From an uncultured Verrucomicrobiae bacterium (lineage in GTDB: Bacteria > Verrucomicrobiota > Verrucomicrobiia > Limisphaerales > Palsa-1400): a DNA stretch of 64,000 nucleotides. Location of the stretch: contig CAVXRD010000003.1 of the NCBI GenBank assembly GCA_963764165.1, forward strand, positions 704,001 to 768,000, in the 5' to 3' direction. The first letter of the stretch is position 1, and each line of letters opens with the position of its first letter. The notes beneath the pieces were generated by a model. It had not been told where the DNA came from and did no database searches. It saw only the letters and a list, made by a program, of their open reading frames with translations. The translations under genes were made by a program, and so were the position numbers. Below are positions 1-64,000 of this stretch, one piece after another.

Positions 1-1547
1 TGCGTGGTGGCGAGTTCGCTGGCCAAGCCGAGGTCGGACATCATGTAATTCCTCCGCGTGAGGAGTTTTGCGGTGTATAAACGAATGGTGTCATCATCGT
101 AACCGGAGGCGCGCAGGGCTTGGGTGATTTGTTCGGGCGTCAATTGCCCGATCAGGCGCGCCATCCAGCGAGCGTCGTCGAGTGTCATGTCGGCGAAGGC
201 TTTGGTTGGCACCACCGGCGTGTAGCCGACGATTCGCAGGCGGCCGTTGGAGGGCGCGGTGAAGCGAATCGGAAATTCATTCACTTTTTCCCCGTGCCAC
301 GCCATCAGGCCCGACGTTCGCCCAAGTCCCGCTCCAAGGTCCGAAAAATAGTGCTCTAGGTGCGGATTCTTTTTCGGGCCGACGAGCCGCAATTTAGTAT
401 TGTCAAACCGGGTGTCGTAAAAACCAATCCACGCCGCGAGCAAACCAGCGGCCCGCACTTCGCGGCGGTCGGCGTGGTCAAGCTGCGCGTAATCCCACGG
501 GCCGATGCTTTTGACGTGCGCTTCCTTGATTTGCACGTTCGCTGGAGTCGTGACGATGTAATCGATTTTCTTTTCAACCTCGGCCACGAAGTTCGTGCCG
601 TCGAGGAGATGGTGTTTCAATTCGCGTCCGCTCCATCGCGTCCCATCGCGCAGCACCGCCGAGGCAACGTAATCGAACGGATCATGCCAGCCTTGCAGAT
701 TCATCGAATAGACCGGCACCAGCCAAAGCACGGTGAATTTGGTGCGGACGGCCTTGCGCGAATTGAACTCGGTAAAAATCCGGCGGTCATAAGCGACCTT
801 GATGCCGGGGCTGTAATCCGTGGGATCGGAGTGGTAGCCAAGCGCCCAGAAAATCCGCGTGGCAAACGGCTCCGACGATTGCTCGCCAAACTTCAACTTG
901 ACAGACGATCCGTCGCATTGGACTTCGTAGCCGGGGTTCATGCCGGAGGATTCTTTCGGGACGTAGTATTGACAAACCTTGCTTCCGAAGTTCGGCAATG
1001 AAGCGCGGCCGAAACCCGCGCTCAAATCTTCGCCCGCGATATTGATCGGGCGAGACCAGAAGCTATTTGGCAGCGGGTCGCGTTCGCTCAAATCGCCGCC
1101 TTGGCCGGGGACCAAGTCGGCGGCTGGCGTCTTGCCCACACCAATAGGCCGGTGGAGCTGCTTGGCGAAGGTGGGAAACATGACCGCGTCGAAATGCGGC
1201 AGTACGGTGGGGCGCTCAAGATTGTTGACGGCAAGCACGACTTCCAGCAAATCGCGTTCGGCCTTTTGTCGCGCGGGCGAATCGGGAGTGGCGAGAATGG
1301 ATTTGGCCAACAGGCTGATTTCCGCCAGGCCGCGGCGCTCGTGTTTGGATTCGTCATCTGGCTGAGCTAGCGCGTTATCCACTTTCGCCTTAAGTTGGCG
1401 GATGTCGGCGTCATTCTCCGGGACGAACGCCACCGCGAGTCCGGGTATTCGCAATTCGTACTTCTGATGGAAATCGATCGGCGCGGCAAAGACATCCCGC
1501 TGCGCCGCGCAAAATGCTAGAACCAACAGCCACCTTATCTTTGGCAT
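1..1547 (-). CDS. Secreted hypothetical protein with atypical-kinase-like motifs (3' end runs off the window)
   Basis: Not in the ORF track because it has no stop in the window. Manual translation from ATG 1547 gives an open frame of at least 515 aa: signal-like MPKIRWLLVLAFCAAQ, then VKLKFGE..SEPFATRIFWALGY, AAWIGFYDTRFDNTK, YFSDLGAGLG, DDARWMARLIGQL. Confidence 0.75.
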   Translation of the reverse strand, partial: MPKIRWLLVLAFCAAQRDVFAAPIDFHQKYELRIPGLAVAFVPENDADIRQLKAKVDNALAQPDDESKHERRGLAEISLLAKSILATPDSPARQKAERDLLEVVLAVNNLERPTVLPHFDAVMFPTFAKQLHRPIGVGKTPAADLVPGQGGDLSERDPLPNSFWSRPINIAGEDLSAGFGRASLPNFGSKVCQYYVPKESSGMNPGYEVQCDGSSVKLKFGEQSSEPFATRIFWALGYHSDPTDYSPGIKVAYDRRIFTEFNSRKAVRTKFTVLWLVPVYSMNLQGWHDPFDYVASAVLRDGTRWSGRELKHHLLDGTNFVAEVEKKIDYIVTTPANVQIKEAHVKSIGPWDYAQLDHADRREVRAAGLLAAWIGFYDTRFDNTKLRLVGPKKNPHLEHYFSDLGAGLGRTSGLMAWHGEKVNEFPIRFTAPSNGRLRIVGYTPVVPTKAFADMTLDDARWMARLIGQLTPEQITQALRASGYDDDTIRLYTAKLLTRRNYMMSDLGLASELATT

Positions 1548-1611
1548 ACACGCGCAGAATGCGCGGTTCGCTTCAGAGGGGAAATGAGGTGTTTTACCCG
1601 TAGGTCCCGTG

Positions 1612-1911
1612 GCAGGGACGCCTCGCCGAGGCGTCCCTGGGTGTGATTGAAAGCGGGTGATGGATGCAGGCCGACAAGCGCGGCTGTGTCGAAGACCAGC
1701 CGCAGCAACACTCGAACAACCGAAAGCGAATTTGGCTGTGACCACTCCGAAAAACATATCAAAACTTCGGAACTGCGGCTGATGAGCCGTGGAACTCTTT
1801 CTGACCCGCCACTTGTTTCCACGTGGCTGCGGCTGGTCTTCGACACAGCCGCGCTCCGCTCAAAGCGACATCGCACGCCTCACCCACTTTCAATCACACC
1901 CGGCGTCCCTG
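1612..1911. repeat. Nested REP/MITE-like element, copy 1
   Basis: 30-bp IR AGCGCGGCTGTGTCGAAGACCAGCCGCAGC at 1677-1706 and 1826-1855; outer IR GGGTGTGATTGAAA/TTTCAATCACACCC at 1639 and 1901; flanked by GCAGGGACGCC/GGCGTCCCTG palindromic arms; relatives at ~6072-6215 and ~51319-51550. Confidence 0.85.
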
Positions 1912-1963
1912 CTTTGAAATGATTGTGTTAGATATTTCCGGGAGGCGCCCTTAAATTGATCTC

Positions 1964-4900
1964 ATGGCGCATGCCGATTTTGTTCATCTCCATTTGCACA
2001 CCGAGTATTCGCTGCTCGATGGCGCATGCCGTCTGGACACGCTGATGGAAAAGGCGCACGCGCTCCGCTTCCCTGCCCTCGCCATCACCGATCACGGAGT
2101 GATGTATGGCGCCATCGATTTTTACAAAGCAGCGCTGGATAAAGGCATCAAGCCAATCATCGGCTGCGAGATGTATGTCGCGCCCGGCAGCCGGTTGGAA
2201 AAAAAATCCAGCAACGGCGGACGCGATGTGTATCACCATCTCGGCGTGCTGGCGGCGGACGAAACGGGCTACAAGAATTTGGTCAAGCTTGCGACTGCGG
2301 CGCATCTGGAGGGCTACTATTACAAGCCGCGCATCGACAAAGAAATTCTCGCCGCCAACAGCAAAGGGTTGATCGCCCTATCCGGATGCCTCGCGAGCGA
2401 AATTCCTGAACTCATCGTCAAGGACCAACTCGACAAGGCGCGCGAGACGATTGATTGGTACAAGCAAACGCTCGGCGCGGAGAACTTTTTCCTCGAATTG
2501 CAAAATCACGGCATTCCCGAGCAACTCAAGGTCAACAAACATTTGATTCCGTGGGCGAAGGAATTTGGCTTGAAGCTGGTCGCGACAAATGACGTGCATT
2601 ACGTCGAGGAGGAGCATTCGCACGCGCACGATTGCCTCATTTGCATCGGCACGCAGACGCAGTTGGCCGACACCAAGCGGATGCATTATCAGCCGAAGCA
2701 ATTTTATCTGCGCTCGCCCGAGGAAATGAAGGCGCGCTTTGCGGAAGTACCCGAGGCCATTCGCAACACGCTGGAAGTAGCTGAGAAGTGCAACGTCAAA
2801 ATTGAATTCAACAAACTGCACTATCCCGTCTTCGATCCGCCGGGCGGCACATCGCGGGAGCTTTATTTGCGCCAGTTGCTGGCCGAAGGCCTGAATGCGC
2901 GCTATAGCATGCATGCGCGGGCGGAGGGCGAATCCTTTGTCGTGGATGGCATTGATGATCCGGGCAAACTGCCAGGGGTTCCGCAAGGCGCCGCCACGCC
3001 TCCGCCAGAGGAAGTGAAGGCAGGCATGAAATCCGTCATGGACCGCCTCGAAATCGAACTCAAGGTCATCGAGAAAACGGGGTTCATCAGCTACTTTCTC
3101 ATCGTGGGCGACTTTGTGCGTTATGGCCGCAGCAAGGGCGTTTCGTGCGTGGCGCGCGGATCCGCCGCAGGCTCCATCGTCACCTACCTTCTGGAAATTT
3201 CCAACGTCGATCCGATTCGCTACGGGCTGCTGTTCGAACGCTTTCTCAATCCCGAGCGCGTCAATCCGCCGGACATCGACATCGACTTCGCCGATGACCG
3301 GCGCGCGGACGTCATCGAATACGTCCGCGACAAATACGGGCGTGATTGCGTCGCGCAAATCATCACCTTCGGCACGATGGGCGCGAAATCGGTTGTTCGC
3401 GACGTTGGCCGCGTGATGGGCCTTGATTACGCAGCATGCGACCGGTTGGCGAAGATGATTCCGAACGAATTGAAGATGTCGCTTAAAAAGGCGCTCGAGC
3501 AATCGCCGGATTTCAAGGCCGCCTACGAAACCGAAGAGCAGACGCGTGAACTGGTCGACACCGCCTTTGTCCTCGAGGATTTGACGCGCAACGCCTCGGT
3601 GCATGCGGCGGGCGTGGTGATCGGCGACCAGCCGCTGGTCAATTTGCTCCCGCTTAAAAAGGACGAAGACGGCGTGATCGTCACCCAATACGCCATGAAT
3701 CCGGTCGGCGAATTGGGTTTGCTGAAAATGGATTTTCTCGGCCTCAAAACGCTGACGGTCATCCGCAACACCTGCGAACTCGTCAAGCAAGGCCGCGGCA
3801 TTGACATTCCCATCGACGACCTTCCACTGGACGACGCCAAGACTTACGACCTTCTCAACAAGGCACTGACGATTGGAATATTCCAATTGGAATCTGGCGG
3901 CATGCGCGATTTGTGCCGCAAATTTCAGATCAGCTCCGTCGAACACATCACGGCGCTCGTCGCGTTGTATCGCCCTGGCCCGATGGACCTGATTCCAGAC
4001 TTCATCAAGCGCCGCCATGGGGAAGTGACAATTACCTATGAGCATCCCCTGCTTGAATCGATTTCGCGCGAGACATACGGCGTGCTGATTTATCAGGAAC
4101 AGGTCATGCAGGCCGCGCAGTTGCTGGCGGGCTACACGCTGGGCGGCGCGGATTTGCTGCGCCGCGCGATGGGCAAGAAGAAGCTCGAGGAAATGGCCAA
4201 GCAGCGTGAGAAATTCGTGAGCGGCTGCGCCAAGGTCAACAATATCCCGGCGGCCAAGGCCAATTCGATTTTCGACTTGCTGGAAAAATTCGCCGGTTAC
4301 GGCTTCAACAAATCGCACGCCGCCGCCTACGCCATCGTCGCCTACCAGACCGCGTGGCTGAAGGCCAATTATCCCGTTGAATTCCTCAGCGCGATGATGA
4401 CCAACGACATGGGCGACACCGCGAAGCTGGGCATCCTCATCGGGGAAGCGCGGCATTTTGAGGTCGAAGTGCTGCCGCCCAACGTCAACGAGAGCAACGT
4501 TTTCTTTACCCCGACCCGCAAGGACGCCGCCGATGAAAAAGGCGCCATTCGTTTCGGACTGGCGGCGATCAAGGGCGTTGGTGAAGTGGCGGTGCAAAAT
4601 ATTCTAGCGGCGCGCGCCACCGGAAAATTCGCCTCGCTGGCGGAACTTTGCGAACGGGTCGACGGCCGCACTGTCAACAGGAAGGTTCTTGAAGCGCTGA
4701 TCAAATCGGGCGCGTGCGATTGTTTCGGCGAGACACGGGCGACGATGTTCGCCAAGATTGACCGCGTGCTCGGGCTTGCGGCGGGAATTATTCAAGACAG
4801 GCGAAGTGGACAGGCGACCATGTTTGGCCAACTGGAGGAAAGCACCAAAAAAAGCGTCGAACCGGAGGCGCAATTGCCCGAATGGCCAGAGCACGAATTG

Positions 4901-5593
4901 CTGGCGCAGGAAAAGGAGCTGCTTGGATTTTATGTGACAGGCCACCCCCTCACGCCTTACGCCTCAATCCTCGAAAAATACGCGCTGCATGCGACAAACC
5001 AGCTCGCCGGGCTGGCGAATCGCGCGATGACGCGCATCGGTGGCATTGTGGTGGACGCGCAAAAAGGCATCTCAAAGAAAAGCGGCAAGCCCTACGCGAT
5101 GGTGACGCTGGAGGATTTGGAAGGAACGGTTCAAATCCTTTGCATCAATGAAAATTACGACAAGTTCAACTCAATGCTCGTTCCAAAAAAAGCGCTTCTC
5201 GTCACAGGCGAAGTAAATCTCGGCGAAGACAAGCCGAAGATTTTCCCCGTCGACATGATGGCCTTGGAGGAGGCGCCCGGTGCTTTCACCAAGCAGGTCC
5301 ATCTGCGATTGCAGGTGGCGCGATTGAAGGCGGCGGATTTGGAGGAAGTCCGGCAGTTGGTCACAGCATTCCCCGGAAAATGCCCCTTATTCCTTTGCAT
5401 GAAGTGGCCGGGGGGGGAGCTGGCCTTTGTGGAATGCCACGAGAAATTTCGCGTGAAAGCGTCGTGGGATTTGCAAAAGGCCGTCGACGAACGCTTCGGC
5501 GAAGCGACTTACTACGCCAAAGTGGATGCTTCTCTCCCACAGCGCGAACAGCGCCGGTGGGAGAAGAAGAGCGGAAACGGCAGCGGCGATTAG
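1964..5593 (+). CDS. dnaE: DNA polymerase III alpha subunit
   Basis: PHP motif [49 protein letters not shown]-terminal OB fold; 1209 aa. Confidence 0.99.
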
Positions 5594-5976
5594 GATCCTT
5601 TTTCGGTCTTTTCGCCAGCGGTCTTCCAGCCTTGGATGCCGGCAACCAGATGCTTGACGTTCTTATAACCAAGCTTCTTGGCGGCGACAGCGGCTTCGTG
5701 ATAGGCGGGGCACTGCGGATTTCCGCAATACGCCACGACCAGGACATCCTTATCCTTCGGCAGGACGTCGGCCAGTTTGTCCTGCTTTTCCGCGAAGTTG
5801 ATCGCGCCCGGGATGTGGCCGGATTTGAACGATTCAGAGCCATTCGCATCAAGCAGAACGATTTTGTGGGAAGCCATCTCGGCCTTCAGGTCGGAGATGG
5901 AGATGTCGGGGAATTCAGACGCATAAACGCCGACCGCGACAATCAATGAGGCTGCAAGCACAAGTAATTTTTTCAT
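5590..5976 (-). CDS. Secreted rhodanese-like domain protein
   Basis: Likely start MKKLLVLAASL (signal peptide) at 5976; LLDAN..F.SGHIPGA, YCGNPQC loop, LVAGIQGW. Confidence 0.88.
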   Translation of the reverse strand: MKKLLVLAASLIVAVGVYASEFPDISISDLKAEMASHKIVLLDANGSESFKSGHIPGAINFAEKQDKLADVLPKDKDVLVVAYCGNPQCPAYHEAAVAAKKLGYKNVKHLVAGIQGWKTAGEKTEKGS

Positions 5977-6071
5977 AATCAGATTAGATAACGGACAACA
6001 ATTGCACCGGCACACTAATACAAAGCGGCGCATTTTGCAACCACGAACGCGCGACCGGCTCGCGGGCGAGT

Positions 6072-6215
6072 GGTTGTGATCAAACGTGGGTGATGCGTGC
6101 AAGCAATCAGTCGGAGCGCGGCTGCGTTGAAGACCAGCCGCGGCCATGTGGAATTGACTGGCGCACCCGGCGCCGCGTCGCGCTGGGGCTGGTCTTCGAC
6201 ACGGCCGTATCTCCG
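6072..6215. repeat. REP/MITE-like element, copy 2 (degenerate, short core)
   Basis: GGAGCGCGGCTGCGTTGAAGACCAGCCGCGGC ... GGGGCTGGTCTTCGACACGGCCG, preceded by GGTTGTGATCAAA resembling the outer arm of copy 1. Confidence 0.75.
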
Positions 6216-6226
6216 ACGCTGGCGGA

Positions 6227-6706
6227 TTATAAAACGGAAATAATCCGGTATTTAGCCACCGATCCGCTGACCTTGGCGGTCCAGCCCTGGCCCGCGATTT
6301 TGCCCACCAGATTTTGTCCCAGCGGCGATTGCGGTGTGATGACGGTGATTTCTTTGTGACGATGCTCGATTTCCAACCCGCCGCTCTTTGGGCCAATAAA
6401 ATAAAACGAGCGGGCTCCCCCGCTGTCCAATTCCACCAATGCCGTCATGTCGATGGGGTCATCAGCGGCGAAGGTCTGGGGAGTGAGAACCTCGTAGATT
6501 TTGATGGCATCGAGAATCTCCTTTGCCTGCCGTGCCTGGCCACCCGCGAGATATGCCGCCTCGAGGCCGCGCGTGTCGTATTTGCTTTCGGCTTTGCTGC
6601 TTTCGTGGGTGGCTTCTGCGTGGGAGGCCCGCGCCGCTTTGTCCAGCACGGCGAGCTTTTCCGCCAGGCTGGCCACGATCTGTTTTATCAGTGCGGATTT
6701 TTCCAT
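6227..6706 (-). CDS. GreA/GreB-family transcription elongation factor-like protein
   Basis: Coiled-coil N-terminus with SKAESKYDTRGLEAAYLA; C-terminal ITVITPQSPLGQNLVGK. Confidence 0.85.
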   Translation of the reverse strand: MEKSALIKQIVASLAEKLAVLDKAARASHAEATHESSKAESKYDTRGLEAAYLAGGQARQAKEILDAIKIYEVLTPQTFAADDPIDMTALVELDSGGARSFYFIGPKSGGLEIEHRHKEITVITPQSPLGQNLVGKIAGQGWTAKVSGSVAKYRIISVL

Positions 6707-6891
6707 TTCAAATTCAGGCTGTCAGCGTAGACCAATTTAATGCCAGTGACAAACGGCAATGCGTCTATCAATCACTGTCGGAACATCGCACCCATCTCCG
6801 CCATTGCGATCTGCACGGGAATCGGTTTTTCGAATTGTTTTTCCGAGTTTTCGATTGACGGAATATCATCACCTGTGGATACTTTCGCGCG

Positions 6892-8022
6892 GTGAGAGCC
6901 GCTGGCAAATTCAAAAGCTGCGCTTCCAGGGAGTCGAATTCCGTGGCAAAAGAGGCATTGTCGTCCCCAGATTTCAGGAGCAACTCGGGCGCAACCTCGC
7001 TGGTGACTGGAGCAGCCGGATTTATTGGATCACATGTGGCGGCTGAACTGGTTCGATTGGGTCACCGAGTCGTTGGGTTGGATGACTTATCGGGCGGCCA
7101 CCGCGAAAATGTTCCTCCCGGGGTCCATTTCATCGAAGGCTCAATCAACGACACAGAGTTAATTCCCGAGTTATTTGCCAAGCACCGGTTTGATTTCGTC
7201 TTTCATTTGGCGGCCTATGCGACCGAGGGGTTGAGCCATTTCATCCGCATGTTTAACTACCGGGAGAACCTCCTCGGCAGCGTTAATCTCATCAACGCGT
7301 CGGTTAATGCGGGAACCGTTCAATGTTTTGTCTTTGCGTCGTCCGCCGCTGTCTACGGGAGGCTGCCGGCGCCGATGACCGAAGGCATGCCTCCCTGCCC
7401 TGCCGATCCCTATGCGGTGGCGAAGTATGCGGTGGAGCTGGACTTGGCGGCTGCCCGTGAGGTTTTCGGCCTGCAATCTATTTTATTCCGATTCCACAAC
7501 GTCTATGGAGAGCGCCAAAATTTCGGCGACCGTTATCGCAACGTCATTGGCATCTTCATGAAACAAGTGATGGAGGGACGCCCGGTCACCATCTTTGGAG
7601 ACGGATTGCAGAAGCGGGCTTTCACGCATATCTCCGACGTCGCGCCGATCATGGCCGCTTCGATCTCCCGGCCGGGCGCTTACAATCAAATATTTAATCT
7701 CGGCTCGGATGAACTCACTTCCGTTCTGGATTTGGCTGGTTACGTGTGCCAGGCCATGGGAGTGCCGAGAAGTGTTGAACACCTGCCCGAGCGCCATGAG
7801 ATTCGCGACGTTTATTGCGCGCATGACAAGGCGCGAAAGCATTTTGGCGACTTGATTCAGAATGTCCCCTTGGAATCAGGGCTCTCGCAAATGGCGGGCT
7901 GGATCAAGCAAACCCAGGTCCGATTAAGCGAGCAGTTCCGGCAGGTCGAGATAGAAAAACAGATGCCCGCTTCCTGGCTGCGTCCGCCCGAAATGACCCA
8001 ACGCACTGCGCAGTCCGCATGA
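6892..8022 (+). CDS. NAD-dependent NDP-sugar epimerase/dehydratase (extended SDR, TunA-like)
   Basis: TGAAGFIG, HLAAYATEGLSH, ASSAAVYG, YAVAK, HNVYG; start codon uncertain. Confidence 0.92.
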   Translation: MRAAGKFKSCASRESNSVAKEALSSPDFRSNSGATSLVTGAAGFIGSHVAAELVRLGHRVVGLDDLSGGHRENVPPGVHFIEGSINDTELIPELFAKHRFDFVFHLAAYATEGLSHFIRMFNYRENLLGSVNLINASVNAGTVQCFVFASSAAVYGRLPAPMTEGMPPCPADPYAVAKYAVELDLAAAREVFGLQSILFRFHNVYGERQNFGDRYRNVIGIFMKQVMEGRPVTIFGDGLQKRAFTHISDVAPIMAASISRPGAYNQIFNLGSDELTSVLDLAGYVCQAMGVPRSVEHLPERHEIRDVYCAHDKARKHFGDLIQNVPLESGLSQMAGWIKQTQVRLSEQFRQVEIEKQMPASWLRPPEMTQRTAQSA

Positions 8023-8831
8023 TTTCGGAGTATGACAAGCCAGTCTTGAAGGAGATGCGGGCGCCAAGCGCCGCGGCCCGGTTTCCGGCGTTTTCGCCGA
8101 AAGCCCAATTATGCGGCATTGCTTACAGTTGCGGCACGATTGATGACTTTCAGCGGGACATTTCCAAGTGGCTTCGCGGAGACCGATCCGCTGGTGTGGT
8201 GGTGAGTTATGTCAATCCGCACGTCTTCAATCTCGCGAAGAAACACGATTGCGTTCGGGAATTGCTGGACAAGGCCGATATAGTCTCGGTGGACGGAGTC
8301 GGCTTCGCCGTGGCGGCTTGGTTGAGAAACGGCAGGCGCCAGAGCAGGACTGTGATGACGCCCCTTTTCGACCGCGTTCTGGAAGATGCTGATCTGCCCC
8401 GCCTGCCAGCCGTTCTTCTCGGAGGCTCCGGCGAAGCATCCAAGAAAGGCGCCGCTGGCATAAACCGGCTTAGCCGAAACATGCAGGTCACCGCCGCCAT
8501 CGACGGATATCAGCCATTGCCGCGCTACATCGATTTTTTGCGAGAGCATTCCACCGTCGATGTGATCCTGGTGGGAATGGGAACACCGCGCTCGGAAGAG
8601 CTGATACTTGAGGCAAGCGCGATGTTTCCCGGGAAACTTTTTTGGAACATCGGAGGAGGCACCCTGCAATTCTACGCAGGCACTCTGCTCCGGGTTCCGA
8701 AAATCGTCAGCAAACTTTGCCTCCAATGGTTTTGGAGAATGTTATTTGAACCGCGCCTCGTGCCGCGATACGTCATTGGACTTCCGGTTTTCGCCGGGCA
8801 TCTGTTAAGAACTCAACCTGCACACAAATAA
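8019..8831 (+). CDS. WecB/TagA/CpsF (GT26) glycosyltransferase
   Basis: SYVNPH, ADIVSVDGVG, ILVGMGTPRSE, IGGGTLQF, LQWFWRMLFEPR; ATGA overlap with the upstream gene. Confidence 0.9.
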   Translation: MISEYDKPVLKEMRAPSAAARFPAFSPKAQLCGIAYSCGTIDDFQRDISKWLRGDRSAGVVVSYVNPHVFNLAKKHDCVRELLDKADIVSVDGVGFAVAAWLRNGRRQSRTVMTPLFDRVLEDADLPRLPAVLLGGSGEASKKGAAGINRLSRNMQVTAAIDGYQPLPRYIDFLREHSTVDVILVGMGTPRSEELILEASAMFPGKLFWNIGGGTLQFYAGTLLRVPKIVSKLCLQWFWRMLFEPRLVPRYVIGLPVFAGHLLRTQPAHK

Positions 8832-8845
8832 AAAGGAGACTGATT

Positions 8846-10438
8846 ATGACAACTGTCTTGATTGCCAACCCTGCTCTGCGATTCGACCTCGACGATGGAG
8901 GCGAGCGATACTTTTTCGGCGCCGGCTGCCGGTTTCCGTGGTCGCTGCGCAAGGAAAAGGAAAGCTTTCCGCGCTTCGCCATGTTTCCGTTCTTCCTCGG
9001 ATACACCGCCGCGATCCTCGAGCGCGACGGTTTCAACGTGAAAGCCATCGATGGCGTTCCGCTCAACCTGCCGTATTCGGAATTCGTGAAGAGAGCCGAG
9101 GAAGTGAAACCGGATTTGATTTTGTTCGAGCCCGCCACGCCCGCGATTAACCGTATCAGCGAAATTGCCAAGGACCTGGCCAAGCGAACGGGCGCGAAAA
9201 TCGCCTTTGCCGGATCGCACGTCACGACCTTCTCGAAGGATGTGCTGGCCGAGCATCCGCATGTGGACTTCGTGATGATCGGGGAGTACGAGACTTCCGT
9301 GCTGGGATTGGCCCGGCGAATTCGCGACGGCCAGAGCCTGGACGGACTTCTCGGCATTGCCTATCGCGGCGCGGACGGCAAAATGTGCGGCGGCCAGCGC
9401 GCTCCGGAAATTGATGTGGACATCCTGCCGAAGCCTGCCCGCCATATGTTCCCGTCTTATTTCAACAACGATCTCAGCAAATACCATGACGGCTTCTGCC
9501 AGCATCGGCCCGCCATTCAATTGCACTCCAGCCGCGGATGCCCGTTCCGCTGCAATTTCTGCCTTTGGATTCAAGTCATGTATAACAACGGCAAGCATCG
9601 CGGCTTCGCGCCGGAGCGCATTGTCGATGAAATGATCGAGGCGCGGGACAAATACGGCGCCAAGGAAATTTATTTTGACGATGACGATTTCACGGTGCGC
9701 AAAGAGCACGTCTTCGCCCTCTGCGATGAAATCGAGCGGCGCAAGGTTGGCCTCCCCTGGTCGGTCATGGGTGATGCCATGGCCACGGAAATTGAGACGC
9801 TGGAGCGGATGGCGAAAGCTGGCTGCATCGGCATGAAGTTCGGATTGGAAAGCGCCGATCCCGCCGTGCTGAAGCGCATCGGAAAACCGATCAAATTGGA
9901 TCGCGTGGAAAAGGTGGCCACCACCGCGCAGCGCCTCGGCATCAAAACCCACATGACGGTCATGTTCGGGCTATCCGGCGAAACGCATGAAAGCATCGAG
10001 AAAACATTTGAATTTGCCTGCAAGCTTGACGTCGATTCCGTCCAGTTCAGCGTGGCGACGCCCTATCCGGGCACGCGGTATTATTACGAGCTTAAGGAAG
10101 CCGGGCGTTTGAAGTTCGAGAAATGGGAAGATTTCGACGGGGCCAATAATGCGGTGTTTGAATGGGACGGATTGGATCCTGATTTTGTTGAACGCTTCGA
10201 GGCCAGCGCCCACGGCCGCTGGTTGCGGCATAAATTCAAAAATCCGCGCTGGGTCATGCGGCAGACGCGGTATTTTGCCCGGCTCTGCAAAGGCCAGGGA
10301 GTGGGCGGCCTCTACAAGCGCATGTCTCGCGGATACAGGCTGCTGGTGCAGCCTGATGTTCGCCGTCCCGCCCAGGCTCCGAAGCCCGAGGTGGCGGCAG
10401 CGGCGATGCGCCAGCGCCTGGTCGGACCGCGGCCTTAA
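8846..10438 (+). CDS. Cobalamin-binding domain radical SAM protein
   Basis: N-terminal B12-binding-like domain (LGYTAAILE, FAGSHVT, VMIGEYE), SRGCPFRCNFC, FDDDDF, FGLES, TPYPGT; SD AAGGAG upstream. Confidence 0.93.
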   Translation: MTTVLIANPALRFDLDDGGERYFFGAGCRFPWSLRKEKESFPRFAMFPFFLGYTAAILERDGFNVKAIDGVPLNLPYSEFVKRAEEVKPDLILFEPATPAINRISEIAKDLAKRTGAKIAFAGSHVTTFSKDVLAEHPHVDFVMIGEYETSVLGLARRIRDGQSLDGLLGIAYRGADGKMCGGQRAPEIDVDILPKPARHMFPSYFNNDLSKYHDGFCQHRPAIQLHSSRGCPFRCNFCLWIQVMYNNGKHRGFAPERIVDEMIEARDKYGAKEIYFDDDDFTVRKEHVFALCDEIERRKVGLPWSVMGDAMATEIETLERMAKAGCIGMKFGLESADPAVLKRIGKPIKLDRVEKVATTAQRLGIKTHMTVMFGLSGETHESIEKTFEFACKLDVDSVQFSVATPYPGTRYYYELKEAGRLKFEKWEDFDGANNAVFEWDGLDPDFVERFEASAHGRWLRHKFKNPRWVMRQTRYFARLCKGQGVGGLYKRMSRGYRLLVQPDVRRPAQAPKPEVAAAAMRQRLVGPRP

Positions 10439-10458
10439 ATTTTAGGCATCGCTCGCGC

Positions 10459-12384
10459 CTAAACGGGAACTCCGTTTAGGCGCGAGTTGTTGACGGGATC
10501 GAGAGGAGCTTCCTGCAGGAGCTCTTGGAAAGTCTTTTCGTCCAATGTTTCGTGCTTCAGCAATTTGGCGGCGACATGATCCAATTGGCCGCGGTGGGCT
10601 TCCAGGATTTCCTTCGCCGCAACGTAAGCGTCGGCCAAGATCTTCTTAACTTCTTGGTCAATTTCGCGGGCCGTTTGCTCGCTGCAATCCCGTTGGAAGA
10701 CGCCTGGACCAGAACCGTCAAAGGCCGCCTCGCGCCTCGCGCAGTGTGCCAGGCCGATGACATCGCTCATGCCGAACATCGCCACCATTTGGCGCGCCAG
10801 TGCGGTCGCATGTTGGAGATCGTTCTCCGCGCCAGTGCTGACATCGTCAAAAACCAGTTCTTCGGCCGCGCGTCCCCCGAGCAGGCCTTTAAGGCGGTCG
10901 AGCAAGGCGGATTGGTTCATCAGATAACGATCCTGACCCGGCACTTGCATGGTGTAACCCAGGGCCGCGTGTCCGCGCGGGACGATGCTGATCTTGTGGA
11001 CGGGATCGGCATACCGGCTGTGAACGGCAACCAGCGCGTGGCCCACTTCGTGGAAGGCGACGCGGCGTTTTTCCTCGTCACCCAGGCGGCGGCTCTTCCT
11101 CTCCGGCCCCGCCACGACTTTCTCCACCGCCTCCTCCAAATCGTGCTGCGTGATTTGCGTTGCGCGTCGGCGGGCGGCGAGCAAGGCGGCTTCGTTCAAA
11201 AGGTTCGCGAGGTCCGCGCCGGAAAATCCTGGCGTGTGAAGCGCAATCCGGCGCAAATCATCCTCGGCGGCCAGCGCTTTTTCGCGGGCGTGCAATTTCA
11301 AAATGGCGAAACGGCCTTCGACATCAGGCGCATCGACGAGGACTTGCCTGTCAAAACGGCCCGGGCGCAGCAACGCGCGATCCAGCACCTCCGGCCGATT
11401 GGTCGCGGCGAGGACGATGACACCGGCGTTCGGCTCAAAGCCGTCCAAACCGACGAGCAGTTGGTTCAGCGTTTGTTCGCGTTCGTCATTGACCGCGCCC
11501 ATGTGAACCCCACGCTGGCGTCCGACGGCATCCAGCTCATCAATAAAAACGATGCAAGGCGCCTGGGCTTTGGCTTTCTGAAACAAATCACGCACGCGGG
11601 CCGCTCCCACGCCGACGAACATTTCCACGAAATCGCTGCCGCTGATCAAAAAGAACGGCACCTTCGCCTCGCCTGCCACGGCGCGCGCCAGGAGCGTTTT
11701 CCCCGTGCCCGGCGGGCCGATCAGCAAAATGCCTTTGGGAATGGTCGCGCCCAAAGCCTTGTAGCGGAGGGGATCTTTCAAAAAGGCGACCACTTCCTGC
11801 AATTCAAATTTCGCCTCATCGCAGCCGGCCACATCATCAAAAGTGACGGATGAACTGCTTTCGGCGACCAAACGAGCCTTGCTGGCGCCAAAAGCCATCA
11901 ACCCTTGTCCCAGATTGCCGACTTTCCGCGCGAGCAATCGCCAGACAAAAACCGCCGCCGCAATCGGTATGAGCCAGGCCCAGATCAATTGCGACATCGT
12001 GCCGGTTTGTACTCCCGTATAAACCACTCCGGAAGCCTGCATATCCTTCACCAAATCCGGATCGTCCACTCGAACGGTGCGAAAGAAAGTCGGGTGCGGT
12101 TTTGAAGTGGATTCCGATAATTCGGCCGTGCTTGTTTTGCCGGTGATGTCATTCGGATACACGGTCACATCGCTCAGTTTTTTCTCAGTTAGGAGCGTTT
12201 TGAACTGGCTGTAGGGAATGGTGTGCGTATTCAGCTGATGGGCCGCTTCCTGCCAAAGCCAGAGCGTTCCCGCCATGAACAGCAGGTAAAAAATGAGGGA
12301 AGTTTTCAACTGCGGCGGCCAGATTCCAGGATGCTCGCCGCCGGGAGAATTCGGATCCTGCGGAATTTGTTTAAGATTTGCCAT
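10459..12384 (-). CDS. ftsH: ATP-dependent zinc metalloprotease FtsH
   Basis: Two TM helices, [48 protein letters not shown]. Confidence 0.97.
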
Positions 12385-13075
12385 GCCATTGGACGCCGTA
12401 GCGCTCCGAGTAAACAGTTTCGCTCAATGCCAGGCGCCCGCCGTAGTTCTTGTCCGGTTCCCGGGCAAAGCCCACTGCGAGCAGCGCAACGACTTCCGAG
12501 CCATCCGGCAACCCGAGCGTCTTCTTGACAGCAGCGGGATCAAATCCTTCCATCGGCGCGGTGTCCAAGCCGTAGGCTTCCGCGGCCAGCATTAATGTGG
12601 TGAAAGCGATCATGGTGTGGCGGTTCATCCAGACTTTGGGATCCATCGTGCCGATGAACTGGAGCGCGCCCTGTTTCGTTTTTTCCGCGGCCTCGGCCTT
12701 GAGCACATTGCGCTTCACACTTTCGTTGAAAACCGCATCCACGCTCGCTTTCCAGTCTTCGGGATTTGAGAACGCCACGATCATCACGGGCGCTTCGCCG
12801 ACCTTCGGCTGGTTATAGGCGGCTTTTTGAAGGTTTTGCCGGTTCGCGGCGTCTTGAATCACCACAAACCGCCACGGCTGAATATTGTAGCCGGACGGGG
12901 CCTGCGTCGCGAGGCTGAGGATGGCGTCCAGATATTCGGCCGGAACAGGATCGGGAAGAAAATGCTGGGTGGCCCGCCGTTCCAGCAAAACCTGAGCTAT
13001 CGGTTTGAGCGCCGATCCTTTAACCTGCGTCGCCGGAAGGATCGACGGCTTGTCAACAAATGTGAATTCTCGCAT
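12371..13075 (-). CDS. Nitroreductase family protein
   Basis: ERRATQHF, APSGYNIQPWRF, GLDTAPMEGFD. Confidence 0.93.
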   Translation of the reverse strand: MREFTFVDKPSILPATQVKGSALKPIAQVLLERRATQHFLPDPVPAEYLDAILSLATQAPSGYNIQPWRFVVIQDAANRQNLQKAAYNQPKVGEAPVMIVAFSNPEDWKASVDAVFNESVKRNVLKAEAAEKTKQGALQFIGTMDPKVWMNRHTMIAFTTLMLAAEAYGLDTAPMEGFDPAAVKKTLGLPDGSEVVALLAVGFAREPDKNYGGRLALSETVYSERYGVQWHGKS

Positions 13076-13093
13076 ACACTGCTCCGTTCCTTT

Positions 13094-13109
13094 AGCGCGT
13101 GGCGTGCCA
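13094..13109 (-). promoter_or_regulatory. Candidate sigma-54 (-24/-12) promoter for the nitroreductase-ftsH operon
   Basis: Minus strand TGGCACGCCACGCGCT (GG-N10-GC) about 20 bp before the ATG; the implied UTR is very short. Confidence 0.35.
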
Positions 13110-13252
13110 CCATTTTTGAAAGCGGTTCAGTCACGAGCGGGCTTTGGATCAAGGGTCGCCGGAGGGCATTTTGCAATGCTTGCTTCCGGCCGCTTGCAGA
13201 TTGCACCTGCATGGGATGAATAGGAGGAATGGGAAGAATGCGAATCCTGTTC

Positions 13253-15073
13253 TCAGGATTCGGCTTCGGACAGCCGTTCGTCCAACGCCCAGGCGGCGCT
13301 GATTAAGGCGATATGCGTCAGCGCTTGCGGAAAATTTCCAAGATGTTCCCCGCAGGGGCCGAGTTGCTCGGCATAAAGTCCCAGATGGTTGGCGTAGCCC
13401 AGTGCTTTTTCGAAAATGAACCGCGCTTTTTTCAAGTCGTTGGCGCGCGCGAGGCACTCCACATACCAAAACGAGCACATCGAAAATGTGCCTTCCTGCC
13501 CGGACATTCCATCGGGCGCCGCCTTCGACGGGAGATATCGGTAAACGAGCGAATCCTCGATCAAACGCTCCTGAATCGCCTCCAGGGTGGTTTTCCAGCG
13601 CGGATCGGTGGGGCTGATGGCCTTCACCAGCGGCATGAGCAGCGCCGCCGCGTCGACGGTATCCGCGCCGCGGTATTGGACAAACGACTTCAATTTCGGA
13701 TTCCAGAATTGTTGGTAGATGCTTTGGTAGATTTCATCGCGAATGCGGTGCCACTTCACCAAAGGCGCGGGGAACGAACGGTCGCGCGCGATATTCATGG
13801 CTCGGTCCACCGCCACCCAGCAAAGCACGCGCGAATACAAAAACGGGCGCGCGCCGCCGCGGACTTCCCATATGCCTTCGTCCGGCTTTCGCCAATTCTT
13901 GCAGACCCACTCGACCAGCCCGGTCAGGTTCATCCAGAAATCATACGATATGGGCTCGACGTGCCTGTCGTATATAAAGACGGCATCCATCAGCTCCCCG
14001 TAAATGTCCAATTGAAGCTGGTCGAGCGCGCCGTTGCCGATGCGCACCGGCGACGATTTCTTGTAGCCTTCAAAATGCTTGAGCGTCGTTTCCGGCAGGT
14101 CGCGGCTGCCATCGATGCGGTACATGGCCTGCATTGGGTGGCCGGGTTTGGTTTCCCGGCAGCGCATTTCCACCCATTGCATGAAGGCCCGGGCCTCATC
14201 CTGATAACCGAGCCGCATCAGCGCGTATAACGTGAACGATGCGTCGCGGATCCAAGTGTAGCGGTAATCCCAATTGCGCGCGCCGCCAAGGCGCTCCGGC
14301 AAGCCAAACGTTGGCGCCGCGACGATGGAGCCGTGCGGCTTGGATGTCAGCAGTTTGAGCGTGAGCGCCGAACGGTTTACCATCTCGCGCCAGCGGCCGC
14401 GATAATTGGAGCGCGCCACCCACGCCAGCCAAAAGTTCATCGTCTCCTTGAAGGAATCCGTCACATAATCCGCGCTGGCCGAGGGCGATTCCCTCCCCTC
14501 CTCCGCCATCTCCAGAATGAAGGCCTTGGACTCGCCCGGCTTCAAGGCAAATTCGCAAGAGATTTCGCCATTTTCCTCTCGCATGGTTCCGTCGCAACGG
14601 AGGCGAAGCGTGGGAAGATTTTTCCCCGCCGGGACGAAAAGCGCTTCGCCTTTCTTTTTTTCGACCTGGTGTTGTGCGCGGCCGTAATCGAATTTCGGCG
14701 CGCACACCATGCGGAAACGAACTTCGCCGCGGATCACCTTGACGCGCCGGATCAGATTATGGCTGTGGCCGAGATGCTCGATTGCCATGAAATCGGAGAT
14801 TTCCGCCACGCCTCCATCGCCGAGAAAACGCGTCAACAATATGTTCGTGTCGGGGAAATAGCGCTGGCGCGTGCGGAATTCCCCGCCAATGGGGCAAATA
14901 TGAAAACTTCCGCCGCGCTTGTGATCAACCAGCGCGGCGAAAATGGTGGGAGAATCGAAGCGCGGGAAGCACATGAAGTCAATGGCCCCCTGCATGCTGA
15001 CCAGCGCGGCGGTATTGAGATCCCCAATAACGCCGTAATTTTCTATCGGCTGGTAGTCCCCTGCTGAATTCAT
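13253..15073 (-). CDS. Glycoside hydrolase family 15 (trehalase/glucoamylase-like)
   Basis: RNWDYRYTWIRDA, QLDIYGE, PDEGIWEVR, LGNFPQALTH. Confidence 0.95.
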   Translation of the reverse strand: MNSAGDYQPIENYGVIGDLNTAALVSMQGAIDFMCFPRFDSPTIFAALVDHKRGGSFHICPIGGEFRTRQRYFPDTNILLTRFLGDGGVAEISDFMAIEHLGHSHNLIRRVKVIRGEVRFRMVCAPKFDYGRAQHQVEKKKGEALFVPAGKNLPTLRLRCDGTMREENGEISCEFALKPGESKAFILEMAEEGRESPSASADYVTDSFKETMNFWLAWVARSNYRGRWREMVNRSALTLKLLTSKPHGSIVAAPTFGLPERLGGARNWDYRYTWIRDASFTLYALMRLGYQDEARAFMQWVEMRCRETKPGHPMQAMYRIDGSRDLPETTLKHFEGYKKSSPVRIGNGALDQLQLDIYGELMDAVFIYDRHVEPISYDFWMNLTGLVEWVCKNWRKPDEGIWEVRGGARPFLYSRVLCWVAVDRAMNIARDRSFPAPLVKWHRIRDEIYQSIYQQFWNPKLKSFVQYRGADTVDAAALLMPLVKAISPTDPRWKTTLEAIQERLIEDSLVYRYLPSKAAPDGMSGQEGTFSMCSFWYVECLARANDLKKARFIFEKALGYANHLGLYAEQLGPCGEHLGNFPQALTHIALISAAWALDERLSEAES

Positions 15074-15076
15074 TTG

Positions 15077-16741
15077 TTATCCAACAACCTCCTGCTGGCG
15101 ATCATCTTCAAAGAGCGGGATCTCGTCGGTTTCGGCGATCTTGCCATAGTCCAATTTGACCAGCCGATCCGCCATGTAGAAATAACGGTCGTCATGCGTG
15201 ATCACCAGCACCGTCTTGCCGCGAGCCTTCAGGTCGGGCAGCAATTTCGTGTAGAACACTTTCTTGAAAATCGGATCCTGGTCGGAGGCCCACTCGTCAA
15301 ACAGGTAGAACGGGCGGTCCTCCAGATAAGCCGTGAGCAACGCCAGGCGTTTGCGCTGGCCGGTGGAGACCGACGTCGTGGAAAGCTTGCCGTTAGTCAC
15401 GCGAATCTTGTGCTTGAGGTGCAGTTGCTCGAGATAACCGCCTGCCCGCGCGTCAATGTCTTTGTCATCGATGCCAAGCAGGTTATCGAAGACAAAGAAG
15501 TCCGAAAACACCGCCGAGAACAACTGGCGGTAAGAGTCACGCGTTTTGTTGGTGACGGCTTTTCCGTCCAGACGAATTTCGCCCCCTTCCGGCAGGTAAA
15601 GGCCGGTGATGATTTTGGCGAGGGTGGATTTTCCGCTGCCGTTGCCACCCACCAGGAACACCAATTCGCCGCGGTTGAAGGCCAGGTCAATCGGCCCCAG
15701 GGTAAAGCTCGTGTCCTCCATTTCGCGATGATAGGTGTGGCTCACATTGCACAGCTCGATGCGCTCAAAGGATTGCTCATTCGCCGGCTTGTCGACTGGG
15801 CATTCTTCAGTGGAGCGCTCAGAAAGGGAAACGCCCAATTCCTGCACCTTTTGCAGTGCCACTTTGGCGCGGCCAAACAGCGAGATGCTGCTCAAGACCG
15901 CCGCCAGCGGCCCCATCATAAACAGCGTCGTCACGACATATCCCGTCATCGTCGCAGTGCTGATGGTCGACATATGAGGCGCCATAAACAAAATCAGCCC
16001 TATCAAGGCGAAGTAAAGCAGGTGGCTCCAGCTCTGCGCCGCCGCGAAGCGAACTTCCGCCGCGACATTGTGCTTTTGAAACGACGTGGTCACATTCTCG
16101 ACGTTGCGGGTCAGAAAGGCGCCCCGGCGGTCGCGGTGCAGTTTCAATTCCTTGATGCCATCGGTGAGCGCGCGGAAGTAGCCGAACAAACGGTCTTCAT
16201 CTTCCCGCGCTGCGCGGCAGTAGCGCAACGCGCTGGATACCACGACGAGATACCCCCCGGCGCCCAGCGCGATGACAACCATGATCGATGCCAGCATTTG
16301 CCACGACAGCCATCCAAGGTATATCGCGCCGCCCGCCAGGATGGCGATGTTTACCGATAAGATCGGCACCGCGAGCAAGGCCTGGGTGATGTTTAGAACG
16401 TCATCGGTCAATGCCGCCAGAATGCGGTGCGTGCCGAGATTCTCCAAATCGCGCAGCGGCACGGCAAGAATTTTTTTCACCAGGTCACGCCGCAATTCGG
16501 CGACGGCGCGCTGCGAGAATCCAGCCAGCACGGCTTGCGACAGGAACAGCGAGACAACTTTGCCAATGCCCAATCCGACGAAAGCCCAAATCAGCCCCCT
16601 GCTCGCAGAACCCGCATTGTTCATGGCCTTCGTAATCAGGGCCATCAGGCCGGCGTTGCAAACGCCGCTCAAGGCCGCCATCCCGATGGTAGCGAAGACA
16701 AGCCCGCGACAAGTGCGGAGGATGAATTTTAATAGCGTCAT
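15077..16741 (-). CDS. Cyclic-peptide export ABC transporter (SyrD/PvdE/YojI family)
   Basis: TM domain plus GGNGSGKST, STGQRKRLAL, LFDEWASDQDP, DGIKELKL; ATGA overlap with the NRPS stop. Confidence 0.95.
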   Translation of the reverse strand: MTLLKFILRTCRGLVFATIGMAALSGVCNAGLMALITKAMNNAGSASRGLIWAFVGLGIGKVVSLFLSQAVLAGFSQRAVAELRRDLVKKILAVPLRDLENLGTHRILAALTDDVLNITQALLAVPILSVNIAILAGGAIYLGWLSWQMLASIMVVIALGAGGYLVVVSSALRYCRAAREDEDRLFGYFRALTDGIKELKLHRDRRGAFLTRNVENVTTSFQKHNVAAEVRFAAAQSWSHLLYFALIGLILFMAPHMSTISTATMTGYVVTTLFMMGPLAAVLSSISLFGRAKVALQKVQELGVSLSERSTEECPVDKPANEQSFERIELCNVSHTYHREMEDTSFTLGPIDLAFNRGELVFLVGGNGSGKSTLAKIITGLYLPEGGEIRLDGKAVTNKTRDSYRQLFSAVFSDFFVFDNLLGIDDKDIDARAGGYLEQLHLKHKIRVTNGKLSTTSVSTGQRKRLALLTAYLEDRPFYLFDEWASDQDPIFKKVFYTKLLPDLKARGKTVLVITHDDRYFYMADRLVKLDYGKIAETDEIPLFEDDRQQEVVG

Positions 16742-19700
16742 GTTGATAATAATGCCGGCTGGTTTTCTGCGGTGGTGGTTTTTTGAGTTTCCTTAAGGGC
16801 TGCCGTCAAATCCGCGGCCAGGGTCTTGACGTTGGGCTCCATAAAGATGTTTTCGTGCGAACCAGGAATGAGTCTGACACTGACTTCTCCCGTGGTGAGC
16901 TTGCCCCAGCTCAAATCATGCGCAAACGAGCAGAGCATCGGATGCCCGCGCGTGCGGAACAGCGCAAGATTCCCCGTGCAGGGCTGCTGCACGTGGCGGT
17001 GAAGGGCTTGCAAATGCTTTCGCCAGAGCTTGAGTTCGTTTTCCGGGAAAAGCGCCGGGTCGATGATTTCCTCCAGGTCGACCGGGGCCTCGCCCTGCTT
17101 TCTCTTGATCCGCTTGGCTATTTTGCGGCCAATCGAGCGAATCTTTCTCCCGACAAAACGCCAGCGGTCGCGGGCCGGAACCTGCTTGAAATCTTCCAGC
17201 CAGTAATAGGTGTTGCGGGCGAACAGGAAGAAGAATTGCGGCTTCCACCATTCCACGGATTCGTAACCGACATTGACCGGCGCGGCATCCAGCAGGGCCA
17301 TCAGCGCAACCTGCGCGCCTTCGGCTTGGAGCTGGCGACCCATCTCGTAGGCCACGTTGCCGCCGAAACAATAGCCTCCGATGTAATACGGCCCCTCCGG
17401 CTGCTGGGCGCGAATGGCCTGCACGTAATACGCGGCCATCTCTTCGATGGTGTCGAATTCCTCCAGGCCAATTTGCCCGCGGGAACGCAGCGCAAAGATC
17501 GGCTGGTCGCGATCCATATGCACCAGCAAATTGGCGTAGCCCCATAGCACATCGCCGCCCGCGCCGTGGACCAGGAACAGCGGCGGCTTGCTGCCATTGG
17601 GCTGAATGGGAATGACCACTGAGTGCGATACGGCGGATTTTGCCTTGGAAAGAACCGCCGCCAATTGGCCGATCGTCGGCGCCTGAAACAAAGTGACAAG
17701 CGGCAGCTTCTGGCCGGTCATCTTTTCGACTTGGGCGAACAGTCGAACCGCGAGAAGCGAATGCCCGCCGAGTTCAAAGAAATCGTCCGCGGTCCCGACG
17801 CGCTCGACGCGCAGGAGCTTCTGCCACAACTCGCAAAGCTCGCGCTCAATTTGCGACTGCGGCGCAACGTAACGGCCGCCCGCCCCCGGACGCAACGCCA
17901 GGCGCGCTTCGATTTTTTGGTGAATTTTCGCGGCGTCGTTCAGTTCGGCGGCAATGGCGCGGCACTTGGTGAATTTCTTCACCGCGCCCGGCGCCGGAGT
18001 GGATTTGCCTTCGGTTGACGCCGGAGCAACGGGCGATTCGCTGCGCGGGGTAAATTCGACTTTGGCCGCAAATTCCGGCGGGAATTGATATTGGCCGCCT
18101 TGCTGGAATTGCGTCCCGATGCTCTCCAGAAAATCCAGCGCGGGCTTGTTCCGCGGCAGCCGCTCGAACGGGACATTCACCCATTTGGAATGGTGCTGCG
18201 CCGCCGCTTTGCCGAGGGCCTGAAGCATGCGATGCTCCACGCCGCGGCCCAGCGCGCGGCAACTCAGGAGGAATGAATCCACCACCAGCGCCTGGCCGCT
18301 AAAACTAAAAATCATCGCTCCGACCAGGCCGTAATCGCCGAAGCGATCCTTCACGGAAACGGTCCAGATTTCGGAGACTCCCGCCAACTGCTTCACTTCG
18401 CTCTCGGTGCGCCGCTTGCCGTTGACGTTGAATTGATTGGTGCGCTGCGTCAATTGTGACACGCGCGCAAGCTGCGCGGGCGCGGCCGGCGCAATGTCCA
18501 CCTGCAATTCCAGCTTGGCTATGAAATCCGCGAAGTTCGTCGATTGCGACTGCAGCTGCTCGCGCAATTGATTTTGCTGATACATCGCGGCGCGGCCCTT
18601 GTCCTCCGCCGTCGTCTTAAGCTGATCGAACGCCCAGCAGTGATCGAGAAATTGCGGGATGGCTGAAACATCTTCGGGCAACTGCAGAGCGAGAACTTCC
18701 GGGCTGTTGCCTTCCACTTCCGCGCATTCGACGGGGTTGTCGTCGATCAGCACAAAGCTATCGAGCCCAAGTTTCAATTCCTGCGCAATGGATTTGATGT
18801 TTTCTGATTTCGATTTCCAATTCACCCGCCACGCGGAAATGTGCTCGCGCAAAATCGGCATGGCGGGCCCTTTTGCGAACACCGCTTCCACGTCCGCTTC
18901 ATCGTTCTTGCTGCAAATCACGAGCAATTTGCCCGCCTCGCGCTGGCGCAGGACAAAATTTTGCAGGGCCACGCGCCCGGCTTCCAAACGAATCCCATTC
19001 GGTCCATCTTCGCCGCAAACGCCCGACCAGAGCGTATTGTCGCAATCCAGCGCGATGACTTTGCACGGAGGACGGCGCAGGGCATGAAATTTCCGGGCCA
19101 GCATGGTGGCCAGCGAGGTAAAGAACAGGGGCGTGTAGGGAATCCGGCCGAGCTCGTCGCCCGCGGGATCATCATAATCCGCCACCGGATACTTCTGTGA
19201 AAGCTCGGCGCTTGTCACGACATGGACGCCGTCAATCCCATGGAGCGTCACGGTGAGCGCCGTTTCTAGATCCTTCAGGGCTTCAGCCTTGGCTGGCTCC
19301 GCCAGCGCCATGCGCGAAGGCGGGCAGAAACAGACCAGCATCGACGCGCCGCCGCGGGCGGCTGCGCTTTGCACCGCGCTGACAAACTCGTCGGCGTGAT
19401 GTTTGATGGCTTGCCCAAATGTCAGCGCGCCGGACGCCCCTGTGTTTGACTCCCAATCATTCAAGCGAATCAGCAAAACATTCAGGCCATTGCGATTGGT
19501 GGCGAGATCGCTTTGGGAATCCAGCAATTGCTGGAAGACCTGATCGTAGGGCGCAAACTTGATCCGGGCGGAAATTTCCAATTCATCCAGCCAGAAGCGC
19601 AGCGGCTCCTCAATCGGCTCTGCCGTGAACGTTCCGCAAATCGCGATGGTTTCGGGCTGCGCGCGCTTGGGGGCTTTCAGTTCCACATCGGCAATCACCG

Positions 19701-22700
19701 TCCGCGGCGCTTCCGCCAGCATTTGCAAAACGGATTGGAAGGAGGCCAGCAATTGCTCAATCGATTTTTGATGGAACAAGCCCGCCTTGTATTCGCACGT
19801 CAGAGCAAGGCCGGCCGGCATTTCGTTGGCTTCAAAGCGGAGGTCGAGCAGCGCGGCTTCGGTGTTGACAACAATGGGAGCGCTCGTGATTCCCTCGCCG
19901 AATTGCGGCAGGTCCGGCGTGTTTTGGTAGAGCAGCGCCACATTGTAAAGCGGATTGCAGCCCGGGCGGCGCTCCACTTTGGCTGATTCCACTATTTTCT
20001 CGAACGGACAATCCTGATGCGATTGGCTTTCGATAATCTCCGCCTTCACCGCCCGCAGCGTTTCGAAGCCCGCCGCCGCGCCGGAAATTTTGAAGCGCAA
20101 TGGCAGGAAGTTCATGAAACAGCCAATGAGACCCTCAATCTCGCGGCGATTGCGGCCAGCCACCACGGTGCCGAGAACCATGTCCGTTTGGCCCGTCCAT
20201 TTGTGCAGGGTAATCGCCAGGGCGGCCATCAGCACCATGAACGGTGTTCCGCCTTCGCGCTGGCTCAATTTCACAATTTCCGCGCTCAACGCCTGCGGCA
20301 GCTCCACCGCAATCCGGCCGACCTTGGCTTCGGTCTGTTCCGCATTATCCGAGTCGGTGGGAAGTTCGACTGCGACAGGCGCGCCCGCCAATTTCTGCCG
20401 CCAATACGCCAGCTCCCTTTGCTCGGTGGCGCCTTGCAGCCAGCGGCGCTGCCATTGGGCGAAGTCCGCGTATTGCACGGGCAGCGGCGCAAAGTTGGGC
20501 GCGCTATTTCCCGAAACGATGGCGCGGTAGCTCGTTTCCAGCTCCCGGAAAAATACGTCCAGCGACCAGCCATCCGACACCGCGTGGTGCATCACAATGA
20601 GCAAAGCGTGATCGGTCGCGCTCATGCGGGCCAGCCTGGCGCGGATCAACGGGCCCCGCTCAAGATCAAATGAGCGATGCGCTTCGGCTTGCAAAACTCC
20701 GGCCAATTTCGATTCGTCGGCACCCGGAATCTCCGTCACCCACACTTGCACGCTCAATGACGGCGCAATTTTCTCCGACAGAACCCCATCAACAAAATGG
20801 AGGGTCGTGCGAAGCGCTTCGTGGCGGTCAATAATCAAATCGAGGGATTTCTGAAGGGCGGCCACATCGAGCGCGCACTTGATGCGGATCGCGGTCGGAA
20901 CGTTGTAAGCGTCGCTCTTCGGCTCAAGCTGGTTCAAAAACCACAGTTGATCCTGCATGAAGGAAGCGGGCAAGACGCCTTCGCGCGAAATCGGCTCCAG
21001 CGCTGGAACCGGCGCATTCGAATGATTCCAGCGCCCCGAATCCACTCCCGCCGCCAGGGCCTCGACCGTCGGCGCATCAAACAAGCAGGACAGCGGCAAT
21101 TCGATGCCGAGGCTTTCGCGCAGGCGCGAGATGACCTGTATGGCGGTCAGCGAATGGCCGCCTAATTCAAAGAAATGATCCGTCGCACCGATATCCTTGA
21201 TCCCCAATACTTCGCTCCAGGCTGCGGCAACCTTCTTTTCGGCATCCGTGCGCGGCGCGATCAATCCCGTGCGGGCTTCGCTCTGCCCAGCCTGCGGGGC
21301 AGGCAGCGCGCGGCGATCCACCTTGCCATTCGGCGTCAGCGGCAATTTTGGCAGGAACACGAATTGCGCGGGGGTCATGAACTCGGGCAAACGCTCCCGC
21401 GTGCAGCGGCGCAAATCATCGACCGAGGCCGTTTTCCCCGCGTTGAACACGACATAGGCCGCCAGATATTTTTCGCCGGGCCGGTCTTCACGCGCGATGA
21501 CCACCACTTCCGCCACCGCCGGATTGGCCTTGAGAGCGATTTCGATTTCGCCCAATTCAATGCGGAAACCGCGAATTTTGACTTGATGGTCGGAGCGGCC
21601 GAGATACGTCAGATTCCCGTCTTCGCGCCAGCGGGCGACGTCACCAGTTTTGTAGATGCGCGAACCCTGCTTGTAAGGGTGCGGCAGAAAACGCTCGGCG
21701 GTGAGGTCGGGGCGGTTCAAATAACCGCGCGCCACTTTATCACCGCCGATATAAAGATCGCCCGTCATGCCCACCGGCAGGGGCTGCATTTGTTTGTCAA
21801 GAATATAGACTTGCTCGTTGGCCAGCGGACGGCCGATGGTCGCCGGTTCGCCTGTTTTGCGCAGGGCGCCCGTCGAATAGGTGGTCGTTTCGGTCGGGCC
21901 GTAAAGATCGTAAACCTTCTTCGCTGACGTCTTGGAATAAATTTGCTCCACCAGCGCGGTGGCCAGCGGCTCGCCCGCAAGATTGACAACTTTGACTGAA
22001 CTGGGCACGCCGTTGATGCGGAGCAATTCGCGCATGGCCGATGGCACGGTGTTGACCAGAGTGACTTCCGAAGCGGCAGGCAGGCCCGGCAGAGCAAGCG
22101 CGTTGTCGGCCAGGATAATTTTTCCGCCCCAGCAGAGCGGAACGAACATTTCGTAAACGGAAAGATCAAAACACATCGAGGTCGACGCGAGCATTCCCGC
22201 GTACTCCTCGGGCAGAAACGCATCCTTCGCCCAGCAGACCATGGCCACGGCGTTGCGATTTTCCAGGGCGACGCCTTTCGGCTGTCCGGTCGAGCCGGAG
22301 GTGTAGAGCACGTAAGCCAAATCGTTTGGCCCGGCTTGATTCAAAGGAGCTGTCTTGTCGGAGATTGGCTGGATGTTCTCGACGAGCAGCACCTGGGTTT
22401 TCGAGGCGGGAATCAATTCGCGGAAACGCTCGCGTGTCAGCAACACGCGCAATCCAGCATCCTGCGCGATGGCCGCCAGGCGCGCCTTCGGATAAGTGGG
22501 ATCCAGAGGGACATAAGCTCCGCCCGCTTGAAGTGTTCCGAGAATCCCGGCCACCATATCCTCGGAGCGCTCGAGGCAGATGCCCACCAAAGATTGGTTG
22601 CCCACCCCTAAAGCTTGCAAACTCTTCGCAATGGTTGCGGCGCGCTCGTAAAGCTCGCGATACGTGAATCGCTTTGTCCCCACCACGAGCGCCTCCGCAG

Positions 22701-25700
22701 TGGGCGTCCGCGCGGCCTGTTCATTGAACAATTGGGCGAGCGTCTTTTCGCGCGGGTATTCCAGTTGCGTGCGATTCCATTCATTCAGAATCGTCTCCGA
22801 TTCCGCCGGGGTCAAAATAGACAGCTTGGACAGGGGCTGTTCCGGCGCCGCGACCAGAGACTGCAGAGCGGTTTCCACATGCCCCAGCATCCGTTGCGCC
22901 GTGGCGCGATTGAACAAATCCGTTGCGTATTCCAATCGGAAAACCGGCCCCAGTTCGTTGTCAAGAAGGCAGAAACGCAGGTCGTATCCCTCCACGATGG
23001 ATGGCGCCTCGGTCGCGAAAAAGACCTGCGCAATCGGGTGATATGAAGAATCCGCCGATGGGCAAATTTGCGCGATGACGTCCTTGAACGGGATTTGCGA
23101 ATGCTGGACGGCGGCAGTTTTGGCGGTGCGAACGCGGTCGAGCAAATCACGGCCCGTCATTTCCGCGGCCATGCGAGTGCGGACCACGGCAATGTTGGCT
23201 TTATGGTCACTGCCCGTTTGCAAGCCAACCGGCAGATCGTCCTGCCCGGAATACCGGTTTAAAACGACATCGAGGGCGGCCAGCGCCAAGGCGGCCCGGT
23301 CGCCGGTTTCCATTTTTGACGCCAGCGAGCGCGGCAAAGGCCGGGTTTCTGTGGCCACCGCTTTGGATAATACCGCTGGACGAGTGCGGTCGGTGGGCAA
23401 TTCCAAAAGTGCGGGTGCGCCCGCCAGCTCACGCTTCCAGAAATCCATATCGAGTTCCCTGCTTTGCTCCAGAACTTTCTTCAGTTCGGCTGCTGTTTCA
23501 TCCACCCAGGGCTCCTCCAAAACCTTCTCATGGGCGCCCTGGACGATGGTGATATTGACTCCGCGGCGGGCGAAATCGCCCCAGCCGTAATCCTGCTCGA
23601 AAGAGCACCATAACGGGTGGCCCGGGCTGCGGAACAGGTGAACACGGCCTTCGTATGGTTTTGGATGAAACTTTCGCAAGGCCAGAATATGGCTTTGCCA
23701 CAATGCGCGCTGGTCAGCCGGAATGGTGGCAAGGTCAACCAGATTTTCCGCGTCATTGGCGGCCGAGCCATTGCCGCCGCCGCCAAGCAAACGGGAAAGC
23801 TTTTGTTTGACACGGCGCGTTTTCCAGAGAATGAAATCGTGGCGCTGGGCCGGGGTCCATTGCCGGCAGTAATCGGCCCAGTAAACCAGATTTTTGGCGA
23901 ACCGCAGCCCCCACGCAGGGGTATAACTGAATTGGGTGTAGCTCGAGTTCGGCGGAGCGCAATTGAGCAGCGCCAGCAAGGCGACTTTTTCGCCCTGCGC
24001 CTCGATTTGCCGCGCCATTTCAAAGGCCACGTTTCCACCGAAACAATATCCGCCGAGATAGTAGGGGCCGTGCGGCTGGATGCGGCGCATATCCTTGACA
24101 TATTGCGCGGCCATTTCCTCCATGGTGTCGAATTCCTGGTGGCCGTTCAGCCCGCGGGAACTCAATCCGTAGACAGGCTGGTCCGCGCCAAGCCGGCGGG
24201 CAAGATTCACGTAGCCCCAGAACATTCCGCCACCCGCTCCGTGGACGAGAAATAACGGAGGCTGTGTTCCCTTGGGCTGCAACTCGACAACAGACGTTCC
24301 GGCGGTGGCGCTTTCGTCGCGAATCTCGTCACGCACCACCACTGCCAGCTTCTCCACGGTCGCCGCGGTAAAGATCGCCGCGAGCGGCAGTTTTTTCCCG
24401 AAGGCCTTCTCAATGCGCGCGGAAACTTTGACGGCCAGCAGCGAATGGCCGCCCAGATCGAAAAAATTATCCTCGATGCCAACGGGTTCGACGCCCAGCA
24501 CGCTTTCCCAAATGCGGCACAGCTCCAATTCGACAGCGTCCCTCGGTGATGCGTATTTGCGCGTCAATGTGGGACGGGCGTGGTCCGGCTCCGGCAGGGC
24601 GCGGCGATCCACTTTCCCGTTGTGTGTCAGCGGAAGGGATTCGATTTGCACGAACGCCGAAGGAATCATGTATTCCGGAAGATGTTCGCCAAGAATGGCG
24701 CGCAACTGATTCGGCTTGGGCGCGAGTTTTCCATCCGGGACATAGTAGGCCACCAGGCGGGTCTGGCCGGCTCCGGAGCCGCAGACTTTGACCGCGCATT
24801 CGCGCACGCCAGGGCAGCGTCCCATCACGGCTTCGATTTCGCCCAACTCGATGCGATAACCGCGCAGCTTTACCTGGTTATCGATGCGGCCCAAATACTC
24901 GACGTTCCCATCCGGGAGCCAGCGGGCGAGGTCCCCGGTGCGATAGAGGCAGACACAGGGGCTGTCTGCGCTAAATTGATGAAGAACAAATTTCTCAGCG
25001 GTGAGCTCCGGACGATTCCAGTAGCCCTTGGCCAACCCGTCGCCACCGGTATACAACTCGCCCGGAACGCCAATTGGGACCGGATTGCGATTCGCGTCAA
25101 GTATATAAACCTGGGTATTCGAGAGCGGCTTGCCAATCGGCACGTTCGTCGCATTTTCTGGAATGTCGCGCAGGAGAGCGCAACAGGTGAATGTCGTGTT
25201 CTCGGTCGGGCCGTAACCATTGACGAGGCGGTGCGGCGGGCGGTCTTTGAGCACCGCGCGCACCCATCGCGCATCCAGCGCTTCGCCGCCGGCCATCACG
25301 GTCCGCATGGTGGCAAACGCGCCGGGAACCTCCGAGGCCACCTGGCTGAACAATGCCGAGGTCAGGAACATCGCGGTGATGCCCTGCTCGCGCAATTCCG
25401 CCGCAAAATCCTTCGGCGAGAGCGCAATGTCCGTTGCGATGCCGCGCAATTGCCCGCCGTTGAGCAGCGAGCCCCAAATTTCAAACGTCGCCGCGTCGAA
25501 AGACATGTTCGACACTTGGGCGATGCGGTCGGTCGCATCCAGCTGGATATAGTTCGTCTTGAAAACCAAACGATTCACGCCGAGATGCGGCACGGCCACG
25601 CCCTTGGGCTGGCCTGTCGAGCCGGAGGTGTAAATGATATAGGCGGTGTCCGTCGGCTTGGTGCGATTTGGAAGATTCTCGGCGCTCTCGCGCTGGATTT

Positions 25701-27555
25701 CGTCCGCATCGGCATCGAGGCAAATCGCGCGCAGGCCGCGATGCGGCAAGTGCCGCAGCAAGCTTTGCTGTGTCAATAATACACCGGTTCGCGTGTCGCT
25801 GAGCATGAAGGCCAGGCGTTCCTTCGGATAACGCGTGTCCATCGGAACATACGCCCCGCCCGCTTTCAAAATCGCCAGCAGCCCGATGATCATGCTGGGC
25901 GAGCGCTCCATGCAAATGGCGATGGGCGCGGCTGGGTCAAATTTCTGCCGCGCGATGACGCGGGCAAGCCGATTGGCGCTTTCGTTCAATTCGCCATACG
26001 TCATCGTCTCCCGGCCGAACACCAGCGCCACCGCGGCCGGCGTCGCCCGGGCCTGCGCCTCGAACAATTCGTGAATGCATTGCTGGCGCGGATAATCGGT
26101 CGCGTTGTCGTTCCATTCCACCAGCACGCGGCGGCGTTCGGCTTCGCCCAAAATCGGCAAATCCGAAAGGCGGCGCACCGGTTCGATCACCACGCTGCGA
26201 AGCAGATTCTCGTAATGCTCCAGCAGCCGTTCCATGGTCCCCTGCTCGAAAAGGTCGCAATCGTATTCCACCAAAGCCACCATTGAGCTGCCAAAATCCT
26301 GCACCACAAACGTCAAATCGAATTTCGCCGTCCCCGTATCGGTCTCGACGTGCTCCACCTGCAATCCCGGCAGCGTCATCGCGCCGTTGTTGACAGTCTT
26401 GGCCTGCAGCGCGAACATCAGCCGCGTGAAGGCCAGATGCGCCAGCGAGCGTTCCGGGCGAAGCGATTCCACGACGCGTTCAAAGGGCAAATCCTGATGC
26501 GCGTAAGCGCCGAGGGCCGCAGCCCGCACGCGCTGGAGCAATTCATCAAAGGTCGGGTTGCCCGCGAGGTTGGCGCGGAGCAAAAGCGTATTGACAAAGA
26601 ATCCGATGAGCCCCTCGGTTTCAAGGCTGTTGCGCCCCGACACCGGCGTTCCAACCACGACGTCCTCAAGGCTTGTGTAACGATGCACCAGCGCCTGGAA
26701 CGCGGCCATCAACACCATGAAAAGCGAGGACTGCCGTTCCGCGGACAATTGTTTCAAACGCGGGCCGAGGTCCGGGCTTAACCGGCGCGTCACCGTCCGT
26801 CCCCGAAAAGCCGGAGTGCGCTCGCGCGGCTTGTCAGTCATCAATTCCGTGATCGGCGGAGAGCCGGCCAGTTGCGTTTTCCAATATTGGAGCTGGTCCT
26901 GAACGGACTCGCCGCTGAGCTTCTGCTTTTGCCAGTCGGCGTAGTCGGAGTATTGAATCGGCAGCTCGGGCAATTGCGCTTTGCGGTTTTCGATTTGCGC
27001 TTTGTAAAATTCTTCCAGCTCGCGAAACAGCACATTCAGCGACCACTCGTCGGAGGCGATGTGATGCAGATTCAGCACCAGCATGTGATCGTTGGAGGCA
27101 AGGCGCACCAATGACGCCCGCAGCAGCGACTCCGTGCTGGCCAGATTGAACGGGCGGCGGACTTCTTCGCGGATCCATTTGTCCGCCTCCGCCGCATTGG
27201 GCATGTCCACGACGCGCAGCGCGAAATCGAATTGGTTCGAAATCACCTGCACCGGCGTTTCCGCCGAGCAAACGAAACGGGTGCGCAGCGTCTCGTGGCG
27301 CTTGATGATGTTCCTCAAGGACTGATCGAGAGCGATTACGTCCAGCGAGCCTGTCAGGCGCAGGACGGACGGAACATTGTAAAGGGGGCTGTTCGGATGC
27401 AGTTGATCCAAAAACCACAACCGCTGCTGGGCGAAGGAAAGCGGGCTTTGGTTTTCGCGGCGCGAGGCCTGCCGCAAGCGCTCGGCCAATCTGGCTCTTT
27501 TCTCTTCCGCGGTCTGTGCGGGCGCTGGTTCTACTGGGGAGGTAGAGGTAGTCAT
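16738..27555 (-). CDS. NRPS 3: C-A(Val/Ile)-T-TE(Cys)-partial C-A(Ala)-T-C-FkbH-T-TE(Cys)
   Basis: C motifs HHIASDE and HHAVSDG; two YTSGSTGQPKGV A domains; three GGHSL carriers; two GYCFG thioesterases; FkbH motifs LDCDNTLW, DDNPVE, QRTNQFN, LSCR; 3605 aa. Confidence 0.95.
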   Translation of the reverse strand: MTTSTSPVEPAPAQTAEEKRARLAERLRQASRRENQSPLSFAQQRLWFLDQLHPNSPLYNVPSVLRLTGSLDVIALDQSLRNIIKRHETLRTRFVCSAETPVQVISNQFDFALRVVDMPNAAEADKWIREEVRRPFNLASTESLLRASLVRLASNDHMLVLNLHHIASDEWSLNVLFRELEEFYKAQIENRKAQLPELPIQYSDYADWQKQKLSGESVQDQLQYWKTQLAGSPPITELMTDKPRERTPAFRGRTVTRRLSPDLGPRLKQLSAERQSSLFMVLMAAFQALVHRYTSLEDVVVGTPVSGRNSLETEGLIGFFVNTLLLRANLAGNPTFDELLQRVRAAALGAYAHQDLPFERVVESLRPERSLAHLAFTRLMFALQAKTVNNGAMTLPGLQVEHVETDTGTAKFDLTFVVQDFGSSMVALVEYDCDLFEQGTMERLLEHYENLLRSVVIEPVRRLSDLPILGEAERRRVLVEWNDNATDYPRQQCIHELFEAQARATPAAVALVFGRETMTYGELNESANRLARVIARQKFDPAAPIAICMERSPSMIIGLLAILKAGGAYVPMDTRYPKERLAFMLSDTRTGVLLTQQSLLRHLPHRGLRAICLDADADEIQRESAENLPNRTKPTDTAYIIYTSGSTGQPKGVAVPHLGVNRLVFKTNYIQLDATDRIAQVSNMSFDAATFEIWGSLLNGGQLRGIATDIALSPKDFAAELREQGITAMFLTSALFSQVASEVPGAFATMRTVMAGGEALDARWVRAVLKDRPPHRLVNGYGPTENTTFTCCALLRDIPENATNVPIGKPLSNTQVYILDANRNPVPIGVPGELYTGGDGLAKGYWNRPELTAEKFVLHQFSADSPCVCLYRTGDLARWLPDGNVEYLGRIDNQVKLRGYRIELGEIEAVMGRCPGVRECAVKVCGSGAGQTRLVAYYVPDGKLAPKPNQLRAILGEHLPEYMIPSAFVQIESLPLTHNGKVDRRALPEPDHARPTLTRKYASPRDAVELELCRIWESVLGVEPVGIEDNFFDLGGHSLLAVKVSARIEKAFGKKLPLAAIFTAATVEKLAVVVRDEIRDESATAGTSVVELQPKGTQPPLFLVHGAGGGMFWGYVNLARRLGADQPVYGLSSRGLNGHQEFDTMEEMAAQYVKDMRRIQPHGPYYLGGYCFGGNVAFEMARQIEAQGEKVALLALLNCAPPNSSYTQFSYTPAWGLRFAKNLVYWADYCRQWTPAQRHDFILWKTRRVKQKLSRLLGGGGNGSAANDAENLVDLATIPADQRALWQSHILALRKFHPKPYEGRVHLFRSPGHPLWCSFEQDYGWGDFARRGVNITIVQGAHEKVLEEPWVDETAAELKKVLEQSRELDMDFWKRELAGAPALLELPTDRTRPAVLSKAVATETRPLPRSLASKMETGDRAALALAALDVVLNRYSGQDDLPVGLQTGSDHKANIAVVRTRMAAEMTGRDLLDRVRTAKTAAVQHSQIPFKDVIAQICPSADSSYHPIAQVFFATEAPSIVEGYDLRFCLLDNELGPVFRLEYATDLFNRATAQRMLGHVETALQSLVAAPEQPLSKLSILTPAESETILNEWNRTQLEYPREKTLAQLFNEQAARTPTAEALVVGTKRFTYRELYERAATIAKSLQALGVGNQSLVGICLERSEDMVAGILGTLQAGGAYVPLDPTYPKARLAAIAQDAGLRVLLTRERFRELIPASKTQVLLVENIQPISDKTAPLNQAGPNDLAYVLYTSGSTGQPKGVALENRNAVAMVCWAKDAFLPEEYAGMLASTSMCFDLSVYEMFVPLCWGGKIILADNALALPGLPAASEVTLVNTVPSAMRELLRINGVPSSVKVVNLAGEPLATALVEQIYSKTSAKKVYDLYGPTETTTYSTGALRKTGEPATIGRPLANEQVYILDKQMQPLPVGMTGDLYIGGDKVARGYLNRPDLTAERFLPHPYKQGSRIYKTGDVARWREDGNLTYLGRSDHQVKIRGFRIELGEIEIALKANPAVAEVVVIAREDRPGEKYLAAYVVFNAGKTASVDDLRRCTRERLPEFMTPAQFVFLPKLPLTPNGKVDRRALPAPQAGQSEARTGLIAPRTDAEKKVAAAWSEVLGIKDIGATDHFFELGGHSLTAIQVISRLRESLGIELPLSCLFDAPTVEALAAGVDSGRWNHSNAPVPALEPISREGVLPASFMQDQLWFLNQLEPKSDAYNVPTAIRIKCALDVAALQKSLDLIIDRHEALRTTLHFVDGVLSEKIAPSLSVQVWVTEIPGADESKLAGVLQAEAHRSFDLERGPLIRARLARMSATDHALLIVMHHAVSDGWSLDVFFRELETSYRAIVSGNSAPNFAPLPVQYADFAQWQRRWLQGATEQRELAYWRQKLAGAPVAVELPTDSDNAEQTEAKVGRIAVELPQALSAEIVKLSQREGGTPFMVLMAALAITLHKWTGQTDMVLGTVVAGRNRREIEGLIGCFMNFLPLRFKISGAAAGFETLRAVKAEIIESQSHQDCPFEKIVESAKVERRPGCNPLYNVALLYQNTPDLPQFGEGITSAPIVVNTEAALLDLRFEANEMPAGLALTCEYKAGLFHQKSIEQLLASFQSVLQMLAEAPRTVIADVELKAPKRAQPETIAICGTFTAEPIEEPLRFWLDELEISARIKFAPYDQVFQQLLDSQSDLATNRNGLNVLLIRLNDWESNTGASGALTFGQAIKHHADEFVSAVQSAAARGGASMLVCFCPPSRMALAEPAKAEALKDLETALTVTLHGIDGVHVVTSAELSQKYPVADYDDPAGDELGRIPYTPLFFTSLATMLARKFHALRRPPCKVIALDCDNTLWSGVCGEDGPNGIRLEAGRVALQNFVLRQREAGKLLVICSKNDEADVEAVFAKGPAMPILREHISAWRVNWKSKSENIKSIAQELKLGLDSFVLIDDNPVECAEVEGNSPEVLALQLPEDVSAIPQFLDHCWAFDQLKTTAEDKGRAAMYQQNQLREQLQSQSTNFADFIAKLELQVDIAPAAPAQLARVSQLTQRTNQFNVNGKRRTESEVKQLAGVSEIWTVSVKDRFGDYGLVGAMIFSFSGQALVVDSFLLSCRALGRGVEHRMLQALGKAAAQHHSKWVNVPFERLPRNKPALDFLESIGTQFQQGGQYQFPPEFAAKVEFTPRSESPVAPASTEGKSTPAPGAVKKFTKCRAIAAELNDAAKIHQKIEARLALRPGAGGRYVAPQSQIERELCELWQKLLRVERVGTADDFFELGGHSLLAVRLFAQVEKMTGQKLPLVTLFQAPTIGQLAAVLSKAKSAVSHSVVIPIQPNGSKPPLFLVHGAGGDVLWGYANLLVHMDRDQPIFALRSRGQIGLEEFDTIEEMAAYYVQAIRAQQPEGPYYIGGYCFGGNVAYEMGRQLQAEGAQVALMALLDAAPVNVGYESVEWWKPQFFFLFARNTYYWLEDFKQVPARDRWRFVGRKIRSIGRKIAKRIKRKQGEAPVDLEEIIDPALFPENELKLWRKHLQALHRHVQQPCTGNLALFRTRGHPMLCSFAHDLSWGKLTTGEVSVRLIPGSHENIFMEPNVKTLAADLTAALKETQKTTTAENQPALLST

Positions 27556-30500
27556 TTGAGTTCCTTCTCATCCAATTCCAACAGCAACTCTTCAACTTCA
27601 CTGTCGGAAAGCTCGTCGATGCGATCCAAAAGACGCTGGGCTCGCGACGTTTCATTTCGGCGGAGTTCAATGCCAGGCTGCGAGGCAGTTTGCCGTTCCG
27701 CGGACACGACTTCGCGGGCCATTCCCGCGACGGTGGGCGATTCAAAAATGACGCGCACCGGCAATTCGATCTGCAATGCCTTGGCGATGCGGGACACAAT
27801 CTGCGTCGCCAGCAGGGAATGTCCGCCGAGGTGGAAAAAATTGTCGTTGATGCCGATCCGGTCCCGTCCGAGGATTTCACGCCAGATGTCCGCGAGCAAA
27901 ATCTCGGTCGGATTCCGCGGCGCTTCGCAGGCCTCGGCTTCCGCTTTTGCGAGTTCCTCGGGAGCGGGCAGCGCGCGGCGATCCACTTTTCCGTTGGGCG
28001 TCAGCGGCAGCTTGTCCATCGGCACGATATGCGACGGGACCATGTAGGATGGCAGCTTGATCGAAAGAAATTCGCGCAACTGAAGGCTGGCAGGCGACGT
28101 GTCCGCGCGCAGCACGACATAAGCGACCAACTGTTTCGTGCCCGAATGATCTTCCCGCGCCACCACCAGCGCCTCACGCACCGATTCATGGGTCATCAAG
28201 GCGGCCTCGATCTCACCCGGCTCAACCCGGAAGCCGCGAATCTTCACTTGTTCATCTTTGCGCCCGATGAATTCGACATTTCCATCTGGGAGCCAGCGCG
28301 CCAAGTCGCCGGTTCTATAGAGATGCTCCGGGCCGAACGGATTGTGGACAAATTTTGAATCCGTAAGTTCCGGACGATTCACATAACCGCGCGCGACGCC
28401 ATCTCCGCCGATGTAAATTTCCCCGATCGCGCCCTGGGCCACGGGCCTCATGGCAGCGTCCAAAATATAAATTTGCGTGTTCGCGATTGGCCGCCCAATC
28501 GGCACTGAGGCGCGGCCAGCCCAATTTTTTGGCACGCGATAGCAGCAGGTAAATGTCGTGTTTTCGGTCGGGCCGTAACCATTGATAAATTGCGTGTTCT
28601 TCAATTCCCGCACGGCCTTGAGCACATGCGGAACGGATAGCGCCTCGCCTCCGGCCAGCAGGAAACGCAGGCCCTGCAAGCTGGCCAATTGGTTGTCAAT
28701 CATTTGATTGAACCAGCCGGAGGTCAGCCAGAGGGTCGTGATTTTATGCCGCTGCACGAAATGGCCCAATTCCTCCAAGGACGGCATTTGCGGCGGATGC
28801 AAAACCAGTTTCGCGCCGTTGGCCAGGGCGCCCCAAATCTCAAAGGTCGACGCGTCGAACGAAAGAGTCGCCAATTGCAGAAAAACATCGTTTGGGCTGA
28901 ATTCGACAAAGTCCGTATTCCGCACCAAGCGCCCTATTCCGCGATGTGTCACGGCAACCCCCTTCGGCCGGCCAGTCGAGCCGGAGGTATACATGATGTA
29001 GGCCATATCCGTCGCTTTGGGCGCGCGGACTGGGCTGTTGCGGAGACGGCCGCCACCGACCGGCCAATTTGGATTGTCGAGGCAAAGAATCTGTTCGCCA
29101 GGGGCTGGAATGGCGCCACGGTAGCGTTCGCGGGTTACGACAAGGCTGGCCTTCGAGTCTTCCAGCATCATCGCATTGCGGGAAGCTGGATTGGCGGGAT
29201 CGAGCGGAAGATAAACCGCGCCCGTTTTCAAAATCGCGATGAGCGCCACAATCATGTCAAGCGAACGCTCGACGCAAAGGCCGATCACCGTCTCCACCCC
29301 TGCCCCGGCTTCGGTGAGTTTCGCCGCGACCAGGTTGGCGCGATGATTCAACTCGCCATAGGCGATTTCGCCATCTTCGCAGACCAGCGCAATGGCCGCC
29401 GGATTTTTGGCAACCTGCTTCTCGAAAAGCTCATGCGCGCAGGCGTCACGCTCGTATTCGTTCGCCGCACCCAACCCAAGCTTCATCGATTTCTCGCGCT
29501 CCGTGTCGGTTTCCAATTCAAATTCCGAAATGCGCAGCGCGGAATTCGCGAGAATATTTTCAACGAGAACGCGGTATTGCTTCGCCCAGCGCTCAATCGA
29601 GGGCGCGTCATACAAATCCGTGCTGTATTCGATGCGAATATCGAGATGGCGCCTCCCTTCCGTGACCAGCAGCGTGAAATCGAATTTCGCGGCGCCGCTC
29701 TCGAGTTCGACCCGACTGGCGTTCAAGCCAGGGATCGTCCAGCCGTCCGAAAAATCCCGCTGCAAGCCAAAAGCCACCTGGAAGAGCGAATTGGCGGCCA
29801 AATTCCGTTCACCGCCGAGGGCGCGGACGAGATAATGCAGCGGCGGTTGCTGCCCCGCGCCAGCGCTCATCGACGTCTCGCGAACGCGCTTGAGCAGCTC
29901 CGCAAAGGTGGGATTGCCAGCCAGACCGATCCGCAGGGCGCGAGTATTGACAAAGAAACCGATCAGGTTTTCGGTTTCCAATTCGTCGCGTCCCGAGAAG
30001 GGGGAACCAATCACCAAATCTTCCTGCAAAGTGGCGCGTTGAAGCAAAATGGCAAAGGCTGAAAGCAACACCTGGTAGACTGTCGAACCTTCTTTGCGCG
30101 CGAAATCCTTCAGTTTCGCCGCGAGCGGCTCGGGCCAGTTTGCGAACAGCGCCGTCCCGCGATGGCTCGTCATTGCCGGGCGCGGACGGTCTCCCGGAAA
30201 ACTGGTGAGCGGCGGTGCGCCGGCGAGCTGCTTCTTCCAAAATTCCACGCCTTCCCGCATCTGATCGCTCTGGGACATTTCGCGCTGCCACAGCGCGAAA
30301 TTGCCGTATTGAATCGGGAGTTCGGGAAGATCTGACTCACGGCCAGCGTCAAAGGTTTTATAAAGCGCCGCGAGTTCACGAAGGAAAACGCCCACCGACC
30401 ATGCATCGGAAATGATGTGATGCATGTTGATGGCGAGAAGATTCTTCCGGTCACTGACACGGAAAAGGCTCACGCGCATCAGCGGCTCTTGGGTCAAGTC

Positions 30501-30848
30501 GAAGGATTTTCTGGCATCCGCCCCGGCGAGACGGACCGCCTCGGCCTCACCGCTGGCCTGTAGCCGAAGATCGGTAACGGACAGCGGAAAAGGCTTGGGC
30601 GGAAAAACGATCTGGCAGGGCTTGCCATCCTTGGAACCGAGCGCGGTGCGCAAACTTTCGTGGCGGCGCACGATTTCGTTCACGGCATATTGCAGCGCGG
30701 ATAGGTTCAGGGCGCCATCGAGCCACCACGCCTCGGCGATATTGTAGGTTGCCGTGTTGGGCGTGGCTTGCTCAAAAAACCAGAGTCCCTCTTGTGGCCA
30801 TGACAGGGGGAGCACGCCTGCCATATTTTGAACCGATTGGTCCTGCAC
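27552..30848 (-). CDS. NRPS 2: C-A(Val)-T with acidic C-terminal docking helix
   Basis: HHIISDA, YTSGSTGRPKGV, code read as DAFWLGGTFK, GGHSL, tail IDELSDSEVEELL. Confidence 0.95.
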   Translation of the reverse strand: MQDQSVQNMAGVLPLSWPQEGLWFFEQATPNTATYNIAEAWWLDGALNLSALQYAVNEIVRRHESLRTALGSKDGKPCQIVFPPKPFPLSVTDLRLQASGEAEAVRLAGADARKSFDLTQEPLMRVSLFRVSDRKNLLAINMHHIISDAWSVGVFLRELAALYKTFDAGRESDLPELPIQYGNFALWQREMSQSDQMREGVEFWKKQLAGAPPLTSFPGDRPRPAMTSHRGTALFANWPEPLAAKLKDFARKEGSTVYQVLLSAFAILLQRATLQEDLVIGSPFSGRDELETENLIGFFVNTRALRIGLAGNPTFAELLKRVRETSMSAGAGQQPPLHYLVRALGGERNLAANSLFQVAFGLQRDFSDGWTIPGLNASRVELESGAAKFDFTLLVTEGRRHLDIRIEYSTDLYDAPSIERWAKQYRVLVENILANSALRISEFELETDTEREKSMKLGLGAANEYERDACAHELFEKQVAKNPAAIALVCEDGEIAYGELNHRANLVAAKLTEAGAGVETVIGLCVERSLDMIVALIAILKTGAVYLPLDPANPASRNAMMLEDSKASLVVTRERYRGAIPAPGEQILCLDNPNWPVGGGRLRNSPVRAPKATDMAYIMYTSGSTGRPKGVAVTHRGIGRLVRNTDFVEFSPNDVFLQLATLSFDASTFEIWGALANGAKLVLHPPQMPSLEELGHFVQRHKITTLWLTSGWFNQMIDNQLASLQGLRFLLAGGEALSVPHVLKAVRELKNTQFINGYGPTENTTFTCCYRVPKNWAGRASVPIGRPIANTQIYILDAAMRPVAQGAIGEIYIGGDGVARGYVNRPELTDSKFVHNPFGPEHLYRTGDLARWLPDGNVEFIGRKDEQVKIRGFRVEPGEIEAALMTHESVREALVVAREDHSGTKQLVAYVVLRADTSPASLQLREFLSIKLPSYMVPSHIVPMDKLPLTPNGKVDRRALPAPEELAKAEAEACEAPRNPTEILLADIWREILGRDRIGINDNFFHLGGHSLLATQIVSRIAKALQIELPVRVIFESPTVAGMAREVVSAERQTASQPGIELRRNETSRAQRLLDRIDELSDSEVEELLLELDEKELK

Positions 30849-30922
30849 GGTTTAAAGAGTAGGAATTTGCGGATTAAATAAACAGTAGGTGATGACCTAA
30901 CCTCGCATGGTGGAAACCCCGC

Positions 30923-33900
30923 TTAAACACCCGCTTTGACCACGCGGGCGCGGCGATTTGTGATTGTGGGACGCGGCGTCGAAGCCGCTTTCGCACCCTG
31001 CATCAATCCCGCCAGCGATGCCACGGTGGGATTCTCGAAAATCGCACGCAACGGCAGATCCAAGCCGAACCGGCGATTAATCCGGGCGAACGCCCGCGTG
31101 GCCGAAAGGGAGTCCGCGCCCAATTCAAAGAAATCGTCCTCGATGCTGATTTGGCGGAGAGTAAGAACTTCCTCCCAAACTTCCACCAGCGCCTTTTCCT
31201 GTTCGTTGCGCGGGCCGACGTAATTTCGCGGTGAAGCGCTCGTTTCCTCGGGTGTGGGAAGTCGGTTCACATCGATTTTGCCATTCGGTGTGAGCGGAAA
31301 TTCCTTCAACGCGACGAAGTGCGCGGGAACCATGTAGCCAGGCAGTTTCGCGCGGAGGAATTCACGCAATTCCGCCGATTCCGGCGCGCCGTTGCGTGTC
31401 GTAAGGTAAGCCACTAACCGCTTCTCACCGGCGCCGATTTCGCGGGCGGTGACGACGGCATTGGTGATCTCCTCGTGCTGGCGGAGGATCGTTTCGATTT
31501 CGCCCAGTTCGATGCGGAACCCGCGAATTTTCACCTGTTGATCGGCGCGGCCAAGGCACTCGACAGTGCCATCCGGCAGATAACGCGCGAGGTCGCCCGT
31601 TTTGTAAATGCGGCTCTTGCCATCGTTGCGGAACGGATCAGCGATGAATTTATCAGCCGTCAATTCAGGCCGGCCAAGATAACCGCGCGCAAGGCCGTCG
31701 CCACCGATGTGCAATTCGCCCGCCACGCCGACAGGTACGGGTTGGAGTTGATGATCGAGAATGTACAACTGCGTGTTGGCAAGCGGACGGCCGATCAAAA
31801 TCGGGCTCTTCGGCTCTACTTTCCAAGCTGTCGACCAGATCGTCGTTTCCGTCGGGCCGTAGAAATTCCATAAGCCCGCGACTTTTCCGGCGAGGCCGTC
31901 CGCCAGGGTGCGGGTGAGGGCCTCGCCGCCGCAGAGGACGCGAAGATCGCGTTTGCCAGCCCAACCGGATTCAATCAACAAGCGCCATGTTGTGGGTGTT
32001 GCCTGCATGACGGTGGCTTCGGAGGATTCGATCAACTCGGCCAGGCGAGGCCCGTCAGCCGTGACGGATTGCGGGGCCAGTGTCAATTGCGCGCCTGAAA
32101 TCAGCGGAAGGAAAATTTCAAGACCCGCAATGTCAAACGAAAGCGTGGTCACGCTGAGTAACTTGTCCGTTGCCTTGAAGCCGATGGTTTTGCCAGCCGA
32201 GAGGAGTAGATTCACCACCGCTTGATGACCCACTTGCACGCCTTTGGGCCTGCCAGTGGAACCGGAGGTATAAATTACGTAAGCAAGGCCGTCGGACTTC
32301 GAGGTCGAGGTGACGTTTTCGTCGGCGCGCCCGTAATCGAGCGAATCAACGGAAATCACGTCGCCATCCAAAATCGGAACTGATTGCAAGGCACTGTTCT
32401 CGGTGACGAGAACCGTCACCTTCGCATCGTCGAGCATGAAGGAGAGGCGGTCGCGGGGGAATGCAGGGTCAAGCGGTACGTAAGCCGCGCCAGCTTTCAG
32501 AATTCCCAGCAATCCGGCCACCATGTTCACGGAACGGTCGACACAAATGCCCACCAACGTGCCCGGGCCGACTTCCAGGCTCTTCAGTTTTGCGGCGACG
32601 TCGTAGGCGCGGCGGTTGAGATCGCGATACGTCAACTTTTCCCCACCCGCCACGACAGCGATTTGCGCAGGCACTTCGGCGGCTTTGCGCTCGAACAAAC
32701 TGTGAATCGTCTCGGTTTGCGGATAGGACTCCTCGGTTTTGTTCCATTCCACCGTCAACCGTTCCCGCTCAGCCGCAGGCATTGGCGAGAAGGTTTCGTA
32801 GCGGGCATTTGGATCCTGCGCCATCGCGCGAATAGTGCTGCCATAATAGGCTGACATTTCCTCAATTTGGCGGCGGCAAATTCGGTTCGGATCGTAATCA
32901 ATGTGGTATTCCAATTTCGTTCCCGTCGTGTCGAGAATGAACGACGTGAAGGCCGGGAGATCGTTCGCTTCAAAATAATAGCCGTCGCGCAAATCAATCC
33001 CGCCTTGGAGATCGTTGTAGACGTGGAATTGCACGAAATCGAAGGCGGATTCGAACACGGGACGCCCGCCGTTCAGTTTCGTGACTTCCGCCAGCGGGAA
33101 CCTGCGATAGGGGGCGATTTCGCGCTCCGCGGCAAAGCATTGCTTCACCAATTCGATCCACGTCCCGCCTTTGAGTGAGAAGCGCAGCGGCAGCGTGTTC
33201 AGGAACAGGCCGATCACTTTTTCGCCATCGACGACTTCCGGGCGGCCGTTGCACAGGAGGCCGCTCATGACTTCGTTCTGTCCGTAAATGAGGCTCACCA
33301 CGCGTTGATGCGCGGCGAGCAAAACTGTCTTGAGCGGCACGCCGGCACGGCGGGCCAGCTCTTTCAAGCCTTGCAGAACTTCAGCGTCAACAAACGTTTC
33401 CGGGCCGCGCTTTTGTTCGAGCCCGCCTTCGCACATGGATTTCGGCCAGCGCGGCATCGTTTGCAGATTCGCGCCCGCCAGTTTTCCGGTCCAAAATGCG
33501 CGCGTCTCGGCATCGGCGATCGTCTTCGCTTCGAGCGCGGCAAAATCGCGATAGGTGGTCTCCGGCGGCGCAATAACTTTGCCACCGCCGCTTCGCAGCG
33601 CCGCGTAGTCCTCCATGATTTCCGTCAAGACTGCGGCGAGGCTCCAGCCGTCCATGCAGGAATGATGGAAGCTGATGATGAACTGGAATGAATTTTCCGA
33701 CAGCCGCTGCGCGTGAAATCGGATGAGCGGCGCCGTCGTCCGGTCAAATGGCATCCGCTTTTCGTTCTCAATCCAATCGACGACAGATTTCTCCTGCTTG
33801 TCCGGCGCGAGGTCGCGCAGATCGTCCACCGTCAGGCGGAATCGCGCCTGGCGGTGCACCAATTGCAGCGGCTCGCTGTAACCAGCGATGTGGAATGAAG

Positions 33901-35935
33901 TCCGCAAAATAGGATGACGCTGAATCAGGAGGCTGATGGCGTCGTTCAACTTCTCCTGATCGAACGGGGCGTCGATGTGATAGCTGAAAACGTCGTGGTA
34001 AACAGCAGACTTGGGATTCAGTTCGTTGTGGAAGAACATGCCCAATTGCAACCGCGCCACAGGATACGCATCTTCCACGTCATCGGGCAGGCGCTTGCGG
34101 TCTTCCGCCGAGACGAGGTCGAACGGGCGGCTTCGCGGCGCTTGGCCTGCTTGACTCGACGCCGTGGCGCAGGCGGCCATGCCAGCGACGGTCGGGTGTT
34201 GAAACATTTGCTGCAACGAGAGCGTCAGCCCCTGCCCTTGTGCGCGCGACAAAACAGAGATGCTGCGAATCGAATCGCCGCCCAGTTCAAAGAAATTGTC
34301 AAATACACCCACTTGCCCGACACCGAGCACTTCGCTCCAAATGGCGGCAAGTTTGGATTCAGTTTCGTTTCGCGGAGCGGTGAATTCTTTTTCAAGGTCG
34401 GGGCGCGCGTCGTCCGGAGCCGGGAGGGCGCGGCGGTCCACCTTGCCGTTGGTGTTCAGAGGCAGAGACTCCAGCACGATGAATCGCGCCGGGATCATGT
34501 AATTGGGAACGCTTTTGCCGAGATGCTCGCGCATTTCCGTCACCGAAGGCGCGGCTGACTTGGGCACAATGTAGGCGATGAGGCGCTTGTCGCCTTCGTC
34601 GCCGTCGCGGGCCAGCACGACGCTTTCGCGGATGGCCGGATGGCGGTTGAGGGCCGATTCGATTTCCCCAAGCTCCACTCGGAAGCCGCGAATTTTCACC
34701 TGGTGATCCATGCGGCCGAGGTATTCCATCTCGCCGGATTCGGCGATGCAGGCCAGATCGCCGCTGCGATACATGCGCGCGCCCGGGACGTTTGAAAACG
34801 TGTCTGGCAGGAAGCGCTTGGCCGTGAGGTCGTCGCGTTTGAGGTAGCCACGAGCCACGCCGTCGCCGCCGACCACAATTTCTCCGACAACGCCTTTCGG
34901 AACTGGCTTGAGGTTTTCGTCGACGAGATAAATCTGAAGGTCTGGAATCGGAACGCCGATAACGCTGCCATTGCCATTCGTCAGGTCGATTTGACGAATC
35001 GGACGGTAGGTTGAGTGGACGGTGGTTTCCGTGATGCCGTACATGTTGACGACAGTCGGACGTTGATCGCCGTGACGTTCAAACCACGGCTTCAAGCTCT
35101 GCAATTCGAGGGCTTCACCCGCGCAAATGACATAGCGCAGGTTCAAATCCAATTTCTTCTCCGCAATCGTCTCCGCCCAGATGACCTGGCGGAAGGCCGA
35201 CGGCGTCTGATTCAGGACGGTCACTTTTTCGCGGGCAAGGAGTTCGTAAAACTCAGAAGGAGAACGGCTTACGAGATAAGGCACAATCAGCAAGCGAGCG
35301 CCGTTCAACAGCGAAGCCCACAATTCCCACACCGAAACGTCAAACGCATACGAGTGGAACAGCGGGAAGACATCCGTCGGATTAAATTGATACCAATGCG
35401 CCGTCTGGGTCAGCAGGCGAATCACGTTGTGATGCGTGACGATCACACCCTTCGGTTTGCCCGTGGAACCGGAGGTATATATAATATAGGCGGCGTTGTC
35501 GCCCTTTACGCCGCTTTCCACGCTCGCGGTTGATTCCTGGGCGATGACGGGCCAATCCGCATCCACCCGCAAAATCCGAGCGGATCCAGCCGGCAATGCC
35601 GCCGCGATCTTCTCCTGTGTAATAACGACCGGCGCTTCCGCGTCTTCCAGCATGAAAGTGAGGCGGTCTTTCGGGTAGGTGAGGTCGATGGGGACATAGC
35701 AGCCACCCGCCTTCAGCACGCCCAGAATCGTTACCACCATCTCGAGAGAGCGGTCAAGATACAGGGCCACAGGCACTTCCGGCTTGACGCCCATTTTCCG
35801 CAAATGCGCCGCGAGCTGGTTGGAGCGCTCATCGAGTTCCTTGTAAGTCAGAGATTTTTCGCCCAGATTAATGGCGATGGTGTTGGCGTGTTGGCGCGCG
35901 CTTTCCTCAAAGGCTTCGTGGAGAACGTTTTTCAT
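30923..35935 (-). CDS. NRPS 1: A(Thr/Ser-like)-T-C(modAA/dehydrating-like)-A(Gly)-T
   Basis: Starts with an A domain (NMYGITETTVH); T GGDSI; C with QLGMFFH, HHSCMDG, FDFVQFHVY; second A code DILQLGFIWK; T GADSL; start placed at MKNVLH (ORF is open to 36001). Confidence 0.93.
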   Translation of the reverse strand: MKNVLHEAFEESARQHANTIAINLGEKSLTYKELDERSNQLAAHLRKMGVKPEVPVALYLDRSLEMVVTILGVLKAGGCYVPIDLTYPKDRLTFMLEDAEAPVVITQEKIAAALPAGSARILRVDADWPVIAQESTASVESGVKGDNAAYIIYTSGSTGKPKGVIVTHHNVIRLLTQTAHWYQFNPTDVFPLFHSYAFDVSVWELWASLLNGARLLIVPYLVSRSPSEFYELLAREKVTVLNQTPSAFRQVIWAETIAEKKLDLNLRYVICAGEALELQSLKPWFERHGDQRPTVVNMYGITETTVHSTYRPIRQIDLTNGNGSVIGVPIPDLQIYLVDENLKPVPKGVVGEIVVGGDGVARGYLKRDDLTAKRFLPDTFSNVPGARMYRSGDLACIAESGEMEYLGRMDHQVKIRGFRVELGEIESALNRHPAIRESVVLARDGDEGDKRLIAYIVPKSAAPSVTEMREHLGKSVPNYMIPARFIVLESLPLNTNGKVDRRALPAPDDARPDLEKEFTAPRNETESKLAAIWSEVLGVGQVGVFDNFFELGGDSIRSISVLSRAQGQGLTLSLQQMFQHPTVAGMAACATASSQAGQAPRSRPFDLVSAEDRKRLPDDVEDAYPVARLQLGMFFHNELNPKSAVYHDVFSYHIDAPFDQEKLNDAISLLIQRHPILRTSFHIAGYSEPLQLVHRQARFRLTVDDLRDLAPDKQEKSVVDWIENEKRMPFDRTTAPLIRFHAQRLSENSFQFIISFHHSCMDGWSLAAVLTEIMEDYAALRSGGGKVIAPPETTYRDFAALEAKTIADAETRAFWTGKLAGANLQTMPRWPKSMCEGGLEQKRGPETFVDAEVLQGLKELARRAGVPLKTVLLAAHQRVVSLIYGQNEVMSGLLCNGRPEVVDGEKVIGLFLNTLPLRFSLKGGTWIELVKQCFAAEREIAPYRRFPLAEVTKLNGGRPVFESAFDFVQFHVYNDLQGGIDLRDGYYFEANDLPAFTSFILDTTGTKLEYHIDYDPNRICRRQIEEMSAYYGSTIRAMAQDPNARYETFSPMPAAERERLTVEWNKTEESYPQTETIHSLFERKAAEVPAQIAVVAGGEKLTYRDLNRRAYDVAAKLKSLEVGPGTLVGICVDRSVNMVAGLLGILKAGAAYVPLDPAFPRDRLSFMLDDAKVTVLVTENSALQSVPILDGDVISVDSLDYGRADENVTSTSKSDGLAYVIYTSGSTGRPKGVQVGHQAVVNLLLSAGKTIGFKATDKLLSVTTLSFDIAGLEIFLPLISGAQLTLAPQSVTADGPRLAELIESSEATVMQATPTTWRLLIESGWAGKRDLRVLCGGEALTRTLADGLAGKVAGLWNFYGPTETTIWSTAWKVEPKSPILIGRPLANTQLYILDHQLQPVPVGVAGELHIGGDGLARGYLGRPELTADKFIADPFRNDGKSRIYKTGDLARYLPDGTVECLGRADQQVKIRGFRIELGEIETILRQHEEITNAVVTAREIGAGEKRLVAYLTTRNGAPESAELREFLRAKLPGYMVPAHFVALKEFPLTPNGKIDVNRLPTPEETSASPRNYVGPRNEQEKALVEVWEEVLTLRQISIEDDFFELGADSLSATRAFARINRRFGLDLPLRAIFENPTVASLAGLMQGAKAASTPRPTITNRRARVVKAGV

Positions 35936-36074
35936 ATTAGAAATCAATGCTCCGCCAGAATAAGGCATTGAAAAGTCGATCAAATAGGGACTTGAACCCA
36001 ATTGGAATTGCCGAACGCCCGCATCCCGTTAGCTTTCCATTGCATCAAATGTGAAACCCCTCTAATCATTGCCA

Positions 36075-36581
36075 ATGGGAACCGCCCCCCCTGAAGACTT
36101 GCCGCTGGCTGACGTTATGCGCAGCCAATGGGCTGGCCGCCGCAGGAATAATTGAAGATTGGGCTTTGGGCGGCGCTCTGGCGGCAATTTATTTCGTCGA
36201 ACCTTTCGCCACCTCCGACGCCGACATTTTTTATACCCGCGGATAAGGGCATGGCAGCGGGAAGACCTGCGATTTATGCGCATCTGCAGGCGGAAGGTTG
36301 GGAAGTGGACCGGGAGCACCTCAATTGTCCGCGGGTTTCCCGTGCAATTTCTCGCCGCCGATGGACTCACCGATGAAGCAGTGCGCGAAGCGGAGCATGT
36401 GGATTACGAAGGCGTGCCCGCCAAGATTTTTCGCGCCGAACACATCGTAGCCATTGCCGCGAGCGTTGGCCGCGCCAAGGATAAGGCGCGCATCGAGCAA
36501 ATGCTTGCGCAAGCCGATATCAACCAATCCGAGTTGGAAAAGATACTGCATCGGCATAAATTGAAAATCCCATTGTTATGA
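36075..36581 (+). pseudogene. Frameshifted nucleotidyltransferase-like (TA-associated) gene
   Basis: A coherent protein (..GIIEDWALGGALAAIYFVEPFATSDADIF..RGFPVQFL..GRAKDKARI) needs three frame changes, near 36120, 36230 and 36323. Confidence 0.65.
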
Positions 36582-36709
36582 AGCTGGCGTTACGAAAACA
36601 ATTCGCGCGTGAACCATTCGTGGAAAAAATCCGCAAAGTGGCCCAGCTCGTGCGATTGGCAAAAACATTTCCCCGCCGCCCAGCCAAACCGCATCCAAGC
36701 GGCAGGTAA
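36578..36709 (+). CDS. Small basic protein (43 aa) coupled to the nucleotidyltransferase-like gene
   Basis: ATGA overlap; MKLALRKQFAREPFVEKIRKVAQLVRLAK. Confidence 0.45.
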   Translation: MKLALRKQFAREPFVEKIRKVAQLVRLAKTFPRRPAKPHPSGR

Positions 36710-36919
36710 ATGTCGCAAGCGCCACCGTCTGAAAATTGGGAGCCGTGCTGCGGAGAGGGATTTTGATTTTGCGCGAGGCGGAGCGGGCGGAGAATCCCAG
36801 TCCCGGCGTGCCGGGATACGCGCGCGACAACGAAGCCCAAAAGCAAAAGACCCGCCGCCCGGAGGTTTTTGAGGCAAGGGCCGGCTTGCCAAAACGAGGC
36901 GCGTTGGTAAGTTGTTCGA

Positions 36920-37153
36920 ATGAGCAAGATCGACATTCTCAACGAATTGCCAAAGCTTACCCCGACGGAGAGGCAGGAAGTTCGTTTGCGCCTTGCCGAA
37001 TTGGATAATGTTGATTGGCTGGACGCAGAGGATCTTACTGAGGAGCAAAAGGCTTTGATTGACGAGCGTTGCCGCGAGATGGATGCGAATCCTGAGACCA
37101 GCATCTCATGGGAAGATGCCCGAGCGCAACTATTGAGCGGCATTAAACGGTGA
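36920..37153 (+). CDS. Addiction-module antitoxin component
   Basis: LPKLTPTERQE..LTEEQKALIDER..ISWEDAR; GTGA overlap with the toxin. Confidence 0.85.
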   Translation: MSKIDILNELPKLTPTERQEVRLRLAELDNVDWLDAEDLTEEQKALIDERCREMDANPETSISWEDARAQLLSGIKR

Positions 37154-37452
37154 GCTATAGAGTGGAGATTCGGCCGCAGGCCTTGGCGGACATTGGCGAA
37201 ACCGCTGCCTGGCACGAAAAGAGGAAAGAAGGTTTGGGATCCCGGTTTACGCAGGAAATTGCCGCCGCGATTGATGGTTTAGCCGGAAACCCACTCGCTT
37301 TCCGGCTCCGGAATCGCCGATTGAATATTCGTTGGTGTTTCCCAAAAAGCTTTCCCTATCGCATTGTATATCGCGTGAATCAAAATGCGGTGGCTGTCAT
37401 CGGAATTATCCACGCGGCTCGCCATGACAGACATTGGCGTGATCGCATTTGA
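37150..37452 (+). CDS. RelE/ParE family toxin
   Basis: YRVEIRPQALADI..GLGSRF..FPYRIVYRV..VIGIIHAAR. Confidence 0.9.
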   Translation: MSYRVEIRPQALADIGETAAWHEKRKEGLGSRFTQEIAAAIDGLAGNPLAFRLRNRRLNIRWCFPKSFPYRIVYRVNQNAVAVIGIIHAARHDRHWRDRI

Positions 37453-37490
37453 CCTTTCCAGTAACGTCGGCGAAGGGAGCTTGAGGCTTT

Positions 37491-37796
37491 TCACGGCAGG
37501 GCATCGCTCGCCTGTGCGGGATAAATGTGCTGAAAATCGCGCCACTGGTGAACTGGCTGATCATCGACCATGACGTTCGGCTTTGGCAGGAAGCCGATGA
37601 AGCAATTTGTGATGTTTAATTCCTCAGCAGTGGCACGCGCGTAGTCGGCGCCGCCTGAACTCCAGAGATAAAGAACCGCCCCGGTTTCCTTTAACCGTCG
37701 CACCTGGGCAATGACAGCGGGCATTGGAATTCGTTTCCTACCGACTGAACGAACCAAAGTGTCATCCACATCCACAAATACGACGTGCGTTCTCAT
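37491..37796 (-). CDS. Small HAD-superfamily hydrolase
   Basis: VFVDVDDTL, LWSSGGADYA, PKP..VDD motifs. Confidence 0.8.
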   Translation of the reverse strand: MRTHVVFVDVDDTLVRSVGRKRIPMPAVIAQVRRLKETGAVLYLWSSGGADYARATAEELNITNCFIGFLPKPNVMVDDQPVHQWRDFQHIYPAQASDALP

Positions 37797-37929
37797 TTTG
37801 ATGCCGTCATTATGCAACGATTCCGTGATTTTAGCATCTCCCAAATCCTCACAATATCGGCTTATCGGCGTTGATTCCTGATGCCAGCCGTTTCAGAATC
37901 TGGATAGCGAATTTACGAACTACCGCCTT

Positions 37930-38253
37930 ATGACCGATGATGAATTTTGGCAATTGAACTCGCGAATTGATGCGAAGGCGCTGGCGTGCAGAGACGACGA
38001 TAGAGCGATTCGTCCAGTTGAAACGGCGCTTTGCGAAAAAACCGAGGCTGAACTTCTGGCGTTCGAGCACCTTTTGGCCAGCAAGCTTTACGCGCTTGAT
38101 GGTGAAGTTTATGCCAAAAATTCGGGAAGAATTGGCTGCTCCGGCGATCCTTTCCTGTATGCCGTAGCGGGTGTAGCGGGTTTTTTGAGATTATATAATC
38201 TGGAACGCCCGAACTCAGGAAAGAGACTCAAGCGGGTTTCATGCGCATCGTAA
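37930..38253 (+). pseudogene. Truncated DUF4240-like gene
   Basis: MTDDEFWQL..LLAFEHLLASKLYALD..SGDPFLY, then the frame runs into an inverted-repeat element. Confidence 0.55.
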
Positions 38254-38358
38254 GTCCGGATCCACCGTTAAAACATTCTTTCTTTCCTGTAATCCACCTC
38301 ACTGCCATCGACCGAATAACTCCCTGGCCTCTTTTCCTGAGTTCGGTCGTTCCAGATT
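38197..38358. repeat. Inverted-repeat (MITE/REP-like) element
   Basis: AATCTGGAACGCCCGAACTCAGGAAAGAG ... CTCTTTTCCTGAGTTCGGTCGTTCCAGATT, ~30-bp arms around a ~100-bp spacer. Confidence 0.8.
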
Positions 38359-38617
38359 CAATTTTTCAATTTTCCCGTTAAAAATCGTGCTGAAAACACT
38401 CCGGTAGGTTTTTCATCCCGCGACACCCGTGCCAAAGTGCGCCGTGCCTATGCAAGGTCATGATGTTGCGGGAAGGGCGGCGCCCCATTGCGTGTTCATG
38501 CGCCGCAGTCTCGGCGCTCTGTCTTTGGAGCCATGGCGACGGACTTTTCACCCCCTTCCCCCGCGGGTTCTTCAATATTTTCAGTCGGAACAAATACGGC
38601 CAGCACGGCGGGGGCCG

Positions 38618-38656
38618 TTGCACGCTATTGCACCCTATTGCACCTTCCGTTTTTTT
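38618..38656 (+). promoter_or_regulatory. 10-bp-period tandem motif (TTGCACCCTA)x3, candidate operator
   Basis: TTGCACGCTA TTGCACCCTA TTGCACCTTC; near-identical copy on the minus strand at 51215-51252. Confidence 0.5.
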
Positions 38657-38740
38657 CACTTTCCGCAGACGCCGGGATGCGCCCATCCCCTGCAAGAACC
38701 TGTCATAGGCGATCATTTTGGCGCGAAAACGGGCCGTCTT

Positions 38741-38772
38741 GAGAGGAAACCTGTCTTGCTGCCAGACAACTT
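38741..38772 (+). promoter_or_regulatory. Conserved upstream motif with TGTCT-N7-AGACA dyad
   Basis: GAGAGGAAACCTGTCTTGCTGCCAGACAACTTG, conserved at 41276 upstream of the paralog. Confidence 0.55.
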
Positions 38773-38966
38773 GGAAGTCATTGCACTTTGGGTGGAGCCC
38801 GGTAGAGTCGTTACCGGCTCAACGCAAAGAGGATGCGTAGCGAAAAACCAACGGGTGCGGGACTGTTTGGGTGCCCACCTGTGTCCGCGCGCGCCTGCAT
38901 CCTGTAGGAAAATCAAACTGTTAGAAAACCAGATCAACCATGCATTGGCACTTCTCAAAAACCACT

Positions 38967-41087
38967 ATGAATAAAAAAATCGCAACTCTTGCCATGCTCT
39001 GCGCCTCAGCAGGGCTCGCTCACGCGGACTTGAATGCCTTTCAATCGGCCCTCCTTTCCTATCATCCTGTGTCGTACTGGCCGCTCAACGAAACCAGCGG
39101 CACGGTCGCGCATGACCTGATGGGGCAGAACAACGGCACCTATACTGGCGGGTACACACTCGGGCAGGCAGGGGTGGCTATCGATGGTGGAAGCGCCGGG
39201 ACGAATCTCTCGGCGGCCTTCGACGGATCTTCGGGTTATGTCAATATTCCGTATAAAGCCAACCTCAATATCACCAGCAAACTGTCCGTGGTGGCTTGGG
39301 TGAAGGTTCCTTCCACTGGCGAGTTTGGCTTCGGCACGGTGATTGGCCACTCTGACGCCAGCTACCGAATGACGGTTGATGTCGACTACCCGCGTTTTGT
39401 TGATTCGAGCCCGGACGTCATCGGCACGGTCAATATTGCGGACGGAAACTGGCACCTGTTGGTCGGTGTTTATGACGGCAGCGAGCATCTCTACGTGGAC
39501 GGACAGCAGACGGGCCCCAGCTCGCAGAGCGTTACATCGTCGAGCACCTACCCCGTCATGATTGCTGCTTCACCCGATTACGTGGACCAGCGCAATTTCG
39601 TGGGCAACATCGCGCATGTGGCGGTCCTGACCAATGCGTTGACAGCAGCCCAGATCGGCGCGCTGTATTACACCCTGGGCGTCCCGGCCACGGTGACCGT
39701 CACGCCGGTGGATCCAACCATCTACACCTCGGCCAGCATTAAGTTCACTGCGCTGACCAACGGAACTCCTCCGCTGTCGGTGCAATGGTATTATATCGAT
39801 TCGAACAATACCTCGAATGCCATCGCCGGGGCCACGAACAACACCTACACCATTGCCAGCGCCACTTTGGCGGAGAATGGCTATCAATATGGGGCGCTGG
39901 TGAAAAATCCCTTTGGCACGAACACCGCCGAAACGACCTTGACCGTCGAGAACGGGCCTCCCTACATCGTTCCCGGCGGCGATCTTCCCATTTTGAACGC
40001 GGAAGCCTACGCGGGCGCTCCTGTCACATATTCGATCGGCGTGGCTGGCTCCGAGCCGATCTACTTTCAATGGCTGGTGGACGGCGTCTCAGTGGCAGGC
40101 GCAACGAACAGCAGTTTTACATACGGCGCGGGCTGCGGCAGCCATACAATCCAGGTTGCTGTGACGAATGCGGAGAACGTCGGCAGCCCCGTCCTGAGTT
40201 CGGTCGCCACCATTTTAGGGGATCCATATCCGGAATCGGTCACGTTCACCAATGGAGCGGGCTGGCAATTGAACGGCTCCGTCCAGAACCTCAGCGGCAC
40301 TGTGCTGGAATTGACCGACGACGGCGGCGGCGAGGCTTCGAGCGCGTTCTATAATACGCCGCAATTCGTCGGGGCCTTCACGGCGTCTTACGTCTATCAG
40401 GGAATCGGCGGGGCGGACGGCGTCACGTTCTGCCTGCAGGCAGACCCATCCGGCGCGGATGCGTTGGGCGGCACAGGCGGTGACCTCGGTTTCTACGGCA
40501 TCACCAACAGCTATGGGCTGGAATTGAATATCTACATTGGCTCTCCGATTGGCATCGCGACGGGCACCAACGGCGCCACATTGAGCGGCGGCGGCGGCGC
40601 GGGTTATGCGCCCACCGGCAGCGTCTCGGTGGCCAGTGAAGATCCGATTCTGTTCCAACTCACCTGCGCCAACGGAAATCTCCTGGTCGTCATGACCGAC
40701 CAGGACAGCGGCGACACCTACACAACCAATTATCCCATTGGTTCGATTACAAATGTGCTGGGCGGGAGCGATCTCGCCTATGTCGGCTTCACTGGGGCGG
40801 ACGGCGGCGTTTCATCGCAGCAAACGATCAGCGACTTCGTTTTTACGCCGACACTCTCCGGCAGCGAGTCCCTTGCGGTGACTCACACGCCTGGCTTCGT
40901 GAAGTTGATCTGGTCGAGCATGGATTCAACTTATTCGCTTCAGCAGAGCGCTGACCTCCTGAACTGGATCGCCGGACCGGCGCCGACTTCGGCCAATGGC
41001 ACCAACACGGTGACGGTGGCTACCAGCGGCATGGCGGATCAGGTACTATCGCCTGGTGCGTCTACCCTGTCCGACGGATTAAGCTGA
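38967..41087 (+). CDS. Secreted LamG/Ig/L-type-lectin domain protein (short paralog; C-terminal tail frameshifted)
   Basis: Signal MNKKIATLAMLCASAGLAHA; LamG (YWPLNE, DGNWHLLVGVYDG, LYVDG); Ig repeats; legume-lectin-like ADGVTF..YVGFTGADGG. Confidence 0.88.
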   Translation: MNKKIATLAMLCASAGLAHADLNAFQSALLSYHPVSYWPLNETSGTVAHDLMGQNNGTYTGGYTLGQAGVAIDGGSAGTNLSAAFDGSSGYVNIPYKANLNITSKLSVVAWVKVPSTGEFGFGTVIGHSDASYRMTVDVDYPRFVDSSPDVIGTVNIADGNWHLLVGVYDGSEHLYVDGQQTGPSSQSVTSSSTYPVMIAASPDYVDQRNFVGNIAHVAVLTNALTAAQIGALYYTLGVPATVTVTPVDPTIYTSASIKFTALTNGTPPLSVQWYYIDSNNTSNAIAGATNNTYTIASATLAENGYQYGALVKNPFGTNTAETTLTVENGPPYIVPGGDLPILNAEAYAGAPVTYSIGVAGSEPIYFQWLVDGVSVAGATNSSFTYGAGCGSHTIQVAVTNAENVGSPVLSSVATILGDPYPESVTFTNGAGWQLNGSVQNLSGTVLELTDDGGGEASSAFYNTPQFVGAFTASYVYQGIGGADGVTFCLQADPSGADALGGTGGDLGFYGITNSYGLELNIYIGSPIGIATGTNGATLSGGGGAGYAPTGSVSVASEDPILFQLTCANGNLLVVMTDQDSGDTYTTNYPIGSITNVLGGSDLAYVGFTGADGGVSSQQTISDFVFTPTLSGSESLAVTHTPGFVKLIWSSMDSTYSLQQSADLLNWIAGPAPTSANGTNTVTVATSGMADQVLSPGASTLSDGLS

Positions 41088-41122
41088 GATGAAAGATTTC
41101 GGCTCGATCGGAACAAGCTCGC

Positions 41123-41162
41123 AAAAGGGGCCGGAGAACGGAAACGGTCGCGGCCCCTTTTT
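41123..41162 (+). terminator. Rho-independent terminator
   Basis: AAAAGGGGCCG..CGGCCCCTTTTT hairpin after the stop. Confidence 0.85.
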
Positions 41163-41275
41163 GTTTGACGATCCCGCCGGCGCAGGGTGGAGCATCGCAC
41201 CCAGGAGGGTTGAGCCTCCCAAGGGCGGGTCAAGGTGGGACAAAGATGATTATGATGGCGGGACAGGGCGCATCC

Positions 41276-41308
41276 GAGAGGAAGCCTGTCTTATTGCCAG
41301 ACAACTTG
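41276..41308 (+). promoter_or_regulatory. Conserved upstream motif with TGTCT-N7-AGACA dyad (second copy)
   Basis: GAGAGGAAGCCTGTCTTATTGCCAGACAACTTG. Confidence 0.55.
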
Positions 41309-41495
41309 AAAAGTCTTTCCACTTTACAGCGGCTTCGCTACAGTGGGAGGCAATCAACACAAATGTCGCTTGGCAAAAACCCTACGGGTGCCGACCCGTC
41401 TCGTTGTGCATCTGCGTGCTCCGCGCGTGTGTGTTGCAAGAACTCAACAATAGAAACTTGATCGACTCAGTATTGGACCCTCACTAAACACCTCT

Positions 41496-44400
41496 ATGAA
41501 CAGAAAAATAGCAACACTTGCAATGCTCTGCGCCTCAGCAGGGCTGGCTCGTGCGGACTTCAACCCCGTCGCCCTCACGAGCAACAGCTACACCTTCGAC
41601 ATTGTGGTCGAAGCCAGTTATGCCCCACCCTTGCCGAATTGCATCACGGTCACCACTGGATCGGGATTGAGCGAGGGTGACAACACGTTTTTCGAACAGA
41701 CTTATTACAGGCCCGCCGGCTTGAATGGCTCTTATTGCGGCGTTCCGCATGCGGGGACGGTGTTCACCAATATGAACAACACCAACATGACGTTCCTGAT
41801 GCCGCCCACGTATTTGACCAACAATGATGTCATGGTCTATTCGGCTATAACAACAGGCACGCTGTTGTTTGCCACTCCGACGATCGCGACCAACTTGGCA
41901 ATTCTGGGTGTGGACGGAAACGGCAGCATGGTTTTCCAATATGTTGTAAATCATACGGATGGGTCGACGGAAACCGGCACCTTCTCGGGACTGGACTGGT
42001 TCACGACATCATCCGCCAATTGCTGGGGCGCGAACGGCCGCGTCACATCGGGCGGCACGTATAATAATATTAATACAAACGCCGGCACCTCGTTGAACAC
42101 GCAAGTGCCATACCTCGATGCCTACAAAATCACGGTGACAAATGGCGCCGTGCCCGTTGCAAGCGTCACAATCAATTACACGACAGGCACTTCCGTCGGC
42201 AACTTCTTCGGCGTGAGCGGTAACGCTTCCGGAAATACCTGGACGCCAATCCCGGTGACAGGTTTTAACGAGATGGCCATTGTTCCGTCGCCGCTGCCCT
42301 ACCCGGTGAACGCGACCATGGACAACGGAACAAATCTGTATTCGCTTGGCAACACATGGTTCGAGCAAGGCTGGGACGCTAACGCGCCCGCTTCTGGACT
42401 GCCTCCTTCCGGTTCCATCTTCAGCAGTTCGAGCCAGCCGACGCATCATTATCAAATGGGAAACTATAAGGCGAATAATGCCATCCTGTTGGACACGAAT
42501 CACCTGACCGCCACGATTGTCCCAGCCACGCCAGCGGCTTACACATCTTTCGCGTTCCTCACCGCTGGCGGCAACATTGGCAGCGGAAACAAGATGACGA
42601 ACTTGTGCATCATGATGCACGCAGACGGTGTCAACGAAACCAATATTTTCATTGGTTACGACTGGTTCGAAGGTTCCGTTCCGAACGCTGTCGCGTATAA
42701 CTCTCAGGGCCGCACAAGCTTGCCATCCCGCACGTTGAACAACATCAACAACGGGAATCCGAAGATGTTCGAAACATACTTCACCTTGGTCGATCCCGTC
42801 AGCCCGGTGACGAATATTGTGTTGAAGAATCTCTCCGTGCCGAGCACGGCTTCAACCACCTTCATCATGGCTGTCAGCGCAACAGCCGGGGCGCTGCCTC
42901 CCGTTATCACCTCAGGGCCGAATCCCGCAACCCAAGCCTGGTTTCCGGGCCAAACGGCGACGTTCCAAGTCAGCGTGAGCGGCACGGCGCCGATCACCAA
43001 TATCTGGTATGCTGATTACGGCACCGGCAACTTCACGCCGCTGTCTGACGGTTTGGACGCAAACGGCTCTTACATATCTGGATCCAGCACAACGACGCTG
43101 ACCATCAGCAACTTGACCGCCGCTGATGCCGGGAACTACGAATACCTCGCGACCAACGTCGCTGGCGGTGCTTTGAGCGGCGAAGCGGCTCTCACCGTCA
43201 ATTCAGGATCGCCAGTCGGGCCAATTATCGATTCACAGGTTCCAGCCAACTCGCCGCTGACGGTTCTATCCAATCACAGCACAACTCTGTCGGTCACGGT
43301 TGATGGATCCTCCTCCCCGCCGATCTACTACCAATGGTACGAGGGATCGACCGCCATTTCCAACGCGACTGGCTCAACTTACGTAAACTTGGACACCACC
43401 AACGCAACCTTCTATTGCATCGTATCCAACTTCGTTGGAACCGCCACCAGTGCTCCCGTGGTATTGGATGTGGAAGTCCCGACGCTTAGCGCATATCAAT
43501 CCGCGGTGTTTGCGTACCACCCAGTCTCTTACTGGCCACTCAATGAAACCAACGGCACCACCGCCCTGGATTGGGCTGGCGTCAACGACGGCACCTACCT
43601 CGGCGGTTACACGCTTGGGCAGCCCGGCGTGAATTCCGGCATTGGCATTGGCACAAATGCCACTTCTGTGGCGTTCGACGGCTCCTCGGGCTATGTCGAC
43701 ATTCCTTACGACGCCAACTTGGATATTGCCGGCCACATTACAGTGATCGCATGGATTCAAACTCCGGTCGGCGGCGAGGCCGCAGGCCACTTCGGCACTG
43801 TCCTCGGACATTCGGACTCCAGCTATCGGTTGACGGTCGTCGGCTCAACGCCCCGCTGGGTGGATTCGAGCCCGGACGATGTCGGCACCGCGAATGTCGG
43901 GGACGGCAACTGGCACCAAATCGTCGGCGTATGGGATGGCAATGAACACCTCTATATCGACGGGCAGCCAACCGGCCCCGCTCCCGTGAGCACGACGACG
44001 ACGCGGCAGATTGACGTCACCATCGCCGCATCGCCGGATTACCTGGGCTCTCGCAATTTCGAGGGCAATATCGCTCAGGTGGCGATCATCACCAACGCGT
44101 TGACGGCGGCTCAGGTGGGCGCTCTCTACTACAGCGCTGAGATTCCGGCCACTGTCTCCATTACGCCAGTCGATCCAAGCATCTACACCTCGGCGAGCGT
44201 TACGTTTACGGCCGTCACAAATGGAAGCCCGACGATCTCCGTGCAGTGGTATTATATTGACTCGAACAACACCTCAAATGCGATCCCGGGTGCCACAAAC
44301 GACACATACACCATTGCAAGCGCCACCTTGGCCGAGAATGGTTATCAATATGGCGCCGTCGTCGCAAATGCCTACGGCACAAATAGCGCCTCAACAACAT

Positions 44401-45536
44401 TGAGCGTGCAGAACGGCCCCCCATACATCCTCCCTGGTGGCGACCTCACGGTGCTGAATTCGGAAGCCTACGCGGGCGCGCCAGTCACATTCACCATCGG
44501 CGCCGCCGGTTCGGAACCGATCTTTTATCAATGGTTGGTCGATGGCATCGCAGTTTCAGGCGCGACGAACGCGACCTTCACTTATGCCGCGGGTTGCGGC
44601 AGTCACACCGTTCAAGTTTCGATGACGAACGCTTTCGACGTCGGCAGCCCGGTGCTCAGCCAGACCGCCACCGTGGTTGGCGACCAATATCCGGAAAGCG
44701 TCACCTTCACCAACGCCGCAGCCTGGCAGTTGAACGGCACCGACCAGAGTCTGACCAATGATGTTCTGACCCTGACAGAGGATCTCGGCAGCGAGGCTTC
44801 CAGCGCCTTCTACAATACGCCTCAATACGTGGGCGCCTTTACGGCTTCCTACACCTATTGGGGCCAGGGCGGCGCGGACGGCACCGTGTTCGTCTTGCAG
44901 ACCGAAGGCCCCACTGCGCTGGGCGGCGGCGGTGGTGAACTCGGTTTCTACGGAATCGAGCCCAGCTTCGGCTTCGAACTGAATATCTACAGTGGTTCTC
45001 CAATCGGAATCGCAATCGGCACCAACGGTGAAACGCTGGGATCTGGCGGTGGCGGCGCGGGTTACGGCCCCACTGGCAACGTTTACGTCAATGGCCAGGA
45101 TCCAATCCTGTTCCAGCTGACCTTCGCGAATGGCAACCTTGGAGTTGTCATGACTGACCAGTTCTCCACTGCCACCTACACGACCAACTATGAAATTGGC
45201 TCGATTACAAACGTCCTCGGAGGCACCGACCTCGCCTACATCGGCTTCACCGGTGCCGACGGCGGCGTCGCCTCCTACCAGACTGTGAGCAACTTCGTCT
45301 TCACCCCGACCATTGCGAGCGCGACGTTGTCAGTGACTCATACGCCGGGCTTCGTGACGTTAAGCTGGCCGAGCCTGGATCCAACGTGGCAGTTGGAGCA
45401 GAGCGCCAACTTGCTTAGCTGGATCGCCGGACCCACGCCGACTGCGGCGAATGGCACCAACTCGGTGAAGGTGGCAACCAGCAGCGCGACCGACCAGTAC
45501 TATCGCCTGGTGCGCCTGCCCTGCCCAAGCAACTAG
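41496..45536 (+). CDS. Large secreted multidomain protein (duplicated N-terminal beta domain, Ig, LamG, L-type lectin)
   Basis: Near-identical signal peptide to 38967; C-terminal ~690 aa colinear with it; ends TDQYYRLVRLPCPSN. Confidence 0.9.
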   Translation: MNRKIATLAMLCASAGLARADFNPVALTSNSYTFDIVVEASYAPPLPNCITVTTGSGLSEGDNTFFEQTYYRPAGLNGSYCGVPHAGTVFTNMNNTNMTFLMPPTYLTNNDVMVYSAITTGTLLFATPTIATNLAILGVDGNGSMVFQYVVNHTDGSTETGTFSGLDWFTTSSANCWGANGRVTSGGTYNNINTNAGTSLNTQVPYLDAYKITVTNGAVPVASVTINYTTGTSVGNFFGVSGNASGNTWTPIPVTGFNEMAIVPSPLPYPVNATMDNGTNLYSLGNTWFEQGWDANAPASGLPPSGSIFSSSSQPTHHYQMGNYKANNAILLDTNHLTATIVPATPAAYTSFAFLTAGGNIGSGNKMTNLCIMMHADGVNETNIFIGYDWFEGSVPNAVAYNSQGRTSLPSRTLNNINNGNPKMFETYFTLVDPVSPVTNIVLKNLSVPSTASTTFIMAVSATAGALPPVITSGPNPATQAWFPGQTATFQVSVSGTAPITNIWYADYGTGNFTPLSDGLDANGSYISGSSTTTLTISNLTAADAGNYEYLATNVAGGALSGEAALTVNSGSPVGPIIDSQVPANSPLTVLSNHSTTLSVTVDGSSSPPIYYQWYEGSTAISNATGSTYVNLDTTNATFYCIVSNFVGTATSAPVVLDVEVPTLSAYQSAVFAYHPVSYWPLNETNGTTALDWAGVNDGTYLGGYTLGQPGVNSGIGIGTNATSVAFDGSSGYVDIPYDANLDIAGHITVIAWIQTPVGGEAAGHFGTVLGHSDSSYRLTVVGSTPRWVDSSPDDVGTANVGDGNWHQIVGVWDGNEHLYIDGQPTGPAPVSTTTTRQIDVTIAASPDYLGSRNFEGNIAQVAIITNALTAAQVGALYYSAEIPATVSITPVDPSIYTSASVTFTAVTNGSPTISVQWYYIDSNNTSNAIPGATNDTYTIASATLAENGYQYGAVVANAYGTNSASTTLSVQNGPPYILPGGDLTVLNSEAYAGAPVTFTIGAAGSEPIFYQWLVDGIAVSGATNATFTYAAGCGSHTVQVSMTNAFDVGSPVLSQTATVVGDQYPESVTFTNAAAWQLNGTDQSLTNDVLTLTEDLGSEASSAFYNTPQYVGAFTASYTYWGQGGADGTVFVLQTEGPTALGGGGGELGFYGIEPSFGFELNIYSGSPIGIAIGTNGETLGSGGGGAGYGPTGNVYVNGQDPILFQLTFANGNLGVVMTDQFSTATYTTNYEIGSITNVLGGTDLAYIGFTGADGGVASYQTVSNFVFTPTIASATLSVTHTPGFVTLSWPSLDPTWQLEQSANLLSWIAGPTPTAANGTNSVKVATSSATDQYYRLVRLPCPSN

Positions 45537-45574
45537 GCTGACCTGAAAACTCAGCTCGAATAGCCATAATTCAC

Positions 45575-45611
45575 AAAGGGGCCGCGCAACGGAAACGTTC
45601 GCGGCCCCTTT
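45575..45611. terminator. Rho-independent terminator between convergent genes
   Basis: AAAGGGGCCGCG..CGCGGCCCCTTT, paralogous to 41123-41162. Confidence 0.85.
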
Positions 45612-45684
45612 CGTTCTCTGGGTGGCGCGACGGAATCGCTGCAATGAGCTACCACGAAACTTTTAAACACTCGCGGCTTGAGAA

Positions 45685-46830
45685 TTAATCTCCCTTGTCA
45701 ACCGCGGCGCGTGTATAAACTTTAGCCATTGCCCGTGCCGTGCCGCTCCAATCAAAGCGCCGCGCTTGTTCCAAACCTGCGGCGCTCATTTTTTTGCGCA
45801 GAACACAGTCGGAGGCCACAAGCTCAAGCTGCCTGGCCAAGGCATCGACGTCCTCCGGGTCAACGACCGCCGCCGCATTCCCCACCACTTCCCCGAGCGA
45901 TCCGCGCGACGAGCAAATGACAGGGCAGCCGCACGCCATCGCTTCAGTCGGCGGCATCCCGAATCCCTCGAAGAGCGACGGGTAAACGAACGCCCCCGCC
46001 GCGCGATAAAGATCAGGCACGAAATCGTCCATGACAAATCCGAGATGCCGGATATCCGAGGAAAACGGAGATTCCTTCGCTGCCTGGTGAATATGCTCCG
46101 CCCCATGCCAATCACCTCCCGCAAGGGCCAATTGCCAATTCGAGCCAGTCGCCTTCTTGAATTTATTGAAGGCGGAAATCAGCCGGACGTGATTTTTCCC
46201 AGGATGCTCCAGGCGGGCGATATAGAGGAAATACGGGTTTTCCAGTCCGAACCGGCGAGCGGCGACGTCCTTGGCGTGCTGAACTTCGCCCGGGAAAAAT
46301 CGCGAGTGCTCAACGCCATTGTAGACAACCGTCAAGCGATTCTCCGGCACGCCGAAAAAACGCGCAATATCCCGGGCCGTGTTTTCGCTGATCGCCACGA
46401 TCTGGTCCTGCCGCCGGGCCAGGCGGGGCACAACCATGCGCCCATAAACCATCCTGGCCCAACTGTATTTTTTCTTCACATGAAATTGGGCCAGGTCATG
46501 GATGGTCGCGACGAGCGGACATGGCCGCCGCCAGATCATCCGCCGGTAGCTCGGCACATGCAGGACGTCAAGACGAAGTTTCCGCGCCAATCCCGGAAGC
46601 ACGGTTTGATGCCACGCGATGTCTTTGAGCGCGGGGCGGAACTCCTCGCTGACGGAAACAATCCGCGCCCTGCCGGCGGCAAATTTGAATAACTCAGCGT
46701 CATTTTCAAGAACGAAGAGAGTGTATTGATGCGTGTTCTGCTCAAGCAGCGCCCGGACGAGGGCAAAGAGATACTGCGCGATGCCTGTTTTGCCGCGCTG
46801 GCCGACTGAGGTGGTGATTCCAATTTGCAC
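45685..46830 (-). CDS. Glycosyltransferase family 4 (GT-B)
   Basis: VATIHDLA, VVYNGV, FVYPSLFEGFGMPPTEAMACG. Confidence 0.95.
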   Translation of the reverse strand: MQIGITTSVGQRGKTGIAQYLFALVRALLEQNTHQYTLFVLENDAELFKFAAGRARIVSVSEEFRPALKDIAWHQTVLPGLARKLRLDVLHVPSYRRMIWRRPCPLVATIHDLAQFHVKKKYSWARMVYGRMVVPRLARRQDQIVAISENTARDIARFFGVPENRLTVVYNGVEHSRFFPGEVQHAKDVAARRFGLENPYFLYIARLEHPGKNHVRLISAFNKFKKATGSNWQLALAGGDWHGAEHIHQAAKESPFSSDIRHLGFVMDDFVPDLYRAAGAFVYPSLFEGFGMPPTEAMACGCPVICSSRGSLGEVVGNAAAVVDPEDVDALARQLELVASDCVLRKKMSAAGLEQARRFDWSGTARAMAKVYTRAAVDKGD

Positions 46831-46846
46831 AAGGCCAAGGGCGCCA

Positions 46847-48295
46847 TTATGAGGTCGACACGAAGGATTCCGCGATCAGCCCGCTCAGTTCCGGCTTCTC
46901 GGTCAGAAGCTGGTCGAACTGCGACATTTTCAATACCTCCAGCACTTCAGGCTGAGCGCCGGTGAAAACCAGCGTGATGCCGTGCTGCCAGGCCCACTGC
47001 TGAATTTTGAGCATCGTCGTCAGCCCCGTGCTGTCAACAAATCGGGCCAGCGACAAATCAATGGAAACCGGGGCCGCCCGCCCCGCGCCGGTGATCATCT
47101 CGCGGGTGTGGTTCCAGTAATCGATGGCGTTGACGGCGGTGATTTCGCCGTGCCACTGCAAGCCGCGCCCGCCTTCCGTCGCCAGGCGTGTGACGATGGC
47201 GGATTGCTCCAGAGTCCGCTCTTCGATGAGCCGGATAGCGTCGGGGATGCTCGGGGCGATGGCAAAATGATCTTTCAACCGCATCAAGCGCAGCGCCTGC
47301 CGGACGGCCGGCGTGACCGAGGCGAGCACAAAATGGCGCCCGTCGGCGCGCAATTTTTTATGCATGACAAGCAGCAGGCCGAGATCGGTGCTGTCGACGT
47401 ATTGAATGCCGGACATGTCAAGCACGTAGTGGCGGCCAACGTTTCGCGCCGAATCCCACCAGCGGCCCGCCAGCATTCGAGTTTTGCGCAGTGTCATTTT
47501 TGGGTACCACTGCAAAAACACCCATTGCGCGACGATGCGCCAGCCGAATCCCCATAGGTCATGCATGTAGCGCTTGAATAACCTGCGCGGCTCGCATCCC
47601 AGCCGGAATATCCATTCCATCCCCGCCTTGCGCATCCAAATCGGCGCGCGCTTGACGCGTCCGGCAAGAAAATCAATCGTCGCGCCGACGCCTGCGACAA
47701 CGGGGACGCCCATGGCGCGATAGTGCATCGCAATCCACTTTTCCGCCTTGGGGCATCCGAAGGCCACGAACAAAATATCCGGATTGGCTTCGCGCACGCG
47801 CTTCTTAATCTCTTCGTGATCCATCTCGAGCAAACGGGCGAACGGCGGCGAATAATAACCTGCCAGCAGCAGCGAGGGATGCTCTTTCTTCAAACGGACG
47901 GCTGCCGCCTCCACCGAATCCGGCGTGGCTCCGAGCAAGAAAACGCGATATTGCTTTTCCGCCGCCACTTTCAGGAGCACAGGCACAAGATCGGCTCCGG
48001 CTACGCGCTCAGGCAGCCGGTTTCCCAGCAGCCTTGAGGCCCACATGACCGGCGTGCCATCGCACAGAACGAGATGGGCATCGTTCAAAATATGGCGCAA
48101 TTCAACATCGTTTTGCGCCTGCACCAGAAAATCAACGTTCGCGGTGACTAGATAATGCGGACGGCGGGCCGCGATCATTTGCTCAATGATGGCCACCGTT
48201 TCGGTCGTCGTCACGTTATCGAAAGGCACGCCCAAAATGGCGATCGGCGGCTGCACCGGGATCAGCCGCTGAATTTTTGTGTCAAGAGTATTCAT
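46847..48295 (-). CDS. WecB/TagA/CpsF glycosyltransferase fused to two STAS domains
   Basis: VTANVDF, DGTPV, ERVAGADL, FGCPKAE, RAPIWM..MEWIFRL; then VLDMSGIQYVDSTDLG and IDLSLARFVDSTGL. Confidence 0.92.
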   Translation of the reverse strand: MNTLDTKIQRLIPVQPPIAILGVPFDNVTTTETVAIIEQMIAARRPHYLVTANVDFLVQAQNDVELRHILNDAHLVLCDGTPVMWASRLLGNRLPERVAGADLVPVLLKVAAEKQYRVFLLGATPDSVEAAAVRLKKEHPSLLLAGYYSPPFARLLEMDHEEIKKRVREANPDILFVAFGCPKAEKWIAMHYRAMGVPVVAGVGATIDFLAGRVKRAPIWMRKAGMEWIFRLGCEPRRLFKRYMHDLWGFGWRIVAQWVFLQWYPKMTLRKTRMLAGRWWDSARNVGRHYVLDMSGIQYVDSTDLGLLLVMHKKLRADGRHFVLASVTPAVRQALRLMRLKDHFAIAPSIPDAIRLIEERTLEQSAIVTRLATEGGRGLQWHGEITAVNAIDYWNHTREMITGAGRAAPVSIDLSLARFVDSTGLTTMLKIQQWAWQHGITLVFTGAQPEVLEVLKMSQFDQLLTEKPELSGLIAESFVSTS

Positions 48296-49061
48296 ATTCT
48301 GTCGCCTCGACCTTTTTCCATTGCCAGCAGGAGAGCGCGCCGGCTTTTCCTGGAAAAGCCAGTGCGGCGAGATAACCCCGAGCGGGCTGCAAGACCCGCA
48401 AGTTCCATTGGCCGGCGGAAAATCCGGCCTCTTTCGGCAATTTTAGAAAACGCGCCTCGGCGTCTGTGTCGAAGGAAACTTCGACCTCGCGCAGCAAGTG
48501 TCCAATCCCCGCGCCGGTGGCCTTTAAGAGCGCCTCCTTGCGCGTCCAAATTCGGAAAAAGGCTGCGTCCTTTTCCGATTTTGGAACCGCTTTGAACTCC
48601 GCAAATTCACGAGGCGCGCAAAAGACCGCCGCCATTTCCTCCGCATCCTCGACGGGGCGCAGCCTCTCGATGTCAACGCCGAGAGGCCGATCGAATGTCA
48701 GCGCCAGCACAGCGGCGTCCTCGCAATGGGCCAAATTAAACTGCAATCCAGACGCGGCCAGCGTCGCATTTAACAAGGGCTTCCCGTTGGGACCTGTTGT
48801 CAACTGTATGGATTCGGGACCGGCCCCAAGGTAGCGCCCAAGAATGGTGCGCAAGGTCGCGCGCCCCGTGACGTAACGGCTGCGATCCCGGTCAAAACGA
48901 AATGCCGCGGCCCGCTTTTGCTCCTCCGGCGCCAGGACATCCCTTAAATGCGCCAGGGTGTCCTCCGTTTCGGTCAAGCAAAACGACCAAACATGCACGT
49001 CCTCCTGCCCGAGGAGAAAATCATGGGGCGGCGCTGGCCAGGAAAATTCCAAATCATCCAT
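48282..49061 (-). CDS. Sfp-type 4'-phosphopantetheinyl transferase
   Basis: GPNGKP, FNLAH, LGVDIE, FFRIWTRKEALLKATG. Confidence 0.95.
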   Translation of the reverse strand: MDDLEFSWPAPPHDFLLGQEDVHVWSFCLTETEDTLAHLRDVLAPEEQKRAAAFRFDRDRSRYVTGRATLRTILGRYLGAGPESIQLTTGPNGKPLLNATLAASGLQFNLAHCEDAAVLALTFDRPLGVDIERLRPVEDAEEMAAVFCAPREFAEFKAVPKSEKDAAFFRIWTRKEALLKATGAGIGHLLREVEVSFDTDAEARFLKLPKEAGFSAGQWNLRVLQPARGYLAALAFPGKAGALSCWQWKKVEATEYEYS

Positions 49062-50202
49062 AGGCAGGCCAAACTCGTTTGAAGACGCCCACCAACCCGG
49101 CCCAATCCGGCGCGTCGGTGTGGAGCAATTGCTGCAATCGGCGCAAGAGGCGCGGCTTCGAGGTCACGTCCGTGTCCCACAGCAGGAGTGCCAGCGCGTT
49201 GAAAAGGCGCTCTCGCGGATAGCGGAATGAGGACGCTTCCGGAAACGCCTTAAATCCGAACGTCCGAACACTCAAAAGGAAGTTTCGCCACGCGGAAGTC
49301 TCCGGGCACTTTTCGACGGTGCTCAGGGCGTAATCGGAGATGGTTTCAAAGCTCTGCTTCAATCGGCGGCTCTCCAGCCACAGCCAAAGCCTCTGCGCCA
49401 GCGCCGTCAATTGCCTATGTTCCACTTCAAATTCCTCAACTGATTTGCTGGAAATCTTGGGATGCAGCTTGAATGCCATTCCGGCGACATGGTGCGCCCG
49501 GATTTCCGGCATCCACGGATTCAACTCTCCCGCATCCAACACCGCCAGCCGCCGGTTGCGCTCGCAGACGCTCCAATGATATTCGCCGAAAACGGTCAAG
49601 ACGGCGTCGCCCAGCGCGAGTTGCAACTTGGCGATATTGCGGCCGATAAAATCCGCCTCTTCCCGCGTCAATCGCCGCTTGTCCAACAGTTCTCGCGCCA
49701 TCAGTAGACCTGAGCAGCGATTGAACATTAGGCGGGTGGCTTCCGATAAAGGAATGGCCGGGGCGCGCAAATGGTGGCCGCAATCATTCAGGATTCCTTC
49801 ATTCCCAAAAATAACGCGATGCCCCGCCACCAGATCGTAGCTGAACATCGTCACCGCGCTGTCCCTCCACCTGTCAATAACATCTATTTTGAACTCAACC
49901 GCCATGCCCGCATCCACCGAAAGGCGCTCGCCCAGCTCGTGCAGTTTCCCTCGATACCGGCGGTCATTCAGCACACGATTGCCGCGCAGGAAAACATAGA
50001 ATTCGAAATCGTTGTACGGTTTGTCAGCAGCCGCTTCGCGCAAAACGCCGCCTTCGCCGCGGCCGTAGCCGCCGCCCAGCACAATGGCGTCGATTTCTTT
50101 GGCCGGAATCGCCGCCGTCACACCTTCGCGAACTTGCTCGCAAAGCTGCTCCAACCGCGTTTCCAGTTCGGCGCTTCCGTCAACTGTGAACCGTTTGATC
50201 AT
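49054..50202 (-). CDS. Nucleotidyltransferase-like protein (Pol-beta-type motif plus helical domain)
   Basis: IVLGGGYGRGEG..PYNDFEFYV; overlaps both neighbours. Confidence 0.7.
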   Translation of the reverse strand: MIKRFTVDGSAELETRLEQLCEQVREGVTAAIPAKEIDAIVLGGGYGRGEGGVLREAAADKPYNDFEFYVFLRGNRVLNDRRYRGKLHELGERLSVDAGMAVEFKIDVIDRWRDSAVTMFSYDLVAGHRVIFGNEGILNDCGHHLRAPAIPLSEATRLMFNRCSGLLMARELLDKRRLTREEADFIGRNIAKLQLALGDAVLTVFGEYHWSVCERNRRLAVLDAGELNPWMPEIRAHHVAGMAFKLHPKISSKSVEEFEVEHRQLTALAQRLWLWLESRRLKQSFETISDYALSTVEKCPETSAWRNFLLSVRTFGFKAFPEASSFRYPRERLFNALALLLWDTDVTSKPRLLRRLQQLLHTDAPDWAGLVGVFKRVWPAYG

Positions 50203-51064
50203 TTCGATAAAATTTCCATCCTTCGCGAAAACCCTCCAATTTGGCGCGCCGCTGCTGCCAGCGAATTTGCGCGGCGTGCGGCAATTCCTTCAGGCGGCCT
50301 TCGCGCGCGCAGAATTGAAAATCGCGGCGGAGATCGTTCATCCAGCCGAGCATCACCGTGCGCGGCCAATTGACTTCCGAGACCGGGCGCTGCCACACCG
50401 CAGCGAGCGCCTTCGCCTCGCCAAAGGACCGTTTGTAAGCCTGCGCGGGAGTGTAATTATGCGAGTGCATGACCACCGACTCCGGGCAGTAAACCACTTT
50501 GTATCCTTGGGCGCGGCACCAGCGAGTATACTCGTCGTCTTCCGAATATTGCATCGACTCCAGGAAACCGCGCTTGGACCAGATGTCCTTGCGCAATCCG
50601 CTGCTGACCATGCTGAAAAAATGATCCCATTGCGCGGAATCCCGGCTTTCGCCAAAACACCGAACGTAATCGTGGGCAAACACCGCCTGGCAATCCGGCC
50701 GCGGAATCTGCCGCCCAAATACGGCGGCCGTTTTCTCGTCCTGCAATGCGTTCACCAGCGGCCGCAGCCAGTTCCGCCCCTGTGGTGTCGCGTCGGCGTT
50801 CACAAAAATTGCGAATTCCGAACTGGCAAGCTTCATTCCCAAATTCATCACGCGCGACGGATTATATTCGTGCGGCCGAATTTGGATGAAGTGACTTGGC
50901 CCGGCGTCCTGAATCAAATCCACCGAGCCGTCCGTGGAGCCGGAATCAATCACAATCAGCTCCCAATTCTTCCAATCCTGATTTTTCAACGCAGGCAGCG
51001 TCTGGCGAAGAGCCCACCCTTCGTTAAACGAACGCATAATGATACTGATCAATGGATCACTCAT
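50180..51064 (-). CDS. Glycosyltransferase family 2
   Basis: ISIIMRSFNE, IDSGSTDGS, FVNADA, SEDDEY, VMHSH. Confidence 0.95.
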   Translation of the reverse strand: MSDPLISIIMRSFNEGWALRQTLPALKNQDWKNWELIVIDSGSTDGSVDLIQDAGPSHFIQIRPHEYNPSRVMNLGMKLASSEFAIFVNADATPQGRNWLRPLVNALQDEKTAAVFGRQIPRPDCQAVFAHDYVRCFGESRDSAQWDHFFSMVSSGLRKDIWSKRGFLESMQYSEDDEYTRWCRAQGYKVVYCPESVVMHSHNYTPAQAYKRSFGEAKALAAVWQRPVSEVNWPRTVMLGWMNDLRRDFQFCAREGRLKELPHAAQIRWQQRRAKLEGFREGWKFYRNDQTVHS

Positions 51065-51214
51065 CTCAGCGACAAGAGTGCCGGAAATTTAGTTTCGGCG
51101 TATGGGTGAATACCCCACTCCGCCCCGTCCTCCATCTTTTCACAATCTCACCGATAATGGGCGGTAATCGAGGTCCGCGTGATTCCGCAGGGCCCAAATG
51201 CGGTTTATTCGGGG

Positions 51215-51252
51215 AAAAAACCAAGGGTGCAATAGGGTGAAATAGGATGCAA
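51215..51252 (-). promoter_or_regulatory. 10-bp-period tandem motif, second copy, upstream of the GT2 operon
   Basis: Minus strand TTGCATCCTA TTTCACCCTA TTGCACCCTT GGTTTTTT. Confidence 0.5.
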
Positions 51253-51318
51253 TGCCCTGGCCCTGGATCGGGTAGGAATGAAGGGATGGAGAGGCGCAGG
51301 TAAGATTGCCGCCGGTCC

Positions 51319-51550
51319 GCTTTGAGCGGAGCGCGGCTGTGTCGAAGACCAGCCGCAGCAACTCTCAAACAACTGACAGCGATTCTTGTTGCGGCCACCT
51401 CCAAAAAACAGATTAAAACTTCGGAACTGCGACTGGCGAGCCTGGAGATCTTTCCAACGCGCCACTCGTTTCGACGCGGCTGCGGCTGGTCTTCGACACA
51501 GCCGCGCTCCGCTGTCGGCCTGCGTCCACCACGCGTTTTCAATCACACCC
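51319..51550. repeat. REP/MITE-like element, copy 3
   Basis: Same 30-bp IR pair and homologous core (AAAACTTCGGAACTGCG) as copy 1; ends TTTTCAATCACACCC. Confidence 0.85.
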
Positions 51551-51697
51551 CTCGAATCAGAGACCGATTGCCTCGTCTCGCGCCTTTCAAAATGTCAAAG
51601 AACCCGCCCTGACGGGCACAGGGAGAAAAATAAGCTCAAAAATCTTTTTTGTCAATTATGCTTGCAGTTACACTGTTTCGTGGTATTTAGTGAGCGT

Positions 51698-52712
51698 ATG
51701 ACAACCGTATCATCGATTGTTCAGCCGGGGCCGGTGGCGAAAACAGCGCCGGGCCAGGAGTGCTGCGGGCCGACCGGCCGCGCCCGCACCAGCAAGATCG
51801 CGCGTCTGCCCGCCGATATCCGGGCTGAATTGAACGAGCGGCTTCTGGAAGCGGAGCCGCCTGCCGCCATTCTGGAATGGCTCAACGGCCTCCCGGAGGT
51901 GCAGCGCGTGCTGGCGCAATCTTTTGACTCCCAGCCCATCACGGAAGTCAACCTCTCGCGCTGGCGCCAGGGCGGTTACGCCGGGTGGCTGGAGCAGCGG
52001 AACACGCAGGAGGCGGTGGAAGCCGTGGCGACGGCCGCCGCCGGGGTGGAAGGTCCGGCGGCGGAAAATCTCAACCGGCATCTGGCGGTCGTGCTGAGCG
52101 CGCGGCTGTTCGTGGAGATGCAGCGCTGCGGGGCCATGCCCGACGGGCCGGACAAGACGGCGTCGCTGCACCAATTGGTGGTGTCTGTACGCCCTGTTGC
52201 GCCGAGCGGAGTATTATGGCGAGAAGGTGCGGCTCGACCGGGAGAAGCTGAAAATGCTGGAGGAGCGCCTGCGGCAAGAGGCGGAAAAAAACCGCAAGCG
52301 CTCGCCCGAGGAACAGGAGGACCGCATCAATAAAATCCTGGGCACAGGCCGCTTCGCCGCCAACTGGAACAACGACCTAAGACGATGGGAAGGGCCGGGA
52401 GCGGCGATGCGGTATGAGGAGGAGGAAGTCACGCTCCAGGTGCGGACGGAAATGAAGCGGCGCTATCCCAATGGTTTCCCGGAAGGCTACCGCCCTCCCT
52501 ACGGCGACCCATTGCCCGTTTATCCTAAGCCTGTTGACACCCCAAAGAGTGTCAATCATTCAGAGCAGAAGCCCAGTGTTCCAGCGCGCAGCGATGACGA
52601 TAGCCCGCCCAGCAATCCCAACGGGAGAATGGCGAGAAAAGGTAGCGGACACAACACAGGCCACCATGGGTGGATGTTGGGCGACAATCGACAAATGAAC
52701 AAATTGCCATGA
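51698..52712 (+). pseudogene. DUF3486/Mu gp27-like protein with one frameshift near 52180
   Basis: RTSKIARLPADIRAELNERL..WLNGLPEV..NLSRWRQGGY; continues in another frame as LYALLRRAEYYGEK..coiled coil. Confidence 0.6.
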
Positions 52713-53024
52713 CGACGCTTATGCGCGAGGGCAATGCGGCTTTTACGGCCCCGGCGCGAGCGGCGGAAATGGCAGCGGATGAAGACTGATTCCCATTTCC
52801 GAATACAAAAGTGCCAAAAGTGAGGACTGACGTAGGCATGACGTATGCACAGGTTCTTAATGACTACCGAAGGGCTGGTTCGGGAGTGAAAATCGGCGCC
52901 GAGTGCGCGCATTCCCGGAAAAAGCGTTTTGGCACAACGATTTAACTTGCGGATCCGGGTGGGGGGAAATAGAAAATCATTAAATGGAAATGCCAGTCAA
53001 ACCAATAACGAATTGAGCGTTCTT

Positions 53025-54797
53025 ATGAAATCCACAAAACAATCCCCAAGCGTATTGCTAACACTCAATAGAATTCTCCCCGCCCTAACGGGAGGATTGT
53101 TACTTTTCTCGGGCACTGCCCTGCGCGCTCAGACAAACTCCATTCTGGACCTCGGCACTTTGGGAGGGGCCAGCAGCTCGCCGAACGGAATAAACAACAA
53201 CGGTCAGGTTTGTGGCTCAGCATATACCACTAATGGGGAACAGCACGCTTTCCTCTACACCAACGGAACCATGATAGATTTGGGCACGTTGGGAGGCTCC
53301 TTCGCCAGCGGGTCAGCAATAAACAACAGCGGGCAAGTTGCCGGCGAATCATATACGCCCGGTAATTCATCCTCCTCTACGCATGCTTTCCTCTACACAT
53401 CTGGAGCCTTGCAAGATTTGGGCACTTTGGGCGGATCCTACAGCGAGGCGGACGCAATGAACGACAGCGGCTGGGTTGTCGGCGCTTCATATACGGCTGG
53501 TAATGCTCTAAATCCTTTCCTCTACACCAATGGAGTCATGTATGACTTGGGTACATTGGGAGGAGACTGGGGCGCGGCGAGCGGCGTAAACAACAAGGGT
53601 CAGGTTAGTGGCGTAGCATATACCGCTAATGTGGAAGAGCACGCTTTCCTCTACACCTCTGGAGCCATGCTAGATTTGGGCACTTTGGGAGGGTCGGTTA
53701 GCTATGCGAACGGAATAAACAACAACGGTCAAGTTACTGGCGGTTCATATACCGCCAGTGGGGCTACCCATGCTTTCCTCTACACCTCTGGAGCCATGCA
53801 AGATTTGGGCACTTTGGGGGGGGACACCAGCTTTGCGGAAGGAATAAACGACAACGGCCAGGTTGTCGGCTGGTCTGACACCTCTGATGGCACACAGGAT
53901 GCTTTCCTCTACATCAATGGCGTGATGATCGACCTCAATAATCTGCTTCCGGCAAATTCCGGTTGGACTCTCGAAAATGCTGTGGCTATCAACGATTTGG
54001 GGCAAATCGTCGGACAGGGTTATAATGCGGCCACCGGCCAAGACGATGCATTTTTGCTCAACATCTACTCGCCGCTCTCCGTAACTGCCCAACCGCAATC
54101 GTTGGAGGTCAATGCTTTCACCACCGCATCATTTTCCGTGACTGCAACCGGCACGCCACCTCTGGGCTACCAATGGTCGGTGAACGGCACAAACATCCCG
54201 GGGGCTACTTCCAGCACTTTGACGGTTTCAAATGTGGTGCAAACAAATTTAGGAACGTATTCCGTATTAGTCACCAGCGCTTCCGGCTCGACCAACAGTT
54301 CTAATGCAACGCTCTCGATGTATCCTTACTTGATCGCTCCATTTGCCGGGGTCGATACGTATTGGGGCCAAACAAACACCTTGAGCGTAGGTGCCTGGGG
54401 AACGGGGCCGTTGAGTTACCAATGGTTTGACAACGGGAACGCCATCGACAGTGCTACGAATTCTACTTTGACGCTGTCCAACATTCAATTCACAAATGCC
54501 GGACTTTATTCAGTAGTCGTGTCAAGCGCGTTGGGCAGCGTCACAAATACCCCGAATCAGGTCATTGTGAACCCGGCCAATGTCGGAGTTCAACTCTGCC
54601 CGAATGTCGTGATTCAGGGGACCGTCGGCTACAATTTCATCATTCAGAGCACGACTAATCTAGCCGACACGAATTCATGGATAACTCAAGCCAACCTGAC
54701 TCTAACTCAACCAGTGCAGTTCTGGGATGACACCAATACAGACGTCAACCAGCCAAGCAATCCACGGAAGTTTTATCGGGTGTTGCCTGGACAATAA
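53025..54797 (+). CDS. Secreted HAF-repeat (extracellular beta-propeller) protein with Ig domains
   Basis: Six to seven ~44-aa repeats DLGTLGG..INNxGQV..HAFLY; two Ig-like YQW domains; tail PRKFYRVLPGQ. Confidence 0.92.
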   Translation: MKSTKQSPSVLLTLNRILPALTGGLLLFSGTALRAQTNSILDLGTLGGASSSPNGINNNGQVCGSAYTTNGEQHAFLYTNGTMIDLGTLGGSFASGSAINNSGQVAGESYTPGNSSSSTHAFLYTSGALQDLGTLGGSYSEADAMNDSGWVVGASYTAGNALNPFLYTNGVMYDLGTLGGDWGAASGVNNKGQVSGVAYTANVEEHAFLYTSGAMLDLGTLGGSVSYANGINNNGQVTGGSYTASGATHAFLYTSGAMQDLGTLGGDTSFAEGINDNGQVVGWSDTSDGTQDAFLYINGVMIDLNNLLPANSGWTLENAVAINDLGQIVGQGYNAATGQDDAFLLNIYSPLSVTAQPQSLEVNAFTTASFSVTATGTPPLGYQWSVNGTNIPGATSSTLTVSNVVQTNLGTYSVLVTSASGSTNSSNATLSMYPYLIAPFAGVDTYWGQTNTLSVGAWGTGPLSYQWFDNGNAIDSATNSTLTLSNIQFTNAGLYSVVVSSALGSVTNTPNQVIVNPANVGVQLCPNVVIQGTVGYNFIIQSTTNLADTNSWITQANLTLTQPVQFWDDTNTDVNQPSNPRKFYRVLPGQ

Positions 54798-54840
54798 AGA
54801 CCTATCGCGGAAATCAAAGCGGCAGATACTTGTGTCCTCG

Positions 54841-54886
54841 CTTTTTGCGCTAGATGAGACCGGCTGGAATTTCGGCGGCTCTAAGA
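54841..54886 (+). repeat. ~45-bp direct repeat, left copy
   Basis: CTTTTTGCGCTAGATGAGACCGGCTGGAATTTCGGCGGCTC matches 55966-56011. Confidence 0.8.
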
Positions 54887-55044
54887 GGGGCTACCGCCTT
54901 CGCTGTCGCTTCGGCGCTACAAGTCCGCCTTGGCCGAGGCTTCGGCGCGACAAGTCCGGATAGGCGTTTTTCGAGCTTTGGGCGGGGCGAAGTCGAAAGC
55001 ATTGTCCGTCGCCCGGTGCCGAGATGCGGTAGGCATGAACGGAT

Positions 55045-55273
55045 ATGGATTACCGTAAGTTCATCACCATTGAGGCTGGCAAGCGCGGCGGGCGTCCGTG
55101 CATTCGGAGGACGCGGATCGCCGTGGCCGACGCGCTTGGCTGGCTGGCTGCCTGCGGGGATGACGCACGCTGAAATCATTGGCGACTTTCCTGAATTGAC
55201 GCAGAAAGACGTTCGGGCTTGCCCCGAGTACGCCGCTGAACGTGAACGCCGCCTCGTCACTGTGGCCGAATGA
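55045..55273 (+). pseudogene. DUF433 antitoxin, frameshifted by a 4-bp CTGC duplication
   Basis: MDYRKFITIEAGKRGGRPCIRRTRIAV..LGWLAA / GMTHAEIIGDFPELT. Confidence 0.8.
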
Positions 55274-55431
55274 AGCTGCTCTTATACCAGAACTTGAGTT
55301 TCAAATTGGCGAAGAAGCTGGGGGATGTATTTCCAGGGTCGGAGCAAGTAAGATTGGTCGGGATGCATGAAGCCGAAGACGACCGTTCCCGGCCTGTTCG
55401 CGGGCTTGCAAACAGGTGCGGGCCGCTTTAA
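55270..55431 (+). pseudogene. Truncated DUF5615 (PIN-like) toxin
   Basis: MKLLLYQNLSFKL (Tyr at the usual catalytic Asp), only 53 codons; ATGA-coupled to DUF433. Confidence 0.7.
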
Positions 55432-55440
55432 TTCTTTTCC

Positions 55441-55638
55441 ATGAGTGCTGAGGAATTGGAGTCGGAAGTGACACGGCTGTCGAAACCGGAATTGGCTGCT
55501 TCTTCTCGATGGTTCGAGGAATTCGCCGCGGACTTATGGGATAAGCAGATCGAAACGGACATCGCTTCTGGCAAGCTCGATCACCTCGCGAGGCAGGCCG
55601 ATGAGCATTTTGATGCAGGCCGCTGCACTCCCCTTTGA
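55441..55638 (+). CDS. Putative antitoxin
   Basis: WDKQIETDIASGKLDHLARQA..AGRCTPL; overlaps the toxin start. Confidence 0.75.
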   Translation: MSAEELESEVTRLSKPELAASSRWFEEFAADLWDKQIETDIASGKLDHLARQADEHFDAGRCTPL

Positions 55639-55892
55639 ACCACTTTGCCACTCCTGAGTATTTGTTTCATTAACGCCGGCTGGCGCCGGACCTTCGCGAA
55701 TTGGCCGACGCAAAATTCCAGTTGCTGAAATCAGACCCACGCCATCCATCGCTCCGGTTCAAGAAAACTGGCATCCTTTGGTCCGTTCGGATTGGAGTGC
55801 GACATCGCGCGTTAGCCAGAGAACGAAAGGAAGGCTTTGTTTGGTTCTGGATAGGCAGGCATGACGCTTACGAGCAGATTCTGAAAAGATGA
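55635..55892 (+). pseudogene. RelE/ParE-like toxin with an in-frame nonsense codon
   Basis: TTG start, TAA at 55671-55673, then ADAKFQLLKSDPRHPSLRFKK..WSVRIG..WFWIGRH. Confidence 0.75.
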
Positions 55893-55965
55893 AGCCCTTC
55901 GCCAGCCTCCTAGAAATCTGGCGCTGCCATTTGATGCTGATGGCCATGCGCCGGTGTCACCCTAA

Positions 55966-56011
55966 CTTTTTGCACTAAAAGAGACCGGCTGGAATTTCGG
56001 TGGCTCCGAGA
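55966..56011 (+). repeat. ~45-bp direct repeat, right copy
   Basis: CTTTTTGCACTAAAAGAGACCGGCTGGAATTTCGGTGGCTC. Confidence 0.8.
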
Positions 56012-56017
56012 CGAGTT

Positions 56018-56320
56018 CCCGCCTTCGCGGAAGGCTTCCCCCTTCGCTAAAGCTTCCTCACTTCGCTAAAGCTATGGAGGACGAGACGGACGACAGGAGG
56101 CTTCCGCCTTCGCGCTTTGGCGTGATCGAGCAGGAAACTTCACGCCGTGGGCGCGGACCTGCCTGCCCAAAAGGGGCTAAAGACCGACGGCAAGCGATTG
56201 AGGAGAACTGGCCCTCAACACAACATCCCGGGCGTCGCGGGGGTCGCTCCTACGGAGCTTGGAACATTTTTGTGGCGGGTTTCTACAACGATGCCGCGCC
56301 TGCGGCGCTTCGGCGGCGGC
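56018..56320. repeat. Cluster of short REP-like palindromes
   Basis: Repeated CCTTCGCTAAAGCTT / CGCCTTCGC units (also at 54894-54955) and GCTCCTACGGAGC / GCGCCTGCGGCGC hairpins. Confidence 0.6.
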
Positions 56321-56355
56321 CAGGCCTTCCTGTCGCCTCAAGTCGCTGAACCCGT

Positions 56356-57579
56356 TTATGAAATTGCCGCTGCCTGATAACGGTCTGACCGGGCAGAGCC
56401 GCCCGTCGTGGGTCGGCCGGAATTGGCCGCCTTCGCAAGATCGGCGTCGCGGGTCATCAATCGGAAAACATCGGGAATCGCAGTAACGCCGTCCGGGATG
56501 GTCGGCTGGTTGGTGCAAAGGGAAGCGTAGCTGTGGGCGTCCGTTGGGTGGTAACCGTGCATGCCGCGAATGGGCCTGGCGCCCATGTGGCTCGGGACAA
56601 TCAGAACCCCTTCCTTGGCCAGGAAAACCAATTCGCCGAAATAACGGTCTTTGAAGAGAGTGCCCATTTTCTCCAGTTCTTCATCCGGCACGATGCGCCC
56701 AAGCTCAACCTTTTGCAGGGCGCTCGTCACCAGCCAGCGGGCGCGGTCGTTGAAGAACCAGAATCGCGCCATTGTGGAATCGTAGACCACGGCATAGTCA
56801 TTCGGCACACGCAGTTGCAGTGCGTCGATTTCTTTCTTGAGATCCAGGATGGTATCGCAATTGGCCATGCCGTGATCGCTAAATACGTAAAGACGCACTT
56901 CTTCGTAATGCCCTTTGGCCGCCGCCAGAAGCTGCCCGATCCATTCCTCGTAGACGCGGAGCTTCACGGGAATTTCCGGGGATTTATTTCCCAGCATGTG
57001 AAGCATCCCGTCGAGGCCCGGCCAGTATTGAAAAGCAAAATCGATGCGCTCGGATTTTATTTCGCTCACCAAGGCGCTGAGGTTGACATGTTCGTCCAGC
57101 GTCGGATCGCTGACGAAATATGGGATTTCCCGCTCCACCAAATAATCGAAAATATTCGGCCCGCGATTGAGCCCCTTGGGCTGGAGGGGATTTTTGGTCT
57201 CGCTGAAGTTGTAGAGGGAGATTTGGTTGAACGGGATGTTGTAGAGATCGAAGTATCCGCGAAAACTGAGCCGGTTCTTGATAAATTTGGAAAGATACCG
57301 GCGGAAAATTCGGCGGCTGGTCAGGGCGGTGGGCAGCCATTGCAGGGGCTTGAGGGACCTGAAGGGAGAGCGTTCCGGCTCGTAAACAAAATAGTTCCAA
57401 TTGCGATGCTCCACGGGCCAGCGGCCTGACAAGATGGAAGGCACGCAGGCCGAGCTGTAGCCGAAAACCGAGGTCAGGCGCCGGCGGTTCGGCGCCATCT
57501 TGTTCATGAACGGATCGCTCTTGATGATCTCCCAGCCGCAGGCGTCAATAAAAACAAATAGAGGCAGAACTGGCTTCAC
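56356..57579 (-). CDS. Alkaline-phosphatase superfamily (nucleotide pyrophosphatase/phosphodiesterase-like) protein
   Basis: FVFIDACGW, GYSSAC, LDGMLH, FSDHGM, GMHGYHP. Confidence 0.9.
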   Translation of the reverse strand: MKPVLPLFVFIDACGWEIIKSDPFMNKMAPNRRRLTSVFGYSSACVPSILSGRWPVEHRNWNYFVYEPERSPFRSLKPLQWLPTALTSRRIFRRYLSKFIKNRLSFRGYFDLYNIPFNQISLYNFSETKNPLQPKGLNRGPNIFDYLVEREIPYFVSDPTLDEHVNLSALVSEIKSERIDFAFQYWPGLDGMLHMLGNKSPEIPVKLRVYEEWIGQLLAAAKGHYEEVRLYVFSDHGMANCDTILDLKKEIDALQLRVPNDYAVVYDSTMARFWFFNDRARWLVTSALQKVELGRIVPDEELEKMGTLFKDRYFGELVFLAKEGVLIVPSHMGARPIRGMHGYHPTDAHSYASLCTNQPTIPDGVTAIPDVFRLMTRDADLAKAANSGRPTTGGSARSDRYQAAAIS

Positions 57580-57764
57580 GCTCTGCCCTCCGCGGCGCGA
57601 GCGGACCTCAGCATCTGCGAAGAACGGACTTTTCGGCCGGAGCGGGCCGGCAGCCTGGCAATCGACCCTCTCTCAATCGGGACAACTCTCGGTTTGAGGT
57701 CACCCGGCGCGAAGGCAACGGGAATGAAGGTCACGGGCGCGCGTCTTGTGATTAGGTTCAACAT
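57576..57764 (-). CDS. Small basic protein (62 aa) coupled to the phosphodiesterase
   Basis: SD GAAAGGA just before ATG 57764; GTGA stop/start overlap with the next gene. Confidence 0.5.
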   Translation of the reverse strand: MLNLITRRAPVTFIPVAFAPGDLKPRVVPIERGSIARLPARSGRKVRSSQMLRSARAAEGRA

Positions 57765-57984
57765 AGCGGTCCTTTCTGCTGGCCGGGGTAATCCGGCGTG
57801 TTCGTTGCTGCTGCTCCCATGGGCTGGCAAACCTGGGAGAAAAAAATGTGGATGTTCAAGCGCCCGCCGGCCTCATTTCCGGCCGCTTGAATCTCATCAA
57901 TGATGGAACCACAGTTCATACATTTACCGTTAAGGCATTTGACTCGAAATACCAATGGGGTGCCCGCCCCGAAAACCGGACCGT

Positions 57985-58449
57985 TCACCGGCAAGCTGAA
58001 GGCGCTGACAACCACCGTTTGCAAAGTTCCCGCATCAGTTTGGCCAGTTGCAAAAACCCGTGCGGCTTGACGATGTATTCCCGCGCGCCCATCGATTTGG
58101 CTCTCGTGATGTCCGTTTCGTGGGACGACGACGAAAGCACCACCAGCGGCAGCTCGCGCAGGGCCGCATTCTTCGACCACCAGTCAAGCACATCGAATCC
58201 GTTGAGCCGCGGCATTTTCAAATCGAGCAAGACGAGCGACGGCATCGGAAACTTCGCGCGGTCTGAAAACGGCGCCGTTCCCGACAAGTAATCAATCGCC
58301 TCCTGGCCATCGCGGACAATTGTCAGCGGGTGCAAAATCTCCGCCTTGCGAAACGCCAGGCGCAGAAGAGTGGCGTCCCCATCGTCGTCCTCCGCGGCGA
58401 GGACCGTTTTGACGGGAATCGCGCTCGGCTTGGCCTTGCTCACGGGCAC
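57985..58449 (-). CDS. Single-domain response regulator (Rcp1-like)
   Basis: VLAAEDD, LLDLKMP, VVLSSS, YIVKP. Confidence 0.93.
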   Translation of the reverse strand: MPVSKAKPSAIPVKTVLAAEDDDGDATLLRLAFRKAEILHPLTIVRDGQEAIDYLSGTAPFSDRAKFPMPSLVLLDLKMPRLNGFDVLDWWSKNAALRELPLVVLSSSSHETDITRAKSMGAREYIVKPHGFLQLAKLMRELCKRWLSAPSACR

Positions 58450-58515
58450 AGGGTCTTGGGTTGAACCGCGATTCTACATAGGGTGTTTACCCTAAATGGC
58501 GGAGTCGCGGCGGAA

Positions 58516-60711
58516 TCAATGGGATGCTGCCAGCAGGTCATGCTCGTCGTCGCCATCGTGGAGGTCGGGAACCAAATGGAGTTCAACCCAAAAACGGCTG
58601 CCGTGGCCCTGCTCGGAAATCGCGCCCACCGTGCCGCCCATGCGCTCCACAACTTTGCGGACAATCGCCAAGCCTATTCCCGTCCCCTCGTAGCGGTCGT
58701 CCAGCTTCTCGTACATTCCGAACAGCCGCTTTTGCGCCGCGGCTGGAATGCCGATGCCATTGTCCTCCACCCAAATCCGCGTCACATCTCCTCTGTTCTC
58801 CGCGCGCACGCGAATGACGGGACGGATTCCCGGCGTCACAAACTTGACGGCATTGCCAAGCAGGTTCGAAAAGCATTGGGTCAAGTATGATTCGTTGCCC
58901 GTCACCATGGGCAGGGTTCCTTCAACTTGAATGTCCGCCCGGGACGGATGCAGGTGCGGATAAACGTCGATCAGGTCGCGCACGATTTTGTCGAGGTCCA
59001 CCGGCGATTGCGGCACCTCCTGCAAAACAACTTTGGTGTAGCTAAGAGCGTCAACTATAAGCTGATCCAGGCGGCGCGCCGCGCGGACGATGCGGCGGCA
59101 GTAATCCTCTGCTTCCAAGGGCGTGGGGCGGGATTCGGAGGTTTGGTCCATCAGCATCTCCGCAAACGCGCTCATCGCTCGGAGCGGGGCGCGCATGTCA
59201 TGGGTTATGGAGTAAGAGATGTGCTGCAGCTCGTTGACCATTTCCTGCAATTTTGTGGTGCGCTCCTGGACGCGCAGCTCCAATTCCTCGCGGCCGCGGG
59301 CCAGGTTTTCCCGGGCGGCCACAATTTCCGTGGCGTCATGAACAATTTTTGAAGCGCCAATGATGTGTCCGTGCTCGTCCCGCAAAGGCGAAACGCTCAG
59401 TGAAACCGGGATGCGCGCCCCGTCCTTGGCCACCCGCACGGTTTCAATGCGCTCCACCCGCAGCCCACGCCGGATCTTTCCGAGAATGAAATCCTCCTCC
59501 CCCAGCCGTTCCGGCGGGAGAAGCAGCGTGATCGGCTTTCCGATCATTTCCTCCGGCTTGTAGCCAAATAGCTTTTCCGCGCCTATGTTCCACGTCCGAA
59601 CAATTCCGTCCAGCCCCTTGGAAATGATGGCGTCCTCGGACGATTCCACAATGGCGGCCAGCCGCGAACGGGTTTCCTCCGCCTTGTTCTGATTCGTCCA
59701 GTCGCGAAACACGACGACAACGCCGAATGGCGCTCCGCCCTGCTGGCGAATGGGCGCAGCGCTTTCGTCGATTGGGTATTCGGCGCCAGTCTTGGAGAGC
59801 AGCAGCGTGTGGTTAATTTGGCCCGTGGGAGCGCCAAATCGCAGCGCCCGCTTTACCGGGCTGTCCTTGGTCTGGCGCGTCGTGGCGTCGACGATGCGGA
59901 ATACCTTTGAAACCGGCTGGCCGGCGGCTTCCTTCGGATTCCAGCCTGTCAAGCGCGCCGCCTCGGCATTTAGAAATGTTACGTTCTCTTCGGTATCTGT
60001 GACAATGACCCCGTCGCCAATGGAAGCCAGGGTGGTTCCGAGCAGCTCCTTTTGCCGCTTCATTTCAAGGATGGCCGCCTCCCGCGCCCGCGCCGTCCTC
60101 GTGACGCGCACATCCGCCCAGGCAAGGAAGGCCAGATTTGTCACAATCGTAAAAACAAAAGCCAGAACACGCGCCGAATCCGCAAGTTGCGCGCGGCGCA
60201 TGGTTTTGGCCAGCACCGCAGTCACGGCGGATTTCTGCTTCTCGATGTCCCCATGGATCGCATCTGTCAGTTGAATGCCCCGCCCGGTTTGCAGAGAGGC
60301 CAGCGCGGATGACAAGCCGCTCTTGGCGTGAAGCAGCAGGACTTCCCTCATTTCAGACTGTTTGGCTTCGACATCGCGGATGAGATTTTCGACCCCGTTG
60401 GGGGCAAGTTCGCCCGCGGCCGCGTGGCCCCGGAGAATGTCCTTTTCCATCTCAATCTGCGTGAGCGCCTGGCGATAGGCCTGGAGATAACGGCCATTGG
60501 CGGTCAGAAAGTAACTGTGCATGGACGTCTCGGCATCATCCACGCTCGCGACTGTTTCCTCAAGGTGCTGCTCGACCGCCCGTTCCGTCTCCACTCGCGA
60601 GGAGAAATGCAGGGCCACCAATCCCACCACGAACGTAAACAGGAGCGTTGCCGCAAAGACGATGGCCGCCAGCGTAAAGACGCGGATTTTATAGGCAGGA
60701 TTTGTTTTCAC
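58516..60711 (-). CDS. Sensor histidine kinase (CHASE3-like, two PAS)
   Basis: Two TMs, PAS domains, ITHDMRAPL, NLLGNAVKF, DNGIG, GTGIGL. Confidence 0.95.
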   Translation of the reverse strand: MKTNPAYKIRVFTLAAIVFAATLLFTFVVGLVALHFSSRVETERAVEQHLEETVASVDDAETSMHSYFLTANGRYLQAYRQALTQIEMEKDILRGHAAAGELAPNGVENLIRDVEAKQSEMREVLLLHAKSGLSSALASLQTGRGIQLTDAIHGDIEKQKSAVTAVLAKTMRRAQLADSARVLAFVFTIVTNLAFLAWADVRVTRTARAREAAILEMKRQKELLGTTLASIGDGVIVTDTEENVTFLNAEAARLTGWNPKEAAGQPVSKVFRIVDATTRQTKDSPVKRALRFGAPTGQINHTLLLSKTGAEYPIDESAAPIRQQGGAPFGVVVVFRDWTNQNKAEETRSRLAAIVESSEDAIISKGLDGIVRTWNIGAEKLFGYKPEEMIGKPITLLLPPERLGEEDFILGKIRRGLRVERIETVRVAKDGARIPVSLSVSPLRDEHGHIIGASKIVHDATEIVAARENLARGREELELRVQERTTKLQEMVNELQHISYSITHDMRAPLRAMSAFAEMLMDQTSESRPTPLEAEDYCRRIVRAARRLDQLIVDALSYTKVVLQEVPQSPVDLDKIVRDLIDVYPHLHPSRADIQVEGTLPMVTGNESYLTQCFSNLLGNAVKFVTPGIRPVIRVRAENRGDVTRIWVEDNGIGIPAAAQKRLFGMYEKLDDRYEGTGIGLAIVRKVVERMGGTVGAISEQGHGSRFWVELHLVPDLHDGDDEHDLLAASH

Positions 60712-61653
60712 TCATTGAAAGGGCAGTTTGGAGCTGGCCTGCGATTTGTTTGTGGGCGCGTTTTCGGCAAGCTTGAGCGTGATGGCAGGCGACCAATCCT
60801 TCCACCCGTCTTTCGGCTTTTCATAAAGATCGAAAACGGCCCCGTTCGTGACGGCTTGAGCGGGTTCCGGCGGCGTGGCAAAAGCGATGCCGCCACTGAG
60901 CAGGGTCGAGGCCGATTCGGCCGACACCTCTGCGCCTTTGAATAATCCAAACTTGAAATCGACTCCGCCCGCGTTCCAAAATTTTGAATTGCCGCGCACC
61001 AGCGGCGCATATTCCTGGCGGATTCTGGCCCGAATCAGCACGCCTGCCGCGTCCTCCGACAGTTGGTCGCCCAAAACTTCTCCAACCTCGACGCCTCGAT
61101 AAAAAATCGGCGAATGCTCCCGCAGCGAATCCAAGGACGGCGCCCGAATCGTGATAAGCAATGCGCCAGGCTGCGGATCAGGTGGCGCTTCGGATGCGGC
61201 GGTGAAAGAATTTGTTTCGGCGCCGTGACCTGGCTGGACGGTGATGTATTCGCCAGAAACAATCGTCCGAAGCCCGCTGATGGTGCCGACTTTCAATTCA
61301 GGGCGGACGATCCAGAAAATGGAACCTTCGCGCGCGAGATCCTTCGCAGACCCGTCGAGGCGGGCAGTCACCTTCACATGTTTCAAATCCGGCGCGAGGC
61401 TCAGCGATTTGACGACGCCCACTTGCGAGCCGCGGTATTGGACACTCGTGTTGCCGGCCTCCAGTCCTTCGGTGTTCTGAAAGTAAATCGTGATCAACGG
61501 ACCCGTCGCGACGTAATCGCGATAGACAAACCACACACAGAGCGCCGCCGCTGCCAGCGGAACCAGCCACAAAAGCCATGCCGGGCGCGCTTTCTTAATG
61601 ACGGCCTTCGGCAGAGCCCGCCCTTCCGCGCGGCCATTTTGGAGCCTATTCAT
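60712..61653 (-). CDS. pqiB: PqiB/MCE (MlaD) family protein, two MCE domains
   Basis: WLVPL, EGLEAGNTSVQYRGSQVGVV, FWIVRP, SPIFYRGVEVGEV, SKFWNAGG. Confidence 0.85.
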   Translation of the reverse strand: MNRLQNGRAEGRALPKAVIKKARPAWLLWLVPLAAAALCVWFVYRDYVATGPLITIYFQNTEGLEAGNTSVQYRGSQVGVVKSLSLAPDLKHVKVTARLDGSAKDLAREGSIFWIVRPELKVGTISGLRTIVSGEYITVQPGHGAETNSFTAASEAPPDPQPGALLITIRAPSLDSLREHSPIFYRGVEVGEVLGDQLSEDAAGVLIRARIRQEYAPLVRGNSKFWNAGGVDFKFGLFKGAEVSAESASTLLSGGIAFATPPEPAQAVTNGAVFDLYEKPKDGWKDWSPAITLKLAENAPTNKSQASSKLPFQ

Positions 61654-62308
61654 TTAGCTTCCTCTCCTTTGGATCATCCCACAGCAGGCGGGGATCAAAG
61701 CTCAACGTTGCCAAAAGGGTCAGCGCCACCACCGCCGCAAAGGAAAACACACCCCTCCCCGGATGCACGGTCGCGACCCGCCCCATTTCGATCATGGACA
61801 AGGAAATCGCCAGCAGAAACACCTCAAGCATGTTCCATGGGTCAATAATGCGAATAACGTGGTAAATCCATGCGCGAGCCTTCTTCCACCGCGGCCAATC
61901 GAGTGTCAAAGATATCAACAACAGCCCAATGATCTTCAGGGCCGGCGAAAGAATGCTCGTGCAGAAAACCAGGCAGGCGATGAAGTATTGGCGCTCCCGG
62001 AACAAGGCGTGAATACCCTGAATGATCGTCGTCTCGCTGTGGAGGCCGTGATATTCCGCGGTGATGAGCGGATAGAAGTTGGAAGGAAAGTAAAGCAACA
62101 GCGCCGCCAGTGAAAACGTGAGCGTCCGGACCCGGCTGTTGGGGCGGCGATGCTGCAGATGAAATCCGCACCTTGGGCAGCAAGCTTTCGAACCCGGCGG
62201 AATATATTCCACCTCCTGCACCAGACCACAAGTGTCGCAGGCAGCCACGCGCGATGCCGATGAGTTCTTCGAGTCTGCGACCTCCTCCTGCTGCTGCGAT
62301 GCAGTCAT
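61646..62308 (-). CDS. pqiA: Paraquat-inducible protein A (PqiA)
   Basis: CxxC..CPRC zinc finger, PSNFYP, WNMLEVF, SFDPRLLWD. Confidence 0.9.
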   Translation of the reverse strand: MTASQQQEEVADSKNSSASRVAACDTCGLVQEVEYIPPGSKACCPRCGFHLQHRRPNSRVRTLTFSLAALLLYFPSNFYPLITAEYHGLHSETTIIQGIHALFRERQYFIACLVFCTSILSPALKIIGLLLISLTLDWPRWKKARAWIYHVIRIIDPWNMLEVFLLAISLSMIEMGRVATVHPGRGVFSFAAVVALTLLATLSFDPRLLWDDPKERKLNE

Positions 62309-62440
62309 GTGCAAACAATAGCGCACTCCGAGGTCTCCACAAATGGGTTCTGCCCCTACGGCTATACCGAGGTAATCACCTACTTAGCGCCGGGACGCGG
62401 TGTGAACTAAGGTGGGTGGGTCAATGCCACCAAACTCAAC

Positions 62441-64000
62441 ATGATGAACGCGCGCGAAACCCAACCGGGCCGCTCCGGCGCGGCCCCCGCTGGCACCGTC
62501 AGAACCACGAAGGAAGCGATGCGCAAACTCGTGATGCGCCGTCCGAGCGGCCAATTCTTCGAGACCGTTGTCGTTGTCTGGTTGACACTTTCCGCCGCGA
62601 GCGTCGTGCTGGCGGCGGCCACTTGGGTTACTCTTTCAAATCAATTGAACGCCGCCAACCGCGCGGTGGGCGTCCGGCTGGAGCTTGGCTCCATCTGCCA
62701 GTTGCTCCTTCAAACTCAAACCAGCGAGGCCGACTATATCATTACGGGCAATTCACGATATTTTGACGCGTTCAGCAGAGACGCCAAAAGCGTGGCCGCC
62801 GAATGCCGGCACCTGGGAGCGCTGGCTGAAGGTGATTCAAGCCTCTTGGGGCAAACTGCCTCTTTCCGCCGCAAGGCGCAGGATTGCCTTGAATATCAAG
62901 AAGAAATTATGCGCTCGGCCCAGGCCAATGGAGTCGCCGCGGCCGCGGCGAAACTTCAATCCGGCGAAGGAAAACGAAGAATGGCCGCCGTGGTTGACGA
63001 TCTCTCCGCGATGGGCGCCTCTCCCTCTGCGCTTGTCTTCGCGCAAGGGGCAAGCGCCCGTTTGCAATTGACCCGCGCCAGTCTCACCAGCCTGACGGCC
63101 GGCATACTCGGCATTGGCGCCGGGCTCTTTGCATTCTGGCTGTCGCGCATGACTGTCAAACACCAAGAGCGCGAGCGCGAGCTGATCGAGGCGAAAATGC
63201 AAGCCGACCGCCGCAGCCAGGAGAAAACAGTCTTTCTCGCCAACATGAGCCACGAAATTCGAACGCCCATGAACGCCATTCTTGGCTTCGGCGAATTGCT
63301 GGAAAATGATATCCAGGAAGAAAAGCAGCGGGATTATCTGCAATCGATCCGCCGGAGCGCTTCGTCCCTGATGCAGCTCATCAATGACATGCTTGACATG
63401 TCCAAGATTGAAGCGGGCGTCCTGGAATTGCGAATGGAGCCCACCGACCTCCGCGAAGTTTTGCAATTTATCAAAACGATGTTTTGCGAATCGGCCGCCA
63501 GGAAAGGCCTCAAGCTCTCGTGGGTGATTCCCGACGAAGTCCCGCGGTCGCTTCTGCTGGATCGGATTCGGCTCCGCCAGATTCTGGTAAACCTCCTGGG
63601 AAACGCCGTCAAATTTACGGACAGCGGCGCGATTGAAACCCGCCTGCGCTGGCAACAGCAGGAATCCGGGCAGGCTGGGTCGCTCTCGATTGAAGTGGAA
63701 GACACGGGCGTCGGCATCCCTTCCGGCCGGCTGGAGGCCATTTTCAAACCATTCGTCCAGGCGGGCGCCCATCGCGACAAGGAATACCAGGGCGCCGGGC
63801 TCGGGCTTGCGATCGTTAAACGATTGACGGAAATGATGGGAGGCAGCGTCACCGCCAGGAGCGAACCGGAGCACGGCTCGCTGTTTCAGCTTCATTTCCC
63901 CAGTGTCGCCATCTCGGAGCACGCCCCCGCCGCCGATCCCGTTCGCGTTATCCGCGAGACGGACTTCAACGAATTGCGTCCGACTACACTGCTGGCGGTG
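62441..64000 (+). CDS. Hybrid sensor histidine kinase (runs off the window)
   Basis: Not in the ORF track. Open frame from ATG 62441: two TMs, FLANMSHEIRTPMNAILG, NLLGNAVKFT, DTGVGI, GAGLGLAI, start of a receiver domain at the edge. Confidence 0.92.
   Translation, partial: MMNARETQPGRSGAAPAGTVRTTKEAMRKLVMRRPSGQFFETVVVVWLTLSAASVVLAAATWVTLSNQLNAANRAVGVRLELGSICQLLLQTQTSEADYIITGNSRYFDAFSRDAKSVAAECRHLGALAEGDSSLLGQTASFRRKAQDCLEYQEEIMRSAQANGVAAAAAKLQSGEGKRRMAAVVDDLSAMGASPSALVFAQGASARLQLTRASLTSLTAGILGIGAGLFAFWLSRMTVKHQERERELIEAKMQADRRSQEKTVFLANMSHEIRTPMNAILGFGELLENDIQEEKQRDYLQSIRRSASSLMQLINDMLDMSKIEAGVLELRMEPTDLREVLQFIKTMFCESAARKGLKLSWVIPDEVPRSLLLDRIRLRQILVNLLGNAVKFTDSGAIETRLRWQQQESGQAGSLSIEVEDTGVGIPSGRLEAIFKPFVQAGAHRDKEYQGAGLGLAIVKRLTEMMGGSVTARSEPEHGSLFQLHFPSVAISEHAPAADPVRVIRETDFNELRPTTLLAV

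What the first reader, a model, noticed from the sequence alone, without database searches (positions are those of the whole stretch)
15077..57764. NRPS and glycosyltransferase operon look like one peptide-glycan cluster split by two insertions
Seen: removing 36002-45684 and 51065-56355 (mostly plus-strand TA debris, repeats and secreted proteins) leaves an unbroken minus-strand run: small ORF, phosphodiesterase, GT2, nucleotidyltransferase-like, PPTase, WecB-STAS2, GT4, NRPS1-3, ABC exporter. The window's only PPTase overlaps its sugar-gene neighbours on both sides, and the only carrier domains seen are in the NRPS. Inference: the peptide or Ala-glycerate unit may decorate an oligosaccharide or glycolipid, possibly via the Cys-TEs, or the peptide is multiply glycosylated.
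Basis: inference. Interest (0 to 1): 0.78.

Follow-up and report, generated by a model that had tools for sequence, protein, structure and literature searches.

The report
Peptide synthetase fused to exopolysaccharide system
In uncultured Verrucomicrobia a large peptide synthetase travels with a slime-polysaccharide gene cluster, and a peptide-type export pump is found where the usual sugar flippase is missing, so these bacteria likely hang short peptides on their polysaccharide building blocks, which no experiment has yet shown.

Summary
Confirmed and extended. The gene run is real. Two relatives carry it without either insertion. In 221 genomes of the order, all 34 with close relatives of the NRPS's cysteine-type thioesterase also carry the WecB-STAS orthologue (56 of 221). 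In 14 genomes the NRPS sits head-to-head with WecB. The sugar genes are the core of a Wzy/Wza exopolysaccharide (EPS) cluster. Of 52 genomes with that cluster, 25 have only its Wzx flippase, 25 only the NRPS's SyrD/PvdE-type ABC exporter, 2 both, none neither. This split is only 1-2 events on the gene tree. Best reading (0.55): Cys-thioesterases transfer a (dehydro)Ser-Gly-Val-Ile peptide and alanyl-glycerate onto lipid-linked repeat units, which the ABC flips. The chemistry is untested. Against: 15 of 52 clusters lack the NRPS, the PPTase is not fixed in the operon, and the 'small ORF' is not conserved. The scan earlier noted this NRPS alone, and single-module NRPSs in EPS operons, on other DNA; I found no note on the ABC/Wzx exchange.

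The parts
56356..57579 (-). Alkaline-phosphatase-superfamily phosphodiesterase (PF01663), core gene of the EPS operon
   Evidence: 58-81% identical orthologues in the same slot
51065..56355 (.). Lineage-specific insertion 2: repeats, HAF-repeat/Ig secreted protein (52929-54797 +), DUF433/DUF5615 and ParE-like remnants
   Evidence: absent in G001 and G011
50180..51064 (-). GT2 glycosyltransferase, core EPS gene
   Evidence: found in 72 of 80 NT loci
49054..50202 (-). Orphan Pol-beta-type nucleotidyltransferase (NT), fold like aminoglycoside nucleotidyltransferases; core EPS gene, substrate unknown
   Evidence: no Pfam/NCBIfam match; model pLDDT 97; best match 7uy4 ANT, Z 11.5, rmsd 3.8, 220 aligned
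48282..49061 (-). Sfp/HetI-type PPTase; lies in this slot in 10 genomes and beside the NRPS/ABC in 11 others
46847..48295 (-). WecB/TagA/CpsF (GT26) glycosyltransferase with two STAS domains
   Evidence: closest solved structure is TagA, which acts on an undecaprenyl-diphosphate sugar
45685..46830 (-). GT4 glycosyltransferase, fixed partner of WecB
36002..45684 (.). Lineage-specific insertion 1: ParE toxin-antitoxin pair (36920-37452 +), DUF705, DUF4240 fragment, repeats, two lectin/Ig secreted proteins (38940-41087 +, 41496-45536 +)
   Evidence: absent in G001 and G011
30923..36001 (-). NRPS1: A(Ser-like, DVWNIAMVHK)-T-C(modAA, dehydrating type)-A(Gly code)-T; likely start near 35935
   Evidence: C domain closest to McyA (E 9e-127) and AmbE; KTVLLAAH motif
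27552..30848 (-). NRPS2: C-A(Val code)-T
16738..27555 (-). NRPS3: C-A(Ile/Val code)-T-TE(Cys)-half C-A(Ala code)-T-C-FkbH-T-TE(Cys)
   Evidence: (TIGR01686 304 bits, cut-off 146.65)
15077..16741 (-). SyrD/PvdE-type cyclic-peptide ABC exporter, candidate replacement of the Wzx flippase

Best explanation
The NRPS, PPTase and ABC exporter are inherited together with the WecB/GT4 genes of a Wzy/Wza exopolysaccharide cluster, and they likely attach short peptides to its lipid-linked repeat units. Shown: the linkage, the nesting of NRPS within WecB-bearing genomes, the invariant cysteine thioesterases, and that each cluster genome has the Wzx flippase or the ABC exporter. Inferred steps: (1) WecB, GT4, GT2 and the glycosyltransferases left of the window build an undecaprenyl-diphosphate oligosaccharide, probably on a beta-1,4-glucan-like backbone (GT26 plus GH9). 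(2) The PPTase activates six carrier domains. (3) NRPS1-2-3 build Ser-Gly-Val-Ile/Val; the modAA domain would dehydrate Ser, which with a free amine would probably end as a pyruvoyl cap. (4) The second half of NRPS3 builds alanyl-O-glycerate through FkbH. (5) Each Cys-thioesterase acts as a transacylase and moves its chain to a sugar of the repeat unit. (6) The ABC exporter flips the peptidyl glycolipid in place of Wzx; a distinct Wzy subtype polymerises it and Wzc/Wza export it.
For: Synteny without insertions in G001 and G011, where the Wzc/Wza part lies on the same contig. 34 of 34 genomes with strong Cys-TE matches carry the WecB orthologue, against 56 of 221 overall. NRPS head-to-head with WecB in 14 genomes of 9 families. 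NRPS-free genomes show one contiguous PDE-Wzx-GT2-NT-WecB-GT4-Wzc/Wza cluster (G218, G215, G241, G112, G163, G190). A stand-alone A-T-TE(Cys) sits between PDE and Wzx in G007, G012, G053, L084, L104, L120, L128. Ten genomes have Cys-TE NRPSs and Wzx but no ABC orthologue, so their product has no exporter of this family. ABC and Wzx overlap in 2 of 52; none lacks both. GT4c orthologues occur in 20 sample genomes, all Wzx-type and none ABC-type. A separate Wzy subtype occurs in 25 sample genomes, all ABC-type. Prediction test: 5 of 5 genomes chosen by that Wzy subtype had ABC and Cys-TE (one is a genome already counted), 0 of 5 Wzx-type genomes had the ABC. No Wzx-like protein in G000 contig C3 or in the contiguous clusters of G001, G011, G126. 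Module number and A-domain codes vary widely while TE and ABC stay. ABC and WecB+GT4 tree distances correlate (rho 0.80; 0.62 after removing rpoB protein distance).
Against: No product, acceptor or enzyme activity is known. The ABC belongs to a family annotated as exporters of secreted peptides. On the WecB+GT4 tree the TE trait needs 1 change, ABC 2 and Wzx 4, so the counts are not independent. 15 of 52 cluster genomes have no Cys-TE NRPS. G122 and G185 have both ABC and Wzx. In G017, G022 and G025 and most ABC-type genomes the two halves lie on different contigs. A gap of 673-828 bases separates GT4 from NRPS1 even in intact clusters, so one transcript is not shown. Most ABC-type genomes hold other Wzx-family genes elsewhere (23 of 29 searched), and that family search missed the known flippases of G122, G185 and G190, so a borrowed or undetected flippase is not excluded. 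G226, G151 and G156 have NRPS and WecB but no match to NT, PDE or GT2. G193 has PPTase-WecB with no TE match. Characterised Cys-TEs (ObiF, SulM) cyclise small molecules (PMC11298585, passages).
Confidence: 0.55

Rival explanations
1. The NRPS makes a free secreted peptide (surfactant, signal or matrix additive) that the ABC exports. It is linked to the EPS genes by shared regulation of biofilm formation, and the EPS uses another flippase.
For: The ABC is of the cyclic-peptide exporter family. A divergent promoter region shared with WecB-STAS would give co-regulation. Other Wzx genes exist in 23 of 29 ABC-type genomes. The ABC/Wzx split is 1-2 events.
Against: It does not explain why Wzx and GT4c are missing wherever the ABC is present, why 10 NRPS-bearing Wzx-type genomes have no ABC orthologue, or what a lone A-T-TE between PDE and Wzx would release. 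No NRPS of this clade was found without WecB.
Confidence: 0.24
2. The product is a small secreted glycopeptide: the peptide is joined to one repeat unit, or is glycosylated by WecB/GT4, and is released without polymerisation, as proposed for carenaemin.
For: WecB and GT4 are the only sugar genes that always accompany the NRPS. G151, G156 and G226 lack matches to NT, PDE and GT2, and G151 and G156 also to the Wzy. Carenaemin needs both an NRPS/PKS locus and a Wzy-type locus (PMC8313283, Discussion part 1 read).
Against: 25 of 27 ABC-type sample genomes keep a conserved Wzy subtype, and 4 of 5 tested keep Wzc/Wza. WecB and GT4 also serve clusters with no NRPS. G151 and G156 are fragmented (360 and 210 contigs).
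Confidence: 0.17
3. The neighbourhood is accidental: the NRPS landed beside the sugar operon once and has hitch-hiked since.
For: One origin on the WecB+GT4 tree. The halves are separated in many genomes.
Against: Linkage recurs in several arrangements (tandem, head-to-head, inside the operon, opposite strand in L117 and L130), the PPTase moves between the two halves, and co-occurrence holds when the halves are unlinked and in genomes outside the order.
Confidence: 0.04

Closest known systems
Carenaemin of Collimonas arenae Cal35 (PMC8313283; passages and Discussion part 1 of 2 read)
   Same: An NRPS/PKS locus and a Wzy-dependent locus are both needed. The authors propose that the peptide is attached to a lipid-linked repeat unit and flipped.
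   Different: There the product is a small diffusible antifungal, the loci are unlinked, the flippase is Wzx and the attachment is a hypothesis. Here the genes are co-inherited and an ABC exporter stands where Wzx is missing.
Carrier-dependent aminoacylation of surface polymers: Dlt (teichoic acid D-alanylation), AlmEFG (lipid A glycylation) (recalled, no call)
   Same: An adenylation domain and a carrier protein deliver an amino acid to a cell-surface glycoconjugate.
   Different: Single amino acids and separate transferases there; multi-module NRPSs ending in Cys-thioesterases here, with no MBOAT gene in the cluster.
Wzx/Wzy-dependent EPS with a GT26 second step and a GH9 glucanase (xanthan gum and Myxococcus eps clusters; recalled). 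NCBIfam EpsA match 195 bits, below its cut-off of 500
   Same: GT26, GT4, GT2, Wzy_C protein, chain-length/OPX export proteins and GH9 are present.
   Different: No Wzx in the cluster, no priming sugar transferase found in G000 with the one query tried, and extra NT, PDE, PPTase, NRPS and ABC genes.
Cys-thioesterases AB3403 (PDB 4ZXH), ObiF and SulM; transesterifying TE 7CRN/7DXO (PMC11298585 passages)
   Same: Cysteine nucleophile (AB3403, ObiF, SulM). The best sequence matches are 7CRN/7DXO (E 1e-23) and 4ZXH (E 2e-20).
   Different: Matches cover only the first 124 residues. The SulM Gln-Cys-Asn motif is absent. None is known to acylate a glycan.
FkbH modules of cystomanamide and vioprolide NRPSs (PMC8949500 passages)
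   Same: FkbH replaces an A domain and loads glycerate; in vioprolide a C domain forms an ester on it.
   Different: Here C-FkbH-T ends the line and is followed by a Cys-TE.
CmodAA domains McyA, AmbE, Crz1 (PMC11342130 passages)
   Same: Closest structures, with the [K/R]SVLLAAH-type motif and the C6 arginine pair, after a Ser-type module.
   Different: No starter C domain acylates the serine amine here.

Membership tests
Wzx/Wzy-dependent EPS pathway | Wzy-type polymerase | tested here: met
   Wzy_C protein at G000:C3:661754-663193, 33.8 bits over cut-off 31.7; this family also holds ligases, so polymerase activity is inferred
Wzx/Wzy-dependent EPS pathway | Chain-length and OPX export proteins | tested here: met
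   Poly_export/SLBB proteins at C3:655.6-659.8 kb, one with a chain-length N-terminus
Wzx/Wzy-dependent EPS pathway | Wzx flippase in the cluster | tested here: not met
   No orthologue in G000; three Wzx-like genes lie on other contigs; met in 27 of 52 cluster genomes
Wzx/Wzy-dependent EPS pathway | Priming sugar-phosphate transferase | tested here: inconclusive
   The Bac_transf part of the G053 protein had no match in G000; no family-wide search was run
Wzx/Wzy-dependent EPS pathway | Undecaprenyl-diphosphate-linked intermediates | not testable with these tools
   Inferred from the TagA relationship
Multimodular NRPS | Intact A, T, C domains with catalytic motifs, and a PPTase | tested here: met
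   the C-like stretch after TE1 is a half domain without HHxxxDG
CmodAA (dehydrating) condensation domains | Closest to McyA/AmbE, [K/R]SVLLAAH motif, after a Ser/Thr module | tested here: met
   KTVLLAAH in NRPS1; motif from PMC11342130; DVWNVAMVHK = L-Ser in PMC10391617, one position different here; no C-domain tree was built
SulM-type beta-lactam-forming TE | Gln-Cys-Asn motif | tested here: not met
   Tyr-Cys-Phe in both TEs; criterion from PMC11298585
SyrD/PvdE cyclic-peptide ABC exporters | TIGR01194 above cut-off | tested here: met
   518.8 bits, cut-off 286.2
SyrD/PvdE cyclic-peptide ABC exporters | Substrate is a free peptide | not testable with these tools
   Needs transport assays
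Dlt-type aminoacylation system | MBOAT and DltD-type transfer proteins with a free carrier | tested here: not met
   No such Pfam match among the 38 window proteins or 29 flanking proteins scanned
Pol-beta nucleotidyltransferase superfamily (NT) | Fold with glycine loop and acidic triad | tested here: met
   Top structural matches are all of this superfamily, Z 10-11.5; GGGYGRG, D65, E67, E103 conserved; Foldseek E only 3.5e-3

The most novel reading that the evidence does not exclude
These Verrucomicrobia make a peptide-grafted exopolysaccharide, a second kind of bacterial peptide-glycan. Multi-module NRPSs load variable short peptides onto undecaprenyl-linked repeat units through cysteine thioesterases, the peptides took the place of sugar side chains, and a cyclic-peptide ABC exporter was recruited as the flippase once the units outgrew Wzx.
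Probability: 0.45. Interest if true: 0.93.

Novelty: new variant of a known kind. Interest (0 to 1): 0.8.

Why it matters
If true, NRPS assembly lines counted as antibiotic-type clusters in abundant uncultured Verrucomicrobia would instead build side chains of a matrix polymer. It would give cysteine thioesterases a glycan-acylating role, give SyrD/PvdE-type exporters a flippase role, and offer a modular way to graft chosen peptides onto polysaccharides. The three natural states (sugar only with Wzx; small NRPS with Wzx; large NRPS with ABC) make the idea directly testable with isolated domains.

Tried and rejected
Single-sequence fold of NT failed (pLDDT 41); the alignment-based fold worked. 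NT had no PDB sequence match. No RNA holder was listed for 45685-51064; this says nothing on expression. The first tree run timed out and was redone with FastTree. The first rpoB control had four wrong frames and was redone; the nucleotide rpoB tree agreed poorly with the protein tree (rho 0.48), so the protein control is quoted, and permutation p-values of partial Mantel tests are not relied on. Fisher p-values overstate because kin are not independent. A promoter/terminator scan at 35700-36400 found nothing. The MsbA-like ABC at G000:C3:683-685 kb was considered as the flippase and rejected: it has no close match in the related clusters. The 'small ORF' was rejected as a gene. A phylum-wide WecB search found mostly distant hits, 14 of 181; 8 of these loci were fetched and one (G255) showed WecB-GT4-Wzc/Wza-Wzy. 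Paper searches that found no description of this system; most subscription journals are not covered and no supplements were opened. Searches of earlier scan notes for the WecB protein and for the ABC/Wzx exchange returned nothing. No complex prediction was run, because no binding claim is made.
Full report
Setting. The window is G000:C3:704001-768000 of a 7.0-Mb, 97% complete genome. The closest named relatives of its genes are Verrucomicrobiae, Pedosphaera and Limisphaerales records, so that placement is inferred.

Observation. G001 and G011 carry PDE-GT2-NT-(PPTase)-WecB-GT4-NRPS1-NRPS2-NRPS3-ABC-GH15 without the two intervening blocks. Those blocks hold toxin-antitoxin remnants, repeats with up to 66 genome-wide hits per 250-base bin, and secreted Ig/lectin/HAF proteins with 10-18 paralogous loci. 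Three details change: the small ORF is not conserved, the PPTase is absent from the operon in G001 and G025, and 673-828 bases separate GT4 from NRPS1 even in the intact form.

The NRPS. Domain order: NRPS1 A-T-C-A-T; NRPS2 C-A-T; NRPS3 C-A-T-TE-halfC-A-T-C-FkbH-T-TE. The specificity codes are DVWNIAMVHK, DILQLGFIWK, DAFWLGGTFK, DAFFMGGTFK and DLYNNALTYK, and they are nearly identical in G001, G011, G022 and G025. DVWNVAMVHK loads L-Ser in tistrellabactin (PMC10391617, table passage). The Gly, Val, Ile/Val, Ala and Pro readings of the other codes are recalled, not from a call. The NRPS1 C domain is closest to McyA and AmbE and has the CmodAA motif (PMC11342130 passages), so it probably dehydrates serine. 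With no N-acylating domain, a pyruvoyl end is the likely result; this is chemical inference. FkbH loads glycerate in other NRPSs (PMC8949500 passages). In 107 aligned TE domains from the fetched loci the nucleophile is Cys in 106 and the His is kept in 104 (121 hits, those under 200 residues and identical copies dropped). The line therefore makes two units, each ending at a Cys-TE.

The sugar genes. They are part of a larger cluster. In G000 the remainder lies at C3:655-683 kb: two OPX export proteins (one with a chain-length N-terminus), GT2, a Wzy_C protein, two GT4, a hexapeptide protein and two GH9. In G001 and G011 it follows the ABC on the same contig. In NRPS-free genomes such as G218, G215, G241, G112, G163 and G190 the cluster is one run: PDE, Wzx, GT2, GT4b, NT, GT4c, WecB, GT4, Wzc/Wza. 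NT is a Pol-beta nucleotidyltransferase shaped like aminoglycoside nucleotidyltransferases. It occurs with and without the NRPS, so it belongs to the polysaccharide core; its substrate is unknown.

Co-occurrence in 221 genomes of the order (G000 included; thresholds set by me at gaps in the score lists). NT 52 at E<1e-40; Cys-TE clade 34 at E<1e-45; WecB-STAS 56 at E<1e-60; operon Wzx 29; ABC 27 at E<1e-140, five weaker hits dropped. All 34 TE genomes and all 27 ABC genomes have WecB; 31 of 34 have NT. Four WecB hits are orphans without GT4 (G006, G008, G167, G193) and were set aside. Of the other 52, 25 have ABC only, 25 Wzx only, 2 both and none neither; 37 have a Cys-TE (the 34 plus G012, G078, G183 with weaker hits) and 15 do not. 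Ten have Cys-TE and Wzx without ABC. GT4c occurs only in Wzx-type genomes (20), and a separate Wzy subtype only in ABC-type genomes (25 of 27). Among 80 NT loci from the genome collection, Wzx (30) and that Wzy subtype (23) never share a locus; some of these loci are the same genomes. As a prediction test, five genomes picked by Wzy subtype all had ABC and Cys-TE (G431 is G117, so four are new; three of the records are Opitutaceae), and five Wzx-type genomes had no ABC.

Physical linkage takes several forms: tandem (G000, G001, G011); head-to-head with WecB in G003, G052, G073, G117, G126, G136, G144, G151, G156, G168, G175, G198, G242, G243; a lone A-T-TE(Cys) between PDE and Wzx (G007, G012, G053, L084, L104, L120, L128); and ABC with NRPS on the opposite strand near NT (L117, L130). 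The PPTase sits between NT and WecB in 10 genomes, in the slot GT4c holds elsewhere, and beside the NRPS or ABC in 11 others.

Limits. On a WecB+GT4 tree of 55 sequences the TE trait needs 1 change, ABC 2 and Wzx 4, against 13-18 for shuffled labels. The pattern follows the operon's own history, with families f1, f31, f35 and f70 split across it, but it rests on few events. Tree distances of ABC and WecB+GT4 correlate at 0.80, and at 0.62 after removing rpoB protein distance, in 27 genomes; this is supportive only. Most genomes are fragmented assemblies. Other Wzx genes exist in 23 of 29 ABC-type genomes; none lay within 30 kb of a known cluster piece, the nearest being 33-37 kb from NT in G170 and G138, and the family search missed known flippases in three genomes.

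Mechanism. The simplest account of all four observations (nesting, in-operon A-T-TE, NRPS with Wzx but no ABC, and loss of Wzx and GT4c where the large NRPS and ABC appear) is that the peptide leaves the cell on the repeat unit. Cys-TEs would transfer it, Wzx would flip units with small substituents, and the ABC would flip units with larger peptides. I put this at 0.55, a co-regulated free peptide at 0.24, a small glycopeptide at 0.17 and chance at 0.04. That the two halves form one functional system I put at about 0.85.

Known systems. Carenaemin is the nearest proposal in print (PMC8313283). Dlt and AlmEFG are recalled analogues. Cys-TEs are known from ObiF, SulM and AB3403 (PMC11298585 passages). 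My paper searches found no account of this cluster. Earlier notes of this scan describe the NRPS with its internal TE on another genome without the EPS link (e1-2377261), the A-T-TE in this operon type (e1-3377844), and single-module Cys-TE NRPSs in polysaccharide loci of other lineages (e1-2800890, e1-1501282); I read them after forming the hypothesis and they are not independent support.

Verdict. The chemistry is unproven. Interest 0.8.

Noticed in passing
window 1964-5593 +: DNA polymerase III alpha (DnaE); a DnaE-like gene also follows the ABC in G017.
   Followed up: no
window 6892-10438 +: Epimerase, a second WecB/TagA protein without STAS, and a B12 radical SAM enzyme (HpnJ-like, below cut-off) in one run; a possible separate glycolipid pathway.
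   Followed up: no
window 3-1757 -: 585-codon ORF, open at the window edge, with no Pfam or NCBIfam match; its 5' part may overlap a repeat.
   Followed up: no
window 57985-62326 -: PqiA, MlaD, CHASE3-PAS kinase and response regulator upstream of the PDE; partly syntenic in G001, G017 and G025, a possible regulator of the cluster.
   Followed up: partly
window 51325-51513: Perfect 35-base inverted repeat, part of an element with dozens of copies in the genome.
   Followed up: partly
G000:C2:744852-745937 (L175:8741-10606): Stand-alone FkbH protein inside another polysaccharide cluster; G158 has FkbH and MBOAT genes just downstream of the ABC.
   Followed up: no
G000:C2 near 2.955 Mb (L176:6732-11336): A-T protein, P450 and a condensation domain in two ORFs; another possible client of the PPTase.
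   Followed up: no
L173:6901-10595 (G000:C3:672-676 kb): MdoG/MdoH periplasmic glucan genes between the two GH9 genes, also in G001.
   Followed up: no
L172:11788-14778: Chain-length determinant fused to an OPX export domain in one 997-residue protein, conserved in relatives.
   Followed up: partly
G151 and G156: Different families, yet their ABC and TE are nearly identical in the trees, which suggests recent horizontal transfer.
   Followed up: no
L054, L123, L063, L088: HAF/Ig secreted proteins also lie in or near this operon in other genomes; may reflect an abundant family.
   Followed up: no
NRPS3 residues 1196-1202: TE1 has Asn (LLNCAPP) where TE2 has Asp (LLDAAP) at the usual triad position; the two TEs may differ in chemistry.
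   Followed up: no
L044:15553-17346 and other Wzx-type loci: A SpoIIE phosphatase/anti-sigma kinase fusion lies upstream of the PDE in many clusters, a likely partner of the WecB STAS domains.
   Followed up: no

What the first reader, a model, noticed from the sequence alone, without database searches (positions are those of the whole stretch)
15077..35935. Non-canonical five-module NRPS with two cysteine thioesterases and a glycerate module
Seen: three co-oriented NRPS genes plus a coupled SyrD/PvdE exporter; domain order A-T-C-A-T | C-A-T | C-A-T-TE-halfC-A-T-C-FkbH-T-TE; no starter C, E or MT domain. By-eye Stachelhaus codes: DVWNIAMVHK (Thr-family variant), DILQLGFIWK (Gly), DAFWLGGTFK (Val), DAFFMGGTFK (Val/Ile), DLYNNALTYK (Ala). 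Inference: a product such as (dehydro-Thr/Ser)-Gly-Val-Val/Ile joined to Ala-glycerate. I do not recognise this architecture from any characterised cluster.
Basis: partly seen in the sequence, partly recalled or inferred. Interest (0 to 1): 0.88.

Follow-up and report, generated by a model that had tools for sequence, protein, structure and literature searches.

The report
Peptide assembly line tied to sugars
This is a real, conserved and undescribed peptide-building enzyme cluster of uncultured Verrucomicrobia in which two short assembly lines are fused, and its gene company suggests that it likely attaches the peptide to a sugar chain rather than releasing a free antibiotic-like molecule.

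Summary
The scan noted this family before on other DNA (e1-2377261). The cluster holds two lines. Line 1 (Thr-like, dehydrating C domain, Gly, Val, Val/Ile) ends in TE1, which has Cys-His-Asn in 118 of 118 homologs. Line 2 always restarts without a working C domain (Ala, then glycerate) and ends in TE2 (Cys-His-Asp). New here is a link to a glycan operon 10 kb away that holds the PPTase. Its WecG gene occurs in 59 of 63 genomes with this TE family, against 33 of 337 without. Nine line-1-only genomes instead carry a stand-alone A(Pro)-T-TE beside a Wzx flippase. In five such genomes tested, the SyrD-type exporter was not found. Best reading (0.45): both thioesterases transfer acyl groups and build a peptide-sugar conjugate. 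Two nearby control genes also co-occur within the family, and no product is known. Verdict: new variant of a known kind.

The parts
30923..35935 (-). N1: A1 (DVWNIAMVHK, Thr-like variant)-T-C(dehydrating class)-A2 (Gly code)-T; start of line 1, no starter C
32747..34081 (-). C domain of the modified-amino-acid (dehydrating) class, motif HHSCMDG, after a GGDS carrier
   Evidence: McyA 8JBR E 1e-120, AmbE 7R9X 3e-63, next class 4e-43
27552..30848 (-). N2: C-A3 (Val code)-T
16738..27555 (-). N3, 3605 aa: C-A4 (Val/Ile)-T-TE1-halfC-A5 (Ala)-T-C-FkbH-T-TE2; end of line 1 fused to the whole of line 2
23461..24279 (-). TE1: Cys1171-His1342 with Asn1198 at the usual acid position; internal; member of an Asn clade
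22786..23460 (-). Half C domain (C-terminal lobe, no HHxxxDG); remnant of a dead or deleted module, so line 2 re-initiates at A5
18076..20970 (-). Glycerate module: C domain with intact HHAVSDG, then FkbH (DxD motif)
16786..17604 (-). TE2: Cys3396-His3567-Asp3423, terminal
15077..16741 (-). SyrD/PvdE-type exporter, overlapping the end of N3; commonest neighbour (36 of 58 genomes with fetched loci)
48282..49061 (-). HetI-like PPTase, overlapping gene Y upstream and WecG downstream
46847..48295 (-). WecG/TagA/CpsF glycosyltransferase with two STAS domains; co-occurs with the TE family
45685..46830 (-). GT4 glycosyltransferase, paired with WecG in nearly all loci viewed
49054..50202 (-). Gene Y, 382 aa, no Pfam family; weak lead to polymerase-beta nucleotidyltransferases; present in 9 of 10 TE-positive and 0 of 14 TE-negative genomes of the family
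50180..51064 (-). GT2 glycosyltransferase of the same operon
56356..57579 (-). Phosphodiesterase-family gene; first gene of the conserved glycan operon in relatives, here separated from GT2 by about 5 kb

Best explanation
The cluster is two NRPS lines fused in one gene, and both cysteine thioesterases likely act as acyl transferases that build a peptide-sugar conjugate instead of releasing a free peptide. Line 1 is predicted to make X-Gly-Val-Val/Ile, where X is a Thr/Ser-type residue likely dehydrated by the C domain of N1; with no starter C it would end up as a 2-oxoacyl cap or be acylated by an unknown partner. Line 2 restarts at A5, because no working C domain follows TE1 (shown). It is predicted to load Ala with a free amine and esterify it to glycerate loaded by FkbH. 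TE2 would hand Ala-glyceryl to a sugar acceptor made by the GT2-Y-WecG-GT4 operon. TE1 would move the tetrapeptide onto the free Ala amine or onto a second site of the same sugar. The SyrD-type ABC would export the conjugate, in place of the Wzx flippase seen in line-1-only relatives. Shown: domain anatomy, triads, conservation, gene neighbourhoods, co-occurrence. Inferred: substrates, every transfer step, the acceptor.
For: (1) TE1 and TE2 are separately conserved: Asn in 118 of 118 TE1, Asp in 98% of 119 TE2, Cys and His invariant. All 30 internal TEs of 86 sampled are Asn-type and form one clade, support 92, quick tree. (2) Line 2 always restarts: bare A, half C, or a full-length C lacking HHxxxDG in 7 of 7. 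(3) In one sample of 401 genomes of the order, the WecG ortholog is in 59 of 63 genomes with this TE family and 33 of 337 without, unpublished G223 dropped; within family f11 5 of 5 against 2 of 19. The genes are often far apart (G270, G007), so linkage alone does not explain it. (4) The PPTase sits directly after gene Y in the glycan operon here and in 8 relatives; three TE-negative genomes have a polysaccharide pyruvyltransferase in that slot. (5) A C-less A(Pro)-T-TE(Cys) gene lies directly before a Wzx flippase in 9 of 9 loci seen. In family f1 it is in the 5 line-1-only genomes and none of the 6 fused-type ones. (6) Exporter swap: no SyrD-type ABC in 5 of 5 line-1-only genomes tested; no close Wzx match in 5 of 5 fused-type genomes. 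(7) A stand-alone FkbH-T-TE(Cys), 41% identical over its length, lies inside a polysaccharide locus of Aquisphaera giovannonii. (8) The residue after TE1 switches among Ala, basic and Pro about 15 times on the TE1 tree with no TE1 column tracking it, and Asn-TEs keep their signature in G143, G178 and G073, where no FkbH was found.
Against: No product, expression or biochemical data. Controls weaken the co-occurrence: in family f1 PqiA is in 9 of 10 TE-positive and 3 of 14 TE-negative genomes (it lies near the operon in three genomes), and GH15 in 6 of 10 against 1 of 14, so shared ancestry and linkage explain part of it. Two other controls were too rare to inform. Kin are not independent. SyrD/PvdE exporters are annotated as cyclic-peptide exporters. 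D116N left only trace activity in the Cys-TE MacB (PMC13288461 section 8), so TE1 might be slow. None of 41 metagenome loci gave a second stand-alone FkbH-T-TE in a glycan locus. G199 has both a Wzx-like gene and the ABC. The basic lid helices are not specific to this family. G132 and G371 end in TE(Asn)-A-T-TE(Asn)-A-T with no final release domain, which fits chain transfer inside the line as well as or better than transfer to a sugar.
Confidence: 0.45

Rival explanations
1. Colinear free depsipeptide: TE1 stands in for the missing C domain and ligates the tetrapeptide to the amine of Ala on its carrier; the next C esterifies the pentapeptide to glycerate; TE2 releases X-Gly-Val-Val/Ile-Ala-glycerate for export. 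The glycan genes are fellow travellers or late tailoring enzymes.
For: TE1 sits where a C domain should be and the C there is always dead or absent. TE(Asn)-A-T repeats as a unit in G132, G371, P0255 and P0244. 17 of 62 Cys-Asn TEs are followed in-chain by an A or C domain against 3 of 69 Cys-Asp/Glu TEs. Peptide-to-glycerate esters are known in cystomanamide (PMC9581180 table).
Against: 39 of 62 Cys-Asn TEs end their polypeptide. G143, G178 and G073 have a terminal Asn-TE and no FkbH hit. No TE1 residue tracks the downstream amino acid. It leaves the A(Pro)-T-TE/Wzx and exporter swap unexplained.
Confidence: 0.25
2. Two independent products: line 1 is released by TE1 (slowly, or to a small nucleophile) and line 2 makes alanyl-glycerate; the fusion is only co-regulation.
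For: Line 1 occurs without line 2 (G007, G012, G030) and line 2 without an adjacent line 1 (G003, G164). The Asp-to-Asn change nearly killed MacB-TE.
Against: The Asn-TE keeps invariant Cys, His and a private residue set across 118 sequences, unlike a decaying domain. The fusion is kept in most of the top 120 matches.
Confidence: 0.13
3. Permuted macrocycle like vioprolide: line 2 is the starter; TE2 passes Ala-glyceryl to the amine of the Thr-like residue on T1, which allows dehydration; TE1 closes the ring on the free glycerate hydroxyl.
For: It explains the missing starter C; characterised dehydrating C domains act on N-acylated Ser/Thr. TE-type shuttles between carriers exist (LgnA). The A1 code departs from the canonical Thr code only in fused-type genomes.
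Against: The same A-T-C(dehydrating) start exists in genomes with no FkbH hit. Other family members carry their own N-terminal C domain and still have line 2 (G095, G138).
Confidence: 0.1
4. TE2 closes the glyceryl thioester to a beta-lactone warhead, as the Cys-TE of obafluorin does.
For: Cys nucleophile; a free 3-hydroxyl would be beta to the thioester if the 2-hydroxyl is the one acylated (regiochemistry recalled, not read).
Against: ObiF and SulM place the acid after strand beta7 (PMC11298585); TE2 has it after beta6. The same TE family also ends lines with Val/Ile, where no lactone is possible.
Confidence: 0.05
5. The 3605-aa gene is a chimeric misassembly.
For: No reads could be laid.
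Against: Same fused order in five other genomes at 59-67% identity and in 47 further database proteins.
Confidence: 0.01

Closest known systems
FR900359 (FrsA with FrsD-G) and salinamide (Sln9); PMC7794379, passages read
   Same: Two NRPS lines, each ending in a TE, one of which joins separately made parts by acyl transfer.
   Different: Here both lines are fused in one polypeptide, both TEs use Cys, one has Asn in the triad, line 2 has no starter C and ends in glycerate, and glycan genes travel with the system.
Vioprolide, corramycin and cystomanamide C-FkbH-T modules; PMC10099666, PMC8949500, PMC9581180, passages read
   Same: FkbH replaces the A domain, loads glycerate, and a C domain makes the ester.
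   Different: There the module is second (after a fatty-acyl starter) or internal; here it is last and followed by a Cys-TE.
Icosalide synthetase IcoA; PMC6553374, passages read
   Same: A second chain starts inside one NRPS subunit.
   Different: IcoA restarts with an embedded starter C and joins chains with a normal C; here the restart is a bare A domain behind a TE.
Dehydrating C domains McyA, AmbE, AzeB, LgnD (8JBR, 7R9X; bioRxiv 10.64898/2026.07.17.738954 and PMC8748450, passages read)
   Same: The C domain of N1 is closest to this class and follows a Thr-like A domain.
   Different: AzeB and LgnD act on N-acylated residues; here no acylating C precedes module 1.
Cys-type TEs AB3403 (4ZXH), MacB-TE, ObiF, SulM; PMC11298585 passages, PMC13288461 passages and section 8
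   Same: Cys nucleophile; AB3403 is the best profile match in the PDB and has the acid after beta6. Natural Asn variants of Cys-TEs are mentioned in PMC13288461.
   Different: Only 22-24% identity and TM about 0.65 to the best structures; no characterised Cys-His-Asn TE was found.
Carenaemin of Collimonas arenae; PMC8313283, passages read
   Same: A PKS-NRPS product whose activity depends on a Wzy/Wzx sugar-repeat locus; the authors propose attachment of the peptide to the sugar repeat. A polysaccharide pyruvyltransferase lies beside the PPTase.
   Different: Unrelated assembly line with an E domain; structure and linking enzyme not established in the passages read.
Dlt D-alanylation of teichoic acids (recalled, no call)
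   Same: An A domain and carrier deliver an amino acid to a surface glycopolymer.
   Different: One residue, MBOAT/DltD transfer, no C or TE domains; here whole peptides and TE transfer are proposed.

Membership tests
Modular bacterial NRPS | A, T and C domains with intact core motifs in modules | tested here: met
Canonical linear NRPS | One initiation and one terminal TE, with a working C before every extension module | tested here: not met
   internal TE and half C before A5
FkbH glycerate module (vioprolide type) | C-FkbH-T with DxD motif and active C | tested here: met
   TIGR01686 304 bits, LDCD, HHAVSDG
FkbH glycerate module (vioprolide type) | Preceded by a FAAL-ACP fatty-acyl starter | tested here: not met
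   preceded by A(Ala)-T
Dehydrating (modified-amino-acid) C domains | Sequence closest to McyA/AmbE class, after a Ser/Thr-type A domain | tested here: met
Dehydrating (modified-amino-acid) C domains | Dehydration activity | not testable with these tools
   needs in vitro off-loading
Two-line TE-joined systems (FrsA/Sln9) | Two lines each ending in a TE | tested here: met
Two-line TE-joined systems (FrsA/Sln9) | TE in the FrsA/Sln9 clade and shown to transfer acyl groups | not tested
   FrsA and Sln9 sequences were not in hand; activity needs bench work
Beta-lactone/lactam TEs (ObiF, SulM) | Cys nucleophile with the acid after strand beta7 | tested here: not met
   acid or Asn after beta6, no acid directly after beta7
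Icosalide-type double initiation | Embedded active starter C domain | tested here: not met
   C after TE1 is truncated or lacks HHxxxDG
Wzx/Wzy glycan-decorating system | Wzx flippase in the operon of this genome | tested here: not met
   no hit in G000 with two Wzx queries; a Wza/Wzc-Wzy locus lies about 51 kb from the NRPS
Wzx/Wzy glycan-decorating system | Co-occurrence and operon linkage with glycosyltransferases | tested here: inconclusive
   strong, but control genes also co-occur in family f1
A characterised MIBiG cluster | Same domain order with a known compound | not testable with these tools
   no MIBiG search; paper searches gave no match

The most novel reading that the evidence does not exclude
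Pedosphaerales-type Verrucomicrobia use full multi-module NRPS lines as glycan-decorating machines: a family of Cys-thioesterases, including a Cys-His-Asn clade that can replace a condensation domain, attaches whole peptides and aminoacyl-glycerate to a WecG/GT4-made sugar, in the operon slot that other lineages fill with a pyruvyltransferase.
Probability: 0.35. Interest if true: 0.9.

Novelty: new variant of a known kind. Interest (0 to 1): 0.72.

Why it matters
The TE family is in 63 of 400 sampled genomes of a mostly uncultured bacterial order (G223 dropped) and no product is described in the papers I could search. If the sugar link holds, these clusters, which genome mining would score as antibiotic candidates, would instead make peptide-bearing glycans or glycopeptides, extending Dlt-type logic from one amino acid to whole peptides. 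Even if it fails, TE1 is a natural, strongly conserved Cys-His-Asn thioesterase placed where a C domain should be. That makes a sharp, cheap test of TE-catalysed chain extension and a possible ligase for NRPS engineering.

Tried and rejected
Misassembly: rejected. Sequencing runs: none was listed, no RNA holder listed. Single-sequence fold of TE1 was poor, pLDDT 51; the alignment-based model was good, 86.8, but its fold search gave only generic type I TEs. Membrane binding by the basic, aromatic lid: not specific, two Ser-TEs from other clusters are as basic. TE1 co-variation with the next amino acid: none, best mutual information 0.23. Control genes: the second WecG (3 of 401) and the nitroreductase (1 of 24) were too rare; PqiA and GH15 were informative and cut against my reading. 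More stand-alone FkbH-T-TE loci: none among 41 metagenome loci, though such proteins exist without context. MbtH: not found in the own genome, control positive. A distant TE partner in ten WecG-positive, TE-negative genomes: only scattered PF00975 hits, none inside the WecG loci viewed; G291 has one about 26 kb from WecG, not examined. The careful TE tree did not finish; the quick tree was used. Gene Y: Atlas gave unnamed Verrucomicrobiota clusters and a sub-0.9 lead to nucleotidyltransferases. Word searches of earlier findings gave nothing. No complex prediction was run.


Full report
Observation. The window (G000, 7.0 Mb, 97% complete) carries N1, N2, N3 and an ABC exporter on the minus strand at the stated places. 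Pfam, NCBIfam and motif scans give A-T-C-A-T | C-A-T | C-A-T-TE-halfC-A-T-C-FkbH-T-TE. Titles of related records name Verrucomicrobiia and Pedosphaera.

It is not an artefact. Five of 60 relatives have the whole cluster in the same order (G001, G011, G017, G022, G025; N1 of G017 is split over contigs). Of 1812 proteins matched by the C-terminal part, I examined the best 120: 48 have this order (the window's own included), 36 insert a basic-residue module after TE1, 13 go from TE1 straight to a bare A (Ala or Pro), 5 have a full-length C there, and 18 are partial or other forms.

Line 1. The C domain of N1 is closest to McyA (E 1e-120) and AmbE (3e-63), far ahead of other classes, so dehydration of residue 1 is likely. 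AzeB and LgnD dehydrate N-acylated residues (passages); here no acylating C precedes module 1, so the cap is open: a 2-oxoacyl group or an outside acylation. The A1 code is DVWN[IV]AMVHK in the five fused-type genomes where it was read (G000 included) and the canonical DFWN[IV]GMVHK in line-1-only genomes. Across the order the start of line 1 varies: extra C-A-T genes, PKS hybrids, beta-Ala-type codes, or nothing adjacent, with a lone C-containing gene elsewhere in G180, G145 and G270.

The two thioesterases. TE1 and TE2 share invariant Cys and His. TE1 has Asn at the acid position in 118 of 118 sequences; TE2 has Asp in 98% of 119. The model puts this residue right after strand beta6, the usual position according to PMC11298585 (passages). 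Among 86 TEs from fetched loci, 30 of 30 internal ones are Asn-type, 28 of 28 after FkbH are Asp/Glu, and 7 of 28 other terminal ones are Asn-type; the 37 Asn-TEs form one clade (support 92, quick tree). Among 50%-identity representatives, 17 of 62 Cys-Asn TEs against 3 of 69 Cys-Asp/Glu TEs are followed in-chain by A or C, but 39 of 62 end their chain. G132 and G371 repeat TE(Asn)-A-T twice and stop. Against activity: D116N left trace activity in MacB-TE, although natural Asn variants are mentioned there (section 8 read).

Line 2 restarts. All 7 full-length C domains after TE1 lack HHxxxDG. The half C best matches the C before the Ala module of longer relatives in 4 of 5 comparisons, one tie, by small margins in some. 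The first residue of line 2 changes about 15 times on the TE1 tree without a matching TE1 change. The C before FkbH is intact. C-FkbH-T modules esterify glycerate in vioprolide and are described for corramycin and cystomanamide (passages); I did not read the primary vioprolide paper, and no supplement of any paper.

The sugar link. In the window the PPTase overlaps gene Y and a WecG-STAS gene, in a run GT2-Y-PPTase-WecG-GT4 about 10 kb upstream of N1; in G001 and G011 this run abuts N1. In one sample of 401 genomes of the order (at least 85% complete), the TE family (E at most 1e-40) was found in 64 and the WecG ortholog (E at most 1e-70) in 93. Without the unpublished G223: 59 of 63 against 33 of 337; family f1 9 of 10 against 2 of 14; f11 5 of 5 against 2 of 19. 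Four other NRPS-bearing genomes of f1 that lack this TE also lack the WecG (G002, G004, G014, G016). NRPS genes lay within the fetched stretch in 17 of 38 TE-positive WecG loci; 14 of the 38 were picked as NRPS loci, so that share is inflated. Gene Y is in 9 of 10 against 0 of 14 in f1. The slot after Y holds the PPTase here and in 8 relatives (not in G001 or G025) and a polysaccharide pyruvyltransferase in G284, G312 and G393. Eight of the 10 TE-negative WecGs sampled form one clade, most in long Wzx/Wza loci.

The strongest piece is a complementary pattern. Line-1-only genomes carry a separate A(Pro)-T-TE(Cys) gene with no C domain directly before a Wzx flippase: 9 of 9 loci seen, in three families. 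In f1 it is in 5 of 31 genomes, exactly the line-1-only ones, and in none of the six fused-type genomes; it was found in 4 of 5 further line-1-type genomes and in 0 of 5 with a terminal Asn-TE or an unterminated line. Five line-1-only genomes gave no hit for the SyrD-type ABC (no positive control in that call); five fused-type genomes gave no close Wzx (one 21% hit). Line 2 with the ABC therefore looks like the counterpart of A(Pro)-T-TE with Wzx. I found this gene; the later look-up showed two earlier notes with the same glycan reading for it, which are not independent proof. A stand-alone FkbH-T-TE(Cys), 41% identical, sits in a polysaccharide locus of Aquisphaera giovannonii; 41 metagenome loci gave no second case. 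Carenaemin offers a genetic precedent for an NRPS product that needs a Wzx/Wzy locus (passages).

Results against. Within f1, PqiA (9 of 10 against 3 of 14) and GH15 (6 of 10 against 1 of 14) also track the TE; both lie near these loci in several genomes, but they show that kinship and linkage can give such tables. G199 has both exporter types. The own genome has no Wzx hit, though a Wza/Wzc-Wzy locus lies about 51 kb away. Absences are from incomplete genomes, and one search scored only two candidates per genome.

Mechanism. I commit to two fused lines whose Cys-TEs transfer rather than hydrolyse, ending on a sugar acceptor (0.45). Next comes a colinear free depsipeptide with TE1 in the role of a C domain (0.25), then two products (0.13), a permuted macrocycle (0.10) and a beta-lactone (0.05). 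The first two share the idea that TE1 is an acyl transferase.

Comparison and novelty. It works like FrsA/Sln9 two-line systems and uses a vioprolide-type glycerate module, but fails the membership tests for canonical, icosalide-type and ObiF/SulM-type lines. Ten paper searches returned nothing on this family in the listings I saw; the library lacks most subscription papers and MIBiG was not available. The scan had noted the family on other DNA. Verdict: new variant of a known kind, interest 0.72; 0.9 if whole peptides prove to be glycan substituents.

Noticed in passing
L213:1501-4191 (G012), L214, L215, L216, L217, L224-L227: Stand-alone A(Pro)-T-TE(Cys) without C domain directly before a Wzx flippase; in G053, G137 and G078 it carries an extra N-terminal stretch of about 260 aa.
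   Followed up: partly
L103/L116 (G132), L104 (G371), proteins P0244, P0255: Repeated TE(Asn)-A-T units with no C domain between them; G132 and G371 end on a carrier with no release domain, and their TEs are nearly identical although the genomes are of different families.
   Followed up: partly
L024:11477-15533 (G030), L029, L038, L044, L046, L111: One or two DUF5122 beta-propeller genes with signal-like N-termini sit inside line-1-only clusters between the first and second NRPS gene.
   Followed up: no
L151:14953-17964: Aquisphaera giovannonii plasmid gene annotated as HAD-IIIC phosphatase is a FkbH-T-TE(Cys) fusion inside a polysaccharide locus; many context-free FkbH-T-TE proteins of about 1000 aa exist (P0210-P0240).
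   Followed up: partly
window 49054-50202: Gene Y, unnamed family with a GGYGRGE motif, conserved next to the GT2 gene in all operons viewed.
   Followed up: partly
L092 (G395), P0057: Variants in which glycerate is extended by a further Ala module or by a second FkbH module.
   Followed up: no
L058:3294-5572 (G270), L085, L087: A FeeM/GNAT-aminotransferase fusion and a PlsY-like gene lie near the cluster in three genomes of one genus.
   Followed up: no
G000 C2:2952700-2957340: A second small NRPS locus in the own genome: A-T gene, a 382-aa gene, and a C domain split by a stop.
   Followed up: no
window 38940-45536 and 52929-54797: Ig/laminin-G surface-protein genes on the plus strand interrupt the operon and separate it from the NRPS.
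   Followed up: no
window 13253-15073: GH15 trehalase-like gene 4 nt behind the exporter; also behind it in G001 and G011, elsewhere in other relatives.
   Followed up: partly
window 6892-10438: Epimerase, a second short WecG-family gene and a B12-binding radical SAM gene in a row; this WecG is rare in the order (3 of 401).
   Followed up: partly
L064:1-4044 (G166): Stand-alone FkbH and an MBOAT acyltransferase lie just downstream of the exporter of a Pro-type cluster.
   Followed up: no

Follow-up and report, generated by a model that had tools for sequence, protein, structure and literature searches.

Ester formation by a condensation (C) domain paired with FkbH has precedent in module 2 of vioprolide and corramycin (FAAL-ACP-C-HAD-T), as outlined in PMC8949500 and PMC10099666. 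This module shares the ester-forming C domain and FkbH with the nonribosomal peptide synthetase (NRPS) analyzed here, but its donor is a fatty acid and it starts the line, whereas the donor here is of the Ala type and the module ends the line. A further precedent is cystomanamide, whose internal C-FkbH-PCP (module 4 of 5) uses the same C, FkbH, and carrier set to esterify glycerate to an aminoacyl chain (PMC9581180 and PMC8949500). Its glycerate is internal and extended by Tyr, and its listed architecture has no internal thioesterase (TE); here glycerate comes last and faces a Cys-TE. For pseudotetraivprolide/detoxin (PipB), FR900359 (FrsA), and salinamide (Sln9), PMC12828459 describes pairs of TE-ended lines, with the first TE esterifying its chain onto a hydroxyl carried by the other line. 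The PipB systems are separate proteins and PipB has a Ser nucleophile, whereas here the arms are fused, both TEs are of the Cys type, and each arm also occurs alone. The Cys nucleophile of the internal (TE1) and terminal (TE2) domains is shared with the ObiF1 (β-lactone) and SulM (monobactam) TEs. Their Asp lies after strand 7 according to PMC11298585, whereas TE2 carries its Asp after strand 6, where TE1 has Asn instead. The Acinetobacter AB3403 TE has the same GxCFGG Cys and position-I Asp as TE2 and is its best PDB profile match (E 2.8e-28), with a fold-comparison Z of 26.6, but it is itself uncharacterized and ends a plain C-A-T-TE without FkbH. Release of a chain onto a sugar by a type I TE has a precedent in Pks13 (PMC9210659), where the TE sits on a PKS and the acceptor is trehalose.

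Domain organization and the glycerate arm

The window, the whole 64,000-nucleotide stretch of DNA that was analyzed, encodes the following NRPS genes and domains.

30923..36001, minus strand: NRPS gene 1, A(Thr/Ser-type)-T-C(dehydrating type)-A(Gly-type)-T, from domain search and A signatures
27552..30848, minus strand: NRPS gene 2, C-A(Val-type)-T, from domain search and A signatures
27555-16738, minus strand: NRPS open reading frame of 3,605 amino acids
24316..27453, minus strand: module 4, C-A(Val/Ile-type)-T, which closes the first arm, from domain search and A signatures
23461..24288, minus strand: TE1, internal Cys thioesterase with Asn replacing the triad Asp (LLNCA)
22786..23460, minus strand: half C domain, C-terminal lobe only (Pfam Condensation positions 194-456), without HHxxxDG
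21031..22755, minus strand: A5-T5, which opens the second arm, with signature DLYNNALTYK
19681..20988, minus strand: C6, condensation domain ahead of FkbH (HHAVSDG), predicted to form an ester
19081..19680, minus strand: FkbH N-terminal extension (FkbH_N or NEX), about 200 amino acids, from ESM Atlas matches
18103..19065, minus strand: FkbH glyceryl-loading domain, from TIGR01686 and the motifs DCDNT, CSKN, DDNPVE, and LSCR
17641..17853, minus strand: T6 carrier (GGHS)
16786..17613, minus strand: TE2, terminal thioesterase with a Cys-His-Asp triad (Asp at position I) and a lid that is long, aromatic, basic, and amphipathic

The dehydrating-type C domain of gene 1 matches McyA C1 (E 8.5e-121) and AmbE (3.4e-63). 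The upstream arm is predicted to carry a dehydro-Thr/Ser-Gly-Val-Val/Ile chain that would end at the Cys-His-Asn TE1. The initial annotation had placed a C(HHAVSDG)-FkbH-T-TE(GYCFG) module without an A domain at the NRPS C terminus, and motifs, TIGR01686, and homologues confirm it; the annotated span, 16790-20970, corresponds to C6 to TE2. The full architecture is intact in five other genomes at 61–69% identity, and a GxCxG TE is kept in all of the best 87 FkbH-T-TE homologues; the module is therefore not a product of chance. The NEX domain, a second GYCFG TE in mid-protein, and the half C domain behind that TE were absent from the annotation.

The FkbH region (amino acids 2831–3151) scores 304.1 bits with TIGR01686 (cut-off 146.65) and is conserved in 6/6 aligned genomes. 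Its DCDNT motif (nt 19047-19033) is the HAD DxDxT, and LSCR with the conserved Cys lies at nt 18267-18256. C6 has HHAVSDG at amino acid 2323 (nt 20589-20569), and T6 has GGHS at nt 17769-17755. By motif check, the C domain directly before FkbH is intact in 41/41 homologues, and these C domains cluster together in a FastTree tree drawn without support values. The NEX region had no match in the Pfam copy used; it matches ESM Atlas clusters (0.94–0.95) in which 24–68% of members carry PF21211, and a NEX domain is described in PMC12304814.

An A domain with an Ala-type or Pro-type signature stands ahead of C-FkbH in nearly all homologues. We take the A5 signature, from code tables, to specify Ala. 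No intact C domain lies upstream of the A domain that supplies the glycerate step in 39/40 homologues, so the terminal part reads as a self-starting alanyl-O-glyceryl arm; P0262, L041, and the split-gene loci L219/L231 have an intact C domain before Ala. C-FkbH-T is followed by TE2 and the stop codon, with no downstream C-A-T module extending the glyceryl thioester, and one homologue (P0247) has glycerate internal and extended. Judged from sequence, the terminal C-FkbH-T-TE likely builds alanyl-O-glyceryl-S-T. Its family membership and motifs suggest that FkbH charges T6 with glycerate from 1,3-bisphosphoglycerate, and C6 would esterify the T5-bound Ala to a glycerate hydroxyl, by analogy probably the 2-OH. 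Glycerate loading and ester formation, as first interpreted, are predictions supported by the motifs, the intact C domains, and precedent.

Co-inheritance with a glycan pathway

At the NRPS stop and elsewhere in the window are an exporter gene and a set of glycan genes.

15077..16741, minus strand: PvdE/SyrD-class ABC exporter (TIGR01194) overlapping the NRPS stop, proposed Wzx substitute
45685..46830, minus strand: GT4 glycosyltransferase that marks the co-inherited glycan pathway
46847..48295, minus strand: WecG/TagA-family glycosyltransferase fused to STAS domains
48282..49061, minus strand: phosphopantetheinyl transferase (PPTase) within the glycosyltransferase operon
49054..50202, minus strand: uncharacterized nucleotidyltransferase (NTase)-fold protein, from a predicted model
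50180..51064, minus strand: GT2 glycosyltransferase
56356..57579, minus strand: phosphodiesterase-family protein, upstream of GT2 in related operons

The survey covered 301 genomes of the order, 37 of which have the close TE clade, defined at E≤1e-90. The GT4 orthologue occurs in 37/37 of these genomes and in 39/264 others, the NTase-fold gene in 34/37 and 45/264, and the close ABC gene in 35/37 and 1/264. Chance is an unlikely source of the match inside the five mixed families (p about 2e-4, with kin that are not independent). The NRPS is linked directly to WecG/GT4 or GT2/NTase genes in 7/37 genomes and also in Opitutales-titled loci; NRPS genes beside glycosyltransferase genes were not found in 30/37 genomes, where many assemblies are fragmented, and in the one-contig genome G294 the two lie 1.3 Mb apart. 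The WecG/TagA gene adjoins the NRPS in G001, G011, G003, G137, G149, G173, and G189. The PPTase keeps its place in the operon in G011, G133, G175, G210, and G265 and remains there even where the NRPS sits elsewhere. The NTase-fold protein (model pLDDT 94) has no Pfam or NCBIfam match, and its Foldseek matches, to aminoglycoside nucleotidyltransferases, are weak (E about 6e-3). The glycan pathway occurs without the close TE clade in 39 genomes, 24 of them without a TE match at E≤1e-50, so any decoration by the NRPS would be optional. Single-module A-T-TE(GYCFG) genes and an ABC gene stand beside WecG/GT4 in L188, L205, and L248, and plain hydrolysis by such TEs would amount to a futile cycle. 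In 6/6 mapped operons (G229, G196, G159, G142, G298, G012), a related Cys-TE module (GWCYG) stands immediately ahead of Wzx.

The ABC exporter scores 518.8 bits with the TIGR01194 model of cyclic peptide exporters (cut-off 286.2). The 76 GT4-positive genomes divide into 34 with the ABC only, 34 with the pathway Wzx only, 2 with both, and 6 with neither, and the ABC-only and Wzx-only states are both found inside three families. The Wzx query came from a genome lacking the ABC and the Wzy query from the window's genome (G000), a lineage bias that may sharpen the contrast. With the same query (E≤0.001) the pathway's own Wzx was not found in G000; three other, unrelated Wzx-family genes there could serve. 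A protein resembling Wzy/O-antigen ligase (PF04932), with about 10 TM segments, is present in 34/37 TE genomes and, at the close level, in only 2 others. Its cassette (G149, G189, G137, G097) occupies the flippase site of Wzx-type operons (G216, G229, G119, G258). In G293 the ABC lies between WecG/GT4 and the Wzz/Wza export genes; this genome (84% complete) has the ABC and the Wzy-like gene but no TE match. Three out-of-sample genomes (G017, G022, G025) carry NRPS and ABC, with GT4 in 3/3 and no close Wzx. G000 has a priming transferase, glycosyltransferases, the Wzy-like gene, and Wzz/Wza (C3:656-669 kb plus the window operon).

Proposed transfer to a lipid-linked repeat unit and its alternatives

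Among the modes of release, handing the unit to an external sugar has the best support, from co-inheritance, the Wzx/ABC exclusion, and the Wzy-like gene. The comparative data favor this one of the routes offered in the initial annotation. We put at about an even chance the specific proposal that TE2 is a transacylase placing alanyl-glyceryl on the lipid-linked repeat unit of the co-inherited surface polysaccharide, with the ABC flipping the unit. TE1 would hand on its chain by either of two routes, with the Ala amine or a further position of the same acceptor as recipient. Co-inheritance suggests that the acceptor acylated by TE2 at the cytoplasmic face is a WecG/GT4/GT2 pathway sugar. The gene swaps suggest that the adjacent PvdE-class ABC replaces Wzx in flipping the bulky decorated unit and that the dedicated Wzy/WaaL-like enzyme then uses it. 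To our knowledge, the PvdE/SyrD cyclic-peptide exporter class is not known to include glycan flippases. Counting against decoration, a free-amine Ala-O-glyceryl thioester should, on chemical grounds, cyclize easily to a morpholinedione unless capped. The broader proposal, that modular NRPS arms widespread in Verrucomicrobiota decorate undecaprenyl-linked repeat units via Cys-TE transacylases with the ABC as flippase and a Wzy-like polymerase of their own, is held tentatively, at somewhat below even. If true, the main NRPS family of these abundant uncultured Verrucomicrobiota (37/301 genomes) would serve cell-surface biosynthesis and not antibiotic-type metabolism, making a capsule or exopolysaccharide that bears peptides by an assembly line without the ribosome. 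Cys-type TEs would gain a function outside β-lactone and lactam formers, within one protein a TE would substitute for a C domain or end at the position of one, and a PvdE-class ABC would have been recruited as a glycan flippase.

The main alternative is a small secreted depsipeptide, which we consider possible but on balance unlikely. TE1 would splice the tetrapeptide onto the Ala amine or glycerate hydroxyl of the second arm in the manner of the detoxin, FR900359, and salinamide TEs, TE2 would hydrolyze the product or close a morpholine-2,5-dione, and the ABC would export it, with the glycan genes co-regulated or acting later. Two TE-ended arms, with a free glycerate hydroxyl on the second as the domain order indicates, follow the PipB/PipC logic set out in PMC12828459. 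TE1 also occupies the place of a C domain; homologues at this position are TE-deadC-A, TE-halfC-A, TE-A, and even C-A-T-TE-A-T-TE-A-T, and the ABC belongs to a cyclic-peptide exporter family. However, the arms are not always together. G149, G189, and G137 have Asn-type TE lines, and no glycerate arm was found in these genomes; in G173 a glycerate arm goes with a single TE match in the genome (all four 92–97% complete); single-module A-T-TE genes also exist. The depsipeptide leaves the Wzx/ABC exclusion and the Wzy-like gene unexplained, and the intact C domain before Ala in the four loci named above blocks morpholinedione closure.

It is improbable that a peptide, once released and exported, is attached to the glycan beyond the cytoplasm, through its glycerate hydroxyl by a Wzy/WaaL-like oligosaccharyltransferase, or acts as a signal governing polysaccharide synthesis via STAS/SpoIIE regulators. 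The co-distributed membrane protein does match O-antigen ligase/O-glycosylation ligase models, although below the NCBIfam cut-off, and the glycan operon contains STAS and SpoIIE domains. However, a flippase would still be required for the glycan, and the pathway Wzx was not found in 34/36 ABC genomes; the Wzz/Wza chain-length and export genes kept in G000 point to a polymer.

Catalytic features of the two thioesterases

TE2 has GYCFG at nt 17376-17362, an Asp after strand 6 (LLDAA, nt 17295-17275), and a His in GSHE (nt 16863-16849). In its AlphaFold model (pLDDT 92.8) the triad Asp is at the end of strand 6 (position I) and not at position II, with no acidic residue in the loop that follows strand 7. 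Among the matches listed, the nearest folds are the NocB TE, AB3403, the skyllamycin TE, EntF, and Pks13. The Pks13 match (Z 25.4, rmsd 2.2 over 201 residues) is within about 1 of several other TEs and, as a fold match, is no proof of function. The Pks13 TE nucleophile is Ser. The basic lid is present, more weakly, in Ser-type relatives and thus is no discriminator.

The initial annotation had thought a β-lactone conceivable, and this part of its reading is weakened. ObiF1-like closure through the glycerate 3-OH would fit the Cys nucleophile and the free β-hydroxyl of a 2-O-acyl glyceryl thioester, but we consider it very improbable. Besides its position-I Asp and acid-free loop, TE2 has Tyr-Cys-Phe where the SulM type carries Gln-Cys-Asn as its motif, and AB3403 combines Cys with a position-I Asp outside the lactone formers. 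At homologue loci, TEs of this clade also follow Val-, Pro-, or Ala-type modules that have no glycerate and no β-hydroxyl, and the P0247 glycerate is internal.

TE1, with its Cys at residue 1171, is a paralogue of TE2 (43% identical). It is 47% invariant over six genomes, similar to the catalytic domains, and the half C domain is the least conserved part (24%). That the internal TE and half C domain are gene-fusion debris, with both arms merely hydrolyzing to products unrelated to the glycan, would suit the half C domain and the split, frameshifted, or shortened homologues (L051, L184), but it is scarcely credible given the conservation of TE1, a TE Cys and His invariant over 72 sequences, and the futility of hydrolyzing single-residue arms. 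Several homologues have a basic-residue A-T unit between TE1 and a His-less C domain, with no clear onward route. The Asn-type TEs form their own clade.

Organization of the NRPS and its terminal arm

Three NRPS genes lie in tandem in the window, which comes from a 7.0 Mb genome (G000) that is 97% complete.
36001-30923, minus strand, NRPS gene 1, first of three
30848-27552, minus strand, NRPS gene 2, second of three
27555-16738, minus strand, NRPS gene 3, reading C-A-T-TE1-halfC-A-T-C-FkbH_N-FkbH-T-TE2

The window annotation places an ABC exporter gene after the third NRPS gene. A motif search of the gene 3 ORF located every motif named for the terminal C-FkbH-T-TE module where the initial annotation had put it, and the FkbH domain scores above the TIGR01686 cut-off. 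That annotation had overlooked a second GYCFG thioesterase, TE1, which is 43% identical to TE2, and the half C domain directly after it. We take the adenylation signatures of the first arm, which ends at TE1, to be Thr/Ser-like, Gly, Val and Val/Ile, and that of A5, which feeds the terminal arm, to be Ala, by signature code tables. The C domain following the first, Thr/Ser-type module (34081-32747, minus strand) is of the dehydrating McyA-C1/AmbE kind, and a dehydro residue at a free N-terminus would likely become a 2-oxobutanoyl or pyruvoyl cap.

The terminal arm was surveyed in 41 homologous ORFs with a visible A-T-C-FkbH, drawn from 70 GTDB and 76 metagenome loci in which one organism may be represented more than once. 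The C domain preceding FkbH is intact in all 41. Upstream of the feeding A domain are a full C without the second His (18 ORFs), a half C (12), a TE directly (6), the protein start (3), an intact C (1) and a truncation (1). The feeding A domain thus lacks an intact upstream C in 39 of the 40 assessable homologues, which suggests that the arm starts by itself and would make alanyl-O-glyceryl-S-T. An intact C does precede Ala in L041, in P0262 and at split-gene loci, L219 and L231 among them. Genome G173 has the terminal arm alone, with ABC and PPTase genes alongside, next to WecG/GT4.

C-FkbH-T ester modules occur in the vioprolide, corramycin and cystomanamide pathways (PMC8949500, PMC10099666, PMC9581180), where they stand at the start of the line or internally, whereas here the module is terminal. 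A literature search limited largely to open-access papers found no terminal C-FkbH-T-TE, nothing on these Verrucomicrobiota clusters and no NRPS-decorated Wzx/Wzy polysaccharide.

Eighteen of the 40 homologues retain the full-length C without the second His, placed after a basic-residue A-T and ahead of the Ala module, for example on contigs G191:C43, G151:C24, G086:C29 and G294:C1.

Co-inheritance of the thioesterase, the exporter and a glycan pathway

Gene distribution was determined in a single set of 301 genomes of the order, generally at least 80% complete. The close TE clade, defined by a cut-off of E<=1e-90 that we placed at a score gap, is present in 37. The glycan pathway marker GT4 is found in 37/37 of these compared to 39/264 of the remainder, and the close ABC in 35/37 compared to 1/264. 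The NTase-fold gene of the glycan operon is present in 34/37. A Wzy/O-antigen-ligase-like gene occurs in 34/37 plus two other genomes, in a cassette at the site occupied by Wzx in other operons. Because kin among the genomes are not independent observations, p-values overstate the associations. The 76 GT4-positive genomes divide into 34 with ABC only, 34 with the pathway Wzx only (33 without the unpublished genome G263), 2 with both and 6 with neither. ABC and the pathway Wzx are nearly mutually exclusive. Both single states are found within each of three families, and three out-of-sample genomes match the pattern of NRPS, ABC and GT4 without a close Wzx.

We propose, with about even confidence, that TE2 is a Cys transacylase that would place alanyl-glyceryl, perhaps bearing an arm 1 peptide delivered by TE1, on a lipid-linked polysaccharide unit. 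ABC would flip the decorated unit, and a dedicated Wzy-like enzyme would use it. The data show sequence, motifs, predicted structure and distribution; each chemical step is inferred. Several observations stand against this proposal. The NRPS is directly linked to glycan genes in only 7/37 genomes, G000 carries further Wzx-family genes, and genome G293 has the ABC but no TE match. ABC belongs to a peptide-exporter family, the search queries for the gene swap can carry lineage bias, and a free-amine alanyl-glyceryl thioester is prone to morpholinedione closure. If confirmed, polysaccharide decoration with ABC in place of Wzx would represent a new type of system; we put the probability of such a pathway somewhat below even. 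The carenaemin PKS/NRPS locus is genetically tied to a Wzy locus, and the accessible text gives no comparable mechanism (PMC8313283).

The main rival is a secreted depsipeptide in which TE1 would splice by analogy with PipB (PMC12828459). We consider it less likely than the transacylase proposal. Export of the peptide followed by glycosylation or use in signalling is improbable.

Thioesterase TE2 and release chemistry

In the AlphaFold model (pLDDT 92.8), the TE2 Asp lies at the end of strand 6 and the loop after strand 7 has no acid. The ObiF1 and SulM TEs, in contrast, have Asp at position II (PMC11298585). Neither was among the profile matches at E<=1 or the fold matches listed, which by itself excludes nothing. 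The closest structures among the matches listed are the NocB TE (Z 26.7) and AB3403 (26.6), followed by the skyllamycin TE and EntF (25.6) and Pks13 (25.4), all scores being close together. TEs of the same clade also follow Val-, Pro- and Ala-type modules without glycerate, and P0247, a homologous protein, has glycerate at an internal position; beta-lactone formation is therefore not the common function. The initial annotation had considered a beta-lactone conceivable, but the position of the Asp and the clade members after non-glycerate modules speak against it, and we rejected this closure on triad layout and substrate range as a very remote prospect. Single-module A-T-TE genes with ABC adjoin WecG/GT4 at three loci (L188, L205, L248), which disfavors plain hydrolysis. 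The basic amphipathic lid of TE2 is at most a weak hint of membrane contact. No TE-glycosyltransferase fusion was found among 150 representatives.

Five further genomes of the same family preserve the entire layout of 3,600 aa. GxCxG is kept in all of the best 87 of at least 120 FkbH-T-TE homologues; homologue names and record titles point to Verrucomicrobiota, mostly Pedosphaera/Limisphaerales-like. In a tree of 143 TEs the GYC enzymes fall into two sets: an Asn clade, whose members are either internal or stand at the terminus behind a hydrophobic residue, and TEs with Asp, located after FkbH-T or Val-type modules. That the internal TE and half C are debris is equally remote. Invariant positions over six genomes amount to 47% in TE1 and 44% in TE2, and only 24% in the half C. 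The window half C may derive from the His-less C before Ala: its own best matches are ordinary C domains at 30-35%, and the less decayed homologues at L044, L047 and L054 match the His-less group best.

Related architectures were also seen. A PKS-NRPS at L113:6313-18309 (G137:C8), L089 and L097 reads C-A-T-TE-A-T-TE-A-T, with a Cys-TE in place of C in two successive modules and no terminal TE. Lines at L160 and L165 open with A-T-sulfotransferase, contain KS-AT-ACP-aminotransferase modules and end in the same Cys-TE clade. Proteins P0088-P0120 make up further groups, comprising FkbH-T-TE proteins of ~1,000 aa with Ser or different Cys motifs and the FkbH-T-sulfotransferase-C-T-TE proteins P0093, P0094, P0097 and P0098. 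A second, stand-alone FkbH of 622 aa lies in another polysaccharide-looking locus of the source genome (G000:C2:744741-746606, L167).

Glycan operon and neighboring genes

GT2, NTase-fold, PPTase, WecG-STAS and GT4 genes share the NRPS strand and lie 10-15 kb upstream of where the NRPS begins. The glycosyltransferase operon abuts the NRPS in genomes G001 and G011, and in other genomes the same operon forms a polysaccharide locus of the Wzx type that includes a priming sugar transferase. The NTase-fold protein (49054-50202, minus strand) belongs to an unnamed family with 1,831 matches that marks these operons; its fold weakly resembles that of aminoglycoside nucleotidyltransferases, which suggests a role in modifying sugars. 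Secreted-looking LamG/lectin/Ig repeat genes on the opposite strand (38940-45536 and 52929-54797, plus strand) split the window operon, which is unbroken in G001 and G011; similar genes interrupt it in G133, G175 and G210. Two small ORFs (36920-37452 and 36159-36581, plus strand) occupy the interval from the NRPS start to the glycosyltransferase genes; judged from their translations, they resemble a pair made up of an addiction-module antitoxin and a toxin of RelE/ParE type.

Downstream of ABC, with little or no gap, is a run of genes whose order is conserved in close relatives only.
13253-15073, minus strand, GH15 trehalase-like gene
12371-13075, minus strand, nitroreductase gene
10459-12384, minus strand, FtsH gene
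The GH15 gene was rejected as a hint of a trehalose acceptor, its adjacency being confined to G000, G001, G011 and L173.

Follow-up and report, generated by a model that had tools for sequence, protein, structure and literature searches.

What a thioesterase (TE) does in the interior of an NRPS, between a carrier and a truncated condensation (C) domain, is the question raised by the locus described here. The window, i.e. the whole stretch of 64 kb that was analysed, carries three NRPS genes, all on the minus strand, and an exporter gene that overlaps the stop of the third (Table 1). In NRPS 1, A1 has the code DVWNIAMVHK, nearest to Thr, and A2 the code DILQLGFIWK, which we take to be Gly-type; A3 is presumably Val-type, A4 Ile/Val-type and A5 Ala-type. 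The C domain of NRPS 1 (window 32750-34090, minus strand) is closest to the structures of McyA (E 2.7e-122) and AmbE (2e-64), whose C domains are dehydrating, and it directly follows the first A-T, no N-acylating or methylating domain being detected. The cyclic-peptide exporter is the commonest family neighbour (34 of the 97 stretches examined), and the PPTase of the window likely serves its NRPS. Two paralogous Ig/laminin-G/lectin proteins (715 and 1346 aa) are encoded at 38940-45536 on the plus strand, between the NRPS genes and a glycosyltransferase locus (45685-49061, minus strand) in which a WecG-STAS glycosyltransferase gene accompanies the PPTase gene about 10 kb upstream of the NRPS. 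A second FkbH-like gene, with 34% identity, lies elsewhere in the window's genome (C2:744852-745937).

Table 1. Features of the NRPS locus, with positions counted in the window
Feature	Position	Strand	Composition or basis
NRPS 1, start of line 1	30923..36001	-	A1-T-C(modAA-like)-A2-T
NRPS 2	27552..30848	-	C-A3-T; A3 code DAFWLGGTFK
NRPS 3, 3605 aa	16738..27555	-	C-A4-T4-TE1-halfC-A5-T5-C-FkbH-T6-TE2
Module 4, last of line 1	24331..27456	-	C (HHIASDE), A4 (DAFFMGGTFK), T4
TE1, internal type I thioesterase	23479..24276	-	Cys1171, Asn1198, His1342
Half C, C-terminal lobe only	22786..23451	-	no HHxxxD, two internal deletions
A5 and T5, start of line 2	21046..22731	-	A5 code DLYNNALTYK; code and motif reading
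C6, FkbH glyceryl-loading domain, T6	17650..20964	-	C6 HHAVSDG; FkbH TIGR01686, 304 bits (cut-off 147)
TE2, terminal TE1 paralogue	16801..17601	-	Cys3396, Asp3423, His3567
Cyclic-peptide export ABC transporter	15077..16741	-	TIGR01194, 519 bits; overlaps NRPS stop
4'-Phosphopantetheinyl transferase (PPTase)	48282..49061	-	homologues beside related clusters, 17/97 stretches

Each motif on which the first-pass annotation had based a full TE after T4 was recovered where it had been placed, namely LFLVHGAGG (24255-24229), GYCFG with the Cys (24043-24045) and GAHE with the His (23530-23532). The structural model of TE1 is that of a complete type I thioesterase (alpha/beta hydrolase fold), predicted with confidence, in which the nucleophile elbow follows beta5 and the His follows beta8. 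There is no triad Asp at position I, which is occupied, directly after model strand 98-104, by the Asn of LLNCAP (23962-23964); the reported exchange of Asn for the Asp of the terminal TE was therefore confirmed. What had been overlooked is that TE2 is also a Cys enzyme (GYCFG), 44% identical to TE1. Cys, Asn and His are present in 121/121 complete internal TEs, the mean identity of TE1 (0.64) is the same as that of TE2, and TE1 is under purifying selection with a dN/dS of about 0.08-0.13 (0.077-0.125, four unsaturated pairs), A domains being alike. The Asn does not mark internal TEs alone: 48/48 internal TEs have it, and so do 11 of 19 cluster-terminal TEs of the same clade, encoded directly before an exporter or a PPTase (the others have Asp in five cases, Glu in one and Ser in two). 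No residue could be shown to set the internal TEs apart from the terminal ones of the clade. Asn-type TEs also occur in stand-alone C-T-TE genes without an A domain (L074, L083-L086, L092, L096, L100-L103, L105, L107 and L110), which form one well-supported clade that includes TE-only genes (L087 and L112); most of their C domains that were read have HQxxFDG.

The proposed analogy with the TEs of ObiF and SulM is not supported, although part of the active site is alike. TE1 shares with them the Cys nucleophile and a position I without Asp (Gly1173 in ObiF1, 27 residues past the Cys, as is Asn1198 in TE1). However, the Asp of ObiF and SulM is described as having moved to 30 residues before the His (position II; PMC6668435, PMC11298585), whereas TE1 has Gly1312 at that site and the analogy breaks down. 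In Asn-type TEs, an acid is found in the position II column in 0/90 and within two columns either side in 2/90; at 1320 or 1322, 90/90 have an acid, but so do 27/27 Asp/Glu-type TEs. Asp1322 (QDYGW) was considered as a position II acid and rejected, because 90/122 internal TEs have it and it precedes the His by only 20 residues. Nor is the terminal beta-OH or beta-NH residue of the ObiF/SulM systems indicated by the A4 code DAFFMGGTFK, and aliphatic-type A codes, by our assumed assignment, precede the TE in nearly all best-match proteins. In one subclade of Asn-type TEs (L046, L048, L051, L071 and L058), Asp has been regained in four members, L058 being the one with Asn; a Thr-type A domain (DFWNIGMVH) precedes the TE in L048 and L058, which makes these two candidate beta-lactone formers.

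Homologues keeping the TE-halfC junction, which the first-pass annotation had proposed to look for, were found in 4 of 40 related genomes from two genera, including the window's own, each with the same unbroken ORF (3567-3611 aa, 56-68% identity). The junction is thus not unique, and because it is found in the same frame in these four other genomes and in dozens of independently assembled proteins, it is real and not an artefact. An internal TE is present in 120/120 and FkbH in 116/120 of the best matches to the junction query, a set biased towards internal-TE proteins since it was picked by TE1 similarity. The 122 internal TEs of the best-match set are followed by a half C (60), by no C (54) or by a full C with its second His replaced (8), and HHxxxD was seen in none, so that the intact C domain that would have spoken against the first reading follows an internal Asn-clade TE in 0/122. 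Among fetched loci, 52 internal TEs are followed by a half C (14), none (33) or a full C (5), and a canonical C follows 0/52; among 50%-identity representatives it follows 0/24 internal Cys-Asn-His TEs, three tails matching no NRPS domain. These sets of 122, 52 and 24 overlap. A distant protein outside the Asn clade (P0239), in which an internal Cys-Asp TE precedes a canonical C, is a counter-example. Related TEs (E <= 1e-50) are found in 73/401 genomes of the order, the unpublished genome G328 being counted solely in this tally, and internal TEs are scattered in several clades among terminal ones in the TE tree.

The half C itself displays FWKREL (from 23442), LELPTDRTRP and LEYATDLF (to 22912), and, when compared with the protein's own C4, matches nothing but the C-terminal lobe (residues 181-450 of the C4 query, 27% identity, E 2e-19). 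It has neither of the two marks of a catalytic condensation domain, two lobes and HHxxxDG, and no H-x4-D(G/E/A) motif was found between NRPS 3 residues 1340 and 1610. Segments of about 20 and about 10 residues found in full C domains, presumably the latch and the floor loop, are also missing. The description of a C-terminal half without HHxxxDG was thus accurate, but the picture of a chimeric fusion to TE1, with the TE in place of the N-lobe, was not. A tree of 104 sampled C-lobes shows several origins of half C domains, and the clade of the window's half C groups with full-length, His-less C domains located after the TE (FastTree support 0.99); the closest structures to one of these full His-less domains are elongating C domains. 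Judged from these relationships, the half C is what erosion has left of a full-length C without the second His, truncated repeatedly and absent altogether after almost half of the internal TEs, rather than a partner lobe of TE1; the TE did not displace an N-lobe, since catalysis was lost first and erosion came later. Its present role is probably that of a non-catalytic spacer or scaffold supporting A5. C domains that stay active after loss of the second His are described (PMC10510592), and some of the His-less full-length domains may therefore still be catalytic.

Two explanations had been offered for the internal TE, that it replaces condensation by transacylation or that one protein runs two assembly lines. 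The pair is the right one, but its members are not exclusive, and two lines in one protein are borne out by the relatives. A Gly-ketide-Pro-Val line ends in an Asn-clade TE with no line 2 in G152 and G197, and the same line has halfC-A(Ala)-T-C-FkbH appended to it in G174. Line 2 alone (A-T-C-FkbH-T-TE) is found in G181 and in G003, a genome that is 85% complete. In G094 the lines are adjacent and unfused, the first gene finishing with the TE and the second beginning with C{HQMAADA}-A(Ala)-T. Since TEs of the Asn clade are found at the end of complete single-line clusters too, and the Ala-FkbH line occurs alone, NRPS 3 is a fusion of two lines, each able to stand alone. Decaying modules were observed in several long variants (P0044, P0047, P0050, P0108, L052 and L148), either a basic-residue A without T or an Ala A with a scrambled code (NDFHTSLMCK), and show that line 2 can lose one or the other of its start modules.

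The reading that we favour, with a probability of roughly 0.55, is that TE1 acts as a coupling enzyme that transfers the line-1 tetrapeptide to line 2. Besides the absence of a canonical C after the internal TEs of the clade and the purifying selection on TE1, the evidence for it comes from C-less arrays, where a TE is the sole bond-forming neighbour of the A-T units, the amino acids being our assumed readings of the A codes. P0017, P0018 and L057 (three TEs) read C-A-T-TE-A(Pro)-T-TE-A(Arg)-T-TE, the C-less stretch of L057 lying at L057:3881-13861; L121 (G138) reads ...TE-A(Arg)-T-TE-A(Pro)-T and ends in A-T; P0125 reads C-A(Val)-T-TE-A(Ala)-T-TE; and P0118 and P0135 are also C-less. Hydrolysis in such A-T-TE arrays would be a futile ATP cycle yielding free amino acids only, so that the TE most likely transfers. 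In addition, 32 long variants have an A-T that comes after TE1 and before a C lacking the second His (replaced in 29/32, not read in three), and this A-T is intact, with the A10 Lys in 32/32 and the Ser in 32/32; flanked by a His-less C, it has TE1 as its sole catalytic neighbour. An apparently dead basic-residue A domain (3/32 in a first count) was an artefact of motif searching, the Lys being present in 32/32. A similar futility argument from the single-module line 1 of genus g79 was dropped, because its starter genes may sit on another contig (G083) and those genomes have other NRPS genes. More generally, it is tentatively suggested that the Cys-His-Asn TE clade might be a portable substitute for C domains, forming in-line amide bonds from peptidyl-T to aminoacyl-T and making C-less lines possible. 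The most suitable small examples for studying elongation by a TE are L057, L121 (G138), P0017, P0018 and P0125.

Coupling in the window could proceed as follows. Line 1 would make a product resembling X-Gly-Val-Ile, in which the modAA-like C would have dehydrated X. In the predicted product X bears no N-acyl group and would probably become a 2-oxo-acyl cap, with no nucleophile for self-cyclisation; a first residue that is dehydrated and unacylated would lose the amine of line 1, so that a nucleophile would have to come from line 2. Peptidyl-T4 would acylate Cys1171, and the likeliest acceptors are the amine of Ala-S-T5 or the glycerate hydroxyl. The amine, which would make TE1 a true condensation replacement, is proposed with reserve; the hydroxyl, which would give a branched product, appears less probable. 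C6 would then esterify Ala onto T6-bound glycerate, an FkbH domain being described in vioprolide as loading glycerate for an ester-forming C (PMC8949500), and TE2 would release the product for the ABC transporter to export as one conjugate.

The strongest alternative, which ranks below coupling and which we consider rather unlikely, is that the polypeptide holds two independent lines: TE1 would free the line-1 peptide by hydrolysis or onto a small diffusible nucleophile, A5 would restart, line 2 would yield Ala-glycerate, and the C after TE1 would have decayed because its donor was lost. It would be in accord with the TE clade closing complete single-line clusters before an exporter or a PPTase (19 loci) and with each line occurring without the other (G152 and G197; G181 and G003), findings that also count against coupling, as do the scattering of internal TEs among terminal ones, the failure to single out a residue peculiar to the internal TEs, and the described activity of some C domains that lack the second His. 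Each line exists alone with an exporter or PPTase (L123, L125, L151 and L037/L029), the two lines are unfused neighbours in G094, and Asn-type TEs are often terminal: in a set of 150 representatives, 38 were found at the end of their protein, some of them probably cut at contig ends. However, independent release is difficult to reconcile with the C-less A-T-TE arrays and with A-T units whose sole outlet is the upstream TE; the line 1 of the window would moreover lack a nucleophile of its own, and the join recurs in several separate clades.

An improbable explanation is that both Cys TEs acylate a common outside acceptor (a sugar, glycan or lipid carrier), one acyl per line or optional A-T, or else that TE1 shuttles its cargo from T4 to T5 in the manner of LgnA or CmaE, C6 then acylating glycerate twice. 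An outside acceptor would account for single lines, optional modules and the stand-alone TE and C-T-TE genes, and a WecG-STAS gene is near the NRPS start in 8/97 stretches and also in L122, L123, L125, L134 and L151; yet the constant neighbour is a cyclic-peptide exporter, the glycan locus of the window is about 10 kb away, none was seen upstream in L120, L130, L132, L133 and L147, and no acceptor was identified. For the shuttle variant, TE-fold transfer from T to T is described (PMC8748450). The WecG-STAS gene, often with a GT4 gene, adjoins the start of the NRPS cluster in several families (L037, L073, L089, L090, L122, L123, L125, L134 and L151). Finally, it is very improbable that a gene fusion left TE1 behind as an inactive relic (Asp to Asn), or that an assembly error produced the junction: TE1 lacks Asp at both published triad positions, but Cys, Asn and His are invariant in the complete internal TEs, dN/dS is near 0.1, ObiF is described as partly active without its Asp (PMC6668435, PMC11298585), and the junction recurs in independently assembled genomes and proteins.

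Coupling by TE1 has its closest parallels in FR900359 (FrsA and FrsG), salinamide (Sln9) and necroxime (NecA), in which transesterifying type I TEs are described as joining two NRPS lines and the FrsA and FrsG TEs as 42% identical (PMC7794379, PMC12979598). Here too there are two lines in one cluster, each with its own TE, the paralogous TEs are about 42-44% identical and one of them is the proposed conjugator. In the published accounts available, however, the donor module of FrsA, Sln9 or NecA forms a protein of its own and its acceptor is an already completed macrocycle, whereas in the window everything is on one polypeptide, the donor would be a tetrapeptide, the catalytic residues are Cys with Asn for Asp, and the acceptor is probably carrier-bound. 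The TE of AB3403 (PDB 4ZXH/4ZXI), among the top sequence and fold matches, is a GxCxG Cys TE with Asp at position I like TE2, whereas TE1 has Asn; it is terminal in a single module and described as uncharacterised. The TE_B of trans-AT PKSs (OocS, PDB 7R0X; 26% identity) is described as acylating in line (PMC7196800, PMC12979598), but in a PKS setting with an acyl-CoA donor, within a KS0-ACP-TE-KS0 cassette and not at the place of a C domain, whereas TE1 has the NRPS context T-TE-A. Lastly, the TE folds of Vlm2, CongE, LgnA and CmaE form bonds to, or shuttle cargo among, carrier-bound substrates: Vlm2 ligates and oligomerises by reverse transfer (PMC10510592), LgnA moves cargo between carriers (PMC8748450), and Cong-TE acylates an ACP-bound monomer. 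Also in favour of transfer, a C1146S change in ObiF is described as shifting the reaction to hydrolysis (PMC6668435, PMC11298585). As described, Vlm2 and CongE differ in being terminal and reusing the upstream carrier, LgnA and CmaE in being stand-alone and moving cargo without chain extension.

No description of this NRPS family was found in the literature searched, which was mainly non-subscription; the family is a conserved, uncharacterised variant of the two-line, TE-coupled NRPSs exemplified by FrsA and Sln9. It forms a graded series, from a His-less full C through a half C and no C to repeated A-T-TE units, and there is a fair chance that TE1 is a true condensation-domain substitute. Even if the lines were independent, there would be a widespread clade of Cys-TEs without the triad Asp, present in 73 of the 401 genomes of the order, and a class of glycerate-terminated products, neither of which was found in the literature searched. 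If TE1 does form the bond, it would be a case of a C domain naturally replaced within a canonical NRPS chain, and assembly-line engineering would gain a candidate peptide ligase.
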